Source: a virus
Taxonomy: Duplodnaviria; Caudoviricetes
Virus record (IMG/VR): IMGVR_UViG_3300025087_000092
Span: 1 to 51,856 of that record
Direction: 5' to 3' (one strand)
Length of the DNA stretch: 51,856 bases
Shown here: piece after piece, positions 1 to 51,856 of the stretch
Layout: every line of letters starts with the position of its first letter
Numbering within the stretch: position 1 is the stretch's first letter
Position numbers and translations under genes: made by a program
Notes under the pieces: model-generated
Told to the model about the DNA's origin: nothing
The model's database searches: none
What the model saw: the letters and a program-made list of their open reading frames with translations, nothing else

Positions 1-1146
1 AAAAAAATATTCTACTGCTTGATTTGTTGTTTGTTCATCGGCCCAATCAAATGATTTAACTACTAGCATTTTCAATGACATCGGGCCGCAAACATCTAAT
101 AAACTCATTAGTCTATCAGCATGTTCTGCAATAGGGTTAATTCGTTTACTTTGCAATGCAAAATGCATATTTTTTTCTATATCTATTAATGCTTTATCGG
201 CAGCAAGAAAATCTTGCAAATTTAATTCCATGCTAGTATTTTCAGAAAAATGATTTACTATAGCAAGCTTTATTAAATGGACTTTTTTTCGACCATAATA
301 ATATTTCAATTTTGGGTCATCATTTATACGATATGTATCTTGCTTATGTAATACCCAGTCTGTAAACCATTCTTCCGCATCCGGTAACATACGAACTTCA
401 CCAAATAATTTAGCTATGTTTACAAGATGCTTCTTCAATTCTATTATTGATTTTCTTTGCTCATCATCTATAATTATTTTTACAATTCTATGACGTGGTT
501 TTGCACCCCATATAAATATGACACGGCTTGTAAAGCCTTCATTAATCATCATATTAGATATATTTTGTTGTATCCACTCTGGTGTGCAACAGCCTAAGAA
601 ATTAATACACATATTAGCTATGTCATCTTTTCCTTGTGTTTTTGTTGAACGTTTAAAACTACCACAGTTATAGCCTTGTGTTAGAAAACGAACCAAGTCA
701 TTACTTTTATCTCTAAAAAGTGTTCCCATTTCTTCGCCAAGGCAAAAACTCATACTTGCATGAGTATAGAAATCTTTCTTTCCACCATTACTATATTCGA
801 CCGTTCTAGTAGCATTAACTAATTCAATAAATAATTGTTCTAGTGTTGTTGAATCAGGAGAAATATTTACTAAGCTTCTATATTTTGCATTTCCTGATTT
901 GTCCAAATAAACTTCCATAAGAAATTTCAATATTTCTGTTGATTTAACTGCTGGCAAAGACTTACCAACTGCCGGTTCGCCTACAAATACAATATAAATA
1001 TTTGGAAAGACTGGGAATTCTTTGTCTCCATACCACACTTTACGAGACAAACAACTTGCTATCATGTAATAGAAATTCCATGATATAAAATGGGTTGGAG
1101 ATTCCAAATCTTTTAGAAAAAAGTGATACTTTTCTATGTTGAGCAT
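1..1146 (-). CDS. DUF3987/YfjI-like P-loop ATPase, putative replicative helicase (5' part; continues at 51730..51673 across the junction, about 399 aa)
   Basis: Not in the ORF track; translated by hand from ATG 1146: MLNIEKYHFFLKDLESPTHF...PNIYIVFVGEPAVGKS (Walker A)...LGEEMG...INFLGCCTPEW...EGFTSRVIFI. Confidence 0.75.
   Translation of the reverse strand, partial: MLNIEKYHFFLKDLESPTHFISWNFYYMIASCLSRKVWYGDKEFPVFPNIYIVFVGEPAVGKSLPAVKSTEILKFLMEVYLDKSGNAKYRSLVNISPDSTTLEQLFIELVNATRTVEYSNGGKKDFYTHASMSFCLGEEMGTLFRDKSNDLVRFLTQGYNCGSFKRSTKTQGKDDIANMCINFLGCCTPEWIQQNISNMMINEGFTSRVIFIWGAKPRHRIVKIIIDDEQRKSIIELKKHLVNIAKLFGEVRMLPDAEEWFTDWVLHKQDTYRINDDPKLKYYYGRKKVHLIKLAIVNHFSENTSMELNLQDFLAADKALIDIEKNMHFALQSKRINPIAEHADRLMSLLDVCGPMSLKMLVVKSFDWADEQTTNQAVEYFF
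5..130. repeat. Terminal direct repeat, copy 1 (126 bp; circular assembly overlap)
   Basis: Identical to 51731-51856; an ORF reads through the joined ends. Confidence 0.95.
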
Positions 1147-1157
1147 TTGATAACATA

Positions 1158-1517
1158 TTAAAAAAAGTTACGAGCTACAAAATTAGCCCAATTAGTGTAA
1201 TATTTTATTCGTGGAAGATAGAAGATATTGCTATGGTAATGTGTGCCAATAATATCTATTTTTGATTTATTTAACATAACAGCTATAGTAACTTGTTCTA
1301 TTAAATTATTTGTCGCCATTTTACCATTGAATACAAGAAACCAATTAGCTAGTTTAATTGTATTTATAATAAATTCTGTATAATCTGCCCACGGTTTAGA
1401 TATATCACGTTGTAATTTTGGCAGTTCAACAATTGTATGTCCAAGTGAATGTATAAATTCATGCTCTGTTTGCGGATACATTATAAGATTTGCTGTAGTA
1501 GTTACAATGACTGACAT
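1158..1517 (-). CDS. Hypothetical protein
   Basis: 119-aa ORF tightly packed in the minus-strand operon. Confidence 0.6.
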   Translation of the reverse strand: MSVIVTTTANLIMYPQTEHEFIHSLGHTIVELPKLQRDISKPWADYTEFIINTIKLANWFLVFNGKMATNNLIEQVTIAVMLNKSKIDIIGTHYHSNIFYLPRIKYYTNWANFVARNFF

Positions 1518-1966
1518 ATATTTATAAATCTTTCAGCACGTTGCATAATTGCTGGATGAATTATTATATTTCGTTTATATCCAGTAATATACGCTGGCGC
1601 ATTCCAGAGTAAGTAGAATTCACGTAATGTTGGTTGACGATTATACATTCTTTTGAATGTTATTAATCTAGCTTCAATAATTTTTGTTGCAATTATTTTT
1701 GCATGCTTTGGATTAGCTGGTTTGTAATTATTTCCATTAGCATAATATTGCCAGTTCTTAGGTAAAATTTGATAACGACTTACTTCTTGTCGTCGACCAA
1801 TTTTACGATCTGCGCTGCAAAATGTATTAGTTGTTGGATTTGTTTCTATCCACGAAATTGCTTTAAGTAGTATATCATTAGTATAGCCATCAATAAATGA
1901 ACTAATTACTAATGGCACAGTCTGTTTGGTGAATAATTTATAAAATATTTTTAGCAGACTTCTCAT
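1502..1966 (-). CDS. Lysozyme-like/lytic transglycosylase-fold protein (candidate endolysin)
   Basis: LLKAISWIET (catalytic Glu helix), SRYQI..NW and LLWNAP resemble the AIxxxES / GxYQI / AWNxG motifs of the lysozyme-like superfamily. Confidence 0.55.
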   Translation of the reverse strand: MRSLLKIFYKLFTKQTVPLVISSFIDGYTNDILLKAISWIETNPTTNTFCSADRKIGRRQEVSRYQILPKNWQYYANGNNYKPANPKHAKIIATKIIEARLITFKRMYNRQPTLREFYLLWNAPAYITGYKRNIIIHPAIMQRAERFINICQSL

Positions 1967-2411
1967 TTATCTGCCTTTCAATTTCAGTTTGAATATCTGG
2001 TGGTTGATGATTGGGAGGTTTAATTAATTTTCCTGCGTTATCTATATAACTACCCGGTGCGAATTTGGCTAAATTATTATTATCAACTAACTCTTGAATT
2101 GGTTCATCATCTAAACCAAAAGATGATAGTGTTCCAGTTACAACTACTTTAAGATCAGCACAACCATCTACTGTTTCAATAAGATTGAATTTATTTGTAT
2201 CTTTTAATATAAAATGCTTTGAATTACTATTAAATTTAGTAAGATTTAATTCAAATCCTAAAGCTTCAACAGTTTCAAGAGCTTCTTCTAATATAAGCTT
2301 AGCTCGAAGAAATCTTAAAATGAGTGTTGGCTTATTTATAGGTGCATTTGGAACTTTTTGTTTTGCCAAATGCATGAATTGTTCGACACGTTTTTGATGC
2401 TTGGATTTCAT
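1938..2411 (-). CDS. MazG-like (PRA-PH/DR2231-type) NTP pyrophosphohydrolase
   Basis: RAKLILEEALE...ETVDGCAD (ExxE/ExxD metal motifs), NNLAK and GKLIKPPNHQPPD C-terminus. Confidence 0.85.
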   Translation of the reverse strand: MKSKHQKRVEQFMHLAKQKVPNAPINKPTLILRFLRAKLILEEALETVEALGFELNLTKFNSNSKHFILKDTNKFNLIETVDGCADLKVVVTGTLSSFGLDDEPIQELVDNNNLAKFAPGSYIDNAGKLIKPPNHQPPDIQTEIERQINEKSAKNIL

Positions 2412-2632
2412 AATTTAGTAAATTCTTGTTTTATGATTTCAAGAGCTTTTTCCCATGTTTTTTGGCCTGTAAAATTACTCAAGGCTATTCTTTCATAATA
2501 ATCAGCAGCTATTGGATCATTTGATTTTTTTAGCAAAGCATTTAATGCGGCATCAGCAGCTACTTTATGTGCAATTTCCTCAAAGCTTTGGAATTTAGTA
2601 ATTATTTTATCTTGCAATTCTGTCATATTCAT
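2408..2632 (-). CDS. Hypothetical protein
   Basis: 74-aa ORF with an ATGA-type overlap to the next gene. Confidence 0.6.
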   Translation of the reverse strand: MNMTELQDKIITKFQSFEEIAHKVAADAALNALLKKSNDPIAADYYERIALSNFTGQKTWEKALEIIKQEFTKL

Positions 2633-2873
2633 TTTGTGCTCTTTCAGTTAATTCACTAACGATTATTTGTAGTCTTTCTGCTTGCGGAATTATAACATCT
2701 AAAGCTAAACCAAGTTCTATAAAAAAATGCATGCTTAGTTTAGCATCACTATAATTACCAACTAAATTTATATAGTCCAATTTAATTTTAAGTTGATCAG
2801 TTGGTGTAATTACTTTGTTATTATTACTATTAATTTTTAATGATTCTTTAACGTGGGTGCTCATAGATTTCAT
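2607..2873 (-). CDS. Hypothetical protein
   Basis: 88-aa ORF packed in the operon. Confidence 0.55.
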   Translation of the reverse strand: MKSMSTHVKESLKINSNNNKVITPTDQLKIKLDYINLVGNYSDAKLSMHFFIELGLALDVIIPQAERLQIIVSELTERAQNEYDRIAR

Positions 2874-2884
2874 CTGAAATTTAA

Positions 2885-3124
2885 TTAATCATTTTTATGT
2901 GTTGGGAATCTTACTGGTTGATTATGAATAATATGACTTAAAACAACAATAAGATTCATCAATGACTTTTCATGTTTATCGAAGAACGCAAGCTTTTGCT
3001 CATATAAATAAAATCTAATTTTATGTGCTAGATTATCCATACAAGTGCATCCGATACCATGATCAGGATGATTTTCATCATGTTTAATGATTTCAGCTAC
3101 AGTATTCTCAAGTAATCCATTCAT
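2885..3124 (-). CDS. Hypothetical protein with His/Cys cluster
   Basis: HDENHPDHGIGCTCMD; 4-nt overlap with the polA stop. Confidence 0.6.
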   Translation of the reverse strand: MNGLLENTVAEIIKHDENHPDHGIGCTCMDNLAHKIRFYLYEQKLAFFDKHEKSLMNLIVVLSHIIHNQPVRFPTHKND

Positions 3125-5580
3125 AATTTTATTTCTTGTAATCCTTGTGGATTTTTCTTTTCATGATATGATCCCCAATTATATCCAACAGCAGCCTCAG
3201 ATTTCATCTGGAATTTAATTCCTGTTGGACTTATTAGTTGTTTTTCGATATGGCTTTTTATCTCTTTTGCTACAGTTAATTCGTTACCAATAGGGCATTG
3301 AGTTAATAAACTATCAAAGCCATTTTGTAGAATATCAAATCCCTGCAAAACTTGGTCTCCTTCATTTATTCTATTCTGCAATTCTGTCATAGCCATATTA
3401 GTTATAGTGCCTACAGTTGATTGTGGTATCCAAGCATAAGCTTCCTTGAATAACTTATCTCCCCATGGCATATTGAAATTGCGAGGAAAACCAAATAAAT
3501 TATGTAAGATTCTACCACGTTCAAGTTGATCTCTTATCATACAATGCCACTCGCGTAATTCTGGAAAAATACTATGATAAATACCAAGTATCTTTCCACA
3601 TTCAGCTAATGTTAAACGAAGCATACCTTCAGATTTAATCATTATTTGCATTTGTAACATAGCAGCATCAATATCATAATTACTGGAATGACATGTAAAT
3701 TTTGCTATGTAGTAATGACGGTATCTTGGATCATCTGCATTATCACTATCTCTAACATATTTTTCTAATTCTTTCCAACGTGGAATAGCAAGTAAATTCT
3801 TAATAGGAGAATGCAAAAAATGATCAATATCGTGTATATCTAATAATTTTGCCCAATGCATTGGAATTATGTGCATTGCTACATATACATGTGGTTTAAT
3901 TCCATATTTAAATAATGAACGAAAATTACCATCACGGCATAGATAAGCTACAATTAATGCCTCGGCTCCAGCTTGATCTATCTGAACGAATATCTTACCT
4001 GTATCTGGCTCAACAATATGCCTAAGTTTCTTGGACCAATTTTGCATATTGGTTCCAAATCCTTTGAATGTTGACCTGAATTTGAATAATGAACGCGATG
4101 CAAGTCTGAACGATTCAGTGCCGCCCACAAGCCAACTGCAAGTAATACGATCATTTTTAAATAATTTGAATTTTAGTGTGCTTCCTAATTTACTTGCTTC
4201 ACGAATTGCAATAATTAAACGTATGCTTGGAACATTATATTCTGCATGAAGTTGCAGTAAATTTATTTCACGTGTTGGATCATTAAATGGTTTGGGCAAA
4301 CCAAGATATTCATATAAATAATCACATACTTGATCAGAAGAACGTGGATTAAGTTGGCGATTAGTTACTATATTTAGCATCCGCTGTAATTGTTCTTTAC
4401 GTGCCTCAAAATTATCATACAATTTACATAATGCTTCAGTATTAACTTTTGCGCCTTTTAATGTCATCATCATGCAAGAATATACAGAAGCATTTGCTTG
4501 CTTTACACTATTTATTGCATTAAGTTGTTTGGCATAAATTAGTATTTTACTATATAGTAAAGCACTGGTGTAAATATCTTTACCATTATAATGCCATAAT
4601 GAATTATCCTGCGTGTCATCATTAGGTTCATATGTAGTCGCTTCATCTTTGTGAAAAGATAAATCTAAGTATAAACTAATACAGTGTCCTAATGATTTCT
4701 CAATTTCAGGATAACAGCGACAATGGGCAAGCATAGTATCAAAAATATGTTTTCCAAATAATATTCTATAATCATTTGCAAGAACAAGCAAGTCGAAAGA
4801 AATATTATGACCAACAACAACATTATTATTAATTGCAATAGTAAGTGCACGCAATATATTAAGAATTGCTATTTCATCATATGCAAATGTATTATTATAT
4901 CGTTTGATTGGAACTACGTAAATTTCGAATGGCGGAGAAGAACTGAAATAATAATCATTTTTGAAAAAACAAAAACCAAAACAAGTAATATTACGGTATC
5001 TGTCTGTTTCTATATCAAGAACAAATTTCTCATTTTTATGTGCTTGTAGTATATTTATTATTTCACCAGATGGTGAATATATATGGTAATTAGCTGCGGG
5101 ATACTGTTCAATACGGCCAGAACTATTAAGTATCCGAAGAGCTTTTTTAATATCATGATACAACCAAAATCTAAAATTATCACGGGCTGTTCTTTGATAA
5201 TCTTTCTCACTGGCTGCTGCATCTTCACTCTCCTTTTTTCCATACTTTTGTCTATCCATTGCATCTTGCGGTGCAAATGTTGGAATATAGCAAATATCAT
5301 TTATATAGAACGGTGCTCCTCTATTTGGAGTAAATGATTTGCTTGGCTGATATTTTTTATATGCTGCCTCTCCTAAGAGAATTACTACCTTAGTTTCTGG
5401 AAGAAGATCAGTATTAACAGTATTATCACGAATATCGCAATTAATCCTGGAAATAGGTAGCAAAATCTTTTCAAAAAATTGACCAGCATAACCTGATATT
5501 AATTTATTCTCATCGAAACGAGACGGTTCACCTAAAATTATTGTTAATCCATTATATAAATTTAATGGTGAATGATGCAT
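3121..5580 (-). CDS. polA: Family A DNA polymerase with N-terminal degenerate uracil-DNA-glycosylase-like domain and 3'-5' exonuclease
   Basis: UDG-like IILGEP / VILLGEAA / IPTFAP; Exo motifs LDIET, GHNISFD, YNGKD; motif A DQAGAE, motif B AKFTCHSSNY, IPQST, motif C NGFDS. Confidence 0.92.
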   Translation of the reverse strand: MHHSPLNLYNGLTIILGEPSRFDENKLISGYAGQFFEKILLPISRINCDIRDNTVNTDLLPETKVVILLGEAAYKKYQPSKSFTPNRGAPFYINDICYIPTFAPQDAMDRQKYGKKESEDAAASEKDYQRTARDNFRFWLYHDIKKALRILNSSGRIEQYPAANYHIYSPSGEIINILQAHKNEKFVLDIETDRYRNITCFGFCFFKNDYYFSSSPPFEIYVVPIKRYNNTFAYDEIAILNILRALTIAINNNVVVGHNISFDLLVLANDYRILFGKHIFDTMLAHCRCYPEIEKSLGHCISLYLDLSFHKDEATTYEPNDDTQDNSLWHYNGKDIYTSALLYSKILIYAKQLNAINSVKQANASVYSCMMMTLKGAKVNTEALCKLYDNFEARKEQLQRMLNIVTNRQLNPRSSDQVCDYLYEYLGLPKPFNDPTREINLLQLHAEYNVPSIRLIIAIREASKLGSTLKFKLFKNDRITCSWLVGGTESFRLASRSLFKFRSTFKGFGTNMQNWSKKLRHIVEPDTGKIFVQIDQAGAEALIVAYLCRDGNFRSLFKYGIKPHVYVAMHIIPMHWAKLLDIHDIDHFLHSPIKNLLAIPRWKELEKYVRDSDNADDPRYRHYYIAKFTCHSSNYDIDAAMLQMQIMIKSEGMLRLTLAECGKILGIYHSIFPELREWHCMIRDQLERGRILHNLFGFPRNFNMPWGDKLFKEAYAWIPQSTVGTITNMAMTELQNRINEGDQVLQGFDILQNGFDSLLTQCPIGNELTVAKEIKSHIEKQLISPTGIKFQMKSEAAVGYNWGSYHEKKNPQGLQEIKL

Positions 5581-5583
5581 AAA

Positions 5584-5853
5584 TTACTTACTAATAATTG
5601 AACCAAGCATTTGTTTTTTCAATGCACCAAGATAAAATATGCAGTCTATGATTTCTGCACGTAATTCAGGAAAAGCTGGCCGATCAAGAATATTATCGCT
5701 ATGTTCACGACTTCCAGCACAATATTTAATTATTGCATCTTGACAAAATTCACGTAAACACTCTATCATAAATGCACGTGAATTTTCAGGCATTAATTGA
5801 AAATCACATTCTGGAATAGTCAACGTAATCTTTATCTTTCGATTTTTGCTCAT
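5584..5853 (-). CDS. Small all-alpha (MazG-like) nucleotide pyrophosphatase-like protein
   Basis: KYxxGxxEH...ELRAEIIDCIFYL pattern; ATG 5853 preferred as start. Confidence 0.5.
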   Translation of the reverse strand: MSKNRKIKITLTIPECDFQLMPENSRAFMIECLREFCQDAIIKYCAGSREHSDNILDRPAFPELRAEIIDCIFYLGALKKQMLGSIISK

Positions 5854-6040
5854 AACCAAGTAATTGTTTGTGCACACTAATAACTGTAGGAAATGATGGA
5901 TCAAAAATTAACACAAAACCTGGTAAAATATCTTGTGTTAATATAGCTTCCGGAGATATATAAATTTTTTCTCCGTTTCCACTGGTAAAATATATTTTAC
6001 CATCAGCCAATTTTGCGCTCATGTTTTCTGTTAATTGCAT
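5804..6040 (-). CDS. Hypothetical protein (start may be ATG 6022)
   Basis: ORF fills the operon gap. Confidence 0.5.
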   Translation of the reverse strand: MQLTENMSAKLADGKIYFTSGNGEKIYISPEAILTQDILPGFVLIFDPSFPTVISVHKQLLGYEQKSKDKDYVDYSRM

Positions 6041-6155
6041 CAGTTAATTTGGACTTTCCGAGTTTATTAAGTGTTCCATAAACATAAGCATCTTTATGTT
6101 TGCCTGTTAAGCCTTTGGCTTCGCGTGATAATTTATTGTGTAACCATTTTGGCAT
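6003..6155 (-). CDS. Small basic phage protein (50 aa), missed by the ORF track
   Basis: Hand translation MPKWLHNKLSREAKGLTGKHKDAYVYGTLNKLGKSKLTDAINRKHERKIG*; fills the 6040-6133 gap. Confidence 0.7.
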   Translation of the reverse strand: MPKWLHNKLSREAKGLTGKHKDAYVYGTLNKLGKSKLTDAINRKHERKIG

Positions 6156-6366
6156 ATTTATTTTTTAAAGCAGCTATTTTTTCTTTACGGTCAAAAATTA
6201 ATGATACAATTAATTTTTCTAAATCATAAATCATAGAAGATGCTACTGATTCAGGCAATGCATTTACAATCATAAGACTTTTAATAGTGCCTATGTTACC
6301 TTTAACACGAAATATATAACTATTATATTGTCTTGCAATTATTTGAGCTGGAGTCGTTTGTCTCAT
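6133..6366 (-). CDS. Hypothetical protein
   Basis: 77-aa ORF with ATG start. Confidence 0.55.
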   Translation of the reverse strand: MRQTTPAQIIARQYNSYIFRVKGNIGTIKSLMIVNALPESVASSMIYDLEKLIVSLIFDRKEKIAALKNKYAKMVTQ

Positions 6367-6373
6367 ATTAATT

Positions 6374-6435
6374 AAAAAGGCTCCCTATAATGGTTTATAA
6401 TCGGGGAGATTACCTTACATAATAGGAAGCCTTTT
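6374..6435 (-). terminator. Long-loop hairpin followed by U-tract (terminator or attenuator-like)
   Basis: Minus-strand AAAAGGCTTCCTAT pairs with ATAGGGAGCCTTTT (one G-U), 33-nt loop, ends in TTTTT. Confidence 0.5.
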
Positions 6436-6478
6436 GGTCAGTTTTTAGAGGAATTATGTATTTTTTGCCTCCTTGAAA

Positions 6479-6946
6479 TTATTGAGCAGGCTTATCAATA
6501 AGCATAGAAATTTTTCTATTGTAAATAACAACTGGTTCACCCGTGTAAGGATTTAGCACGGGTTGCTTTGTTTCTTCATTAAGCATTTGTCGTGATTCTG
6601 ATTTGCAGACTGCTGCAAATTCAAGACCTTTCAACATGGCCGGTTCATAACCAGCTAAATCTTCAACTTTAATTTGTGGCATGCCAACCGCTTTATGTAT
6701 GCCATTAATAGCGAATAATGCTTTTTCACTTAATGAAGTATACTGTATAATTTCTAAACCATTAATATCAATAACTTGTCCACGCAAATTAATACCAGGA
6801 TGATTAATAATTTCTACTGTTGTAACCACCATTGGTTGCTTCTTGCTTGATAACTTTTTCTCTGCATCTGTAATGCGTAAAAAATATGCATCAAGTGGCA
6901 ATTTGATTTCTTCTGGACTAACAGGGATAGGATTATCTTCACTCAT
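6479..6946 (-). CDS. DUF669-like putative single-stranded DNA-binding protein
   Basis: LPxDxYxxRITDAEKKxSSKxxPMxxxxxEI N-terminus; lies next to the AAA_24 ATPase. Confidence 0.6.
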   Translation of the reverse strand: MSEDNPIPVSPEEIKLPLDAYFLRITDAEKKLSSKKQPMVVTTVEIINHPGINLRGQVIDINGLEIIQYTSLSEKALFAINGIHKAVGMPQIKVEDLAGYEPAMLKGLEFAAVCKSESRQMLNEETKQPVLNPYTGEPVVIYNRKISMLIDKPAQ

Positions 6947-6979
6947 ATGTATTTCTATTGTTTAACTAACTACTAATTA

Positions 6980-7714
6980 CTATTTCAATCCATAATATTC
7001 CGTTATTCTATTACAGACAAATAGCAAATCATTTTGAATTTTCGGTTGGAACATTTCAGCAGGTGACTTTGCTGCTGAAATGCCATCATGGCTGGTAAGA
7101 AAACTAAATGCCGTATTCGTCGTTCCAGCTTCGCGCATTACATCAGTCCACAAAACTAATGTAAACTCTTTTTCTATTTTACCTTCCCAGGCCTTACCCG
7201 AGACAGCACAGCGTCTGCTATGAAATTTAGTTCCATTTGGATTCATCATTTCAACTAGCTCGTCAATAGCTAAAATAATGATAAATTTACTAGTGTTCTT
7301 TTTAATGCGCTCCAGTAAATCAAATATACGTTGATTATATTCTTTATAAATATCATAACCTTTAAAAGTTTTACCACAAAGATTTAGTTGAAACTCACAA
7401 TATTTTGTAAAACTATCTAGCACTATGTATTTGATTTCTGGATCACGAAGTGCAGCTTGAATTGCTTGATCTATTTTGGCTGGTATTTCTTCAGTAACTA
7501 CTTTAGTAAAATTAAATGCATTTCGGAAGGGAAGTGTTTTGTTTTCAACATTAATAATGCAAGTTTGGGCGGGAGGTAAATTACGAATACTATAACTCTT
7601 GCCTGTTCCACTTCCACCTACAATAAGAGTTACTGGAAATGGTTTATTAATAACTGTTTTTTCTGCTGCAATTTTGTTCGCAGCCTCAATGATATTTATA
7701 TTATTATCGCTCAT
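6980..7714 (-). CDS. AAA_24/Sak4-like P-loop ATPase (recombinase)
   Basis: Walker A GGSGTGKS, INVENKxLPF, Walker B IVLDS, AKSPxxMF. Confidence 0.85.
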   Translation of the reverse strand: MSDNNINIIEAANKIAAEKTVINKPFPVTLIVGGSGTGKSYSIRNLPPAQTCIINVENKTLPFRNAFNFTKVVTEEIPAKIDQAIQAALRDPEIKYIVLDSFTKYCEFQLNLCGKTFKGYDIYKEYNQRIFDLLERIKKNTSKFIIILAIDELVEMMNPNGTKFHSRRCAVSGKAWEGKIEKEFTLVLWTDVMREAGTTNTAFSFLTSHDGISAAKSPAEMFQPKIQNDLLFVCNRITEYYGLK

Positions 7715-7743
7715 TATGTTTTTGACTTTGTGAATAGTTATAA

Positions 7744-7760
7744 AGCAACTGGCATGCCAA
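7744..7760 (-). promoter_or_regulatory. Sigma54 (-24/-12) promoter
   Basis: TTGGCATGCCAGTTGCT, GG-N10-GC; intergenic, 30 nt before the AAA_24 ATG. Confidence 0.8.
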
Positions 7761-7771
7761 GTTATAATGTA

Positions 7772-8680
7772 TTAATCTTGGAATGCTAATGGATTATAAG
7801 TAATTCTTTGCATATTTGCTTCAATAGCTTGTGTTTGAATCTGCTCCGGAAGCTTACAATAATCAAAGAACTTACACGGATAAAATCTGCCATTGCAACA
7901 AGTGAAGTTTGGCTTAATATAATGTGCATCAAGCATTTCTACTAACAATCCAATTTGCTGGTGCGCCCATGTTATAAATTCTTCCATTACTGATTGTGGG
8001 TAAGTTATAATTTGACTTTGCGATATTTGTAAACCATCAAATTTACCATCTTCATTAAAAGTATTTTTGTAGAGAAATAATCCATTAATTACTAGTGGCA
8101 AATAACCTTGTTTAGTTAATTGGTTATAGCACCAGCTATAAAACATGCCTTGAATAGATAATTCATATTCTTTGAAAAATTTACTCAAAGCACTTTGGCC
8201 TTTATGAAAAGGCGCATGTGTTTTATGATCAACTAAACAAACAGTGCCTTCATAATCTGATATTAAATCAATGGTGCCAACTAAATATATATCTGTTATA
8301 TTTGACATTGTTGTATGTTTTAAATATGGTATCTTGAACTTAACTTCAAGTACTGGTTTATTATCATTATCAGTTAATAATTTGAATGGATACCCTACGC
8401 GATAATAATAGCGAATTGACTTAATTAAATGTATTGGTGTTCGCCATTCATTTTGTGGAATGAATTGTGTATATGGTTCATAATAAGCTACAGCAAGATC
8501 AATAGCTTTAGCTAAGTTTTCCCCACTATAAAACGCTTTTAATGCACGATGCATTGCATTGCCGTATGCTGCTTTATATGATCCATCTACACTTTCTCTA
8601 TAACCTTGCACTACCATATAATTAAATCTACGCAAGCAAGCTGATTCCTTTAAAGCCGAAGCATCAATTAATATTTCCAT
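7772..8680 (-). CDS. Cas4/RecB-like PD-(D/E)XK exonuclease
   Basis: N-terminal Cys, GNAMH, GTIDL...LVDHKT, QGMFY, C-terminal C..C..C cluster. Confidence 0.88.
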   Translation of the reverse strand: MEILIDASALKESACLRRFNYMVVQGYRESVDGSYKAAYGNAMHRALKAFYSGENLAKAIDLAVAYYEPYTQFIPQNEWRTPIHLIKSIRYYYRVGYPFKLLTDNDNKPVLEVKFKIPYLKHTTMSNITDIYLVGTIDLISDYEGTVCLVDHKTHAPFHKGQSALSKFFKEYELSIQGMFYSWCYNQLTKQGYLPLVINGLFLYKNTFNEDGKFDGLQISQSQIITYPQSVMEEFITWAHQQIGLLVEMLDAHYIKPNFTCCNGRFYPCKFFDYCKLPEQIQTQAIEANMQRITYNPLAFQD

Positions 8681-8684
8681 ATTA

Positions 8685-8876
8685 TTACCATGTTTTTAAA
8701 TTGTGAAACATTGAATCTTCGCCTGTATAAACACAAGCAATATGCGGACCTTTATGACCTTTTGCTCTAGTGCAAACATAGCCTAGTCTGTCCAGATAAT
8801 CATAACCACAATTCCAAGCTTTATGTCTGCATAGCCTACGCTTAGCTGTGCATTTAATACGTTGATTTTTTTTCAT
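8685..8876 (-). CDS. Small Cys/His metal-binding protein
   Basis: CTRAKGHKGPHIAC motif. Confidence 0.6.
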   Translation of the reverse strand: MKKNQRIKCTAKRRLCRHKAWNCGYDYLDRLGYVCTRAKGHKGPHIACVYTGEDSMFHNLKTW

Positions 8877-9085
8877 AGATTTTCTCCATGTTTTGATAAA
8901 GAGTTAATAAATGGTTTTACTGCTGAATCAATTACTTTATCTGATTCAAACTCAATACCGCAGTTACTGCATACTTCTGGGCCATCTTTAATGTATGGCT
9001 GATCATCTTGTCTATTTAATCCGCCCAAATGAACATTAAAATAGTGTGGCATATCACAACGGGGGCAATAATATGAAAAATCCAT
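8873..9085 (-). CDS. Zinc-ribbon protein
   Basis: CPRC...CSNC. Confidence 0.65.
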   Translation of the reverse strand: MDFSYYCPRCDMPHYFNVHLGGLNRQDDQPYIKDGPEVCSNCGIEFESDKVIDSAVKPFINSLSKHGENL

Positions 9086-9086
9086 G

Positions 9087-9530
9087 TTATAATTCTACCT
9101 CTCTTAATAATTTAATTGCACTGCAAGCAATGGATCCAACTGGAGCCATTTTTACTAATATTTCGACATTATCACTTATTTTAACAATATCAACAGATTC
9201 ATCCGATATTTTTTTAAGCGACGCTTTTGACATACTATTAAATAATTGCCAAAATGGTTCAATATCTTTATCAGTAACTACAATCCTTTTTATTTTTTGT
9301 GGTTGTCTTACATTGCAAACATAGCAGCGAAAGTAAGATTTATCTTTGAATGAAATAAAATTTTTTACTGCTTTTTTTGTGCTGAACACAAATAATTTTG
9401 AACCTTCTAGTTTTGGCATAATCCACTCATTAAGTATATACTTAATAGAATATTGACTATACAATTCAAGATTTAAAATATTAAGTATAGATTTATTATC
9501 TAACGTGGTTAATTTATAGTATGTTTTCAT
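9087..9530 (-). CDS. Hypothetical protein
   Basis: 147-aa ORF packed in the operon. Confidence 0.65.
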   Translation of the reverse strand: MKTYYKLTTLDNKSILNILNLELYSQYSIKYILNEWIMPKLEGSKLFVFSTKKAVKNFISFKDKSYFRCYVCNVRQPQKIKRIVVTDKDIEPFWQLFNSMSKASLKKISDESVDIVKISDNVEILVKMAPVGSIACSAIKLLREVEL

Positions 9531-9795
9531 CCATTTCCTCCAATTCTCGTGCCATTTTTTGTAATTCTGCCATAATGTTTTTACATTCTTTCTTTTTCTT
9601 TGATTTCTTTGGGCTAATATCTTTTAATTCTTCTTCTGGTTTATCATGCTTATTCAGCTTGCCACCAAGTTCAGCAAATTGATGATGCTTATTTTCTATA
9701 CTTATACTATCAACAAGCAATAATTTTAATTGCTCATTATCCATAGCAATTAAAGCTTCTGTAGTATAGCCGAGAATTTCTTCAATTGTTGCCAT
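9514..9795 (-). CDS. Hypothetical protein
   Basis: 93-aa ORF with Lys-rich patch. Confidence 0.65.
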   Translation of the reverse strand: MATIEEILGYTTEALIAMDNEQLKLLLVDSISIENKHHQFAELGGKLNKHDKPEEELKDISPKKSKKKKECKNIMAELQKMARELEEMDENIL

Positions 9796-9798
9796 ATT

Positions 9799-10347
9799 TC
9801 ATGATTTTACCATAGTTATAGACTTGTTATCTATTGATATTTCAATTGAAGTTCCTTCAATCAAATTTCTAACCCATTGAATGTCCGCTGTGGTTAAATC
9901 AAGATTAATTAATCGCAGAATAGTTTCACTTGAAGCTAACCATGATTCAATCTTATCTTTCCATGTTTCAATCAGATCTTCAGAAGCATGAAAATCTGGC
10001 GTTATTCTACTTGTAGGAAATGATACAATTATTCCCTCGATTTTATGCCGGAATTTTATCATTCCGCGTAGCATTAATAAATATTCAATGGAAGGCAATG
10101 ATTCTGGAGCGTGATCTTTAAATAAATTATAATGATCAATAATCCAACGCAAACCATCGGTTATGCGTTGCTTCATAGTGCCTGGAGCAAGCCGTTGATT
10201 TTTGAATGGAACAATAATATCCTTATTTATTTTACTTTTGTCCAACATGTGAACAACAGCCTGTGTATAAATAGGTAGAAAGCGTATTGCATTATTGATG
10301 CAATAGCTACTTCGTTTTATGATTGGTCTGTTGGTTTGTGGCGGCAT
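9799..10347 (-). CDS. Hypothetical protein
   Basis: 182-aa ORF with 3-nt spacing to both neighbours. Confidence 0.7.
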   Translation of the reverse strand: MPPQTNRPIIKRSSYCINNAIRFLPIYTQAVVHMLDKSKINKDIIVPFKNQRLAPGTMKQRITDGLRWIIDHYNLFKDHAPESLPSIEYLLMLRGMIKFRHKIEGIIVSFPTSRITPDFHASEDLIETWKDKIESWLASSETILRLINLDLTTADIQWVRNLIEGTSIEISIDNKSITMVKS

Positions 10348-10350
10348 AAA

Positions 10351-10710
10351 TTATATTGTTTGTGTGTGCAACCACTCCTTGTGTTCAAAAGTAGGCTTTT
10401 CGCCTTCCTTACTACGCTTAGTGTTGAATGATTCGTAAATACGAATATTTGTTATGTTTTTTGTAAAATTATGAAAACGCAACAATGCCCACCGAATTGG
10501 CGCCGGAATAACACCATAAATATTTAAATACCTTACATTCGTATCTTGCAATCGATCAAATAACTCTTTAACAACTTTAAAAGCTTCATCAGTCGTAGTA
10601 ATTTCCCTGCTTGCTAAATCAGTAAAATCAATTGTAGATCTTTCACCAATTTCATTAAGTTGAGCTTGCGTCAATTGATGACGCGTAAAAACTATTGCTA
10701 ATGTTCTCAT
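10351..10710 (-). CDS. Small alpha/beta protein, Csx16/Csx20-like (candidate ring nuclease), paralog A
   Basis: IVFTRHQLTxAQ N-terminus and TKRSKE...FEHKEW C-terminus; ATG 10710 chosen by alignment with paralog B. Confidence 0.45.
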   Translation of the reverse strand: MRTLAIVFTRHQLTQAQLNEIGERSTIDFTDLASREITTTDEAFKVVKELFDRLQDTNVRYLNIYGVIPAPIRWALLRFHNFTKNITNIRIYESFNTKRSKEGEKPTFEHKEWLHTQTI

Positions 10711-10718
10711 ATATTGTA

Positions 10719-11051
10719 TTATATTGTTTGTGTGTATAACCATTCAGAAACATTTTCGTGCTTAAACAATTCATGCACATGAATTGTTTTTGTTAGTTGG
10801 GCTTTATTTTTTAATTCAATTAAAGCCCACCGAATTGGCGGAGGAATAGTTCCATAAATATTAATTGTCTGCAATCTTGGATATTGCTGCTTTATTCGAT
10901 TAAACAATTCCATAACAATTTTTAAAGCCTTATCTGTTGAAGGAATTTTTTGATTACTATTAAAATAAATATAATCAAGATCAAGTTTAGCTTGCGCCAA
11001 CTGATCTTGTGTTAATCTACGCTTAGTAAAAACTATTGCTAATGTTCTCAT
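10719..11051 (-). CDS. Tandem paralog B of the preceding gene
   Basis: Shares MRTLAIVFT, NIYGxIPxPIRWAL and EWLxTQTI; 26 identical nt at the 5' end. Confidence 0.7.
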   Translation of the reverse strand: MRTLAIVFTKRRLTQDQLAQAKLDLDYIYFNSNQKIPSTDKALKIVMELFNRIKQQYPRLQTINIYGTIPPPIRWALIELKNKAQLTKTIHVHELFKHENVSEWLYTQTI

Positions 11052-11087
11052 GATAACGACCAAGTTTTGTTGTAACGTATCTAGATT

Positions 11088-11132
11088 AAAATAAAATAAA
11101 ACCGACTTAACTATATTTCAAATTAAGTCGGT
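11088..11132 (-). terminator. Rho-independent terminator
   Basis: 10-bp perfect stem ACCGACTTAA/TTAAGTCGGT, 12-nt loop, T-rich tail on the minus strand. Confidence 0.8.
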
Positions 11133-11147
11133 CTTTAGTTAGTGTTG

Positions 11148-11654
11148 TTAACCTTCGTCCAAATCTTGCATAGCCAGTTCCATGGCTTGCGTCATAAGTT
11201 GCTTGGCGAGTTTCTTGTCGCCTTGTTTCATAGCTTCCCGTGCTTGACGGAAAAGTTTTTCCGGCGTTATATCACGTTCACCGGGCTTGAATGCCTCAGC
11301 ATCTTCTTCCGTTAATAACAGAATCTTATCTTCTGCTATCAACTTACTCCACGCCTTCTTTTGTTCTAATGCATCATCGAATTTAGGCAATCGTCCCTTG
11401 GCCTTGTTACGCATGCTAAACGCAATTGCACTATTAATAAGCGCAAGCATTGTGGCCTCTGTATATTTTTCGATTGCTGCAGCAAGTGATTTAAACTGAA
11501 TAATATAAAAAGAGAATCCGGAAGCCGCTCCATCAAAATCTTTCTTCTCAAGATAATATTCGCCCTTATCCACTCGAACTGTTTTTTCTTCTTCGTTTTC
11601 TGCCAATTCGGCAGGATTAATCTGATTTGTATTAATAATATTTTCTTCTGGCAT
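11148..11654 (-). CDS. Hypothetical helical protein, probably its own transcription unit
   Basis: ATG 11654 preceded by SD-like AAAGGGAG; own sigma54 promoter upstream and terminator downstream. Confidence 0.75.
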   Translation of the reverse strand: MPEENIINTNQINPAELAENEEEKTVRVDKGEYYLEKKDFDGAASGFSFYIIQFKSLAAAIEKYTEATMLALINSAIAFSMRNKAKGRLPKFDDALEQKKAWSKLIAEDKILLLTEEDAEAFKPGERDITPEKLFRQAREAMKQGDKKLAKQLMTQAMELAMQDLDEG

Positions 11655-11715
11655 AATGTTCTCCCTTTTATTGTTGCTAACCTGGCTTACCACAATAGGC
11701 TTGCCCTTGCACATA

Positions 11716-11756
11716 CACACATAGCAATCGGCATGCCAATGTAGATGCTATGTGTG
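11716..11756. repeat. 11-bp inverted repeat enclosing the sigma54 promoter
   Basis: CACACATAGCA (11716-26) / TGCTATGTGTG (11746-56). Confidence 0.8.
11723..11739 (-). promoter_or_regulatory. Sigma54 (-24/-12) promoter
   Basis: TTGGCATGCCGATTGCT, GG-N10-GC; intergenic, just past the bEBP stop. Confidence 0.8.
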
Positions 11757-11763
11757 CAAAATT

Positions 11764-12543
11764 TTATAAATCCCCTAGTATATTAGCCCGGGAAATTAAA
11801 TTAATTAATTCTCTTACATTACCTTTTAATTCTTCTCCTCTTTGTCTCATGCACATTATTTCCATAAATACTTTACATGCAATATCTTTATCTTTTGCAT
11901 AATGTTGACATAATAATTCTATATCTTTTATTGGTCTGCTGCGTAATGGAGGAATATGAATTATTATTGATGAAATTCTGTAGTATAAATCTTCTCGAAA
12001 TTTCTTTTGCTTGACTAATTCTATCAAGTCCGTGTTTGTGGCGCAAACTAATCTACAATTTGCGTGTTGTTCTTTGGTATCACCCAACCTACGGTAGAAA
12101 CCATTTTGTAGAAATCTTAACAATTTACTTTGCAATATCCAAGGCATGTCACCAATTTCATCAAGAAATAAAGTGCCACCATTTGCTTCTGTAACTAATC
12201 CATCTCTATCATACATACAACCCGTATAACTACCTTTAGTTGCGCCAAAAAATTCTGCCTCAAGTAATTCACTGGGTATTCCAGCGCAGTTAACAGCAAC
12301 AAACTGTGCTGGATTTTTACCGTGTAGGGCTTGAGCAATTAATTCTTTTCCGGTTCCAGTTTCTCCTAATATTAGAACTGGAATCGTTTTAATAGCTAGT
12401 TTACGTATTATTTGTTTTATAAATTCTATTGTTGGATCTGTCGTTATGAACTTTTCAAGTATTTCATTAGTTGATGCAGCATAATCTTCTTCATCTAATT
12501 GCTGCTCAAATTTCTTCATTTGTTCAATCAATTTATTGTTCAT
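11764..12543 (-). CDS. Sigma54-dependent transcriptional activator (bEBP), AAA+ domain only
   Basis: GETGTGKE, VNCAGIP, LEAEFFG, KGSYTG (GAFTGA loop), TLFLDEIG, QSKLLRFLQ, CATN, FREDLYYR, GNVREL; no C-terminal HTH, no receiver or GAF domain. Confidence 0.95.
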   Translation of the reverse strand: MNNKLIEQMKKFEQQLDEEDYAASTNEILEKFITTDPTIEFIKQIIRKLAIKTIPVLILGETGTGKELIAQALHGKNPAQFVAVNCAGIPSELLEAEFFGATKGSYTGCMYDRDGLVTEANGGTLFLDEIGDMPWILQSKLLRFLQNGFYRRLGDTKEQHANCRLVCATNTDLIELVKQKKFREDLYYRISSIIIHIPPLRSRPIKDIELLCQHYAKDKDIACKVFMEIMCMRQRGEELKGNVRELINLISRANILGDL

Positions 12544-12544
12544 A

Positions 12545-13408
12545 TTATTCTTCAGCTAATTTTTGTTTAAACTGAAATGCTTGGTTTATTAAAGCTAACA
12601 TTTCGTTTATAATTTCCTGTTGTGTTTTATTTTCATTAATTACCGGTATATAAATATCGGTTGATTCTATTTTATATTTATCCCAGCTAGTAGTTGCACT
12701 ATAGCCAGCACCAGAATAGAAACCAAATTTTTTTATTATATCTTTTGATTCCAATTCTTCTGAAGAAAAAATTAATCTGCGCAGCATGCTTGGGTGAGCA
12801 AATGCAAATGCTAATTTATCAATATCTGCCGGTTGATCAAATTCTTTCAAAAGAATTTGACTTGTATAAAAGTTATCATTGCCTTTTTGCACAGTATGCG
12901 AATACCACAATTCAAGTTGCCAACCAAATTTAAGCATTGCTTCTACTAAAGAAACAATACATGCCCCACGATTAAATATAGTATCATGATTTATATTTGA
13001 GATATGTCCAGCACCAATAATGAATCTTTGTAATATTTTTCCTTCTTTCAAAGATTCATAATTTGGTTTGAAATTAATCATGCAATCTGGAACACCATTA
13101 ATATAATTGCCAATATTAACAGCACCGCCAACTATATTGCTATATAGTTCTTCACTATAATCAAGTTTTGGAAAATACTTACTGATTATCGGATCAATTT
13201 GTATTTTCAATTCACGTATTTTATCTAATCCTTTTGGCCATCCAGTTCTTGCTAATTTAATTGCAGTTTCAAAATTAGGAGTGCCGGCCCATTCATTATG
13301 ATTTTTATCTGATATTCTAGATTCCTTGTCAAACTCGGTTTGCTTATCTTGTGTTGTGTATTTAAGAAAAGCATACCAATTATTGTATCTTCTTAAGATG
13401 TTTTCCAT
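12545..13408 (-). CDS. VWA-like partner of MoxR-type ATPase (DUF7192-like)
   Basis: WxGTxxFExAxxLAxxGW, GVPDCM, RGAxIxxLVE, LAFAFAHPSMLRR; overlaps the AAA gene. Confidence 0.6.
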   Translation of the reverse strand: MENILRRYNNWYAFLKYTTQDKQTEFDKESRISDKNHNEWAGTPNFETAIKLARTGWPKGLDKIRELKIQIDPIISKYFPKLDYSEELYSNIVGGAVNIGNYINGVPDCMINFKPNYESLKEGKILQRFIIGAGHISNINHDTIFNRGACIVSLVEAMLKFGWQLELWYSHTVQKGNDNFYTSQILLKEFDQPADIDKLAFAFAHPSMLRRLIFSSEELESKDIIKKFGFYSGAGYSATTSWDKYKIESTDIYIPVINENKTQQEIINEMLALINQAFQFKQKLAEE

Positions 13409-14424
13409 GGATTGAAATCTTCGGTTGAAGTTATTTCAGACTGTTTATTAAAACCAAGCTTTACGCGTGCTTTTAGTTTATCTACTTGGCTAACTTCTAG
13501 TCCACGAAGTAATACACTGCAAACAAGAAAGTTTTTGTCAACTCCACTAGCAAGCATACGGATTGCTTGAAGTGTATTACGCGGTGAGATAATATGGTTA
13601 ATAGATAATTCATCAATAGCAGCCCGAATATCCACTATACTTTTGACTGTTAAATCAAAATCATTTTTATCCTTGCCACCATACCGACAATATTCATTCC
13701 ATGCTATATTGTGTTCGAATTCTTCATCATAGGGCCAATGAAGATATACAAAAATATTTAATAGTGCTTTATCTTGTGGATTGCGTCCGACATACTGTGC
13801 ATCTGCACCATTGCCAATGGTATTTGCACCAGCAACGAGGCGAAAATTAGGATGCTTATTTATGTTACCAATTGATGGAAAATGACAAACATCCCCGTCA
13901 TTAAGCATCTTTAATGCAACATTAGTGTTTGCGTTGCCATTATCTATTTCATCTATAAATAACAGACCACCATTTTTATATGGTTCATATGCAATGCCTG
14001 GGACATATTTACCATTTGCATCAGTATAGCCAATAATTTCATAAATCATAGTCTCTCTTGAAACTACCTTGCGATATGATTGTAGTTGCATTTGATTTGC
14101 AGCATTAATTACTGCAACAGTTTTGCCGCTACCAGTCGGGCCATATAAATATATAGCATCAGGCCGAGTAAGGCATGATAATAGCAAAGGATAGTTTTTG
14201 TGTTGTGATTTAACCACAAGCTCATTAGACAGTTGTGGTATATCAAGTGGTTTGAATTTAATTATTGTTTCGGCAGGTTTATTGCCTGCTATAAATGCTT
14301 TAATATCTTCAGCATTAATTAGCTTGTGAGCAATAATTTCGTTATGTATAATATCACAAATAACTCGTTCGTCAATTTTAACCTGTTTACTGACTTCATC
14401 AGTGATTATTTTTAACAAGTCCAT
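13393..14424 (-). CDS. MoxR/CbbQ-like AAA+ ATPase
   Basis: GPTGSGKT, GGLLFIDEID, HPNFRLVAGANTxGxG, YVGRN, ISPR. Confidence 0.88.
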   Translation of the reverse strand: MDLLKIITDEVSKQVKIDERVICDIIHNEIIAHKLINAEDIKAFIAGNKPAETIIKFKPLDIPQLSNELVVKSQHKNYPLLLSCLTRPDAIYLYGPTGSGKTVAVINAANQMQLQSYRKVVSRETMIYEIIGYTDANGKYVPGIAYEPYKNGGLLFIDEIDNGNANTNVALKMLNDGDVCHFPSIGNINKHPNFRLVAGANTIGNGADAQYVGRNPQDKALLNIFVYLHWPYDEEFEHNIAWNEYCRYGGKDKNDFDLTVKSIVDIRAAIDELSINHIISPRNTLQAIRMLASGVDKNFLVCSVLLRGLEVSQVDKLKARVKLGFNKQSEITSTEDFNPWKTS

Positions 14425-14426
14425 AT

Positions 14427-14696
14427 TTAATTCTTGAATTCCCGTTTTTCACAAGGTTTAAACATAATCCACTCTGGACTTATAGTTGTTTGATGCGTAT
14501 AGATGCCAGCTTTTTTGCACATAGTAGTAATTTGTCCACGTCTTGTTTGTGGACAAATTATTGTTTCACCGTTTTGCAAACGAGCAAAATACTCCTTGTT
14601 ACTTGGCATTGTTAACGGTATTATGACTTCAATTTTTGTTGAACCATTTGGTAATTTTGTTATGGTTACTTTCATAAATCCTTTTTGTTGAGCCAC
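14427..14696 (-). CDS. Hypothetical protein
   Basis: Packed early-region ORF. Confidence 0.55.
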   Translation of the reverse strand: MAQQKGFMKVTITKLPNGSTKIEVIIPLTMPSNKEYFARLQNGETIICPQTRRGQITTMCKKAGIYTHQTTISPEWIMFKPCEKREFKN

Positions 14697-14911
14697 TCCA
14701 CACAGTGTTGTTCATTACTTTCCAACCATTTTTGCAGCATTTGTGCCGGCGTGCAATCATATTCCAAATATTTTACACAACATTCTGCGTAGTAAGCTAG
14801 CAAAGCTAGCTTACAACTGTTATATTTTATATCTGCAACAGCCCCTTGTTGAATATGGTGATATTTCTCCATCGCATATTGCACATATTCCCAATTTTTG
14901 TATAATGCCAT
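14672..14911 (-). CDS. Hypothetical protein
   Basis: Packed early-region ORF. Confidence 0.55.
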   Translation of the reverse strand: MALYKNWEYVQYAMEKYHHIQQGAVADIKYNSCKLALLAYYAECCVKYLEYDCTPAQMLQKWLESNEQHCVEWLNKKDL

Positions 14912-14914
14912 AAA

Positions 14915-15118
14915 TTATTCTTGTAGTTTAATTATGTAAACTTCCCCGTTGTTGCTATCTTTATGACGATAACTTGTATCACTATCTAGATTAAAGATTC
15001 CTTTCGGGTTAGCCAGTCCAGCATTAAACAATGCTAGAAATGCTTCCTGCATTGTGAATCCATCTTGCTTCCATGGATGTTCTTTGCCTACAGTATAAGC
15101 AAATTTATATTCATTCAT
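14915..15118 (-). CDS. Hypothetical protein
   Basis: Packed early-region ORF. Confidence 0.55.
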   Translation of the reverse strand: MNEYKFAYTVGKEHPWKQDGFTMQEAFLALFNAGLANPKGIFNLDSDTSYRHKDSNNGEVYIIKLQE

Positions 15119-15490
15119 TTATATATTATTTGTCCTGTAATTTTCGTCTTCTAGCAGACTGATCCTTTCACGTAGTTCGTAATATTTTTCAGTCCATTCT
15201 ATACAATTCTTTTTAAAACCGACAGAATTAATATCACAGTGATGCACTGTGCACACTGGTCGTAAATACGGTGGCACTACACAACCCTGCGGACCAATAA
15301 ACGGTATTGGTCCATTGCTTGCAGGTAATAGTTTTATATTGTATTTTTCAAATGCATAATCCACTGTAAATTTGCAGTATTCTGCGGAACAGCAACTGTA
15401 TGCTGTTTTGCAATAATCTCGACAATCGGCTAATGTGAAATCAGCCATCTCTTGATATGCTTGAATCAATTGTAGGAGTTTATTTTTCAT
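15119..15490 (-). CDS. Cys-cluster protein (CxxxCxxxxxCC, YkgJ-like Zn/Fe-chelating)
   Basis: CRDYCKTAYSCC...PFIGPQGC...RPVC...C. Confidence 0.65.
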   Translation of the reverse strand: MKNKLLQLIQAYQEMADFTLADCRDYCKTAYSCCSAEYCKFTVDYAFEKYNIKLLPASNGPIPFIGPQGCVVPPYLRPVCTVHHCDINSVGFKKNCIEWTEKYYELRERISLLEDENYRTNNI

Positions 15491-15876
15491 ATTACTACTG
15501 GTATCTCTATGACATCATTTTTATATGTTTCAAAGAAAGCTAATAATTTTTTGTCAAAATTATTAGCTTTTGGACTGAATGCATAACCAAACCATCCACC
15601 AGTATGAACTTTTCTTATTTCAGCACCATATAATTCCATTTTGCCTAGTAAATGCAATGGAATCATATAGTGCTTGTGCAATATTGTCGTGTTTGAACTA
15701 TTAGTTGTCAACAATTGAAACACTATGTAACCTGCTGATTTCAATTCACTTGTATGAATTTTTAACAAATTCACGCAATCATCAATAATTTTTTTGCTTT
15801 CAGCAATAATAAGCTGATTTTTATTGATTGCAATGGTCAACTTATACACTTTGTGTGCTATCTGTTTCTTGTTCAT
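15487..15876 (-). CDS. Hypothetical protein
   Basis: Packed early-region ORF. Confidence 0.6.
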   Translation of the reverse strand: MNKKQIAHKVYKLTIAINKNQLIIAESKKIIDDCVNLLKIHTSELKSAGYIVFQLLTTNSSNTTILHKHYMIPLHLLGKMELYGAEIRKVHTGGWFGYAFSPKANNFDKKLLAFFETYKNDVIEIPVVI

Positions 15877-15886
15877 TGGCTATAAT

Positions 15887-17383
15887 TTATTGGTTGTAGT
15901 TATCTAAATCAATACTATCAAGTATGCTTTCTCCGGCTTCATCCTTATCTAGTGCTTCTTCTTCTAACTTAGATTCCATTTCGGAATCCACGTTTTCATT
16001 TAGAATATCTAACCAGCTTTCTTTCCTTGTAACAAGCTCCTTCAAAGAATGCAATCCAAGGTCCATTTTGTATTTAACCCTTTCCTCAATAGTGCCTGCA
16101 TACAACACAACATCTTGATATGTTGTGCTTTGAGTCAATACTCTGTGCGCTCTACCTAATGCTTGGACCATTTCAATTGGCGACCAAGTAACAGGTAGAA
16201 TAACATGCCTTGGACGGGCATTCTTATGCCCTGTCTGATGATCAAGCGACAAACCAACGCCACCACACTTGAGAATCATCAAACAATAGTTTGATTGTCC
16301 GCGTTGGAATTTATCTATATTCTCTTGGCGCACCTTTTCTGTTTGGTTGCCGTAGATAACGGATATTTCATCCGGTTTGACGCTATTTTTAATTAGTGTT
16401 TTTCCAACTAATTCTAATACGTCTATGAAGTTGCAAGCAATGATGATTTGCTTATTATTGTGCTTGTTAATTTCAATGGCAATCCGGGCTAGCTTAGGAG
16501 CCCGAAGAATTTCGCTAATTTGGCGAAATTTTAGGAATGCTACCCAAACTGCAGCAAGACCCATTAAAGGATTGCGTCCCTTTTCTGCACGTACTTTTTG
16601 ATATTCGGCAAAGGCCGAATGATAAATTGCACGCTGTTCGTCATTTTCGAAATTGATCAATTGAGTTTTGATAATTGTCCGGTGCAGAAATTTAGGTGAG
16701 TTGATATTCACCTTAAGTTGACGCTCCAGCAAGAATTCGTTAAATCGCCTCATTACAATTGGCGATGGTTGACTTGGTGGATTATTCCAATTGCAAAAAT
16801 CATTTTGCAAACTGTGCCAAGATTGTGGGCTATTGCAAAGTTTTAAACCGTAACTCAATACTTGCAAATCATCAAATTTTACGCCAGGCGTTGCCGATGA
16901 AAAAATAACACGTCCGCCCTGCAAGATATATGCAAGCAATACTTTGCTGCACAAAGCGTCTATGTTTTTTACCGACTGGCATTCGTCGGCGATGACTAAA
17001 TCTGGCATATCCTCATTACGCCAGATAGGTTCGTAAGCTATTTCGCCGGCTACAATTTTGCTAACCCAGTCGAGCCAGAATTCACCAAATCCAGCGCGCA
17101 TGGAGTCATAGCTTTCTACTGCAACATGCTGCAAACCAAATTGCTTGCAAACACGCCGGGTTTGTGTTTTTACTGATTTCTTGGTTAACCACAAAATGGA
17201 ACAGAGTTTGCCTTGTCCATTTTGATAGAAACCATGTTGCTGTAACCTTGCAATTGCTGCTGCAATTACATAGGTTTTACCCGAACCTGCCTGTCCAGTT
17301 AGCAGGGCAGATTTGTTCGCCAAGATATTATCTACTAAATCTTGGCTAGGTTTGATCTGAAATTGTAATAACTCGGCATTCAT
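15887..17383 (-). CDS. SF2 (SNF2-like) helicase/ATPase
   Basis: GQAGSGKT, IADECQ, SATP, GGVGLSL, WSP..MVQALGRAHR. Confidence 0.9.
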   Translation of the reverse strand: MNAELLQFQIKPSQDLVDNILANKSALLTGQAGSGKTYVIAAAIARLQQHGFYQNGQGKLCSILWLTKKSVKTQTRRVCKQFGLQHVAVESYDSMRAGFGEFWLDWVSKIVAGEIAYEPIWRNEDMPDLVIADECQSVKNIDALCSKVLLAYILQGGRVIFSSATPGVKFDDLQVLSYGLKLCNSPQSWHSLQNDFCNWNNPPSQPSPIVMRRFNEFLLERQLKVNINSPKFLHRTIIKTQLINFENDEQRAIYHSAFAEYQKVRAEKGRNPLMGLAAVWVAFLKFRQISEILRAPKLARIAIEINKHNNKQIIIACNFIDVLELVGKTLIKNSVKPDEISVIYGNQTEKVRQENIDKFQRGQSNYCLMILKCGGVGLSLDHQTGHKNARPRHVILPVTWSPIEMVQALGRAHRVLTQSTTYQDVVLYAGTIEERVKYKMDLGLHSLKELVTRKESWLDILNENVDSEMESKLEEEALDKDEAGESILDSIDLDNYNQ

Positions 17384-17389
17384 GCTATT

Positions 17390-17629
17390 TTAGTTATTTT
17401 CAAATCTTTTGCTACAAGCAAATCTTGCAGCAATGAGCAATTCTGCTATTACTTCCGCCATTTGTGCAGAAGTTAAACCTTTTGTAAAGATTACTCCTGC
17501 TGCTATCGCTTCAAGAGTAATGCGTTCTTCGCTTTCTTTTTGCAACTTGCTATCCAATAGCAAGCACAATACTGAACCAATACCTTTTTGAGTTATCATT
17601 GCAAAAATAACTTTAAATTGAATTGCCAT
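17390..17629 (-). CDS. Hypothetical protein
   Basis: 79-aa ORF in the operon. Confidence 0.45.
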   Translation of the reverse strand: MAIQFKVIFAMITQKGIGSVLCLLLDSKLQKESEERITLEAIAAGVIFTKGLTSAQMAEVIAELLIAARFACSKRFENN

Positions 17630-18054
17630 TTGGCAAGCAAATTATCTAGCTTGTTTTTCATGACTTCACTGCACAATTCGTGCATGTAGTCATGAATTAG
17701 TTGTTTTACAACGGCTTCGCCATGCTTGGCAACAAATTCTGGTTTGTGCTGCATGAACAACACATATATGGCGTTGGCGGCTTCTGCCTGTCTATTTGCT
17801 TGCTGCATTTCTACAGCAATGGTTGCTTTAAGCCGCCGTTGCCTTTCAGTGCTGGCTTGCCATGTTTTCAAGCGCCACAGTTTATACACTGCTCCACACT
17901 GTTCAATATGAATGAATTGTTCATGTCCTGCTATGCTAGTGATTGATGCGTATTGAGCCGCATCAATCACTGCATACTCGCAGAAACGATGATCAGGAGT
18001 AAGTAAATTGATATATTCCCCAAGGGAAATAATTATTGTTGGCTTATTATTCAT
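17596..18054 (-). CDS. Hypothetical protein
   Basis: 152-aa ORF with ATG start. Confidence 0.65.
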   Translation of the reverse strand: MNNKPTIIISLGEYINLLTPDHRFCEYAVIDAAQYASITSIAGHEQFIHIEQCGAVYKLWRLKTWQASTERQRRLKATIAVEMQQANRQAEAANAIYVLFMQHKPEFVAKHGEAVVKQLIHDYMHELCSEVMKNKLDNLLAKWQFNLKLFLQ

Positions 18055-18109
18055 AACATAAAAAAGCTAGTCTATAATTATATAGACTAGCTTTGCTGGT
18101 AATGGGAAA

Positions 18110-18580
18110 TTAAATTTCAGTTGATTCGTTGTCGTCAAGACCCTCGAATAAAAGCTCTTGTGCTCTGTCCCAAGCGGCTTTACTTGCTGCACTAAAGCGC
18201 TTGAATTCATCCATTTTACCTGCGGCTTTCGCCGCAAGTGCCTGTTTGCGAAACTCTTGACTATCCCGCATAAATCCAGCACTGCCCTTTTCTCTGCCGC
18301 GTGGGGCAGAGATGTCCATTAGCCAGTCATTAATGGACTTTTCAAATTCAGCAATGTTGCCATCCGCTTGTTTCCAGTGGTATTGGCAAAATTGATCCAT
18401 TGCATCATCAACAATTTCAGCAGCCTTGCTGGCACCGAATATACTGTTGATGTTGGCCAGACTGATGGCCAGGCGTGGATACGACCATTTTTCTCCACGC
18501 TTTGTTGATGCTGCATTTACATTGCAGTCATGCCCGTTAATGTTGAGAATGTTCGAACCGCTGAAACTCTTAATATTCAT
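18110..18580 (-). CDS. Hypothetical protein, first gene of the left arm
   Basis: SD-like AAAGAAAGGG before the ATG; directly downstream of a sigma54 promoter. Confidence 0.75.
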   Translation of the reverse strand: MNIKSFSGSNILNINGHDCNVNAASTKRGEKWSYPRLAISLANINSIFGASKAAEIVDDAMDQFCQYHWKQADGNIAEFEKSINDWLMDISAPRGREKGSAGFMRDSQEFRKQALAAKAAGKMDEFKRFSAASKAAWDRAQELLFEGLDDNESTEI

Positions 18581-18631
18581 CTACTGACCCTTTCTTTGTT
18601 TTACGAAGTTAACTAACTAGCTGCAAGCTAT

Positions 18632-18648
18632 AGCAATAATTGTGCCAA
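18632..18648 (-). promoter_or_regulatory. Sigma54 (-24/-12) promoter heading the left arm
   Basis: TTGGCACAATTATTGCT matches the consensus TGGCAC-N5-TTGCW. Confidence 0.88.
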
Positions 18649-19317
18649 GCATGCTTGCGAAAAATGTAGTGTGTTTTCGTGGCCCCATACTATGGGTAGC
18701 ATATAGCTACGCTTGTGGTATTACGCTCTCCGGAGCATATAGGGATAATTTATTATCATAGTTGAGAGTGCCATCCTATAGTATTTTATGGTTCCTACCA
18801 TATTCTCAAAACCGAGAATCGCGGAGCTTTAACGTTAACGCACAAGGAATTTCTCAAAAGTGATATATAGTAGCACCAAAATACACTAATTTAGCAGTTG
18901 ACACGTATCTATATGTCTATTTTTACTAGTTTTGACTTACGAAATAGGGTAATACAAGAGTATTAGTATGGTAAGTTCAAAGGATTAAACTATCCTCTGA
19001 CTTTCTTCACAATAATATACTTCGTCATTATCGTCATCAAGGAAGACACATCAAACAATGTAGCAGATAATGCACCTATTTTGTCTTGGACACACAGCAA
19101 AGGATAATGATATGGTTTTACTACACAACTATTTAAAGTGCTTTATGCAACTATGTTGTATAATGCAATTCATATTAACTGTATATAATTATTATATGTG
19201 GCTATGTGTAATTCATGTTGATTATATGTAGGGAAATCGCGATTTAATGAGTGCCCGGTATCCCCTATTGGTCTCTCTTAAAATATATATTATAACTTTT
19301 TCAAAATAATAAATTAT

Positions 19318-19353
19318 ATTTGATTTGGCATACAGATTTGATTTGGCATGCAG
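19318..19353 (+). repeat. 18-bp tandem duplication overlapping the late promoter
   Basis: ATTTGATTTGGCATACAG / ATTTGATTTGGCATGCAG (one mismatch). Confidence 0.9.
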
Positions 19354-19359
19354 AATGCT
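19343..19359 (+). promoter_or_regulatory. Sigma54 (-24/-12) promoter heading the structural arm
   Basis: TTGGCATGCAGAATGCT, GG-N10-GC, 15 nt before the terS ATG. Confidence 0.78.
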
Positions 19360-19374
19360 TCTTGTTAAAATTAT

Positions 19375-19773
19375 ATGAGTGAGAATATATTAGGCAATCA
19401 AGGATTGCAACTAAGGGCATTAATAAGGCAAGGCCTCAGCATTATTGAGGCAAGCCAGGCAATGGGAATTGATGAAGATGCAGCTAGACTAGCATTAGAT
19501 AGTAGTAGTAACAAATCATACACAGTAGATGAATTAATAGCCAAGCATAAACCACGAGTAGTAGAAATATTGATGCAAATTGCAGAATTAAGTGATAATG
19601 ATAATGCTCGTGTTAAAGCATGTCAAATACTATTAACTGGACAAGGAGAACTACCAGGCATGAACCTGGCCAAACTTAATGAACGATTTGAGAAAATGAA
19701 ACATGCCTTGAACATCATTGATACAGCAAGTGATACTGCTGCTAGTATAGTGGAACAAAAATTACTTGAATAG
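19375..19773 (+). CDS. terS: Putative terminase small subunit
   Basis: N-terminal HTH-like segment, DNARVKACQILL helix, position upstream of terL. Confidence 0.65.
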   Translation: MSENILGNQGLQLRALIRQGLSIIEASQAMGIDEDAARLALDSSSNKSYTVDELIAKHKPRVVEILMQIAELSDNDNARVKACQILLTGQGELPGMNLAKLNERFEKMKHALNIIDTASDTAASIVEQKLLE

Positions 19774-19777
19774 AATT

Positions 19778-21394
19778 ATGAGTGACTATCGAGAGTTTCC
19801 AGTTAAATTTGAATCACCAGTAGAATTATTAGCATTCTATGATGATGACATGAATAATGGTCAAATTAAATTGCATAACTGGCAAATTGATCGCATGAAA
19901 GTTTTTGGTAGAAATCGTAAAAATTCAGCAGATATAATTAAAGCAGCTTTATGTTCAGCTAATGGTGTTGGCAAATCACAATTTGTCCTTGCCCCTTGCG
20001 CGTGTTGGATGGCGATAACACATGTGGAAAGTCTCACAGTAATTACTACTGCATCCGGTGAACAACTTGATACACAAGATCAGCGGTATATAAGAAGACT
20101 TGGAGAAAAAATTAATTCAGTTCATCGTGAAGATTTAGGCGGCATGGATGTATTTAAATTAAATTACCGACAATTCTTCAATAATGTTACTGGTAGTTTT
20201 ATTGATATGTTTGCCACAGATGAACCTAAGAAAGCAGAAGGAAGACATCCTATCAGACCTAATGCAGAATTTGCTATAATTGTTGATGAAGCAAAAACAG
20301 TAAGTGATGATATATTTGGAGCCTTAGATCGTTGCACGGGTTTCACCCGTAAATATCTTATTTCTTCTCCAGGCGATAGTTCTGGTTATTTTTATGATAT
20401 AATGATTATGTCAGATAGTGGCTTTGATAAAAGAACTGTAACTGCATTTGAATGTAGTCATTTAAATAAAGATGACATAGCATGGAAAATTCGCAAATAT
20501 GGTCTCAATCATCCATTAATCAGATCAAGTATATTTGCAGAATTTGTGCATATAGGAGGAGCAGTAGTAATAAGTAGAGAATTATTAAAGAAATGTCAAG
20601 CATTACTTACACGCATTATTCATTTTGGTCCAATCCGTGCCGGCTTTGATATTTCAGCTGGCGGAGATGAGCAAGTAATTAGTATTTGGCATGGCAATGA
20701 AATGTTGGCTCAAATATGTTGGAATATTACAGATACTATTGAACTTGTTTATAAAGCTATTGAAGTATTTAAAGAGTGGAAAATAGATGCACGAAATATT
20801 TATGCTGATGATGGTGGATTAGGAAGAGCAGTTATTGATAATTTTCGTGAAAAAGGTTGGAATTTTAATAGAATAAATAATCAAAGCCGTGCTTATGATT
20901 ATATGCACTATGCAAATAGGGGTGCAGAATTATACTGGAATTTTCGCAGATTTGTTGAGGAAAAACAAGTAAAAATAATTGATGACGGAATACTTTTTAA
21001 TCAACTTACTACTCGTCAGACTCGTCAACAACAAGCAACAGGTAAAATATTATTAGAAAGTAAAGCAGAAGCAAAGAAACATGGTAGGCCATCACCTGAT
21101 AGAGCAGACGCCTGCGTTCTTGCATGGGTTCCGTATATATTTCCTGTTGATGCTTTACAGCATAATGCTGATGATAAAAATGATAGAACTACACATTGTC
21201 AAGCAATAACAGCAGAAGAATTAATAGCATTATTTGATACTGAACTAAGAATGAATTATCAAGCTGGCATGAATAATGCTAATAATAATGTTGTAGATGG
21301 ACGATATATCAAAAATGATAATTTCGTCAGCAATTATAAAACATTAATGGAGAAATTAAATGAAAGATCAAAAATTTTCAGAAGATATGAATAA
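19778..21394 (+). CDS. terL: Terminase large subunit
   Basis: ANGVGKS, IIVDEA, ISSPG, AGFDIS..GDE, SPDRADA; ATG 19778 preferred over TTG 19766. Confidence 0.93.
   Translation: MSDYREFPVKFESPVELLAFYDDDMNNGQIKLHNWQIDRMKVFGRNRKNSADIIKAALCSANGVGKSQFVLAPCACWMAITHVESLTVITTASGEQLDTQDQRYIRRLGEKINSVHREDLGGMDVFKLNYRQFFNNVTGSFIDMFATDEPKKAEGRHPIRPNAEFAIIVDEAKTVSDDIFGALDRCTGFTRKYLISSPGDSSGYFYDIMIMSDSGFDKRTVTAFECSHLNKDDIAWKIRKYGLNHPLIRSSIFAEFVHIGGAVVISRELLKKCQALLTRIIHFGPIRAGFDISAGGDEQVISIWHGNEMLAQICWNITDTIELVYKAIEVFKEWKIDARNIYADDGGLGRAVIDNFREKGWNFNRINNQSRAYDYMHYANRGAELYWNFRRFVEEKQVKIIDDGILFNQLTTRQTRQQQATGKILLESKAEAKKHGRPSPDRADACVLAWVPYIFPVDALQHNADDKNDRTTHCQAITAEELIALFDTELRMNYQAGMNNANNNVVDGRYIKNDNFVSNYKTLMEKLNERSKIFRRYE
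21264..21280 (+). promoter_or_regulatory. Candidate internal sigma54 promoter in the terL 3' end
   Basis: CTGGCATGAATAATGCT, same TGGCAT-N5-ATGCT type as the other late sites; 80-110 nt before the next ORF. Confidence 0.5.
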
Positions 21395-21632
21395 ATCATT
21401 TGGCCGGCCTCGTAAATTATTCAAGACAAATAAGCCGGTTACTAATATTCCAATTGAACCTGAAAACGCAATGAAGGATGAAACTATGGAAGAAATGCCT
21501 ATGATGGAAACTGAAGAATCTCCTATTGCATTAACTATTAATAGTTGGAGTGAGGAAGAACAACGAGAAGCATATGAATTACTCGCAAAGAAATTTACAC
21601 CAGTTATTGATGAAGCAGAACTTGAAGGTTAA
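21360..21632 (+). CDS. Hypothetical acidic protein with GRPRK (AT-hook-like) motif; start may be 21387
   Basis: Lies between terL and the portal gene. Confidence 0.65.
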   Translation: MKDQKFSEDMNKSFGRPRKLFKTNKPVTNIPIEPENAMKDETMEEMPMMETEESPIALTINSWSEEEQREAYELLAKKFTPVIDEAELEG

Positions 21633-21639
21633 ATAATAT

Positions 21640-23466
21640 ATGGAAATTCTTGAAAAAGATTACAAGGATTTTAAGCTAGCAGATACTGTTCTCCTCAAGT
21701 TAACTAAAAATTGGGAGAATAGTATAAAATCTGACACAGATCATAATAGGCGCGAACGGTATGTTCGTAATTTTCGTCCTGATGATTTGCGTGCTCAAGG
21801 TTTGCTAAAGCAAGATGAAACTTTCATAGCATTAAAAATTGTAGATAGCAATATACGTATAGAGCAACCACAATATATTGCATATTTAACACAAAGTCGC
21901 AGGGCAGCAGTTTTTACATCTCCAACTAATGATACAATAGCTGGTCTTGAACAGCTTGAAATTGATTTTACAAATCGTGCTCGCTACAATGCATGGGAAA
22001 AACCATTTTTGCGTGTAGTTGATGGTTGTCAAATGCATGGTTGGGATTCAATTGAAGTTGTTTTTGATCCAGGAATGCCAGGTAATTTTGCAATTGAACA
22101 TGTGGGTCGTGATAATCTTTGTTTTAGTAAAGATGCAGAAGAATTAGAAGCGCAGGAAATCATTGCACGTAAATTCAGTTTAACTGCGCTTCAATTACGT
22201 GAATTTGTTAAGAATTATAATTTTAATTCCACTGAAGTTGAAAAACTTATCACAGCCGATAAAACAAAAACATCAAGAGACGCAGAAGAATACGATATAA
22301 TTAGTATTGTATATAAAGTATTTTTCAAACAAGATGACTTTGTTTGGGTTGGATGGTGGGCGGAAGGTTTAAATGATTGGCTAAAAGCTCCAGAAAAATT
22401 GTATTTAGGCATGCATGACATTCTTCAGCAAAAAGTTGAAGTTGGTGCTGTTGATATGTTTCAACAACCTGTGCTTGATTATCCACCAATGTATGAAAAG
22501 AGTTATCCATTTTATTTACTACCATACATTGAAAGTGAAAATCCAGTAATTACTAAATTAGTGGGCAGATTATTCCTCGATTATCCTGTGCAAGAAGCAT
22601 GCAGCACTATCATAAGCGCTTTTGTAAATGGTTGCACAAGAGCCTCAAATGTCTATGGTGCACCGGCAGTTGAGAATCTTCAAAATCCTCGTAATGAACC
22701 ACCAAAACAAACTAATGTGGTTCTTAAAAATGGTGCTATATATGATCAGCCAATGAATTTTACTCACATGCCATGGCCTGATAGAGTAGCTGTTTTTGGT
22801 ATTGATTATTTAATTCGTCAAAATAAGCAGGAAGGTTCGCAAATTAACTATGCAGCTTTAACTAGACCTGATACCGAAAAAACAGCAACAGAGTTAAAGC
22901 TTGCTACTAAAGAAGCTGAAAAATTATCCACAGTAAATGTAACATTATTGAGTATTTTTATTCGTGGTGTATATACTCGTTGTTGGATAATTTATCAAAA
23001 TCGTGTTTTGCAAGGTAAAATAGACATCAAGCCTACCTTATTGCCACTTTTTGGTGAAATTGATGAAGCTAGTGGACAAGTGCTTGCTGTTGCAAATTAT
23101 GTTATTAAATCTGCCGGCGATGTTGACGTAGTTCAACGTGCAGAAAAACTTGTTCGGCAAATGCAGTTTTGGCCGGTGGTTTCCAAAACTGCGCTTGCAA
23201 TGGAATTTCTTAAAGATATTATTCGTAATGCATTTCCAGAAGATGCAGAACGTTATTGTGGAATTCTTGATGAAGCAAAGATGCAAGGAGAAGAATATCT
23301 TAAAGCACTAGTGGGTAAATTAGCATCATTACTTAAAGAAGCTATAATAACTCCTGAAGGACAAATACGTCCAGAATTTGCACAATATGCTCCGCAGTTA
23401 CAACAATTAAATGCTGAAGTAAATGCAGTATTAGCACAACAACCTTCAGGAGAAACTAATGATTGA
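21640..23466 (+). CDS. Portal protein (P22-like)
   Basis: 608 aa downstream of terL; KTATE motif; Gln-rich helical C-terminus. Confidence 0.75.
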   Translation: MEILEKDYKDFKLADTVLLKLTKNWENSIKSDTDHNRRERYVRNFRPDDLRAQGLLKQDETFIALKIVDSNIRIEQPQYIAYLTQSRRAAVFTSPTNDTIAGLEQLEIDFTNRARYNAWEKPFLRVVDGCQMHGWDSIEVVFDPGMPGNFAIEHVGRDNLCFSKDAEELEAQEIIARKFSLTALQLREFVKNYNFNSTEVEKLITADKTKTSRDAEEYDIISIVYKVFFKQDDFVWVGWWAEGLNDWLKAPEKLYLGMHDILQQKVEVGAVDMFQQPVLDYPPMYEKSYPFYLLPYIESENPVITKLVGRLFLDYPVQEACSTIISAFVNGCTRASNVYGAPAVENLQNPRNEPPKQTNVVLKNGAIYDQPMNFTHMPWPDRVAVFGIDYLIRQNKQEGSQINYAALTRPDTEKTATELKLATKEAEKLSTVNVTLLSIFIRGVYTRCWIIYQNRVLQGKIDIKPTLLPLFGEIDEASGQVLAVANYVIKSAGDVDVVQRAEKLVRQMQFWPVVSKTALAMEFLKDIIRNAFPEDAERYCGILDEAKMQGEEYLKALVGKLASLLKEAIITPEGQIRPEFAQYAPQLQQLNAEVNAVLAQQPSGETND

Positions 23467-23711
23467 ACATACAAATCCAAGACGAAAGATTGGAACTATT
23501 CCGTCAAGAATGGTTAAAAAATTCATTAACGATAAACTTACTAACGCAGTTGAATCAGGAGGAAATAAAATTAAGAAAAAATCTATTTGCAGCAAGTCGA
23601 CTAAATAATGCACATTGTATTAGTATAATAATAACAGAACTAGAATTATTAGATAATTTGAAAGAATTCATATATGGACGAAGAACCAAATCAATCGCAG
23701 GCACCAATTAA
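23463..23711 (+). CDS. Small helical protein after the portal gene
   Basis: Overlaps the portal stop; typical position in podoviral head modules. Confidence 0.5.
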   Translation: MNIQIQDERLELFRQEWLKNSLTINLLTQLNQEEIKLRKNLFAASRLNNAHCISIIITELELLDNLKEFIYGRRTKSIAGTN

Positions 23712-24759
23712 TATTACAACATCAGAAGGAACTATAAAAGAGGATGTAAATAATGCTGAGCCAATTGCTGAACCAGTGGCCGCTGATAGTAGTGATCATT
23801 TTACTTTTGATGATTTTGATTCTGGAATTACAGACAAGAAACCTTTACAGAAAGATTCTACGGACGCACAACATGATATTGGAGAATTACAGAAACAAGA
23901 TCAAACATTAGTTCCTCCGAAACGTGATTATAGTAAGTTTGATCCTGAAGATGCAAAAATTCTTAAAACATTACATAATCGTGCTTTTGATTATTTTTCA
24001 AAAAGGTTACTTTCAGTTAAACAAACTGAGCAAGAAAAGCAAGAAGCATTAGCACAAGTTAAGCAAGTTACCGAACAAGCACAAGGTAAAATACTCCCTT
24101 CCGCCTGGTATGAACATCCTGATGCTTATATGCTTGCCCCTGATTATCAAGCATTAAATCAAAAGTATGATAAAATTTCGTTTGAATCTGATCATTGGCA
24201 AGAACAATTAATTGCTATTAAAGAAGGTCGTCAATGGACGAGACTACTTGGCTATAATAGACAATCAGGTCAACCAGTATTTAGCGATCCAATTGATCCA
24301 TCTCCATCAGCAGAAATTGGTGTGCTTAACGCTTTTAATTCGATGGAGACTGCAAAGCAACAAATTCAGTCTGAAGCGCTTAAATTGCAAACAGAATTTA
24401 AAGACCAGTATCAGCAAGGCTCCACTTTTATTGATCAAGCACTTGAAAAGAATATAGTTAAACTCATGCCTGAATTAAAACCGCGCAAAGAACAACTTGA
24501 TGCATTTAGTCAACTTATGCCAAAAGTTTATATAGGGCATCCATTACTTAAATTAGCTGCAAATCTATTTGCTATTGCAACAAATCAAGCAAATGTTATT
24601 AGTAGTTTACGTGGTGGAGTTAATTCTCAGGCAGCTATTCAACAGGATAAACGTCGTGCTGGTCCTGGTGCAATTAAGACAGTGGGTGGCGCTGGAAAAA
24701 CTGATAATAATAGTGAGGTAATTGATTTCGAGAGTATAGATAAGGAGTTTAATAGTTAA
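23674..24759 (+). CDS. Putative capsid scaffolding protein
   Basis: Acidic disordered N-terminus, coiled coils, position upstream of the MCP gene. Confidence 0.65.
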   Translation: MDEEPNQSQAPINITTSEGTIKEDVNNAEPIAEPVAADSSDHFTFDDFDSGITDKKPLQKDSTDAQHDIGELQKQDQTLVPPKRDYSKFDPEDAKILKTLHNRAFDYFSKRLLSVKQTEQEKQEALAQVKQVTEQAQGKILPSAWYEHPDAYMLAPDYQALNQKYDKISFESDHWQEQLIAIKEGRQWTRLLGYNRQSGQPVFSDPIDPSPSAEIGVLNAFNSMETAKQQIQSEALKLQTEFKDQYQQGSTFIDQALEKNIVKLMPELKPRKEQLDAFSQLMPKVYIGHPLLKLAANLFAIATNQANVISSLRGGVNSQAAIQQDKRRAGPGAIKTVGGAGKTDNNSEVIDFESIDKEFNS

Positions 24760-24763
24760 ATTT

Positions 24764-24780
24764 TTGGCATAATATATGCT
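24764..24780 (+). promoter_or_regulatory. Sigma54 (-24/-12) promoter for the capsid operon
   Basis: TTGGCATAATATATGCT, GG-N10-GC, intergenic. Confidence 0.75.
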
Positions 24781-24936
24781 TTAATTGTTTCAGTGACTAA
24801 TTGTAGCTATAAAGTAGCAAGTTAGTTCGCCTGCCAATGGCTGGTGTATTGCTTCTGTTTAGTGAAGGGCATCACTGGTTAACTTGCTAGCACCTTAGTT
24901 TAGCAATTAATTAATGATAACAGAAGGTAAAACAGT

Positions 24937-26214
24937 ATGCCAGTTCAATATGATCTTCCGGAGTATTTTGCTCCAGCATCCCTTGAGGATGTAAATAAAT
25001 ATAATAGACTTCCGTATTACTTGGCTATGGTAGAAGCCAAGTATTTTCCAGAGTGGCAAGTGTTTAATTCATTATTTGGTAAGTTAACATGGCAACCAAA
25101 TATGGGTTCAACTTTGCGTTCAGTTCGTGCTGAACCAACGCCAGTTGGACAACAGCAATTCTTTCCTGTGGATATAGATCATACTCCACAGAAAAACGTG
25201 TATGAAACGTTGGAATTCATTCAGGATACCAACCTTAAAATGCACGATTATGATAGCAAGCAGTTTCATTTCTTGCCTTCGTTTCAAGATTTTCGCGAAA
25301 ATCAACTGGATTTCAATCATAAGGATATTGTGCGTCAAATTGCTATTTCTAATGATATATTTATTAGTAGTGTTTTGATGCAAAAAACTCCTATGGGAAT
25401 TCTTAGCGGAAATCTTGGTGGCGGTCCTGTGCAACCAATGCCAATTGTTCCTAATGGAACTTCTATTACGGCAGCTAGTGTTGCTGCGTCGGGTAAAAAT
25501 ACTGCATTCTTTATTAATACTGCTGCAAATATTAGTAAAGGTCTTACACTTGCTTGCCTTGATTATGCAGTTTGTGCATTACGTGATGATATGGGTGCAC
25601 CCTTCTTTGAAGGAACTATTAATACTCCACGTGATAATGAACTTATTAAAGGCAAATATGTTTTGCTCACAAGTAGCGAAGCTTGGCAAATGTTCAAATA
25701 CGATCCAAACTTCCAGCAATTTCGTAATGTTAATTTGAATGTTGTTACTGATGGATTTCGTGGTTCAATTTTTGATGAAGTTACCACAAAAATTCTTCGG
25801 TATCCGTTCCGTTTTGCTGATGATGGAACTGTTCCAGCGCCTGAAATATATGATGCTGTAACAGGTTTAACTGTTAGGAATCCAGCATATACTGCGGCAC
25901 CTAATGAAATTGCTTGGCTTACTGGTGCTGATGTGCTCAAAACTATTAAAGTTGGCCCGCCTCCTCGTGCATTTGCGGCAAAATCTATGGCACGTGAAAA
26001 GTTTTATTCTATGCGATGGAATGGAGAAGTTCAGTTGACAGATCAAGTTCTCGTTCAATATCTTGATCCTGGAACTGGAACCATTGTTTATGATACGAAT
26101 GTTCGTGGTCGTTTGCTTAAATTAATTGGTAGCGTTATTTATGGTGCAATTCCTGTTTGCCCACATAATTGTTTTCCAATTGCTTTTAAGCGTCAACGTC
26201 CACAAATTGTTTAA
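24937..26214 (+). CDS. Major capsid protein
   Basis: 425 aa following the scaffold gene, dedicated promoter and leader, SD-like GAAGG; assignment mostly by synteny. Confidence 0.75.
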   Translation: MPVQYDLPEYFAPASLEDVNKYNRLPYYLAMVEAKYFPEWQVFNSLFGKLTWQPNMGSTLRSVRAEPTPVGQQQFFPVDIDHTPQKNVYETLEFIQDTNLKMHDYDSKQFHFLPSFQDFRENQLDFNHKDIVRQIAISNDIFISSVLMQKTPMGILSGNLGGGPVQPMPIVPNGTSITAASVAASGKNTAFFINTAANISKGLTLACLDYAVCALRDDMGAPFFEGTINTPRDNELIKGKYVLLTSSEAWQMFKYDPNFQQFRNVNLNVVTDGFRGSIFDEVTTKILRYPFRFADDGTVPAPEIYDAVTGLTVRNPAYTAAPNEIAWLTGADVLKTIKVGPPPRAFAAKSMAREKFYSMRWNGEVQLTDQVLVQYLDPGTGTIVYDTNVRGRLLKLIGSVIYGAIPVCPHNCFPIAFKRQRPQIV

Positions 26215-26238
26215 TTTAAAAAAAGGAAGAAAAATAAT

Positions 26239-26733
26239 ATGAAAAAATTTCTACTTGCTTTAACAATGTTTGCGGTTGTTAGTATTCAAGCTGCAACATA
26301 TACTGCCAGTATTACTGGTGGTTTAACAAATGTGCCTGTGGCAGGTTCATGCAGTATTTATCTCATTTCACTTGAAAATACTGATACTAATCAATCTTGT
26401 GTTACCAAGATTTGGGATGCAAATGCTAGTGGTGTTATTTGGACTAATGCCGCATTTACAACGTATTGGATGTATTTGACTAATTTGGTTACAAAATATA
26501 CGAACATTCTTGGTAATATTGAAACTAACACAAATAGTGCTATGTATTCAACTACAAGAATTGTTGCGGCATCAACTAATACGTTTCCATTATTGATTTC
26601 TGCAATAGTTCCAGCAGGAGGTTCAATAACATATCAGCCGGCATATCCATATAGTGCATGGCGCGGCATATACATGACAAATGCGGATGTAACTAACTTA
26701 AATGTTAGTATAACATATTCAACTTCATTCTAG
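26239..26733 (+). CDS. Signal-peptide-bearing TN-rich protein (possible decoration or exported protein)
   Basis: MKKFLLALTMFAVVSIQA-A Sec-type signal; 10 TN dipeptides in 164 aa. Confidence 0.7.
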   Translation: MKKFLLALTMFAVVSIQAATYTASITGGLTNVPVAGSCSIYLISLENTDTNQSCVTKIWDANASGVIWTNAAFTTYWMYLTNLVTKYTNILGNIETNTNSAMYSTTRIVAASTNTFPLLISAIVPAGGSITYQPAYPYSAWRGIYMTNADVTNLNVSITYSTSF

Positions 26734-26749
26734 TAGTAACAATTAACCG

Positions 26750-26773
26750 GGGGCCAGCTTAAAAACTGGCCCC
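26750..26773 (+). terminator. GC-rich hairpin after the capsid operon (weak U-tract)
   Basis: GGGGCCAG-N8-CTGGCCCC. Confidence 0.55.
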
Positions 26774-26782
26774 AAAATTTAT

Positions 26783-27127
26783 ATGCCTATCCCAACTAGA
26801 AATCCTCTTGCAAAACGCACTGTTTTTCCACCTGTTCTTATTAATAATGCTGGTGCGGCGACAACTACAATTTTTGATTCGGCTGTTGATGGTCCATTGG
26901 GACAGGTAGTTATTCAAAATTGTGGTGTTGCTCCGATTAAATATGCTTTTAATACATCTGCATCTGATGTTGTTTTTCATGGTGTATTAGCTGCTTGCGG
27001 CACTGTTGATGATGGACTTGGTTCTCTTGTTAGTATTACTGATGAAGCTAGTATAGTTTCAATTTCAATTTATGGCGCGGCTGCGCATAGAGCTGCTATT
27101 TCAAAATTTATTGCTAGGAATAATTAA
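26783..27127 (+). CDS. Hypothetical beta-rich virion protein
   Basis: 114-aa ORF in the structural operon. Confidence 0.6.
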   Translation: MPIPTRNPLAKRTVFPPVLINNAGAATTTIFDSAVDGPLGQVVIQNCGVAPIKYAFNTSASDVVFHGVLAACGTVDDGLGSLVSITDEASIVSISIYGAAAHRAAISKFIARNN

Positions 27128-27130
27128 TAT

Positions 27131-30100
27131 ATGAAGAAAATTTTGTTTTTATTTTTAATATTTGCTTGCACAGTAAGTGCTCAGGTGCAAGAAATTCGGC
27201 TTGCTTCACCAGTTACATTAACGAATATTTTTAATTATCTTTTACAACATACTAATGTTGTTGGTTCAGTTAGTAATGTTGTGGAAATGTTATCTTTGCC
27301 AAGTTTAACAAATAATGATGTCGTTATAACTGCTGGTAGAACTACAGCAGGAGATGGTGGTGGTGGTATATTTATTTGTAGTCTAGATGACGGTAGTGTT
27401 ACAAATACTGGAACTATATTTAGATATTTGTTAAGCACTAATATGTTGCTTAAAAGATTTGATACTACTCCAGTTAATATTAGATGGTTCGGCGCAACAG
27501 GGGATGGAATTACTGATGATACTGATGAAATTCAGACAACAATAGATTTTGTTCAATCAGGTAGTTTTCCATCTGCAATTAGTGGAAATGCTGTTTATTT
27601 TCCTTCTGGAACTTATAAAGTTTCTGATCAATTAAATATTACTACAAGTGGTTTGAAAATTTATGGTGATTCATGTGAGAGTTCAATGATTAAAAATTTT
27701 AATACTACTAATGCTGTATTTTATTATATAGGTGCTGCTGGTAGAATTGAATTTAATGATTTTTCTATATCACAAGATGCCAGTGTAGTTGCTGTAGCAA
27801 ATCAATGTGGTATTAGATGTGAAGCTCCTGCTGGAAATTCTGTTGCTGTTTTCGCAGAAAATGTTCATATTTATGGAACATATCGTGGCTGGTGGTTAAC
27901 GCATAATACTGAAAGTAGTTTTATTAATTGTAAAGTTAATAGTTGTGTTTCAGAAGCTTTTTATGGTGATGATTGGAATACATTATTATCGTTTATTAAT
28001 TGTTGGGGCAATACAGTTGGCATTGGGTTTAGTTTTTCAGGTTCTGGTGATATTAGTTTTATAAATTGTGCAGTTGATGTTCCATCTGATAAAGGATTTT
28101 ATTTAACTAATTGTAGTTTGGTTACTTTACAATCTTGTCCAATTGAAGCTTTTGGAACAATTGGAATACATCTAGATTCATGTTCACAAATAGATATTAA
28201 TGCAAAGTTAATTGGATTAGCTTCTGCTGTTGATGGAATACGAGTTGACGGTGGCTCTAGTATTTTATTAAATTCATGTATTGTTGATGGTAGTGTTCCA
28301 GGAACAGGCTATAGTTTAAATATAACAAATGCTGTAACTGGTTTAACAATAGTTAATGGTATTTATACAGCTTGGGGAGCTGGCATTATAAATAATGCTA
28401 CAAATGCTTTACAAATAGGCAATAATTATCTTAATAATATCGCTACAACATATGGTGTGGCGACATTTAATCGTTATATGGGTTGGGGTCTTTGTATAAA
28501 TACTGATGATCTTGTTGTAACTAATGGTTTTGCTGGTATAAATTGTAGCAATCCAAATGTAGATTTGCATGTTGGCGCTGGTGTTATATCTGGTGATTTA
28601 TTTGGTAGTGCTACATATGGCAATGGCGAACCACAAGTATTTAATACAGCTATTAGTGGAGAAGTTGGTTTTGGTCTATATACTCAAAACGCTTTTAATA
28701 GACGTGCTAAATTCTTTTTTGATGATGTTAATAATATTTGTGGCATAAGATATACAGTTGGCAGTGGTGGTTGGCCTAGTTTTACTGTTATGCGTGGAAC
28801 AACAGAAGATTTTAGAATTGATGCCGCTGGAAATATTAGTTTTTCAGGAACATTAAATGGCGCAACAAATTTAATGTCTGTAGTAGATACTATAGCTGAT
28901 ATGGTTAGTTTAAATACAATAACTAAGCAAACTAACATTGTTGTTTTAGGATATTCTTCAGTAAATGATGGTGGCGGTGGTATGTTTTATATTAAGACTG
29001 ATGATGGCAGCACGACAAATTTTGGAACAGTTTTTAGAAGTATTACAAACACAAATAAATTGTTTTGTCGTATATATGATCCTGGAACAGTTAATGTAAG
29101 ATGGTTTGGAGCAGGACTTGGCGGAGATGATTATGCTAGGATAACAAATGCTATTGGTTGTCTTTCTACTGGTGGCAGGCTTTATTTTGATGCTGGTAAT
29201 TACTTAATTTCTAAGCGTATTGTTATTGATACTGTTGGATTTCAAGGACTTGATATTTGCGGTCCAAGTCCAACAACAGCAACAATTACTTGCACTGCTG
29301 ATACGGGAGCATTTTTGATTAATGATTCTCATTTTGTTAAAATTCGCAATTTGAAGATTGTTGGACCAAATAGCGGAACCGTGCATGGAATTGAGCTTAC
29401 TAGTGCATGGTATTGTGAAATTGATACTTGTTGGATTTATACATTTGGTGGTTCTGGGATTTATTTTAGTGGCGCAATGGGCGCAAGTCATACTTGTTAT
29501 ATTCGTGATTGCTTTGTAACAGATAATCTTGGAGATCAAATTTCATCTGCTGATTGTGCGGTAAATGCTTTACATATTAGTGGCGGCGAATGCAGAACTG
29601 CAATTACTAATACTATTTCAGGAATTAGTGTTAGCGGAACAGATATTACGGTTCGCGATGTAACTATTGAATCAGTTGGAAATGGCATTACTATTCCTGG
29701 CGGATCTGGTTCATTTAATTATTTAATTGACGGCTGTTATTTTGAAGGAATTTTAACTAATTGTATTCAATTATGCACAGCAGGAAATGCACAAGGAGTC
29801 CAGTTAGTTGGTAATTATATGAATCTTGATAGTGCAATTTGTGGAATTTATGGTGAAAGTGGAAGTAGAACTATTCGTGGATTATTTATTAATGGCAACA
29901 CGTTTTCTGGAATTCCAAGTGGAACTTATAATATTGATCTTTCACAAATATTTCAGTTAAGTGAATGTTTCATAACTTCAGCAAATGGTGAAACACCATC
30001 TACACATTATAATATGCCTACTGCTAGTGCTATTGTTAAATATATGATATTTGGTCGCGATGGCATATTTATTGATAAACTTACTGGAGAAGCTGATATT

Positions 30101-32284
30101 GAAGCTGCAAATGCAACGTTCAGTAGTTTTGTAAAATCTGCTGGCATTACAAATACAGCAATGACTGCTGGAAGAATTTTATTGAGTGACACTGGTGGAT
30201 TAATGACAAATTCTTCAGCATTTACATGGGTTGGAACTAATATTGGAGTTGGCACAACAACTCCTACACAGCATAGATTAGTAGTTGCTGGAGGAACAAA
30301 AGGATTTGCAGTAGGAACAACTGATTATATTTATGGCGGAGCTGGAAGTTGTTTATTAACTCGTCCAGTTGTTGATACTGGTGATTGTTGGATGGAATTA
30401 GTTTCTTTGATTACTGGTGCAACAGCATATAATGGACTTTCAGTTGCAAGATTAGGAGGAAACTTTGGTTTAGGTATTGCTTCGGTTGGAGCAAATGCTG
30501 ATAAAGTCTTTAGTCATGGAAATGGCACTCTTCCCACAACAGTTGTAGCTGATGGTTATCAATTATATTCTGCTGATCTTGGTGGAGTAAATGGTAAAGC
30601 AGCTCCGCATATTTATACTGAAGACGGTGCAAAACATGTCTTTGGAAGTTATGTTGGAATTGGCACAACAAATCCAGCAGCTACATTAAATGTTGTTTCA
30701 TCTGATATTAATGCTAGTTTATTTTTAGATACTTATGATAATGGTGCAAATTCTAGTGATTTTTCTTTTAGAAAATCAAAAACTGATACTAAAGATACAC
30801 TAGTTGAAACTGTTGATGGAGATATACTTGGAATTATAAATTTTATTGGTGTTGATTCTGGAGTTAATAGAGATAGTGGAGCACAAATATATGTTAAACA
30901 ATTAGGTGCTTCTGGAACTTATGTTCCAAGTCAAATTATATTTAGAACTTGGGGCAGTTCTGCATTAAATGATAATGCTTTAGTTATACATACAAACGGC
31001 AACCTCGGCATCGGCACGACGGAACCTGTGGCTAATTTTGATATATTTTCTGATAATCTATCAGCGGCGGCGTTTAGAATTACCAGGCTTAGTGGTCCGG
31101 CAAATTATCTTTCAATTTCTCCTCCACACGGAACCGCAACGGCAAGTAAATTCATAGTAAGTGGTCAAACTGTAGTAACCATGTATTCTAATCAAGGAAT
31201 TGGAATTGGAGATTATGCTGATGTGAATACCGCACCTCCATCTAAAGGATTGATAGTAAGCGGCAACCTCGGCATTGGAATAACTAATCCTGTATCCAAA
31301 CTACACGTAGCTGGCAATGCTATATTACAGAATGCAACTACTCCCACAGCATTTAAAATTCATAATACATATACAGATGCTACTAACTTGCAATACCTCG
31401 ATATGTCTGCACGGACCAATAATTCGATGTTCATCGGGCCAGTGTCATTGGGCACGGCAGGCACGAATGTTCAGATGGTGATTGCGAGTGCTGGGAGTAG
31501 CAATATCACGTTTCAGACGGCCGGCACGGATCGAATGGTGATTGATGGAAGTGGTAAGGTAGGGATCGGAATAGGAAGTCCAGGGGGGGTGCTCCATTTA
31601 CACGAACCAACCGCTGTCACCCCAATCAAATTGATAATTAACAATGCTTACACGGGCAGTGCTAGCACAGATGGATTCGGCTTAAGCGTGGATGAAGTAG
31701 GCACCGCGTTTGTGGATCAAAAGGAAGCCGCTAGCCTGATTTTTAGAACGGCGGGAACAGAAAAAATGAAAATCGCGAGCGCCGGAAATGTCGGCATTGC
31801 AACCAGTTATCCTAAAGCGAAACTACATATTGCCGGAGACGTGGCTTTTGCCAACACATCGACCAATGTTGATCGCTATCGCTTAGTATCCGCTCCCAAA
31901 GCTCTAACCGACGGCGGAACGGACAACATTGTGTTAATCACCTGTCCAACGAACCTATTTACCGGCGGCACAATTTATTATACCATTAATGCACTTGATG
32001 TATCTAATGATGGCCAAGCTGAACGTGGTCAGGTTGAGTATGCGCTACACAACAAAGACGGCGCTGGCACACCTACTATTACCGAGCATGACAGCATACA
32101 ATCGTTGAGTGCAGGCTCGCTAGCAACAACGTGGAGTGCTACATTGACAAGTGGCACGAATCTCGTTATAACGCTTGCTGCTGATACAAGCTTAACACCG
32201 GTTGTGGGCGCAGCCGGATTTGGTATCACTTACACCGTGCAGCAAGACCCGAATGCGACACATTCAACAATTACTCCGCAGTAA
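27131..32284 (+). CDS. Large tailspike/fibre with N-terminal signal peptide, two beta-helix modules and GNxGIG fibre repeats
   Basis: Duplicated DGGGGxF ... VN(I/V)RWFGA ... YFxxGxY pectate-lyase-3-like starts; repeated (N/K)xGIGTTxP; MKKILFLFLIFACTVSA-Q leader. Confidence 0.85.
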   Translation: MKKILFLFLIFACTVSAQVQEIRLASPVTLTNIFNYLLQHTNVVGSVSNVVEMLSLPSLTNNDVVITAGRTTAGDGGGGIFICSLDDGSVTNTGTIFRYLLSTNMLLKRFDTTPVNIRWFGATGDGITDDTDEIQTTIDFVQSGSFPSAISGNAVYFPSGTYKVSDQLNITTSGLKIYGDSCESSMIKNFNTTNAVFYYIGAAGRIEFNDFSISQDASVVAVANQCGIRCEAPAGNSVAVFAENVHIYGTYRGWWLTHNTESSFINCKVNSCVSEAFYGDDWNTLLSFINCWGNTVGIGFSFSGSGDISFINCAVDVPSDKGFYLTNCSLVTLQSCPIEAFGTIGIHLDSCSQIDINAKLIGLASAVDGIRVDGGSSILLNSCIVDGSVPGTGYSLNITNAVTGLTIVNGIYTAWGAGIINNATNALQIGNNYLNNIATTYGVATFNRYMGWGLCINTDDLVVTNGFAGINCSNPNVDLHVGAGVISGDLFGSATYGNGEPQVFNTAISGEVGFGLYTQNAFNRRAKFFFDDVNNICGIRYTVGSGGWPSFTVMRGTTEDFRIDAAGNISFSGTLNGATNLMSVVDTIADMVSLNTITKQTNIVVLGYSSVNDGGGGMFYIKTDDGSTTNFGTVFRSITNTNKLFCRIYDPGTVNVRWFGAGLGGDDYARITNAIGCLSTGGRLYFDAGNYLISKRIVIDTVGFQGLDICGPSPTTATITCTADTGAFLINDSHFVKIRNLKIVGPNSGTVHGIELTSAWYCEIDTCWIYTFGGSGIYFSGAMGASHTCYIRDCFVTDNLGDQISSADCAVNALHISGGECRTAITNTISGISVSGTDITVRDVTIESVGNGITIPGGSGSFNYLIDGCYFEGILTNCIQLCTAGNAQGVQLVGNYMNLDSAICGIYGESGSRTIRGLFINGNTFSGIPSGTYNIDLSQIFQLSECFITSANGETPSTHYNMPTASAIVKYMIFGRDGIFIDKLTGEADIEAANATFSSFVKSAGITNTAMTAGRILLSDTGGLMTNSSAFTWVGTNIGVGTTTPTQHRLVVAGGTKGFAVGTTDYIYGGAGSCLLTRPVVDTGDCWMELVSLITGATAYNGLSVARLGGNFGLGIASVGANADKVFSHGNGTLPTTVVADGYQLYSADLGGVNGKAAPHIYTEDGAKHVFGSYVGIGTTNPAATLNVVSSDINASLFLDTYDNGANSSDFSFRKSKTDTKDTLVETVDGDILGIINFIGVDSGVNRDSGAQIYVKQLGASGTYVPSQIIFRTWGSSALNDNALVIHTNGNLGIGTTEPVANFDIFSDNLSAAAFRITRLSGPANYLSISPPHGTATASKFIVSGQTVVTMYSNQGIGIGDYADVNTAPPSKGLIVSGNLGIGITNPVSKLHVAGNAILQNATTPTAFKIHNTYTDATNLQYLDMSARTNNSMFIGPVSLGTAGTNVQMVIASAGSSNITFQTAGTDRMVIDGSGKVGIGIGSPGGVLHLHEPTAVTPIKLIINNAYTGSASTDGFGLSVDEVGTAFVDQKEAASLIFRTAGTEKMKIASAGNVGIATSYPKAKLHIAGDVAFANTSTNVDRYRLVSAPKALTDGGTDNIVLITCPTNLFTGGTIYYTINALDVSNDGQAERGQVEYALHNKDGAGTPTITEHDSIQSLSAGSLATTWSATLTSGTNLVITLAADTSLTPVVGAAGFGITYTVQQDPNATHSTITPQ

Positions 32285-32544
32285 TGAAAGAAGACACATT
32301 TAATAAGATTATTAAAGCTTGGCCATTAATAATAGCTGTTGTTGGTTTTATTGCTATTATTAGTGTTATGCAATATAGATTAACAGCTAATGAAACATTG
32401 GATTTTATAGATCATACAAAATTTAAAGAACAAATGATTATTAATAGAGAACTATTAATAAAAATTGAGAAAGATGTTGGTTATTTAAAAAATCATATAG
32501 ATAATTTTTTAGAGCAAACAAAAAGAAAGGAAACAAAACCATGA
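32284..32544 (+). CDS. Single-TM coiled-coil membrane protein (holin-like)
   Basis: WPLIIAVVGFIAIISVM transmembrane segment followed by a coiled coil. Confidence 0.5.
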   Translation: MKEDTFNKIIKAWPLIIAVVGFIAIISVMQYRLTANETLDFIDHTKFKEQMIINRELLIKIEKDVGYLKNHIDNFLEQTKRKETKP

Positions 32545-32735
32545 CTACTATAATTAAAATTCTAACATTGGCCGCCAAAATATTTGGTGTTGTTGTTATG
32601 ATTGATTGGACAACTTTTTCACCTAAGTGGGGTGTAGCAATTTTTATGATTGCTTCTATTGCTAAAGATACAATAAATAGGATAGGTGATTATCTTGATG
32701 ATAAATTGCTAAATAATTCATTTAAAACATCATGA
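32541..32735 (+). CDS. Putative holin (2 TM)
   Basis: Two hydrophobic segments and a charged C-terminus. Confidence 0.55.
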   Translation: MTTIIKILTLAAKIFGVVVMIDWTTFSPKWGVAIFMIASIAKDTINRIGDYLDDKLLNNSFKTS

Positions 32736-32917
32736 ATTGGTTAATAACCATACCAAAAATTATATTAATGGCATTACAAATTTTTTATGAAGTTCTTCAA
32801 GCATTTAAAACTGCTAAAAATTATGAAGAACTTGAGCGTGCTAACAATGCTGTTCGTGATGCTATTAAACGGGTGCGGAACGACGGTGGAGTTAACGGAA
32901 TACAAAAGATTAATTAA
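32732..32917 (+). CDS. Putative i-spanin (Rz-like)
   Basis: N-terminal hydrophobic helix plus short coiled coil; overlaps the lipoprotein gene. Confidence 0.5.
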   Translation: MNWLITIPKIILMALQIFYEVLQAFKTAKNYEELERANNAVRDAIKRVRNDGGVNGIQKIN

Positions 32918-33023
32918 TCATCCGCAATTCCCAGCCGCAGTTAATGCCGCACCAGAGTTTGTCGAGGATTGTCTTATTACTATAAATAAGTGGGAATGGG
33001 AAGCAAAAAGAAAACATGAGTAG
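32823..33023 (+). CDS. Lipoprotein, putative o-spanin (Rz1-like)
   Basis: MKNLSVLTMLFVMLLNG-C lipobox; starts inside the preceding gene in another frame. Confidence 0.6.
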   Translation: MKNLSVLTMLFVMLLNGCGTTVELTEYKRLINHPQFPAAVNAAPEFVEDCLITINKWEWEAKRKHE

Positions 33024-33582
33024 TAATTATTGGCTAACTACAGCACCAGCCGTTCGAGATACTACTAAGGAAAAGTTTCTCGTGACGGCTGGTGAAATTA
33101 AAAAATTAAATCATTATTTTGTGTTGCCAACATTTAGTATTGTTGGTGTTCCTTGGTATGGGGTTTCGCATGAAGTTGCACAATTTAATTATTCAGCAAC
33201 GCAACCATTTTCAGTTATTGACATCAGTGGATTTAGTTCTCAATTTTGTCCTTGTATTAAATGGCGCCATAATAATATAGTTTATCGCTATAAATTATGG
33301 GATGATGTAAATGAAATTTTACACGCGCCGCTCTATAATGCTGAAGAAATTGGTGCAAATTTTTGTATAGAAATATGGAATGTAGATGGAGTTGTTAATA
33401 TTAATTTATTGCAGGATAAATTAATAATAACAAGTATATTAACTATTCCTAATCCAATAAATCAAACTGGTCAAATTCTTGAATGCAGTTCAAGTCCAAT
33501 AATTATCGCAGATTTATTTTTTAATGTTCCGTTTAATTTACCTCAAACACTTAACCCAAGCCAATATTGGCTAAATAATTAA
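33016..33582 (+). CDS. Hypothetical virion protein
   Basis: 188-aa ORF in the structural arm. Confidence 0.6.
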   Translation: MSSNYWLTTAPAVRDTTKEKFLVTAGEIKKLNHYFVLPTFSIVGVPWYGVSHEVAQFNYSATQPFSVIDISGFSSQFCPCIKWRHNNIVYRYKLWDDVNEILHAPLYNAEEIGANFCIEIWNVDGVVNINLLQDKLIITSILTIPNPINQTGQILECSSSPIIIADLFFNVPFNLPQTLNPSQYWLNN

Positions 33583-33583
33583 T

Positions 33584-36262
33584 ATGCCAGCCAGCGATCA
33601 AGATATTGTAAAAGGTGTAGATTTTACCGGTATTCCGCAAGCAAATGCTGCGTTGTTAAATCAACATGTTGATGAAGCTGATGTAGCTGCTGATAAAGGT
33701 TTAATTGTAACTACAACAGACACTGCTGAAGAAGTTCCAGATTTGCCTGATGTTGTTACATATTCTAAATTTAAGCGTTATATTTGGCGCAGAATTCCGT
33801 TTAATACGCTTGCTGATCAACAACCAAGACTTTATACTTGGGATGATAATGCTGCTGTTGATCCAATATTAAGTCAGTGGGCTTTACTTAATCAAAGTGA
33901 AATAGCTTTAATGGTTGCTGATGAAGTTGATGCTTATATTGAGTCAGGCGTTTTACCGGTTCCTGATAAAAGTGTAACGCCAAGAAAAACAAATTTTGAT
34001 TACGAAATAACTGGCTGGGGTGATACAATAAGACTTGCTGGAAAGTTACCAGTTTTTGATATTATTATCAAAAAACCAATTTTTGATCCTAGAGCATTTG
34101 GAGCGTTTGATGATGGCACAGAACCTGTCGGTGGAAATTCTGCTGCATTTAGACGTGCAATTTATGCTGCTGCTGCGGCTGGTGGAATAATAAAAGTTTC
34201 ATCTGGGTTATATATTATTGATCTTCACGATGAAAATGAAGTCTATGGTGTAGATGAAAGCACTCCTTATATGCCAACTATTGGTGGAGTTGCCTGTTGT
34301 TATCAAGATAGAAATCCATCAAAAGGCGGTTTAGGTGCTAAACTAGCTTGTTTTGCAATACCATTGCTTGATAATACAATTTTAACATCAGATGGTGGCG
34401 CAATATTGCAAATTAAAGCTAATACAATACCAGCTAATAATGTTATTGATAATATTATTTTTACTGCTCGTGGTAGAATAAATGTTATCATTGAAAACTT
34501 AATAATGGACGGTAATTCTGATGTTCAAGCATTGCGAAGAAATAATGCTGCATATCCAACTTTTACTGTTGTAGATGGAAACGGAGATAAATGGGTTGCA
34601 CTTGGTAATAAATCTATTTTACGCTATTGCACATTTAGAAATACAGTTGGTCTTGCAATGCTTACCAGTGCTAATACAATAGTTGACTATGTTCCTTGTT
34701 TGACTCTTGATTATGGTCGCAGTGAAATGTTTGCTGTTGCTTGTGTTAGTGATAATGAAATTTATGGTAATAAGTTTGATAAACTTTTTACTGCTGGTAT
34801 AGCTGTTTCTGGGTCAAAAAACAAAATTTATAATAATGAATTTTCTAATGTTTTAGGTATTAATGTTGGTTTAAGCCATCCGCGTTTTTCTAGTTTATCA
34901 AACAATAATATGGCTTATTGGCTTGATTATAAATTTAATCCACAAACTTATTATAGAGGTTATAATGTTGGAACAATATTAGCTTTAAATAAGCCTTTCT
35001 TTGGTAATGGTTTAACTGATGCACAACTAGCTTTGTTAGAAGCTAATGATAATTTTCTTGATTCTGCTTGGAATTATTGGGTTCTTGAGAATGTTATTGA
35101 AGGAAATATATTTAAGAATTTTGGCTGGCATGCAGTTAATCTTGAATTTTCTGCCGGAACTGTTGTTAAAAATAATACATTTAGATATGGAGTGCCAAAG
35201 TTACTTCGTGTGCCAACAGGTTTAACTAATTTTAATTATCCAGATGGCGAAAGTTCAATATTTAAATATACAGGTATGGATTGTGTTGTTGGCAGTGGTG
35301 TTAATATTGATATAACTATTGATAGTAATACAATTTTTATGTCAAATGAAAATCGTATTAATGGCACATATGATGATGATTTAAAATATAATAGCGATCC
35401 GTTTAGGCGACCAATTAGACCATTTGTTTTACGTGGCTATAACTATTTGTTTGGTTTTAAATTATCTCAGCCAGCGGCTGAATATCAAGAACAACGAAGT
35501 CAAGAATGTATTTGCATAACAAATAACATAATTAAGCCGGCTGTAAATAGAAGTGCAACTACGCTTGATTCTGGTTATGAAGCGCAAGCAATAGAATTGT
35601 TTGGTATTGCATATCCAAATACTAATAATAATGCTGTAGAATCACCATATTATCGTGGTGGTGCTTGCAGTATGAATGCATGTAATAAAGCTGTAACAGA
35701 ATTTGAGCTTAATGAATTATTGCCAATGTTTAATGTTGGTTTAAGACTTTGTTTCAAGGGCTCAGGGCGATTTATTAATAAAAATTTTGATCCACTCGTT
35801 GATCCAAATAGTCAAGAATATCAAACTGTATATCGTAATACACCAACCAATTATTATGGCACAAGACGCAGAACAATTCGCCAATTAATCTTGCGACGTA
35901 ATGCAATGTGGCAGATAGACTGTAATATTAAAATTACAAAATCTGATGATGCTGCATATTTAGCACATATAGCTGGACAGATTCATTTTAAATACACAGC
36001 AGCAGCTTTTGAATATAATAATGAAATTAGTTTGCTTGATTTTCGTGATGGTTGCATTGAGTTTTTGCCAGTTCATGATGGATTATTGCCAGGTAATTTA
36101 TATGCTAATCACACCAATCAACTTACACCAGCTTATCGTGGTGGAATAAATGTATATTATAGTCCATATGTTGTAGATGAGTATGGTTGCACTAGCAATA
36201 CTGTAGTTTCTATGAATAACAATCTTGTTATTGATTTTCAATGGAACATTAAGGAGGTATAA
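33584..36262 (+). CDS. Second tailspike-like beta-helix protein
   Basis: FDPRAFGAFDDG..NSAAFRRAI..GGIIKVSSGLY start; IEGNxF / VKNNTF coil repeats; no signal peptide. Confidence 0.8.
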   Translation: MPASDQDIVKGVDFTGIPQANAALLNQHVDEADVAADKGLIVTTTDTAEEVPDLPDVVTYSKFKRYIWRRIPFNTLADQQPRLYTWDDNAAVDPILSQWALLNQSEIALMVADEVDAYIESGVLPVPDKSVTPRKTNFDYEITGWGDTIRLAGKLPVFDIIIKKPIFDPRAFGAFDDGTEPVGGNSAAFRRAIYAAAAAGGIIKVSSGLYIIDLHDENEVYGVDESTPYMPTIGGVACCYQDRNPSKGGLGAKLACFAIPLLDNTILTSDGGAILQIKANTIPANNVIDNIIFTARGRINVIIENLIMDGNSDVQALRRNNAAYPTFTVVDGNGDKWVALGNKSILRYCTFRNTVGLAMLTSANTIVDYVPCLTLDYGRSEMFAVACVSDNEIYGNKFDKLFTAGIAVSGSKNKIYNNEFSNVLGINVGLSHPRFSSLSNNNMAYWLDYKFNPQTYYRGYNVGTILALNKPFFGNGLTDAQLALLEANDNFLDSAWNYWVLENVIEGNIFKNFGWHAVNLEFSAGTVVKNNTFRYGVPKLLRVPTGLTNFNYPDGESSIFKYTGMDCVVGSGVNIDITIDSNTIFMSNENRINGTYDDDLKYNSDPFRRPIRPFVLRGYNYLFGFKLSQPAAEYQEQRSQECICITNNIIKPAVNRSATTLDSGYEAQAIELFGIAYPNTNNNAVESPYYRGGACSMNACNKAVTEFELNELLPMFNVGLRLCFKGSGRFINKNFDPLVDPNSQEYQTVYRNTPTNYYGTRRRTIRQLILRRNAMWQIDCNIKITKSDDAAYLAHIAGQIHFKYTAAAFEYNNEISLLDFRDGCIEFLPVHDGLLPGNLYANHTNQLTPAYRGGINVYYSPYVVDEYGCTSNTVVSMNNNLVIDFQWNIKEV

Positions 36263-36264
36263 TT

Positions 36265-37569
36265 ATGTTATTTTCACGTGATAATAAAATTCAAGTTGAA
36301 TTAGCTAGACTTACTTCAAGTTTTGATTTAGTTGATAAATATACAATTTGGCATGATGGTGTAGTTGCGCCAAATGGTGTAAACAATCTTCGATGGACTA
36401 CTTTTGGCGGCGGATTTGGTATATCTGGTGGTTCTAGTATATTTACATTAGTTGCTATTGTTAAATATGATCCTTATCCGCCCGGTAAATATACAACTAT
36501 TCCGTATCAAGCTCATATTTTTGGTTATAAGGCTAATACAGGTATTGAGTTTGGTATTAATCCAGATGTTACTAATTTTGCACTTGGGCATCCAGAACAA
36601 ATTGAAGATGCTTATGGACAACAAGTAATATTTGGTAATGCAACAAATCAAGCACCTGGATTTTTGCCTTATGTTAATTTGTGGCAAAATCAATCAAATC
36701 AAGAATGGGCTTTTGTTGTAATACAACAAAATGGAAATAAGCAGCGAATTTTTGTTAATGGTTTAAGTGCTGGTGATTTAACTATTAATCCTGAGCCTGT
36801 GACTGGTGTTGAATCTGTTGGACCAAATATACACAGCTACGCGCCATCAGTTACAAATCAAGATTGGGATGCTTCATCTAGCGGTGTTTATTGGGGAATG
36901 AGTCGTTTTGCTATGTTAATGGGCTTTAGTAGAATATTAACTAAGCAGGAATTATTTGATATTTATGCAATGTGTAAGTATGGCAAAGGTTATGCAATTA
37001 GTAGGCAAAATCTTGAAATTATGTGGTTAGGCCGACGTGATTCAATAACTGCTGCTGATATTCAAACTATATTTATTGATAAGCGTAAAGTTACTGTTGA
37101 TCCTGTAACTGATATTTTTTCGACGACTGCTGTGCAACCGCATGGATTTTCTGATGGAGATCGTGTAGCTTTTACATCAGATGGAACATTGCCTGATCCT
37201 GTTGTAGCTGAACGCACTTATTTTGTTAATGTATTAGGCACATTAAATACATTTAAAATTTATCTAACTGAAGCACTTGCTCTTGCTGGTGCAGGTGGAG
37301 AAATTAATATAACTAATGTTGGAATTGGTAATCATTGTTGTGCAGAATATTCTACATGGCGCACAGAAATTCCTGATTTATCTGGACATGCAAGACATGG
37401 TAGGCTTTATACACCAAAATATGATTGGGAATTATTAATTGGTGGTTTAAGTATTGATTCTGGATTTTATTATCCTCGATTTTGGAAAGATGATAATTTA
37501 CATTATGATGGTAGTGCATATAATAATCCAATTATGGAAATTCCTAGTTATGGAGTTAGCTTCTCATGA
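36265..37569 (+). CDS. Virion protein with ConA/LamG-like domain and inserted small beta-barrel
   Basis: WAFVVI..RIFVNG..FSRILTKQE (LamG-like); HGFSDGDRVxFTSxGTLP..TYFV module. Confidence 0.6.
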   Translation: MLFSRDNKIQVELARLTSSFDLVDKYTIWHDGVVAPNGVNNLRWTTFGGGFGISGGSSIFTLVAIVKYDPYPPGKYTTIPYQAHIFGYKANTGIEFGINPDVTNFALGHPEQIEDAYGQQVIFGNATNQAPGFLPYVNLWQNQSNQEWAFVVIQQNGNKQRIFVNGLSAGDLTINPEPVTGVESVGPNIHSYAPSVTNQDWDASSSGVYWGMSRFAMLMGFSRILTKQELFDIYAMCKYGKGYAISRQNLEIMWLGRRDSITAADIQTIFIDKRKVTVDPVTDIFSTTAVQPHGFSDGDRVAFTSDGTLPDPVVAERTYFVNVLGTLNTFKIYLTEALALAGAGGEINITNVGIGNHCCAEYSTWRTEIPDLSGHARHGRLYTPKYDWELLIGGLSIDSGFYYPRFWKDDNLHYDGSAYNNPIMEIPSYGVSFS

Positions 37570-38531
37570 GCTTAATAAATATTATAACTAATTTTGCTAC
37601 TGATATAGGTGCAGATGTTGTTGAAAATCGCGCTGCACTCATTACATTAGCAAATCGTGCAGCATTAGAAATTTATGACTCTAGTGATTTACCTGGGTCA
37701 TTGATGGAAATTGTTGCAAGTGTTAATCAAGATAGACTTATATCTTTACCATCTTATATGCGTAATATTCGAGCCATTCGTGAATATTATGCTTTTGATA
37801 AGATTAATCTTGTTGATATGCGACCTCGTTATAATTATGAAGCATGGAATCAAATATGGAATAAATGGAGGCTTCGTTCTAATAGTCCCATAAAAGTTGA
37901 TATAACAAATGCTTCAGTAATTAAAATATATGCAGGTGCTATTGAAATTAATTCACCTGTTATAAGTATTATTGGATCAACAACAAACAGTAATAAACTA
38001 CTTGAACAAATCGTATTATCTATATCTGATTCGCATTATGATGCTGTAAATAATTGTTGGGTTACTATTAATGCGTGGACATCAATTGCATGTATTGTTA
38101 AAAATATAACCAATACTTATAATATAATTATTCGTGATATAAATGATATTGAATTAGCTATAATTGATAATGATAAACTTTCTTCAAGCTATATTATTGT
38201 TGATGTATCTGCCTTACCAACTACAGTGCAATCTAACACTGGTAGTATGTATGTAGAAATATTATATAAACGTCAATTTGATTCATTTATTAATGATGCT
38301 GATGAAGTTCTTAATAATCAGTTTGATAATGCAATTATAGCTAAAATGGCTGAAATTTGGACTACAACGCATCCTGGTGAAGAAAAACGTGCACTTTTAC
38401 ATTATCAAAAATCAAATCAATTAGCAAATCAAAAAATAGTTGATGTTAGTGGTCCAACACAAAAAGAATTTACAGCTGAACCTGTAGTTGGTTATATGAT
38501 GAGTCAACGCTTTCCATTTAATGAACGCTGA
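37566..38531 (+). CDS. Putative head-tail adaptor (tail tubular A-like)
   Basis: N-terminal helices (ANRAALEI), position before the nozzle-size gene. Confidence 0.5.
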   Translation: MSLINIITNFATDIGADVVENRAALITLANRAALEIYDSSDLPGSLMEIVASVNQDRLISLPSYMRNIRAIREYYAFDKINLVDMRPRYNYEAWNQIWNKWRLRSNSPIKVDITNASVIKIYAGAIEINSPVISIIGSTTNSNKLLEQIVLSISDSHYDAVNNCWVTINAWTSIACIVKNITNTYNIIIRDINDIELAIIDNDKLSSSYIIVDVSALPTTVQSNTGSMYVEILYKRQFDSFINDADEVLNNQFDNAIIAKMAEIWTTTHPGEEKRALLHYQKSNQLANQKIVDVSGPTQKEFTAEPVVGYMMSQRFPFNER

Positions 38532-40140
38532 ACATAATCAATTTGCATTTAACGGAGGCATGAATTTATTCAATGCAGATTCATCTCTTGCTGAGAATGA
38601 ATACGCTATTGGAATAAATATTCGTGTGCGTGATAACACTGTTTATCCAATACTTAATCCACATGAATTTCGTTATTTACCACAAGGTAAACGGCAAGGA
38701 TTATATGCAGTTGGTTCAATATTGATTATATTTATTGATGGCCAAGCATATTATAAATTATCTACTGGTTTGGTTTGGTATAATGTCATTAATTTACAAC
38801 TTGATTCAACTGTTGATTATATTTATGGTTGTGCAGTTCCAACATCATTTAATAATTTTACTCGTTTACTTGAAACTAGTGGCGAATCTAACAGTGGTAT
38901 TAAATTAGGCACAACAACTAATTCTGGCCTTCCTGGTGCGTTTGTTGTTCAAGATGGCATAAATCAACCATGGATAATTTATCCAAATGGTGCAGCAAGA
39001 GTTTTACATACTTATACCGAATGGATGCTAACTGATCGTGAGTATGTTCCTATTGGAAAACAAATGATGTTTTTCAAGGGCATTTTATATATTGTTGCGC
39101 CAGACAATAAGTCATTTTATCGTTCTGTAAGTGGCAGACCGCTTGATTTTGTTGTTAATATTGATGCATCCGGTTTTAAAGGTGGTGATGCAACAACTAC
39201 AAGTCATTCAGTTGATTATAATGCTATTACTTGCATTACTTCACTTAATAATGATAGTTTTTTAGTAGCAACTGCATTTGCTTGTTATTCAATTACGCCA
39301 AATTATGATAACCAAATATTTGGTGAGCCTACATTTGATCAAGCTAGTATGATTTCTGCTGGAGTAGTTAATCAAAATTCATTCATTGAAATTCTTGGTG
39401 ACTATGCATTTATTGATTATGAAGGCTTAAAATCATTTAATGCTGTTTCTCAAGTAACCATGGAAAATAAAATTAATGTATTTTCAATGCTTGTTAGTAA
39501 ATTGTTTGCTGGTATTGTTCAAGATGTTTGTTGCGCTGCTACATTTGATAGTAGTGCATTATTTAGTTTAAAAACTACCTATGGTTATTGCATATTAATT
39601 TATGATTTGCTTGCACAAAAATTTGTGTCTATTGATATAACTGAAGCAGTTCAAATTAAACAGTTTGCAGTTATTTATACTGAAAGTGAACGAAAAATTT
39701 ATGCAATAACTGCAAGTAAATTATTTGAATTGTTTGGCGATGCTGAATCATTTGCTACGCCTGTTATATTTACTCGTGCTTTTATAGCTACTAATTCAAA
39801 TAGTCAAAAGCCATTAGAACAAAAGTCAGCACAATTAACTACATTCTTTTCAGATAGTAATAGTGATAGCACTGTAGTAGCTGCTGAAGTTGTTGATGAA
39901 AAACAATACAGCGCTAGAATAAGTAAACAACTTCGTCAAACTCTTAATGGAATTTTGTTTCCTGTGGCACCGCCAGTTTTTACAAATTCTAATAAAATAT
40001 TGCAAGCAATTAATTTTGTTTTTATGGAGACTTTGAGAGGTTATAAAGTTTCATATATGATAACATGGTATAATGATGCAAGATTAATTGGTTTTTCAAT
40101 AACGGCAGGAGCAGAAAAAACAATCAGTAATAATATTTAA
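38521..40140 (+). CDS. Putative tail nozzle/stabilisation protein (P22 gp10- or tubular B-like)
   Basis: FNGGMN N-terminus, beta-propeller-like composition, 539 aa. Confidence 0.6.
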   Translation: MNAEHNQFAFNGGMNLFNADSSLAENEYAIGINIRVRDNTVYPILNPHEFRYLPQGKRQGLYAVGSILIIFIDGQAYYKLSTGLVWYNVINLQLDSTVDYIYGCAVPTSFNNFTRLLETSGESNSGIKLGTTTNSGLPGAFVVQDGINQPWIIYPNGAARVLHTYTEWMLTDREYVPIGKQMMFFKGILYIVAPDNKSFYRSVSGRPLDFVVNIDASGFKGGDATTTSHSVDYNAITCITSLNNDSFLVATAFACYSITPNYDNQIFGEPTFDQASMISAGVVNQNSFIEILGDYAFIDYEGLKSFNAVSQVTMENKINVFSMLVSKLFAGIVQDVCCAATFDSSALFSLKTTYGYCILIYDLLAQKFVSIDITEAVQIKQFAVIYTESERKIYAITASKLFELFGDAESFATPVIFTRAFIATNSNSQKPLEQKSAQLTTFFSDSNSDSTVVAAEVVDEKQYSARISKQLRQTLNGILFPVAPPVFTNSNKILQAINFVFMETLRGYKVSYMITWYNDARLIGFSITAGAEKTISNNI

Positions 40141-40145
40141 TATTT

Positions 40146-40529
40146 ATGCCTGTAGCACCACTAAGATTATCATTTGATGCAATGCTTCCGACAGCAGAAA
40201 TTTGGTTTGCAAACGCTGCTGCTTGGAATGCATACTGGACACGAGCTTACGTTACAATAACGGCTGCTAATTTACCATTAGCAACATTGACTGATGCTGG
40301 TGTTGTTAAAAAAGCTGCAAAAGGCACTGATTTTATTAATACTGTTCATACAGTAGCACCAATACGCATCTTATCTGATCAAGATGGTGATGGAATTGAT
40401 GAAGAATATTATGTAGTTTCTGCACAAGATGCTGCAATGATTACAAATTGGGCTGCAAAAATTGAGTCATTAAGTGCAAATTATGCAGCCTTGAAAACTG
40501 CATTTGAAACTGCTGGAGTAATTGGATGA
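40146..40529 (+). CDS. Short fibre or needle-like protein
   Basis: LATxTxAGVVK fibre motif and C-terminal coiled coil. Confidence 0.5.
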   Translation: MPVAPLRLSFDAMLPTAEIWFANAAAWNAYWTRAYVTITAANLPLATLTDAGVVKKAAKGTDFINTVHTVAPIRILSDQDGDGIDEEYYVVSAQDAAMITNWAAKIESLSANYAALKTAFETAGVIG

Positions 40530-40888
40530 ATCCAATAACGCTTGAAGATATTGTTAAGTTTGTTCTGGCTAATCGTCGCGGAAAAGTATTTAAAAATTGG
40601 TCAGAATTAGAGATTGCATGTCATGTGCATCGTTGTATGAAAAGCAAGACTGTAGCTATAGTAACTGCTGATGAAAACAATGATATTATTGGAGTTGCTA
40701 CAGCATTATTACTTAATTGTTATACAATGCACATTGATAATATACTTACAATTAAGCGAGGCTTGATTCCATTTTTTATTCGTATATTACGAATAAATTA
40801 TCCTGAAGTAACTAAAATACAGGGAGTAAGAAAATTTAAGAATAATATAGTTCATTATGATATTAACAAATTAGCGAAAGCAATATAA
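40526..40888 (+). CDS. GNAT-like small protein
   Basis: DIIGVATA...MHIDNI; position comparable to T7 gp13. Confidence 0.4.
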   Translation: MNPITLEDIVKFVLANRRGKVFKNWSELEIACHVHRCMKSKTVAIVTADENNDIIGVATALLLNCYTMHIDNILTIKRGLIPFFIRILRINYPEVTKIQGVRKFKNNIVHYDINKLAKAI

Positions 40889-40889
40889 T

Positions 40890-41723
40890 ATGGCACTTAA
40901 TGATCCGCCAGCACCAGCTACTAGTGAAAGCACAGAACAAATGATGCAAGCATATCGGGATTATCTTCCTGATATTTTGCGTATAACAGCCAATAATATT
41001 TTACCGATGGAGCAAGCTAAACTATCTGGTAGTGAAGCTGTGTCTCCAGGTTATGCTAAATTAAGCACTGATTTATTTGGTGAATATGGTCCACAACTTG
41101 CTAAGATTGGTAGTGATATTATTAAACAACAAGCTAACGATCAAGCATTGAGTGATTTATCTGTAGTTAGCGGACCAGGTCGTCAACTTGTTAATGAAGC
41201 TTTAACAACTGCAAAAGCTGCTGATCCAGAATATTATAATGTAAGAGAAGCTGCTGGTAATAAATTAAGTGCTTTGCTAGGTTCTATTAATCCAACTGGT
41301 GGTCTTGATGCTAATGAAACTGAAGCAGTTACTCGTGGACTTGCACAAGAGAATACACGCCGCGGAGTTGCATTTAATCCATCACAAACTAATACAGTTG
41401 CAAATGCAATGCAGTTTGGTAATGCTGCAATGGCTAAAAAAGAGAAAATTGGTAATATTCTTAATGCAACAACAAGCACAGCTCCAGCATTAAAGAGTGG
41501 CATTGATGTATTTCAAGTTGCAACAGGAAAGCCTAGTTATGCAAATCTTGGTGATACTAAATTTACTGGTGTTACTCCAGTAGGTAGTTCAACAGAACAA
41601 TTCGGTGGTAATTTATTAAATAATATAGCAACATTACAAGGTCAAAAGAATCAAATTAATGCAGATAGACGTGATTCAATAGATAGAATTCATGAAGGAT
41701 TTGCTGCAGTTGGATCATTATAA
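40890..41723 (+). CDS. Putative DNA ejection/internal virion protein
   Basis: Ala/Gln/Gly-rich helical protein; synteny. Confidence 0.55.
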   Translation: MALNDPPAPATSESTEQMMQAYRDYLPDILRITANNILPMEQAKLSGSEAVSPGYAKLSTDLFGEYGPQLAKIGSDIIKQQANDQALSDLSVVSGPGRQLVNEALTTAKAADPEYYNVREAAGNKLSALLGSINPTGGLDANETEAVTRGLAQENTRRGVAFNPSQTNTVANAMQFGNAAMAKKEKIGNILNATTSTAPALKSGIDVFQVATGKPSYANLGDTKFTGVTPVGSSTEQFGGNLLNNIATLQGQKNQINADRRDSIDRIHEGFAAVGSL

Positions 41724-41724
41724 T

Positions 41725-42159
41725 ATGAAATTAGAAGATATTTATAAAGAAGTCTGTAATGGCAATGAAGAAGCATTGAAATTTTTGCTTTTGTGGAATG
41801 TCTATGTGCATAGAGTTGATGATGTTATTGATGATAAGTGTATAAATGCTGAAAAAATTATACGTGCTTTTCAATGTGCTGCCGAAGTTTTTAGTTTACC
41901 ATTCTATCAACATTATTTAGCTGCATTATTTCCAATTGTATGTATTGTTACAAATATGTATTTGGATTCTGTTCAGTTTGCTACATCAGAAATAGTTTGG
42001 AAAACTACTGTTGCTGATACATTAAGATTTGCTGGTAATGAGATGGTAAATGCAATTGCAATGATTTGTGGTGGTTTTGACCATATGCGAAAATATTCAG
42101 CTATTTTACGAGAAACTTCATGGCAAGATCATCATGATAAAAACAATAACCCAATTTAA
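41725..42159 (+). CDS. DDxxD-motif helical protein (isoprenoid-synthase-like fold?)
   Basis: VHRVDDVIDD; ATG 41725 follows the upstream stop by 1 nt. Confidence 0.5.
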   Translation: MKLEDIYKEVCNGNEEALKFLLLWNVYVHRVDDVIDDKCINAEKIIRAFQCAAEVFSLPFYQHYLAALFPIVCIVTNMYLDSVQFATSEIVWKTTVADTLRFAGNEMVNAIAMICGGFDHMRKYSAILRETSWQDHHDKNNNPI

Positions 42160-42164
42160 ATATT

Positions 42165-43289
42165 ATGCCTGAAAAACCAAAAAAAGGTCAATTTAAACGT
42201 GGCAATGGTGGTGGTCTTGGAGATTTAGTAAAAGGTGCCATTCTTTCATATTTTGGAGCACCTGAAATAGCTATTGCTACACAAGCAAAGCCTAATAATG
42301 GTCCGGGTGGTGAACTTATGAAAGAGGCTCCAGCAAATTTAGACAGCCCATATTCTAATGTAACTATTAAGAAGCCTGGTTTTGCTAGAAATTTAATTAC
42401 TGGTGGTGCTGCTAATCAAAATTGGTCAAATGCCACAATGGATATTGCCATGCGACAAGCTGATTTTGAAGCTAATAAACAGTTAGCCAATATTCAGCAA
42501 GATTACGCATTAAAACGTCAGGAAATTGAAAATAGTAATTTAAGTGATAGAGATAAGCAACAGTATATATATAATTTAGATTTGCAAAAAGATCAAGCAA
42601 CTAGGCAATCTGAACGAGATAAAAATAATGCTACATATCAAGTGCTTGCTCAACATGGCTTAACACCTTCTTTTGAAGAAGAGTATAATGCTGGCATTCG
42701 TCCATTAGTTACTAATTTAGTTTCTTCACAGGGTAATGCAACTATTAGTGCAAATAAAGAATCTGAAGCAAATTCTAGCTTTGGAGAAGAAAAAGCTAGA
42801 CAAACTTTACGCACATTACAAACTCCTGCTGGAATTAAGAATCTTGAAGCTGGTAATTTAGCTACATTTGGTGCACCAGATTTACAAAAAAGACTTGGTG
42901 AACGTGAATTAAATAGAATTATTCCTCTTGGAGATAGTTTTTTTCAAAAGCCTGGTGAAACATTGCCATCATATATGCCAAAACCAGAAGCGCTGCATCC
43001 ATTAGCTGCATTATTTCCTAATGAATTTGGTAATACAACTGGTAGCAAGAATACAGTTGCGCAAGCTTCAAGCATACCACCTGGTAGCATAGTAAAGAAA
43101 GTGCAACCAGCAACTAATTCACCATCATTAGTATTACCTGAAACAAATTATAATAAATTTGGACCAATGAACATTCCACAGCTTGCTGATCCACCAGATT
43201 TAAATCCAACAATAAATTTAACGCCACCATTTTATCAAATGCCACAAAGACCTCTTAGAAGTAATTTTGGTAGAACCGGTAGTTATTAA
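42165..43289 (+). CDS. Putative ejection protein
   Basis: Gly-rich hydrophobic N-terminus, Gln-rich coiled coil, Pro-rich tail. Confidence 0.55.
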   Translation: MPEKPKKGQFKRGNGGGLGDLVKGAILSYFGAPEIAIATQAKPNNGPGGELMKEAPANLDSPYSNVTIKKPGFARNLITGGAANQNWSNATMDIAMRQADFEANKQLANIQQDYALKRQEIENSNLSDRDKQQYIYNLDLQKDQATRQSERDKNNATYQVLAQHGLTPSFEEEYNAGIRPLVTNLVSSQGNATISANKESEANSSFGEEKARQTLRTLQTPAGIKNLEAGNLATFGAPDLQKRLGERELNRIIPLGDSFFQKPGETLPSYMPKPEALHPLAALFPNEFGNTTGSKNTVAQASSIPPGSIVKKVQPATNSPSLVLPETNYNKFGPMNIPQLADPPDLNPTINLTPPFYQMPQRPLRSNFGRTGSY

Positions 43290-43296
43290 AATTAAT

Positions 43297-43986
43297 ATGC
43301 AAACTCCTCCAGATATTGATAATCAAGCTTTAATAAATGAGCTTGATAGTATAATGGCTGAAAGGCCAACTGCTGAGCAATTAAAAGAAGCACAGTTTTT
43401 GCGTAGTGAATTACTTGAGTTACCTACTGCTCAAAGACCAGCAAATTATAATGAATTATTATATGAAATAAATAGCATTATTAAATTAGGGGAACCTGCT
43501 GATAAAGGATCTGGACAATTATCTACACCAGTTAAACAACAAGAACCATTGTTTAATATAAAGAAGGAATATCCCCTTCCTCCGCTTCCTCCTCGTTTAA
43601 CTGGTAATGAATATAAAACTCCTCCAGTTCCACCACGTTTAACTGGTAATGAATATAAGCAACCGCCAATACCTCCACGCATGACAGGCAACGAATATAG
43701 ATTGCCTCCAATTCCACCATATCCAGTTAGAGGTATTTTGCCATCAGACACTCCACAATTATCTAGTCCACCAGATCTTGATCCAACTGTAGGACAGCAA
43801 ATCATTAATGAAATAAATGCAAATGATCAAGCAATGCAAAAATCGCAAGGTTGGAGAAATTATCAAATGGGTCAAATGCAGAATGAATTTAATAAACCAC
43901 AACTTGAACCAGCATTTACAAAATCTAGAATATTTGATCGTGCTAGAAACGCTAAGGCAGCATCACTTTTAACAGGGAGATTTTAA
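43297..43986 (+). CDS. Proline-rich repeat protein
   Basis: ATG 43297; 14-aa repeats EYxxPP(L/V/I)PPR(L/M)TGN. Confidence 0.65.
   Translation: MQTPPDIDNQALINELDSIMAERPTAEQLKEAQFLRSELLELPTAQRPANYNELLYEINSIIKLGEPADKGSGQLSTPVKQQEPLFNIKKEYPLPPLPPRLTGNEYKTPPVPPRLTGNEYKQPPIPPRMTGNEYRLPPIPPYPVRGILPSDTPQLSSPPDLDPTVGQQIINEINANDQAMQKSQGWRNYQMGQMQNEFNKPQLEPAFTKSRIFDRARNAKAASLLTGRF
43567..43719 (+). repeat. Coding 42-nt tandem repeat, about 3.5 units
   Basis: GAATAT recurs at 43567, 43609, 43651 and 43693. Confidence 0.9.
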
Positions 43987-46900
43987 TGCCACAATTCTTA
44001 ACAGAACAGCAGCGCAGAGATATTGTTGCAAAATTTGGATATAATCCAGATGAATATGATTATGTTCAATTTGATGGTTCTCCATTTCCAGAGCCGCCTC
44101 CTCAGCAAGAAGTTCCTAGTATTGAACCACCAATGAGTTTTGGTGATGCTTTAACAACAAGTTTAAAAGATAATGCTATTTCTGGTGCGGCAGCAGCGTT
44201 AGGAACTGTTGCCGCTAGTAGTCAATTAGCACATTTTTTTCCTGGTGCTGGAACTGCTGTTGCTATTGGTGTTCCACTTATTACTGGTTTTGGCACAGCT
44301 ATTTCAGCAAGATTAGCTCAAGATGCTATACGTAGAAAGTTACAAACTGCTGAAGTAGCTGCTGCATATGAAGCTAAAATTAAAAAAGCGCGTGAAGATC
44401 AATTCGCTGCTTCATTAATTGGTGAAATAGCGCCTAGTTTTATTGCAGGTGGTCCAATATGGGGAAAAGAATTGGGTAATCTTGGTAAATATATTAGTAG
44501 ATTGCCACGTAGAATTATTGGTAAAACAGGTGAAACTATTCCACAAGCAGAATTTAATGCAGCGTTAGGTTCAGCTGTTGCTACTGGAGTAGGTGCTGGA
44601 ACTGAAACTTATGCACAATATCGTAATAAAGAACCAATCAATTTAGGACGTATAGCTGGCGCGGCAGTTGGTAATTTTGCAATGTCTGGTAGATTATGGA
44701 ATAATAGGCTTAATCGTAAATTAGGTGTTAGATTTGATGAACCAACAGCTACTCCATTGACAGGTCAAAGACAAGCTCCAGAAACAGATATTGATGTAGC
44801 ATTAAGTCAGGCACCAGATATAACTCCATTAAGCAGAGCACAAATTACACGTAATACTGCTTTGGGTGTTAGTCCTGAAACACTACCAGCAAATTTACAA
44901 GCTCAAATTGCAAAACAATTACGTATTCCTATTGATCAACCAATTAGAACAACTAGTGCAAAAGGCAAAGAAGTCAAAGGTGTGCGTCAAATTGATCCAA
45001 CTACAGGACAACCATTGCGTCGTTATACGGAAGCTGATTTATTTAAAGCTAATGAAATTACACGTCAAAATGCTGGAATAAATAGACAAGAGGAAGCCGA
45101 AATTGAAGCACGACAACAGGCAGCCAGTGAAATTGAACAAACTAATTATGAAAAAAAGCTTCAAAAAATTCGTGCAGAAGTTGATGAAGCAAATAAAAGA
45201 AATCAACAAACGTTAGCTGATTATGAAACAAGTAAAAAAGCACCAATACAAAAACAGAATGTTCTTGATTGGCGTTTACGTAATTTACATAATACAATTA
45301 ATAATGCTCGTTTAACTGGTTCAGAACAAAGACCACCAATAAAAGCTATTGAAACAGAACCACCGCCATTGCTTAAACCAGAATCACTTTCTAGTGCTGA
45401 ACAAATTGAAGCAGACATTGATAAAAGTTTATATGGCACAAGGTATCAAGAGCCTAAAGAGAAACCATATAATGAATTAACGCCAGAAGAAGCTATTGAA
45501 TATAGGAGGCGTTTAGCTATACAACGCGGTGTTATTAAAGTTCATGAAAATGGTGAAGTTACTGGATATTTTAAGGCTGATGCAAATGGTAATCCTATAC
45601 GTGATAATCGTGGACATTATATACCTGATTCAAATGGCATACCTATACGTATGGCAGGCGTAACTTATGTTAGTGATCGTGTAATTGTTATTGATGCAGA
45701 ATATTATAATCCTGATACATGGCCACATGAATTAGGCGAATTGTTTTTAAATGATCTTAGTCAATCTACCAGGTTACAAGATACTGATTTGTATAATAAA
45801 GGTTTAAAACTTGCTGATGGAGATCGAGAAACTCTTGCTGAAGGTGTTGGATTAAGAGCACATGAATTAGAGAAGTCTCGTATTCGTAAAGAACATACAG
45901 AGCAATTTAAACAATGGCTGCAAGACTTTTGGTCTGCAGTCAAAAATAGGTGGGGTGGTGCAAAAACAAATGATATTCAAGCATTATTAGCTCGCAGATT
46001 GCATGATGATGCGCCGTATAATGAAACATTTGGTCGGCAAAAAATGTATAGCAATTTAGCTAAAGCTATTGAGCAAGCTAGTGTTGCTTTTAAACAGCCT
46101 GGAAAAGCATGGAATAATATTTTAACAAGTTGGGCGAGTAAGGGTTGGATTATTGGTAAAGATGGCGTGAAAAGAAAGGTAAACCGGGCTGAAATTCGTG
46201 ATACAAAATTAGCTGAAATACTTAATAGTGATAAGCTGTTTACAAAAACTGATATAATCAAAGCTATCCAAGATGCTGAAAGCGGCCAAATGATTCATGA
46301 GGCTAGTAGTGAGATATTTGGAACTTATCATACTGGTAATTGGTTTGGAAATCCTAAAGATACACTTGTTCTGACCGATAAGGGAATTAAAGTTTGGTCA
46401 GATGATGATAGCACACATTATGGTAAAGCTAATCCTAATGTTGATATTACAGAAATTAATAGAAAAATAAAACAATTAGAAGCTGAATCTAAAGTTATAA
46501 TTGCAGCTAAAAATAGGCTTGAATTACATAGTCGAAATATAGATAATTTACCTTTTGATTCTCCTGAAGTTCAAGAAATTTTAGCTTTACGTAATACTTA
46601 TATTGAAAAGCTGAATAAAATAGGCGATGAATTACAAAAATTACGTAATGAATCAAATATTCAACAAGATCCTGAAAAAAGTAAAACAATTGCATGGGCA
46701 GAATTAGCTACAGTTAAAGATGCAATTACTGGAGAAGATATTCTTGTTGCCACTGAATTGCAGTCTAATAGACATCAAACTGGACGAGAAGAATTGTATA
46801 ATGATCCAGAAGAAATAGCTAAAAAAACAGCAGCTTATAAGCAACAAGTGGCTGATTGGGAAGAAATTCAAAAACTTAGAACTGAAGCAGTTGAATTACA

Positions 46901-49900
46901 AGCTGAACATGATAAATTTAACTCTAAATTAAATGTTTTATATAATAAATATCAAAAAGCTTTAGAAGATCTTAGAAGAGGCGGGGAAACTGAAGAGTTG
47001 TTTAAAATTTACAATGAAGCGTTTCAAAAATATGAGCAAATGCATACGCAATCTAATGATATTTTTGATAAATATTATACTATATCAGAAGCTGCAGCTG
47101 AAAAATCTGATGCTTATAAAGAAAAATATGATACATATAATGTTGATACAAAACCACGGCCAGAATCACGCATTTTAAGCATTGATGAGATTGATAAAGA
47201 TTGGAAAAAAACCAAAGTTTTATTTGATGAACATCAAAAACTACAGGGAATTTTATCACATACTAGTGAAAATTCGCCAGAATATGAAAAGGCAAAAATT
47301 AATAAAAACATAGCTTACGAAAAGTATAGAGATGCAACTAATAAATTTTTTCATGACTATGATTATAGTTTTGTATCAGATAGTAATCCAGCCGAACCTA
47401 TTTCAGCAGAAAAGGTAAAAGAGTGGGAAGAGATTAATGAAGCTTTAAGTGATTATACTACTTTTAATGCTCATAGTGATCCTACAATATCATTTGTTAT
47501 GGTTAATATAACGCGCCAAACAAATCTTGATATTATTAATTTTATTAAAAAGCATGGTAATATTAGTGTGTTTGATATTAAAAATATATTAAAGCAGAAT
47601 GATTCATCGACAGCTTATAATTATTTAAATCGTGCAATTAAAGAGAATGACTCTGAACTTAATAATAAAGTATCAGAAGAATTTACTTCATTAATTAAAA
47701 AAGAAATTAAGCTTAATGATCTACGTAATACATATGTGAATAAATATGGTCATTTTGATGCTTATAGACCTGCTTCATTGGTAGATAAATTAAAAGAAAA
47801 TTTAGTTCCAATGGCACCATATCGGGAAACTGAAGAATGGTTCAAACGAATGCTAAAAGGAATGATAGATTATGCTGTAAGAAAAGGTTACAAAAAAGTT
47901 GGCTGGGTTAATAGTAGTCATGCTCAAAATATACAAGACTCATATGATGAAGGTAAATATGAAAAGCCTTATGATGTAATTTATCCTAAAGCTGTTAATG
48001 CATATTTAAAAGAAATGGGTTGGAATCAACAAGTTAAAAATACAGAAATTCAACACCAAAATAATCCAGCATCACGTATAGAAGCTGATACTATATTTGA
48101 ATCAGATATTGTCCATACTATTGAAATTACGCCTGAAATACATCAACAAATAAAAAATAAAGGCCAAGCATATTTTCAGGAACCAAAAAATAACTATGCG
48201 GTGCGTAAATTACAAAAAGAATTAGCAATATTTACTCGTGATTTAATTAAATCTAGAGTTCTCTATCCTGATACAGTTGCAGTTAAAGATTTAGTAGATG
48301 AAGGTGTAGAATTACTTGGAATATATCATCCAATACAAGGTCAAGCTGTATCAATAGAAAACAGTCCCACTACAGCATTTCATGAAAATTTACATAAAAT
48401 TCATCATCAATTATCTGATGACTTTCGTGCCTTAATTAAATATAGAATAGAACATGATAATACTGGATTTATAAAATACGCTGTGGATACATTAACTGAT
48501 GAGTATAAAAGAAATTATCAGTTAACTTTATACCCAGTGCAACAAAAAAACTTAGCAGATTTTGATCAATTTGATACAAAAGGCAAAGTTAGTGTTATTT
48601 TTGATGCTCTTGATGAAATTTTAGCTTATGGTATAGATAATGATACCGTAAATAGCAAACAATTAAAAAATATTGTTACAGGTTTTTATGGTCCAGAAAT
48701 GCTCAAAATATTTACGAGAGCAAATATATCTCCGCGTGATTACCCACGCTATAATCCAGATCAAAATGCTTACTATCAAGAATCAAAAACATTTAAATAC
48801 GGAATGCCTGGATTTACTGGAGTAGTTGATAAAATAGCAAAAACATATGGCAAAGCTGGTGAATTTCTTGCTGGAGATATATTTGAACCAATGCTTATTA
48901 ATAGAAGAGAATTAATAGGTAAGTATCGTAATGCTGCTATTGATTTAATTAAACCATTCAATAAAGCTGAACGCAATCGTATTAATCAATATGGACAAGA
49001 AATGTATAAGAATGGTAAATCAACAATACAATTAACACCAGCCGAAGAAAATGCTTACAATAATTTGCGCCAGCTACTTGTTTCTGCTGCACAGCAACAA
49101 CAAGTGGAAGGTCCGTTAGTGCGCGAATATGATCAAAATGGTAAAATTACATTTCGCAAGCGTGGTATAGATAAAAATTATTGGATGATTTCTATGCCAA
49201 AATTGAGTGTAATTCAAACACTTCGCGAAAAACCATATAGTTCAGCGGCACAACAACTTCGTGAAGATTATGTAAATTACTTTATTAATGATCCTCGTTT
49301 TAATGGTAACAGACAAGCTGTATTAGCTGAATTGCAAAAGAATCTTGATATGTTTCCGAAAGAAGGTTCAGCAAGATTCATTGGAATTCGTCTTGCAAAA
49401 GGTAAGGGAATTCCTCCATCATGGCGCGAGGATAGGCTTGACAGATTGTTTGAGCGTTACTTTGTAAATTTTGCAGATGATATGGCTTACTATAAACATG
49501 TCGAAAGTAATCCACATGCACGTAGTTTACTTAAAGTAACAGATCAGTTTGGTAAACATAGTGATGTAAAAGATAAATTACCTGATGGAGTTACACCAAT
49601 TTATAATTTGTCTGGTTCACCTCAAGTTGAAGCAGTTATGCGTTTTATTAAGGGAGCTTACACTGGTCAAGATATAACATTGGATTCGGTAAATAGATTG
49701 GTAAGAGCTGGTATGCTTCAAACTGTAACAGGAATTGGTGATTTACTTACATCGCCAGGTTTAGCTTTATCACAAATTCCATTGCGTGATTTCCATGAGT
49801 TTTTCCGTGGTGCATTTTATGTTCCAACAGGTGTTAAAATAGGTAAGGAACAAGGTATTATTTCTAGTAGATCAGTTGCAGCACTTGAAAGTGGAATGGA

Positions 49901-51179
49901 TACAATGGCTGCTAATACTATTCATGAAGTAATGAATAATGTTTCTGATACTTTTAATCGTTATACGGGGCGCGAATTACTTGAAAATATAAGTCGTGGT
50001 ATATTAACTTCAGGTGGTAAATTTGTTGCGCTTGCAGAAATTCCGCGAGCAATTAAAGGTGATAAAAAGGCTATTAAATTTTTTGAAATTAATGGACCAA
50101 AAGACTGGAAAACATTATTGCAAAAAGGTGATTTTAAAACATTATCAGATAAGACTGGTGCCAGAATAGCTGAATTAACTCAACAATCTTATGATGTTAG
50201 AGATTTGCCAACATGGGCACTGGAAGGTAAATTATCGCCATTCTTTGCAATAGCTAAATGGAATATTGGCAGGGCAAATAATTTTGCAAAATATATTATT
50301 AATCCTGCAATGAAAGGTGATTTTGCTCCAGCTATTAAAGCAATATTAGGTGGATTTCTTAGTGCAACTGCATTAAATGAAGTGCGTCAATATTTGTTTA
50401 AACGTAAACCATCAGCGCCAGAATGGAAAGAATTGATTGAAGCCGGACCAAGCGCGGGTTGGGATGATTGGGCTTATAAAATGGCTACATTGTCAAGTTA
50501 TGCCGGATTTGCGGGCATTGTAGGTGATATGGCGCGTATTGGTTTTGATATAAGTCATCGCGTAAAACCACAGGGTTATAATATGCAACTTGCAGATTTG
50601 GTTGGCAATACCTTTGATATTATACAAAATGCAACCATTGCTATTCAAGATGGAGATAATCCTTATGATGTTTTGTATAATACATTGAAAGAATTAGCTG
50701 AATCAAATATACAAGTTGTTAAATTATATACAGCTTCAACTCGTAATGAAGCTGAACAACAACATGTTAAAGCACAAAATTATAGACGTGATTTGAGAAC
50801 ATTTGAATACTTACATGATTATCCATATGATAAGCTTAGTGGAACTATTGGTAACAGAGTAGGCGGCAGTAAAATTAAAGAATTCAAACGCACGCCAGAT
50901 TTACAAAAGGCTGCACAATTACTTCAGCAGGATATTATACCAAGTGAAATAGCAAGGTGGCGTAATAAACCTGAAGTTTTAATGCGTAGATTACGTAGTT
51001 TGAAACAAAATAGTTACCAAACATTTCCTAATATTGAAGAACGCCCAATTGAAGCTTTAGAATATGCTAGTTTTGTTAAACGTGTCAGGGGACAAAAAAA
51101 CCTGCAAGATATGTTGCAGGATTATTTGAAACAAAATGCTTTAAATAAAGCAAAATCATCATTTGTGCCAGTCAAGTAA
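43986..51179 (+). CDS. Giant (2397 aa) internal virion/ejection polyvalent protein
   Basis: Ala/Gly-rich membrane-like N-terminus; WPHELGE and FHENLH zincin-like motifs; ELQSxxHQ; helical C-terminus; last gene of the structural arm. Confidence 0.75.
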   Translation: MPQFLTEQQRRDIVAKFGYNPDEYDYVQFDGSPFPEPPPQQEVPSIEPPMSFGDALTTSLKDNAISGAAAALGTVAASSQLAHFFPGAGTAVAIGVPLITGFGTAISARLAQDAIRRKLQTAEVAAAYEAKIKKAREDQFAASLIGEIAPSFIAGGPIWGKELGNLGKYISRLPRRIIGKTGETIPQAEFNAALGSAVATGVGAGTETYAQYRNKEPINLGRIAGAAVGNFAMSGRLWNNRLNRKLGVRFDEPTATPLTGQRQAPETDIDVALSQAPDITPLSRAQITRNTALGVSPETLPANLQAQIAKQLRIPIDQPIRTTSAKGKEVKGVRQIDPTTGQPLRRYTEADLFKANEITRQNAGINRQEEAEIEARQQAASEIEQTNYEKKLQKIRAEVDEANKRNQQTLADYETSKKAPIQKQNVLDWRLRNLHNTINNARLTGSEQRPPIKAIETEPPPLLKPESLSSAEQIEADIDKSLYGTRYQEPKEKPYNELTPEEAIEYRRRLAIQRGVIKVHENGEVTGYFKADANGNPIRDNRGHYIPDSNGIPIRMAGVTYVSDRVIVIDAEYYNPDTWPHELGELFLNDLSQSTRLQDTDLYNKGLKLADGDRETLAEGVGLRAHELEKSRIRKEHTEQFKQWLQDFWSAVKNRWGGAKTNDIQALLARRLHDDAPYNETFGRQKMYSNLAKAIEQASVAFKQPGKAWNNILTSWASKGWIIGKDGVKRKVNRAEIRDTKLAEILNSDKLFTKTDIIKAIQDAESGQMIHEASSEIFGTYHTGNWFGNPKDTLVLTDKGIKVWSDDDSTHYGKANPNVDITEINRKIKQLEAESKVIIAAKNRLELHSRNIDNLPFDSPEVQEILALRNTYIEKLNKIGDELQKLRNESNIQQDPEKSKTIAWAELATVKDAITGEDILVATELQSNRHQTGREELYNDPEEIAKKTAAYKQQVADWEEIQKLRTEAVELQAEHDKFNSKLNVLYNKYQKALEDLRRGGETEELFKIYNEAFQKYEQMHTQSNDIFDKYYTISEAAAEKSDAYKEKYDTYNVDTKPRPESRILSIDEIDKDWKKTKVLFDEHQKLQGILSHTSENSPEYEKAKINKNIAYEKYRDATNKFFHDYDYSFVSDSNPAEPISAEKVKEWEEINEALSDYTTFNAHSDPTISFVMVNITRQTNLDIINFIKKHGNISVFDIKNILKQNDSSTAYNYLNRAIKENDSELNNKVSEEFTSLIKKEIKLNDLRNTYVNKYGHFDAYRPASLVDKLKENLVPMAPYRETEEWFKRMLKGMIDYAVRKGYKKVGWVNSSHAQNIQDSYDEGKYEKPYDVIYPKAVNAYLKEMGWNQQVKNTEIQHQNNPASRIEADTIFESDIVHTIEITPEIHQQIKNKGQAYFQEPKNNYAVRKLQKELAIFTRDLIKSRVLYPDTVAVKDLVDEGVELLGIYHPIQGQAVSIENSPTTAFHENLHKIHHQLSDDFRALIKYRIEHDNTGFIKYAVDTLTDEYKRNYQLTLYPVQQKNLADFDQFDTKGKVSVIFDALDEILAYGIDNDTVNSKQLKNIVTGFYGPEMLKIFTRANISPRDYPRYNPDQNAYYQESKTFKYGMPGFTGVVDKIAKTYGKAGEFLAGDIFEPMLINRRELIGKYRNAAIDLIKPFNKAERNRINQYGQEMYKNGKSTIQLTPAEENAYNNLRQLLVSAAQQQQVEGPLVREYDQNGKITFRKRGIDKNYWMISMPKLSVIQTLREKPYSSAAQQLREDYVNYFINDPRFNGNRQAVLAELQKNLDMFPKEGSARFIGIRLAKGKGIPPSWREDRLDRLFERYFVNFADDMAYYKHVESNPHARSLLKVTDQFGKHSDVKDKLPDGVTPIYNLSGSPQVEAVMRFIKGAYTGQDITLDSVNRLVRAGMLQTVTGIGDLLTSPGLALSQIPLRDFHEFFRGAFYVPTGVKIGKEQGIISSRSVAALESGMDTMAANTIHEVMNNVSDTFNRYTGRELLENISRGILTSGGKFVALAEIPRAIKGDKKAIKFFEINGPKDWKTLLQKGDFKTLSDKTGARIAELTQQSYDVRDLPTWALEGKLSPFFAIAKWNIGRANNFAKYIINPAMKGDFAPAIKAILGGFLSATALNEVRQYLFKRKPSAPEWKELIEAGPSAGWDDWAYKMATLSSYAGFAGIVGDMARIGFDISHRVKPQGYNMQLADLVGNTFDIIQNATIAIQDGDNPYDVLYNTLKELAESNIQVVKLYTASTRNEAEQQHVKAQNYRRDLRTFEYLHDYPYDKLSGTIGNRVGGSKIKEFKRTPDLQKAAQLLQQDIIPSEIARWRNKPEVLMRRLRSLKQNSYQTFPNIEERPIEALEYASFVKRVRGQKNLQDMLQDYLKQNALNKAKSSFVPVK

Positions 51180-51692
51180 AATATTCCCATTAATAAAATT
51201 TATAACTTTTTCAACCATACTTTTTTTGCTAGGCTTTATATTTTGTTCATCAAATTGTAAAGCCTCTTTTACTTCTTTACTCATTATATTAATTGCACAC
51301 CAAGGATCATTTGGTGTATATATTGGAGTATCATCCATATTTGATAATGTAAATTTAATTGATTTTGCATAGAAAATTGTTATTGACATGGCTGGTAATG
51401 TAACACGCAAAATATAATACGGTTTTATAACAACATTTGTTATAAAAGTTTTTAAACCTGTTTTTATATGATCTGGATTAATATTTCTTATATCTTGATA
51501 TAAATAGTTTTGTGCACAATATAAAATTAATTTGTTTCTATCTGCATATGTTGAACTTATTTTAGTTGATTCTATTCCTAATGTTCCAATATAATTGTTA
51601 ACAACATTTGGATCATGATCTGCATTAATATCAAAACCAACAGGTCTTAATTTATTATATATAAATATCATTTTATATCCTAATTCGCTCAT
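51159..51692 (-). CDS. Hypothetical protein, last gene of the left-arm transcript
   Basis: ATG 51692 overlaps the end of the DUF3987-like gene; converges on the giant gene. Confidence 0.6.
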   Translation of the reverse strand: MSELGYKMIFIYNKLRPVGFDINADHDPNVVNNYIGTLGIESTKISSTYADRNKLILYCAQNYLYQDIRNINPDHIKTGLKTFITNVVIKPYYILRVTLPAMSITIFYAKSIKFTLSNMDDTPIYTPNDPWCAINIMSKEVKEALQFDEQNIKPSKKSMVEKVINFINGNILLDWHK

Positions 51693-51856
51693 ATTTTCCA
51701 CTGATTGGCTTTATTTTTCCACTTAATACTAAATATTCTACTGCTTGATTTGTTGTTTGTTCATCGGCCCAATCAAATGATTTAACTACTAGCATTTTCA
51801 ATGACATCGGGCCGCAAACATCTAATAAACTCATTAGTCTATCAGCATGTTCTGCA
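51673..51856 (-). CDS. 3' end of the DUF3987-like ATPase across the circular junction
   Basis: Frame continues ...QAVEYLVLSGKIKPISGKYERIRI* to TAA at 51675-51673. Confidence 0.75.
   Translation of the reverse strand, partial: AEHADRLMSLLDVCGPMSLKMLVVKSFDWADEQTTNQAVEYLVLSGKIKPISGKYERIRI
51731..51856. repeat. Terminal direct repeat, copy 2
   Basis: Identical to 5-130. Confidence 0.95.

Follow-up and report, generated by a model that had tools for sequence, protein, structure and literature searches.

An uncultured phage clade encodes its own sigma54 activator and probably turns on later genes via host sigma54 RNA polymerase

Across an uncultured clade of phages of approximately 50-55 kb, a phage-encoded sigma54 activator (bEBP) and sites of the -24/-12 promoter type strictly co-occur. 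The later genes of these phages, for capsid, packaging and recombination, are probably switched on via host sigma54 RNA polymerase; the comparisons of sequence presented here strongly support a reading in which the phage's own bEBP would activate the host sigma54 holoenzyme at -24/-12 promoters on the phage genome. The phage analyzed is a complete, circular assembly from a 52-kb uncultured phage record (51,856 nucleotides, referred to throughout as the window), with a completeness estimate of 100% and 126 nt of one end recurring at the other.

The phage activator

11764-12543, minus strand: bEBP gene, 259 aa, sigma54-activator AAA+ core (PF00158)

This ORF was identified with high confidence as a bEBP AAA+ core, in agreement with the complete domain proposed in the initial annotation. 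Residues 33-195 match Pfam Sigma54_activat (PF00158, 6.2e-59), while the Pfam search of the 259 residues returned no match to PF02954 (HTH DNA-binding) or PF00072 (receiver); outside the core there is only a short N-terminal helix of approximately 28 aa. The Walker A and Walker B motifs are GETGTGKE and DE, and the GAFTGA position is occupied by GSYTGC. The closest PDB sequence match is NtrC4 (3dzd, 6.5e-52), with which the phage GSYTGC aligns ungapped against GAFTGA. The L1 motif is a variant, and remodelling of sigma54 through it is putative. The AF2 model has a pLDDT of 94.4, and the best Foldseek matches are the AAA+ domains of FleQ, NtrC1, NtrC4, and PspF (TM approximately 0.8). The protein is one member of a large, naturally occurring family of 250-290-aa proteins; invariance across 33 short homologs extends to both Walker motifs, the switch Asn, sensors I and II, and the Arg fingers. 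The initial annotation described the phage as having no recognizable RNA polymerase or sigma factor, and a six-frame search of the window detected neither a sigma70-family nor a sigma54 DNA-binding domain, nor a T7-type RNA polymerase.

Six sigma54-type sites and the units behind them

7744-7759, minus strand: P1, TGGCATGCCAGTTGCT; in a 57-nt gap ahead of the AAA_24 (RecA-like) gene; 24.2 bits
11723-11738, minus strand: P2, TGGCATGCCGATTGCT; 26 nt past the bEBP stop codon; 20.8 bits
18632-18647, minus strand: P3, TGGCACAATTATTGCT; heads the replication (minus-strand) arm; 24.3 bits
19318-19353, plus strand: tandem 18-nt repeat, two copies of ATTTGATTTGGCATRCAG; duplicates the -24 element of P4
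19344-19359, plus strand: P4, TGGCATGCAGAATGCT; heads the structural (plus-strand) arm; 21.0 bits
21265-21280, plus strand: P5, TGGCATGAATAATGCT; within the 3' end of the terminase gene; 20.6 bits
24765-24780, plus strand: P6, TGGCATAATATATGCT; 156 nt from site end to the start of the putative major capsid gene

All six TGGCAY-N5-WTGCT sites listed in the initial annotation were recovered, although its plus-strand starts lay one base early, the preceding T having been counted in. Scanned over the window and 100 dinucleotide shuffles, this strict pattern has six matches in the former and a mean of 0.32 (maximum 3) in the latter, with none of the 100 shuffles reaching six. Since the pattern had been drafted after the sites were seen, spacer and matrix controls were added. 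Enrichment is confined to the 5-nt spacer (six matches, compared with 0-2 at other spacers of 1-10 nt), and all six reach 18.4-24.3 bits with a matrix trained exclusively on sites of other phage loci, the shuffles having a mean of 1.1 matches of at least 14 bits. Five sites are intergenic, in a genome with an intergenic fraction of 3.3-3.9% (binomial P = 2e-7 to 5e-7), and all six are in sense with the next gene, as first described. The sites were also considered as sigma70 promoters, a reading ruled out for lack of a -10 element: five of the six have none at 16-18 nt. In the tandem repeat, a GC at the -12 position follows the second copy only. P5 is the least certain of the six, given that most relatives do not share its position.

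6980-7714, minus strand: AAA_24 ATPase gene of the recombination module, first gene behind P1 (PF13479, 4.1e-9)
11098-11135, minus strand: terminator-like hairpin, 15-bp stem and T run, closing the P2 unit
11148-11654, minus strand: P2-driven gene, as translated; likely start ATG at 11654
18063-18094, minus strand: terminator-like hairpin, 14-bp stem and T run, after the P3-driven gene
18110-18580, minus strand: P3-driven gene, 156 aa
18648-19343, no strand assigned: non-coding region of approximately 700 nt between the divergent arms
19375-21394, plus strand: packaging genes behind P4, a 132-aa small-terminase-like ORF and the terminase large subunit
24937-26214, plus strand: putative major capsid gene, 425 aa, from an Atlas structure search

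The initial annotation placed sites at the heads of both arms, the recombination module and the capsid unit, and this arrangement holds: P3 and P4 stand at the arm heads, P1 before the AAA_24 gene (31 nt from the C of the GC doublet to the ATG at 7714) and P6 before the capsid gene. P5 is followed after 81 nt by the start codon of ORF 21360-21632 and then by the putative portal gene. The description of the sites as genome-wide had to be dropped, because the tail genes, which occupy approximately 25 kb between 27 and 51 kb, contain no site of at least 14 bits in the matrix scan.

The P2-driven gene likely starts at ATG 11654, since GTG 11720 precedes the predicted transcript start; the Atlas entry for its protein begins at residue 23. 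No family in Pfam or PHROG passed the threshold for it (matches to DUF1771 and TPR_2 are sub-threshold), and Pfam and PHROG searches with the P3-driven protein and the putative capsid protein gave no match. The structure of the latter is matched in the Atlas search by Phage_capsid_3/4 and N4-gp56-type capsid clusters (TM 0.62-0.63 over approximately 310 aa). The terminase large subunit (19766-21394) matches phrog_2 (5.5e-21), and the 132-aa ORF (19375-19773) is putatively small-terminase-like, judging from position and size only. Neither a convincing ORF nor an Rfam family was found in the inter-arm region.

Conservation in related loci

The comparison set comprised 80 IMG/VR loci encoding relatives of the phage bEBP. 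Co-occurrence of activator and -24/-12 sites, which the initial annotation had anticipated for related phages, is pronounced: 71 strict sites were observed compared with 3.7 expected, enriched at the sigma54 spacing only, although these counts overstate independent events because many of the loci nearly duplicate one another (54 unique extended sites). Of the 80 loci, 47 have one or more strict sites and the other 33 have none in their flanks. Five complete relatives carry four to seven strict sites apiece and no match to a reversed control pattern. Homologs of the AAA_24 ATPase and of the P2-driven gene occur in 39 and 40 of the 80 loci, respectively.

Position is conserved as well. Directly behind the bEBP gene, 57 of 78 loci have a site that matches the core at 10 or more of its 11 positions, compared with 1/78 on the antisense strand and 3/72 upstream. 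In most of the loci lacking it, the bEBP is longer, of cellular type, and extended at the C terminus; these may be host fragments. All 32 loci with the putative capsid gene, the window included, have a sense site (at least 10/11 matches) 120-212 nt upstream of it (opposite-strand control, 0/32), and a site stands at the head of the structural arm in all seven full genomes mapped, again including the window. Conversely, the bEBP is encoded by 22 of 22 clade records tested (14/14 newly searched and eight already known). With a crude longest-ORF caller for genes, 16 of 55 intergenic sites in related loci were scored as not in sense.

The 54 unique sites of other loci also agree at positions left free in the pattern: T precedes TGG in 41, G or A follows TGGCAY in all 54 (G in 42), and C precedes TTGC in 31. 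We take these three preferences to be features of the published sigma54 consensus.

One relative's contig with the same layout is binned in a MAG titled Deltaproteobacteria that encodes rpoN (5e-66). This MAG belongs with the relative, and may not represent the host of the window phage.

A temporal switch and its relation to known systems

19370-19397, minus strand: candidate early sigma70-type promoter, TTGCCT-16-TATAAT, consensus match only

The likely explanation is a temporal switch, in which bEBP made early by the phage would allow host sigma54 holoenzyme to open the promoters of middle and late genes. The candidate promoter at 19370-19397, which overlaps P4 and faces left into the replication arm, may be a bEBP-independent early promoter. 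From such a putative promoter the replication arm would be read early, giving the 259-aa, near-bare AAA+ domain. Without a regulatory domain this protein is expected to be constitutively active from synthesis on, and without a DNA-binding domain to work from solution, independently of enhancers. Host sigma54 holoenzyme would wait in closed complexes at the six phage promoters, opening only after the phage ATPase hexamer remodels sigma54 via its GAFTGA-type loop (GSYTGC). P4 and P5 would then fire into the packaging and portal genes, P6 into a highly expressed capsid unit, P1 into the recombination ATPase, and P2 and P3 into two short units, each ending in a hairpin. We infer the ATPase activity, sigma54 interaction, and timing of the bEBP. 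The initial annotation had the phage run its transcription through host sigma54 and its own activator; the comparative evidence bears out the core of this idea but not its extension to all transcription, since no sigma54 promoter can open until the activator gene has itself been transcribed.

It is very unlikely that every phage promoter, early ones included, depends on sigma54, with a bootstrap by host bEBPs, basal activator-independent opening or a virion-borne activator, and positive feedback from P3 thereafter. The bEBP gene does lie downstream of P3 on the same arm, where sigma54 sites precede it not only in the window but also in five of the six fully mapped relatives. The sigma70-type promoters remain candidates, a consensus scan giving 124 matches compared with 92 expected in the left region (mild enrichment) and 100 compared with 96 in the right arm (none). 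However, one relative (G006:C112) has no sigma54 site from the head of its replication arm to the bEBP gene, and at that head carries a sigma70 consensus promoter matching at 11 of 12 positions (TTGACA-16-TAAAAT). Moreover, closed complexes of sigma54 stay essentially silent unless an activator is present, and host bEBPs as a rule require their own enhancers, none of which was seen upstream of the six window sites. What counts against the temporal switch itself, as regards the first bEBP transcripts and those of the downstream replication genes, is the place of the bEBP gene behind P3 together with the hairpins that close the P2 and P3 units and leave no space after them for further promoters, with 9 nt between the P3-unit hairpin and the next start codon; the site-free tail genes count against it as well.

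Very unlikely, too, is a role of the bEBP primarily as a promiscuous activator that switches on the host sigma54 regulon (e.g., RNA repair, envelope stress, or nitrogen genes), the phage sites being secondary. The protein has the same minimal architecture as an AAA+-only bEBP that, in the passages available from the source, activated 16 of 20 predicted Salmonella sigma54 operons (PMC3844500), but such a role leaves the enrichment, sense orientation, and positional conservation of sites in phage genomes unexplained. It is compatible with the temporal switch as a side effect, rather than being an alternative to it. That the TGGCA-N7-TGC motif is read by another factor (a phage DNA-binding protein, or an unrecognized phage sigma factor or RNA polymerase) and that the AAA+ protein is non-transcriptional is highly improbable. 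Approximately half of the genes are without an assigned family, among them that for a 2397-aa virion-arm protein; N4-like phages have a giant RNA polymerase in their virions, and the putative capsid resembles the N4-gp56 type. Against this stand the match to the sigma54 consensus at positions the search left free, the restriction to sigma54 spacing, and the sigma54-contacting loop kept by the ATPase in 33 homologs. The 2397-aa protein has no match in the PDB by sequence or profile, and no acidic residue is invariant in the sole region of it that is conserved in seven genomes; it has no match to PF00940 either, a weak result, as control genomes likewise gave none.

The temporal switch has partial precedents. 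FleT of Rhodobacter sphaeroides, DctD250, and PspF(1-275) share with the phage bEBP an AAA+ core without regulatory or DNA-binding domain. FleT is a cellular flagellar regulator that works jointly with FleQ, and the other two are laboratory truncations; in contrast, the phage protein is virus-encoded, represents a natural family and has its promoters on the same phage genome. DctD250 is described in the passages available as activating sigma54 promoters constitutively, promiscuously and enhancer-independently (PMC3844500). By analogy with DctD250, PspF without HTH, and FleT, the phage bEBP would be enhancer-independent.

The initial annotation knew of no characterized phage with such a program. 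A literature search for host-sigma54-dependent phages found YuA of Pseudomonas aeruginosa as the sole case, reportedly from Ceyssens et al. 2008. Development of YuA needs host sigma54 and its promoters are sigma54-like (PMC5053324; bioRxiv 10.1101/2023.10.13.562163), which qualifies that statement; the passages available from these two sources mention no phage-encoded activator. No sequence relationship between YuA and the window phage was found: searches of the GenBank phage collection with the giant virion-arm protein and the putative capsid and portal proteins gave no match. Htm (Gp204), encoded by an E. coli phage, is, in the excerpts seen, an AAA+ protein of bEBP-like structure without a DNA-binding domain, for which its authors hypothesize an interaction with sigma54 RNA polymerase; they describe it as lacking the L1 loop and GAFTGA motif and as altered in Walker B (bioRxiv 10.64898/2026.10.06.757011). 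Unlike Htm as described there, the window bEBP is a canonical PF00158 protein with an intact loop and with sigma54 promoters on the phage.

In its logic the proposed switch resembles the classical late-gene switches of phages (T4 gp55/gp33/gp45, lambda Q, P2 Ogr, Mu C, and N4 SSB), in which an early or middle phage product steers host RNA polymerase to the late structural genes. Whereas those act on sigma70 holoenzyme or replace sigma70, the window phage would supply an ATP-driven activator for the activator-dependent sigma54 holoenzyme.

Genome organization and the predicted activator

The IMG/VR virus record (51,856 nt) is rated 100% complete. Bases 5-130 recur exactly at 51731-51856, a terminal repeat that marks the window as a circularly assembled genome of ~51.7 kb. 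Its G+C content is 33.9%, and searches of the window returned no tRNA genes and no Rfam families. Two divergent arms leave a non-coding region of ~700 nt (18648-19343) between them.

Features of the window
18580 down to ~1158, minus strand: replication/recombination arm, with genes for a helicase, MoxR-like AAA, DUF7192, bEBP (a putative sigma54-activator AAA+ protein), PD-(D/E)XK nuclease, AAA_24 and family A DNA polymerase
11764-12543, minus strand: bEBP gene, 259 aa
19375-51179, plus strand: structural arm, with genes for the terminase large subunit, putative portal, putative major capsid, 1717-aa beta-helix protein and 2397-aa protein
24937-26214, plus strand: putative capsid gene, 425 aa
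27131-32284, plus strand: 1717-aa protein with pectate-lyase-like and right-handed beta-helix domains, related to PHROGs for EPS depolymerase and tail fibre
43986-51179, plus strand: 2397-aa ORF
7744-7759, 11723-11738 and 18632-18647, minus strand: sites P1, P2 and P3
19344-19359, 21265-21280 and 24765-24780, plus strand: sites P4, P5 and P6

Within the structural arm, the terminase large subunit matches phrog_2 at 5.5e-21, and the 1717-aa protein is probably a tail spike degrading capsule or exopolysaccharide. The putative capsid protein matches nothing in Pfam or PHROGs, and its AF2 model, built from a 6-row alignment, has a pLDDT of 30. Its label derives from a structural lead in the Atlas, where a structure search found similarity to Phage_capsid_3/4 and N4-gp56-type clusters (TM 0.62-0.63 over ~310 residues). 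ORF 43267-43986 contains three tandem 42-nt repeats (43564-43689, plus strand), which appear to encode a proline-rich 14-residue repeat. The replication arm also carries a PRA-PH (MazG-like) nucleotide pyrophosphohydrolase domain protein (1938-2411, minus strand; PF01503, 1.4e-6). At 10350-11063 (minus strand), three direct-repeat families with a spacing of 338-368 nt and 80-89% identity join ORFs 10351-10743 and 10719-11063, in what looks like tandem duplication of a small gene.

The bEBP matches PF00158 with 198.9 bits (cut-off 20.2; E = 6.2e-59) over profile positions 2-167 of 168, in agreement with the complete AAA+ domain described in the initial annotation, and its top PDB sequence match is NtrC4 (6.5e-52). 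It contains G60ETGTGKE67, N85, D128E129, T169N170, R183, R189 and R244, which, after PspF and NtrC1, we take to be the Walker A, Walker B, switch Asn, sensor I, Arg finger and sensor II residues. Most of these are invariant across 33 short homologues, with E61, T64, N85 and N170 kept in at least 90%. The L1 loop reads GSYTGC, a variant; its gapless alignment with NtrC4 GAFTGA shows G, the aromatic residue, T and G retained. At this position, GAYTGA, GAFTGA or GSYTGC is present in the 33 closest short homologues, the glycine being invariant and the threonine nearly so. The AF2 model (pLDDT 94.4) has the predicted fold of AAA+ clade-6, as in bEBP central domains; its top Foldseek matches are the central domains of FleQ, NtrC4, NtrC1, LuxO, FlrC and PspF (E 1e-25 to 1e-19, TM 0.71-0.81).

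Only ~28 residues precede the AAA+ core, and the chain stops right after the sensor II helix. Profile searches of the bEBP gave no match to PF02954 (HTH) or PF00072 (receiver). In the available text of a review, FleT is described as the only known bEBP without both regulatory and DNA-binding domains (PMC7175178), so their absence from the phage protein does not exclude it from the bEBPs. FleT, as far as that text describes it, likewise consists of the central domain only, a class that the phage family would greatly enlarge. Judged by its sequence, ORF 11764-12543 encodes a textbook bEBP core and is a predicted activator. The protein falls in PHROG 7998, listed as of 'unknown function'. Its gene directly follows two others (12545-14424, minus strand), one for a MoxR-like AAA_5 ATPase (13393-14424) and one for a DUF7192 protein (12545-13408), and each stop overlaps or abuts the next start; of 80 bEBP loci, only those designated L027 and L051 have the pair as well.

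Sigma54-type sites in the window and its relatives

Six exact matches to TGGCAY-N5-WTGCT (strict sites), in which the GG and GC doublets are 10 nt apart, are present in the window against 0.32 expected; none of 100 shuffled sequences had as many as six. All six had been listed in the initial annotation, with the plus-strand coordinates one base early. The pattern was derived from the window's own sites, and independent controls were therefore applied. When the spacer was varied from 1 to 10 nt with the half-sites fixed, only the 5-nt spacing was enriched in the window (6 matches vs 0-2 elsewhere), and a matrix built from sites of other phages only scored P1-P6 at 18.4-24.3 bits. The claimed placement also held: five of the six are intergenic in a genome where intergenic sequence makes up 3.3-3.9% (P = 2e-7 to 5e-7), and all six are in sense with the next gene, with 17-158 nt between the GC doublet and the start codon. 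In spacing, sense position upstream of genes and conservation, P1-P6 agree with sigma54-type (-24/-12) sequences and are predicted promoters.

P2 and P3 each head a single gene that is followed by one strong hairpin; for the products of these two genes, Atlas and family searches pointed to no function. The predicted leader from P6 to the capsid unit is 146 nt long, and that of P4 only ~5 nt. The leaders after P3 (18600-18632, minus strand) and P6 (24790-24830, plus strand) have short words in common (…GCTA…AGTTAGTT…). An 18-nt tandem duplication (19318-19353, plus strand) repeats the -24 half of P4; the upstream copy has no GC at -12 and might serve as a decoy or offer the sigma54 holoenzyme one more place to bind.

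In a set of 5.8 billion proteins, the closest relatives of the phage protein form a family of 250-290-aa bEBPs without PF02954 or PF00072, several of them encoded on 50-54 kb contigs. A scan of viral contigs with the single protein as query found no relative, but an alignment-based scan of IMG/VR did, yielding 300 contigs that encode one, from which 80 loci were kept. These loci contain 71 strict sites vs 3.7 expected, and the spacer series gave 71 matches at 5 nt vs 0-9 at other spacings. At positions outside the pattern, 54 unique sites have T before TGG (41/54), G or A after TGGCAY (54/54) and C before TTGC (31/54), which we take to be features of the published sigma54 consensus. With the window's six sites added to those of the 80 loci, 55 out of 77 fall between genes, in DNA with ~9% intergenic bases; a crude ORF caller scored 16 of these 55 as not in sense.

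The position of the sites is also conserved. Five complete relatives (51.7-55.6 kb) have polymerase, helicase, terminase, putative portal, putative capsid and tail genes in common with the window at 22-50% identity, and contain 4-7 strict sites each, compared with 0 for a reversed control pattern. A site heads the structural arm in all seven mapped genomes, the window among them. In 57 of 78 evaluable loci, a site comes after the bEBP gene, usually at 2-62 nt from its stop codon (controls: antisense 1/78, upstream 3/72). Where this adjacent site is lacking, the bEBPs are mostly longer ones extended at the C-terminus, which may be host-derived. Upstream of the putative capsid gene, at 120-212 nt, a site in sense that matches at least 10 of the 11 core positions is found in 32 of 32 loci, again including the window, 24 of them matching 11/11; the opposite strand gave 0/32 and the inside of the gene 3/32 at 10/11. 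The bEBP check covered 22 of 31 capsid-gene loci: eight lie on contigs already known to be bEBP-positive, and all 14 further records searched were positive, one of them nearly identical to a contig from a metagenome-assembled genome (MAG). The co-occurrence of activator and sites in related phages, suggested as a check, is thus borne out.

The GenBank phage collection contained no DNA match to window positions 7000-27000 and no protein match to the putative capsid, the putative portal or the 2397-aa protein; there is no cultured relative of the window phage in this collection. Sixty-six of its records match the bEBP, mostly bacterial contigs filed as phage. Such records, which resemble bacterial contigs with cellular bEBPs (glnG, atoC), include 'Acinetobacter phage MD-2021a' contigs and Salmonella whole-genome shotgun contigs. 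The human-gut phage record MT121960.1 (locus L107) encodes a bEBP-like ORF (7761-8684) with GAFTGA intact and an unusual Walker A of GETGTDKE, and no strict sigma54 site was found within its 16.6 kb. The entire record has two annotated features.

Alternative transcription routes and the host

A reading of P1-P6 as sigma70 promoters, in which TTGGCA would serve as the -35 element, was rejected: P4 alone has a -10-like hexamer 17 nt away. A different route would be an RNA polymerase or sigma factor of the phage's own, and the initial annotation had recognised neither. Six-frame searches of the window were likewise negative for Sigma70_r2, Sigma70_r4_2 and Sigma54_DBD, and for PF00940 (T7-type RNA polymerase), the last a weak negative, as the positive control matched no control genome. 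When 49 window ORFs were compared with Pfam, the bEBP was the only member of a transcription-factor family. N4-like phages inject a giant RNA polymerase, and the 2397-aa protein was therefore examined as a candidate. It has no match in Pfam, PHROG, PDB or GenBank phages, and across seven genomes only its C-terminal ~800 residues are kept, with invariant columns of G, P, R and Q and no invariant Asp or Glu. With neither a family or PDB match nor an invariant acidic residue, the protein gives no sign of being an N4-type virion RNA polymerase. An internal or an ejection protein would be one possibility, and the conserved C-terminal region includes a glycine-rich hydrophobic stretch.

The sigma54-type sites account for part of the genome. 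A matrix scan of the window found none covering ~25 kb of tail genes, and the description of the set as 'genome-wide' has to be withdrawn. From P3 it is 6 kb downstream to the bEBP gene, and the next start codons follow the hairpins beyond the P3 and P2 genes within 9 and 35 nt, respectively, so that expression of the downstream genes needs read-through. In one relative, no sigma54 site is present upstream of the bEBP gene, and a promoter matching the sigma70 consensus at 11/12 positions heads that arm; the window has a 10/12 sigma70-type candidate (19397-19370, minus strand) overlapping P4. Matches to the sigma70 consensus are common in AT-rich DNA, and both early-promoter candidates are therefore leads only.

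A 49.9-kb relative, the MAG contig mentioned above, was binned in a MAG titled 'Deltaproteobacteria bacterium', which encodes rpoN (5e-66); binning is weak evidence of host identity. The same MAG has eight other bEBP matches, most in frames of cellular length (356-467 aa). Of 60 predicted gene starts in the window, only 14 have even a loose Shine-Dalgarno match in front of them, and most follow A/T-rich sequence. The rarity of these matches had raised the idea of a Bacteroidota-like host, which was dropped because the Bacteroidota-type promoter pattern is not enriched (3 found vs 4.19 expected).

A proposed temporal switch through host sigma54

On the genomic evidence, the best-supported model would be a temporal switch. 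The bare AAA+ activator would be an early product that accumulates, works from solution and opens sigma54 closed complexes at P1-P6. P2 and P3 would each drive a single gene closed by a hairpin, and P6 the capsid unit. A promoter of the sigma54 type stays silent until an activator acts on it, which suits it to a tight late switch. Enhancer independence of the phage protein is suggested by the missing DNA-binding domain and by analogy with DctD250, an AAA+-only fragment for which the accessible part of the source reports constitutive, promiscuous and enhancer-free activation of sigma54 promoters (PMC3844500). It seems fairly probable that an uncultured, widespread clade of ~50-55 kb tailed phages, together with wider phage contigs sharing the replication module, captured the catalytic core of a bEBP and uses the host sigma54 holoenzyme as a private, non-leaky polymerase. 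A single enhancer-independent, constitutive AAA+ protein would then fire every cellular sigma54 promoter, those of the phage middle and late genes and, incidentally, the host sigma54 regulon. The core of the sigma54-hijacking programme originally put forward is supported by the comparative evidence, and its scope was overstated.

The components of this system are canonical; what would be new is that a virus has captured and deployed them, and that the activator is so minimal in architecture. Full-text searches of freely accessible articles yielded no description of a phage that encodes a canonical bEBP and has sigma54 promoters to go with it, which leaves standing one half of the earlier remark that no characterised phage is known to behave in this way. 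The other half requires amendment, as the portions consulted of two reports describe phage YuA as strictly dependent on host sigma54 (PMC5053324; bioRxiv 10.1101/2023.10.13.562163), a precedent for the window phage in this respect. A further phage AAA+ protein with a bEBP-like fold, Htm, is without the GAFTGA loop according to the available text of a 2026 preprint (bioRxiv 10.64898/2026.10.06.757011), whereas the loop is present in the window bEBP as GSYTGC.

Six short promoters and a single protein of 259 aa would allow the hypothesis to be tested directly. If correct, it would assign a function to PHROG 7998, and orthogonal gene circuits could draw on a natural library of minimal activators that need no enhancer. 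Textbook strategies of phage transcription comprise phage RNA polymerases, phage sigma factors, sigma70 appropriators and antiterminators, and a virus bringing its own ATP-driven activator for the host sigma54 holoenzyme would represent a further one. It would be the first bEBP system encoded by a virus, and its activators the first large family of central-domain-only bEBPs in nature. For the clade as a whole, rpoN would then be a determinant of host range: hosts would have to carry rpoN, and its loss would confer resistance.

What the first reader, a model, noticed from the sequence alone, without database searches (positions are those of the whole stretch)
11764..12543. The activator lacks both sensor and DNA-binding domains and has a GSYTGC loop
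Seen: only a short acidic helical segment precedes the AAA+ domain, the protein ends about 14 residues after GNVREL with no Fis-type HTH, and GAFTGA reads GSYTGC with the key Thr kept. Established: HTH-less bEBPs such as Helicobacter FlgR and Chlamydia CtcC activate without enhancers. Inference: a constitutive, enhancer-independent activator that could also fire host sigma54 promoters, or alternatively a dominant-negative inhibitor of host bEBPs.
Basis: partly seen in the sequence, partly recalled or inferred. Interest (0 to 1): 0.8.

Follow-up and report, generated by a model that had tools for sequence, protein, structure and literature searches.

The report
Phage-encoded minimal sigma54 activator
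A complete 52-kb phage genome encodes a stripped-down sigma54 activator (ATPase core only) and carries six textbook sigma54 promoters in front of its own genes, which suggests this phage and many relatives run part of their gene programme on the host's sigma54 RNA polymerase.

Summary
ORF 11764-12543 (-) encodes 259 aa consisting of a sigma54-interaction AAA+ domain (PF00158, E=6e-59). It has about 30 acidic N-terminal residues, no receiver or sensor domain and no Fis-type HTH. It ends 13 residues after GNVREL, and its L1 loop reads GSYTGC.

The context matters more than the loop. The window is a complete virus record with no sigma54, sigma70-family or HTH_8 match. It has six strong TGGCAY-N5-WTGCT sites. 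Five are intergenic and all six point at downstream genes, including the terminase-containing structural arm.

The short form is a viral lineage. 63 of 80 viral relatives are under 330 aa, against 0 complete short forms among 80 bacterial-genome relatives. 58 short forms make one supported clade. Loci with a short EBP hold 70 strict sigma54 motifs against about 2.9 expected; loci with a long EBP hold 1 against 0.8. In 11 of 28 cluster representatives a site lies within 100 nt after the EBP stop codon, as in the window.

Best reading: a constitutive activator that works from solution and switches on phage sigma54 promoters. It is a natural counterpart of the engineered DctD250. The dominant-negative idea is disfavoured. 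There is no experimental or RNA evidence, and the host is unknown.

The parts
11764..12543 (-). Gene for the minimal bEBP (259 aa from M1; 251 aa if M9 is the start); the stop codon is 11764-11766
   Evidence: ORF list; PF00158 E=6.2e-59; the only PF00158 match in the record; AF2 model pLDDT 94.3; Foldseek top hits FleQ, NtrC4 and NtrC1 at TM about 0.78-0.80
12343..12366 (-). Walker A, GETGTGKE (residues 60-67)
   Evidence: Translation; G60, G63, G65, K66 and E67 are invariant in 35 short homologs
12217..12234 (-). L1 loop GSYTGC (residues 104-109), the counterpart of GAFTGA
   Evidence: Translation; G104 is invariant and T107 and G108 are at least 90% conserved in A1
12151..12171 (-). Walker B, LFLDEIG (residues 125-131)
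   Evidence: F126, L127, D128 and E129 are invariant in A1
11767..11823 (-). Sensor II GNVREL plus the 13-residue C-terminal tail; no HTH follows
   Evidence: Translation; no HTH_8 in any frame of the record
11721..11739 (-). Sigma54-type -24/-12 site TTGGCATGCCGATTGCTAT, starting 24 nt after the EBP stop codon and upstream of gene X
   Evidence: PWM 22.4 bits, intergenic; the same arrangement occurs in 11 of 28 relatives by the strict motif and in 5 more by the relaxed PWM
11148..11654 (-). Gene X, a conserved virus-only protein of unknown function (168 aa from the ATG at 11654). It is the first sigma54-driven unit after the EBP gene
   Evidence: Homologs directly follow the EBP gene and a sigma54 site in 7 other cluster representatives; the Atlas finds only a viral hypothetical cluster
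11098..11135 (-). Terminator-like hairpin closing the gene X unit
   Evidence: 15-pair stem plus T run
18630..18648 (-). Sigma54-type site TTGGCACAATTATTGCTAT, upstream of gene 18110-18580
   Evidence: PWM 23.2 bits, intergenic, 50 nt before the start codon; zero-mismatch hit to TGGCAC-N5-TTGC
18063..18094 (-). Terminator-like hairpin after gene 18110-18580
   Evidence: 14-pair stem plus T run
7742..7760 (-). Sigma54-type site TTGGCATGCCAGTTGCTTT, upstream of the Sak4-like annealing protein gene 6980-7714
   Evidence: PWM 23.0 bits, intergenic; downstream gene is phrog_2872 Sak4-like
19343..19361 (+). Sigma54-type site TTGGCATGCAGAATGCTTC at the head of the plus-strand structural arm (gene 19375-19773, then terminase large subunit 19766-21394)
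   Evidence: PWM 22.5 bits, intergenic; TerL is phrog_2
21264..21282 (+). Sigma54-type site CTGGCATGAATAATGCTAA inside the 3' end of the terminase gene, upstream of ORFs 21360-21632 and 21640-23466
   Evidence: PWM 20.6 bits, in coding sequence
24764..24782 (+). Sigma54-type site TTGGCATAATATATGCTTT upstream of gene 24937-26214
   Evidence: PWM 19.1 bits, intergenic. This is the weakest of the six; 1 of 30 shuffles reached 19.5

Best explanation
The gene encodes a phage-borne bacterial enhancer-binding protein reduced to its AAA+ sigma54-interaction core. It is made from the replication/early arm of the phage as the last gene of a tightly packed block. I infer that it self-assembles into an active ring without any signal, because it has no regulatory domain. 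I also infer that it contacts host sigma54-RNA polymerase directly from solution, because it has no DNA-binding domain. ATP hydrolysis would then open closed complexes waiting at the six phage -24/-12 promoters. Those promoters head the structural arm (terminase, further virion genes) and three single units on the other arm: gene X just downstream of the activator gene, a 156-aa protein gene, and the Sak4-like recombination gene. On this reading the activator is the phage's switch to middle/late expression, and it would probably also fire the host's own sigma54 promoters as a side effect. Shown: the domain anatomy, the motifs, the promoter-like sites with their placement, and their co-occurrence with short EBPs across viral genomes. 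Inferred: ATPase activity, sigma54 contact, enhancer independence, timing, and that the host has sigma54.
For: 1. Anatomy. PF00158 E=6e-59 with no other domain. Walker A and B, the L1 Thr, the arginine fingers (R183, R189) and sensor II R244 are conserved in 35 short homologs. The model has pLDDT 94.3 and matches FleQ, NtrC1 and PspF AAA+ domains at TM about 0.78-0.80. The best solved relatives by sequence are NtrC4 and NtrC1, at E about 1e-52 to 1e-50.
2. Dependence on the host. The record is complete (CheckV 100%) and has no Sigma54_DBD, Sigma54_CBD, Sigma70_r2 or HTH_8 match. It has only one PF00158 gene.
3. Promoters in the window. Six PWM sites score 19.1-23.2 bits and the next best scores 13.3. 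Five are intergenic and all six are co-oriented with the downstream gene. The strict motif occurs 6 times against 0.11 expected.
4. Comparative evidence. 63 of 80 viral relatives are under 330 aa. In those loci there are 70 strict motifs in 853 kb against 2.86 expected; in 17 long-EBP loci there is 1 in 235 kb against 0.82 expected. After dereplication, 24 of 29 short-type representatives have at least one site, against 1 of 16 long-type. Five complete relatives of 52-54 kb have 7, 6, 4, 4 and 4 sites, and the reversed-pattern control gives 0 in each. The pooled sites give tTGGCAYG-N3-cTTGCT, the canonical sigma54 consensus.
5. Synteny. A same-strand site lies within 100 nt after the EBP stop in 11 of 28 representatives and within 600 nt in 16 of 28. 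None of 28 has a site within 600 nt upstream of the EBP start. The relaxed PWM adds 5 more just after the stop.
6. Lineage. 58 short forms make one clade with SH-aLRT 96. Among 80 bacterial-genome relatives, no complete ORF is under 330 aa.
7. Precedent. DctD250, the AAA+ core of DctD alone, activates many sigma54 promoters without an enhancer (PMC3844500, passages).
8. No shared 6-8-mer occurs upstream of the six promoters beyond what shuffles give.
Against: There is no experimental or transcript evidence: no RNA run holds the sequence. The host is unknown, so the presence of rpoN in it is assumed. The weakest window site (19.1 bits) is within the range of mononucleotide shuffles, whose maximum was 19.5 in 30. 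The expected counts come from base composition only, and the loci there were not dereplicated; address this in part. The UAS test was crude: exact k-mers, six sequences, -5 to -260 only. How the activator gene itself is transcribed was not established. The only strong upstream promoter-like element on its strand is the sigma54 site at 18630-18648, followed by a terminator, so a bootstrapping problem remains unless weak sigma70-like sites serve. Truncated bEBPs acting from solution were about 10-fold weaker than the enhancer-bound native activator (PMC3844500), so a targeting partner cannot be excluded.
Confidence: 0.68

Rival explanations
1. The activator needs a partner for targeting. It could form mixed rings with a DNA-binding host bEBP, as reviews describe for FleT, or it could be recruited by a phage protein such as the conserved gene X product. 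In that case it would not be truly enhancer-independent.
For: FleT is the only natural bEBP described as lacking both the R and D domains (PMC7175178, passages; PMC3162934, passages). That it works with FleQ is my recollection, not something seen in a call. Solution-acting truncated bEBPs are weaker than enhancer-bound ones (PMC3844500). Gene X is syntenic with the EBP in 8 cluster representatives. Many homologs carry an extra N-terminal 'GLxDLAxxxGI' segment.
Against: No shared upstream motif was found at the six promoters. Several promoters sit in gaps of 43-57 bp, so all their upstream DNA is coding. Gene X is itself behind a sigma54 site, so it cannot be needed for the first round of activation. 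The window protein lacks the extra N-terminal segment. The gene X model was too poor to assign a fold (pLDDT 68).
Confidence: 0.15
2. The protein's main job is to reprogramme the host by switching on the host sigma54 regulon. The phage sites would be incidental or secondary.
For: An AAA+-only bEBP fires many unrelated host sigma54 promoters (PMC3844500). A T4-like phage protein with a bEBP-like fold alters more than 700 host genes (preprint 10.64898/2026.10.06.757011, passages), although that protein lacks the GAFTGA loop.
Against: Sigma54 motifs are about 25-fold enriched in short-EBP viral loci and sit in intergenic gaps facing phage genes, including the terminase arm. The conserved position immediately after the EBP gene is hard to explain as incidental.
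Confidence: 0.1
3. The protein is a dominant-negative or poison subunit. It would block host bEBPs or sequester sigma54, and would not activate.
For: It lacks the domains that normally control and target bEBPs, and its loop is not canonical (GSYTGC).
Against: All catalytic and sigma54-contact positions are conserved across a 58-member clade. The loop substitutions are of kinds listed as compatible with activation (PMC4641369), and PspF F85Y still binds sigma54 region I fragments (PMC3467059, passages). The phage carries sigma54 promoters that need an activator, and this is the only one it encodes.
Confidence: 0.04

Closest known systems
FleT of Rhodobacter (Cereibacter) sphaeroides
   Same: A natural bEBP consisting of the AAA+ core only, with neither a regulatory domain nor a DNA-binding domain. 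[quoted passage not shown]
   Different: FleT is chromosomal and belongs to a flagellar hierarchy; that it acts together with the DNA-binding bEBP FleQ is my recollection. The window protein is phage-encoded, belongs to a large viral clade, and no second bEBP is encoded with it. I did not compare the sequences, because no FleT sequence was on hand.
DctD250, the engineered AAA+ core of Sinorhizobium DctD (residues 141-390)
   Same: About 250 aa with the same domain content. It is constitutively active, promiscuous, and activates E-sigma54 from solution without an enhancer (PMC3844500). This is the best functional model for the phage protein.
   Different: It is a laboratory truncation, not a natural protein, and is about 10-fold weaker than the enhancer-bound native activator at glnK. 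The phage protein's activity is untested.
Helicobacter FlgR and Chlamydia CtcC (group 5 bEBPs)
   Same: [quoted passage not shown] FlgR is described as an enhancer-independent activator; I saw this only as a reference title in PMC3162934 and as an entry in the table of PMC7175178.
   Different: They keep an N-terminal receiver domain and are controlled by phosphorylation. The window protein has no receiver.
PspF and HrpR/HrpS (group 4 bEBPs)
   Same: They have no N-terminal regulatory domain, and the AAA+ core is intrinsically active. PspF(1-275) is a close structural match.
   Different: They keep an HTH, bind enhancers, and are held in check by a trans-acting inhibitor (PspA, HrpV). The window protein has no HTH, and no inhibitor is evident.
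The 'sigma54-type regulator' noted in Bdellovibrio phage phi1422
   Same: This is the only mention I found of a sigma54-type regulator gene in a cultured phage (PMC3391216, passages).
   Different: It is mentioned in passing as a co-opted bacterial gene, with no promoters, domain analysis or function. It did not appear among the organisms tallied in my tblastn search of GenBank phages, so its relationship to this protein is unknown.
Htm (Gp204) of Mosigvirus AV110
   Same: A phage protein with a bEBP-like AAA+ fold and no DNA-binding domain, proposed to act on sigma54-RNAP (preprint, passages).
   Different: According to the authors, Htm lacks the GAFTGA loop and has an altered Walker B. The window protein keeps both features.

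Membership tests
bEBP / sigma54-interaction AAA+ domain (Pfam PF00158) | Match to the PF00158 profile above the gathering score, over its full length | tested here: met
   198.9 bits against a cut-off of 20.2; profile positions 2-167 of 168
bEBP / sigma54-interaction AAA+ domain (Pfam PF00158) | Walker A (GxxGxGK) and Walker B (hhhhDE) | tested here: met
   GETGTGKE; LFLDE, with D128 and E129 invariant in A1
bEBP / sigma54-interaction AAA+ domain (Pfam PF00158) | GAFTGA-type L1 loop with the sigma54-contacting aromatic residue and Thr | tested here: met
   GSYTGC: Y replaces F and the Thr is kept. The variants GSFTGA, GAYTGS and GAYTDA are listed as compatible with activation (PMC4641369). The exact hexamer has not been tested functionally
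bEBP / sigma54-interaction AAA+ domain (Pfam PF00158) | Arginine fingers, sensor I and sensor II (GNVRE) | tested here: met
   R183, R189 and R244 are invariant and T169 and N170 are at least 90% conserved; GNVREL is present. Assigning these positions to those roles is by homology and from my recollection
bEBP / sigma54-interaction AAA+ domain (Pfam PF00158) | Clade-6 AAA+ fold | tested here: met
   AF2 pLDDT 94.3; Foldseek TM 0.78-0.80 to FleQ, NtrC4, NtrC1 and PspF
bEBP / sigma54-interaction AAA+ domain (Pfam PF00158) | ATP-dependent remodelling of E-sigma54 closed complexes | not testable with these tools
   Needs biochemistry
Canonical three-domain enhancer-binding protein (NtrC/NifA/DmpR types) | C-terminal Fis-type HTH (PF02954) that binds an upstream enhancer | tested here: not met
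   No HTH_8 in the protein or in any frame of the record. The protein ends 13 aa after GNVREL
Canonical three-domain enhancer-binding protein (NtrC/NifA/DmpR types) | N-terminal regulatory domain (receiver, GAF, PAS, V4R) | tested here: not met
   Only about 30 residues precede the AAA+ domain, with no Pfam hit. NCBIfam equivalog scores are far below their cut-offs
Group 5 DBD-less bEBPs (FlgR, CtcC) | Receiver domain plus AAA+ domain, without an HTH | tested here: not met
   No receiver domain. The FlgR NCBIfam model matches only profile positions 125-367 of 429 and scores 189 against a cut-off of 750
AAA+-only bEBP (FleT type) | Lacks both the regulatory and the DNA-binding domain | tested here: met
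AAA+-only bEBP (FleT type) | Orthology to FleT, and action as a hetero-oligomer with a DNA-binding bEBP | not tested
   No FleT sequence was on hand. No second bEBP is present in the record. The host's bEBPs are unknown
Sigma54-dependent promoter | GG and GC elements 10 nt apart within TGGCAC-N5-TTGCW, placed upstream of a gene and co-oriented with it | tested here: met
   Six sites at or above 19 bits; five are intergenic and all are co-oriented. One is an exact match to TGGCAC-N5-TTGC
Sigma54-dependent promoter | Transcription start about 12 nt downstream of the GC element, dependent on rpoN and an activator | not testable with these tools
   No RNA holder was listed

The most novel reading that the evidence does not exclude
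A widespread lineage of tailed phages, covering complete genomes of about 52 kb and many other viral contigs, runs its middle/late gene programme on the host's sigma54 holoenzyme. It does this with a self-encoded, signal-free and enhancer-free AAA+ activator and 4-7 canonical -24/-12 promoters per genome. In five searches I found no description of this phage transcription strategy. It would also turn the AAA+-only bEBP from a single curiosity (FleT) into a large natural family.
Probability: 0.5. Interest if true: 0.82.

Novelty: new variant of a known kind. Interest (0 to 1): 0.72.

Why it matters
Known phage strategies for redirecting transcription include phage-encoded RNA polymerases, sigma70-family factors, sigma appropriators, antiterminators and late activators of sigma70 promoters. 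In five full-text searches I found none that uses sigma54 with a phage-made activator. Sigma54 promoters are silent without an activator. A phage that supplies a constitutive one therefore gets a tight, leak-free, ATP-driven switch with a single small gene. This would explain why the arrangement 'activator gene, then the first sigma54 promoter' recurs.

If the reading is right, three things follow:
- It adds a large natural family of AAA+-only bEBPs. A 2020 review knew only one, FleT.
- It predicts that infection switches on the host sigma54 regulon (motility, nitrogen, envelope stress) as a by-product.
- It offers compact, naturally optimised parts (a solution-acting activator plus short promoters) for orthogonal expression systems.

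It would also make rpoN a host-range determinant for these phages.

Tried and rejected
- **Megablast of 9000-17500 against GenBank phages** gave no match.
- **tblastn of the protein against GenBank phages** gave 66 records, all under 60% identity. Most are evidently bacterial contigs filed as phage, with full-length glnG, atoC or zraR annotations. None was a cultured phage with a clear short form, and I did not follow them up.
- **The search for related loci with the single protein** found nothing. With the alignment it worked.
- **Rfam and tRNA scans** of the window found nothing.
- **Search for a shared upstream motif.** The first script timed out. The simplified exact k-mer version found nothing beyond shuffles.
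- **Gene X.** Pfam gave only weak sub-threshold hits and PHROGs gave none. The Atlas gave only a viral hypothetical cluster. The AF2 model was too poor (pLDDT 68, pTM 0.40), so I ran no fold search on it.
- **Sequencing runs.** The tool was busy five times and then answered: no RNA holder listed. I did not use read laying, because DNA contigs cannot show transcript starts.
- **PF00940 (phage-type RNAP).** There was no match, but the control rang nowhere, so this result is uninformative.
- **Complex prediction** was not used. A ring of AAA+ copies, or a stand-in sigma54 from another host, would pass or fail by likeness to solved structures and would not change my odds.
- **The idea that GSYTGC marks an unusual or disabled loop** was considered and rejected.
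- **Supplementary files of papers** were not consulted. The supplementary tables of PMC3391216 may hold the phi1422 gene details.
Full report
**1. What is at the coordinates**

ORF 11764-12543 on the minus strand encodes 259 aa. Pfam places a full-length sigma54-interaction domain at residues 33-195 (PF00158, E=6.2e-59, profile positions 2-167 of 168). It finds nothing else above threshold: no receiver, GAF, PAS or HTH_8 domain.

NCBIfam models for NtrC, NifA, NorR, PspF, FlgR and others match only through their central parts and score far below their curated cut-offs. PHROGs files the protein under phrog_7998, 'unknown function'.

Direct translations confirm three motifs:
- Walker A reads GETGTGKE.
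- The L1 loop reads GSYTGC.
- The C-terminus reads GNVRELINLISRANILGDL followed by a stop, which leaves 13 residues after GNVREL.

The first 32 residues contain 8 acidic and 4 basic residues. The model predicts them as helical, at lower confidence than the rest. HTH_8 is absent from every frame of the record. The 43 bp after the stop codon are occupied by a promoter-like site, so the missing DNA-binding domain is not a frameshift artefact. One caveat is that the start codon may be M9 rather than M1; the database copy is 251 aa.

**2. Is it a working bEBP core?**

In an alignment of 35 short homologs, these positions are invariant or nearly so: Walker A, Walker B (D128, E129), G104 and T107 of the loop, R183, R189, T169, N170 and R244. 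An AlphaFold2 model built on that alignment is confident (pLDDT 94.3, pTM 0.86). It superposes on the AAA+ domains of FleQ, NtrC4, NtrC1, LuxO and PspF at TM about 0.74-0.80. By sequence, the best solved relatives are Aquifex NtrC4 and NtrC1 (E about 1e-52 to 1e-50).

The loop sequence is not special. Relatives carry GSFTGA (the commonest), GSYTGA, GAYTGA, GAYTGS, GAFTGS and also GSYTGC. A survey of Desulfovibrio EBPs lists GSFTGA, GAYTGS, GAYTDA and others as variants expected to keep activity (PMC4641369, passages). PspF F85Y still binds sigma54 region I fragments (PMC3467059, passages).

**3. The genome around it**

The window is an entire virus record of 51,856 bp, which CheckV rates 100% complete. 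It has two arms.

| Arm | Coordinates | Recognised genes |
|---|---|---|
| Minus strand | 1-18580 | DUF3987 primase/helicase-like, family-A DNA polymerase, Sak4-like annealing protein, PD-(D/E)XK nuclease, the EBP, a DUF7192 protein, a MoxR/CobS-like ATPase, a helicase |
| Plus strand | 19375-51179 | Terminase large subunit, tail-fibre/depolymerase-like proteins, many unassigned ORFs |

The record has no match to either sigma54 domain family, to sigma70 region 2, or to a second PF00158 gene. The phage therefore relies on host RNA polymerase, and the EBP is the only recognisable transcription factor I found.

**4. Sigma54 promoters in the phage**

A regex scan and then a weight matrix built from relatives' sites pick out six sites. 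They score 19.1-23.2 bits, and the next best site in 104 kb of two-strand sequence scores 13.3.

| Site | Strand | Position relative to genes |
|---|---|---|
| 18630-18648 | - | Intergenic; 50 nt before a 156-aa gene that ends in a strong hairpin terminator |
| 11721-11739 | - | Intergenic; starts 24 nt after the EBP stop codon, before 'gene X', which also ends in a strong terminator |
| 7742-7760 | - | Intergenic; before the Sak4-like gene |
| 19343-19361 | + | Intergenic; at the head of the structural arm, before a 132-aa gene and the terminase |
| 21264-21282 | + | Inside the 3' end of the terminase gene |
| 24764-24782 | + | Intergenic; before a 425-aa gene |

Five of the six sites lie in roughly 2 kb of intergenic DNA, and all six face a downstream gene.

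The strict motif TGGCAY-N5-WTGCW occurs 6 times against 0.11 expected from composition. In 30 mononucleotide shuffles the maximum PWM score was 19.5. The four best sites are therefore clearly above chance on their own, and the two weakest rely on their placement.

**5. The same design across a viral lineage**

The best database matches, P0001-P0021, are all 251-280 aa and carry no HTH or receiver Pfam hit. Full-length bacterial response regulators begin only at rank 22.

A scan of viral contigs found 300 relatives among 311 candidate stretches, of which I examined the 80 kept. 63 of the 80 ORFs are under 330 aa; two of those are cut by a contig end.

In a tree of 161 AAA+ cores, the window protein sits in a clade of 58 rows that are all short forms (SH-aLRT 96). 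The tree was a quick LG+G4 search with midpoint rooting for drawing only.

The sigma54 motif tracks the short form:
- Short-EBP loci hold 70 strict matches in 853 kb, against 2.86 expected.
- Long-EBP loci hold 1 match in 235 kb, against 0.82 expected.
- After clustering the EBPs at 80% identity, 24 of 29 short-type representatives have at least one site, most of them intergenic. Only 1 of 16 long-type representatives does.
- Five complete relatives of 52-54 kb carry 7, 6, 4, 4 and 4 sites, and a reversed-pattern control gives 0 in each.

The 45 pooled sites give tTGGCAYG-N3-cTTGCT, which is the textbook sigma54 consensus.

**6. A conserved cassette**

The strict motif lies on the same strand within 100 nt after the EBP stop codon in 11 of 28 short-type representatives, and within 600 nt in 16 of 28. 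None of the 28 has a site within 600 nt upstream of the EBP start. A relaxed matrix adds five more sites just after the stop, with -12 variants CTGC or TTGCG. One short-type locus had no site, and none of six long-type loci had one.

In 8 representatives, including the window, the gene behind this site is the same virus-only protein of about 135-168 aa, gene X. So the activator gene closes one transcription unit, and the first activator-dependent unit begins right after it.

**7. Mechanism proposed**

Two points are established knowledge. bEBPs do not recruit E-sigma54; they remodel closed complexes that have already formed. An isolated AAA+ core is enough to do this from solution at many unrelated promoters, as shown for DctD250 (residues 141-390). 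DctD250 is constitutive and enhancer-independent, though about 10-fold weaker than enhancer-bound NtrC at glnK (PMC3844500, passages).

The phage protein has the same domain content. I therefore infer this sequence:
1. It is made with the replication genes.
2. It oligomerises without a signal.
3. It opens host E-sigma54 complexes at the six phage promoters, turning on structural genes and a few highly expressed single-gene units.

No shared upstream 6-8-mer was found, and several promoters have only coding DNA upstream of them. Both points fit enhancer independence, but the motif test was crude. Firing of host sigma54 promoters is an expected by-product.

Two things remain open. The first is how the EBP block itself is transcribed: only weak sigma70-like matches were seen, and the one strong element upstream on its strand is itself a sigma54 site followed by a terminator. 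The second is whether a partner increases efficiency.

**8. Rivals**

- A partner-dependent version, either FleT-like mixed rings or recruitment by a phage protein, keeps about 0.15.
- Host reprogramming as the main role keeps about 0.1. It is weakened by the enrichment, placement and synteny of the phage sites.
- A dominant-negative role keeps about 0.04. It is weakened by the invariant catalytic residues across the clade and by the phage's own need for an activator.

**9. Comparison with what is known**

[quoted passage not shown] FlgR and CtcC lack the D domain but keep a receiver, so the window protein fails that membership test. PspF and HrpR/HrpS lack the R domain but keep an HTH, so it fails that test too. 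It meets every sequence and fold criterion for a bEBP core and has the FleT-type architecture. Orthology to FleT was not tested.

For phages, five full-text searches found no description of a phage-encoded bEBP acting on phage sigma54 promoters. The nearest items were:
- a passing note of a 'sigma54-type regulator' in Bdellovibrio phage phi1422 (PMC3391216, passages);
- a 2026 preprint on Htm, a T4-like phage protein with a bEBP-like fold that lacks the GAFTGA loop (passages);
- a putative sigma54-like factor, not an activator, in a Pectobacterium phage (PMC7693777, passages).

The library covers only open-licence PMC papers and bioRxiv, so a description in a subscription journal cannot be excluded.

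**10. Verdict**

The interest lies in the system, which is a viral lineage of minimal bEBPs coupled to canonical sigma54 promoters in the phage genomes.

I rate it a new variant of a known kind, with interest 0.72. Confidence in the mechanism is 0.68, and it is limited by three gaps: no expression data (no RNA holder was listed), no known host, and no biochemistry.

Noticed in passing
window 18581-19374: A 794-bp stretch lies between the two divergent arms with no convincing ORF. It is bounded by outward-facing sigma54-type sites and has no Rfam hit. It may hold the origin, early promoters or an RNA. An 18-nt tandem duplication (19318-19335 and 19336-19353, ATTTGATTTGGCAT[A/G]CAG) creates a second -24-like element that has no -12 GC.
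   Followed up: partly
window 11148-11654 (-), and L008, L020, L022, L028, L032, L067, L077: Gene X is a virus-only protein of about 135-168 aa that follows the EBP gene and a sigma54 site in 8 cluster representatives. It has no Pfam or PHROG family. The Atlas matches only a viral hypothetical cluster of 111 members, and the AF2 model is poor. Its function is unknown. It could be a co-factor or a highly expressed middle protein.
   Followed up: partly
window 12545-14424 (-): Immediately upstream of the EBP gene lies a pair of genes: a MoxR/CobS-like AAA+ ATPase (AAA_5; phrog_249, 'porphyrin biosynthesis') and a DUF7192 protein (phrog_1909). They overlap or abut the EBP gene; the DUF7192 stop and the EBP ATG are 1 nt apart.
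   Followed up: no
window 10351-10743 (-) and 10719-11063 (-): Two adjacent small genes look like tandem paralogs. Both contain MRTLAIVFT..., IYG.IP.PIRWAL... and end in EWL.TQTI (read). Neither has a Pfam or PHROG family.
   Followed up: no
whole window: Only 19 of 57 called genes have even a loose Shine-Dalgarno 4-mer upstream, and GC content is about 33%. This hints at a host that depends little on SD sequences. The DNA is held by coded runs X1-X11, labelled groundwater or soil metagenome. The host was not identified.
   Followed up: partly
window 1-1146 (-) and 51702-51856: The DUF3987 primase/helicase-like ORF runs off the start of the record. The 'linear' record is therefore probably cut within a gene of a circularly permuted or circular genome. 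Three of the five relatives have direct terminal repeats.
   Followed up: no
window 43986-51179 (+) and 33584-36262 (+): ORFs of 2397 aa and 892 aa in the structural arm have no PHROG match at E of 0.001 or better. Several other structural-arm ORFs, including the presumed capsid-region gene 24937-26214, are also unassigned.
   Followed up: no
alignment A1 (short EBP homologs): Most short homologs carry an extra N-terminal segment with a 'GLxDLAxxxG[IV]' motif about 25-40 residues before the AAA+ domain. The window protein lacks it. Whether it is a small interaction or DNA-contact element is unknown.
   Followed up: no
GenBank 'phages' collection hits H1-H40: Many records labelled as phage (e.g. 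'Acinetobacter phage MD-2021a', and Salmonella and Listeria entries) carry full-length annotated host bEBP genes such as glnG, atoC, zraR and prpR. They look like bacterial contigs filed as phage.
   Followed up: no
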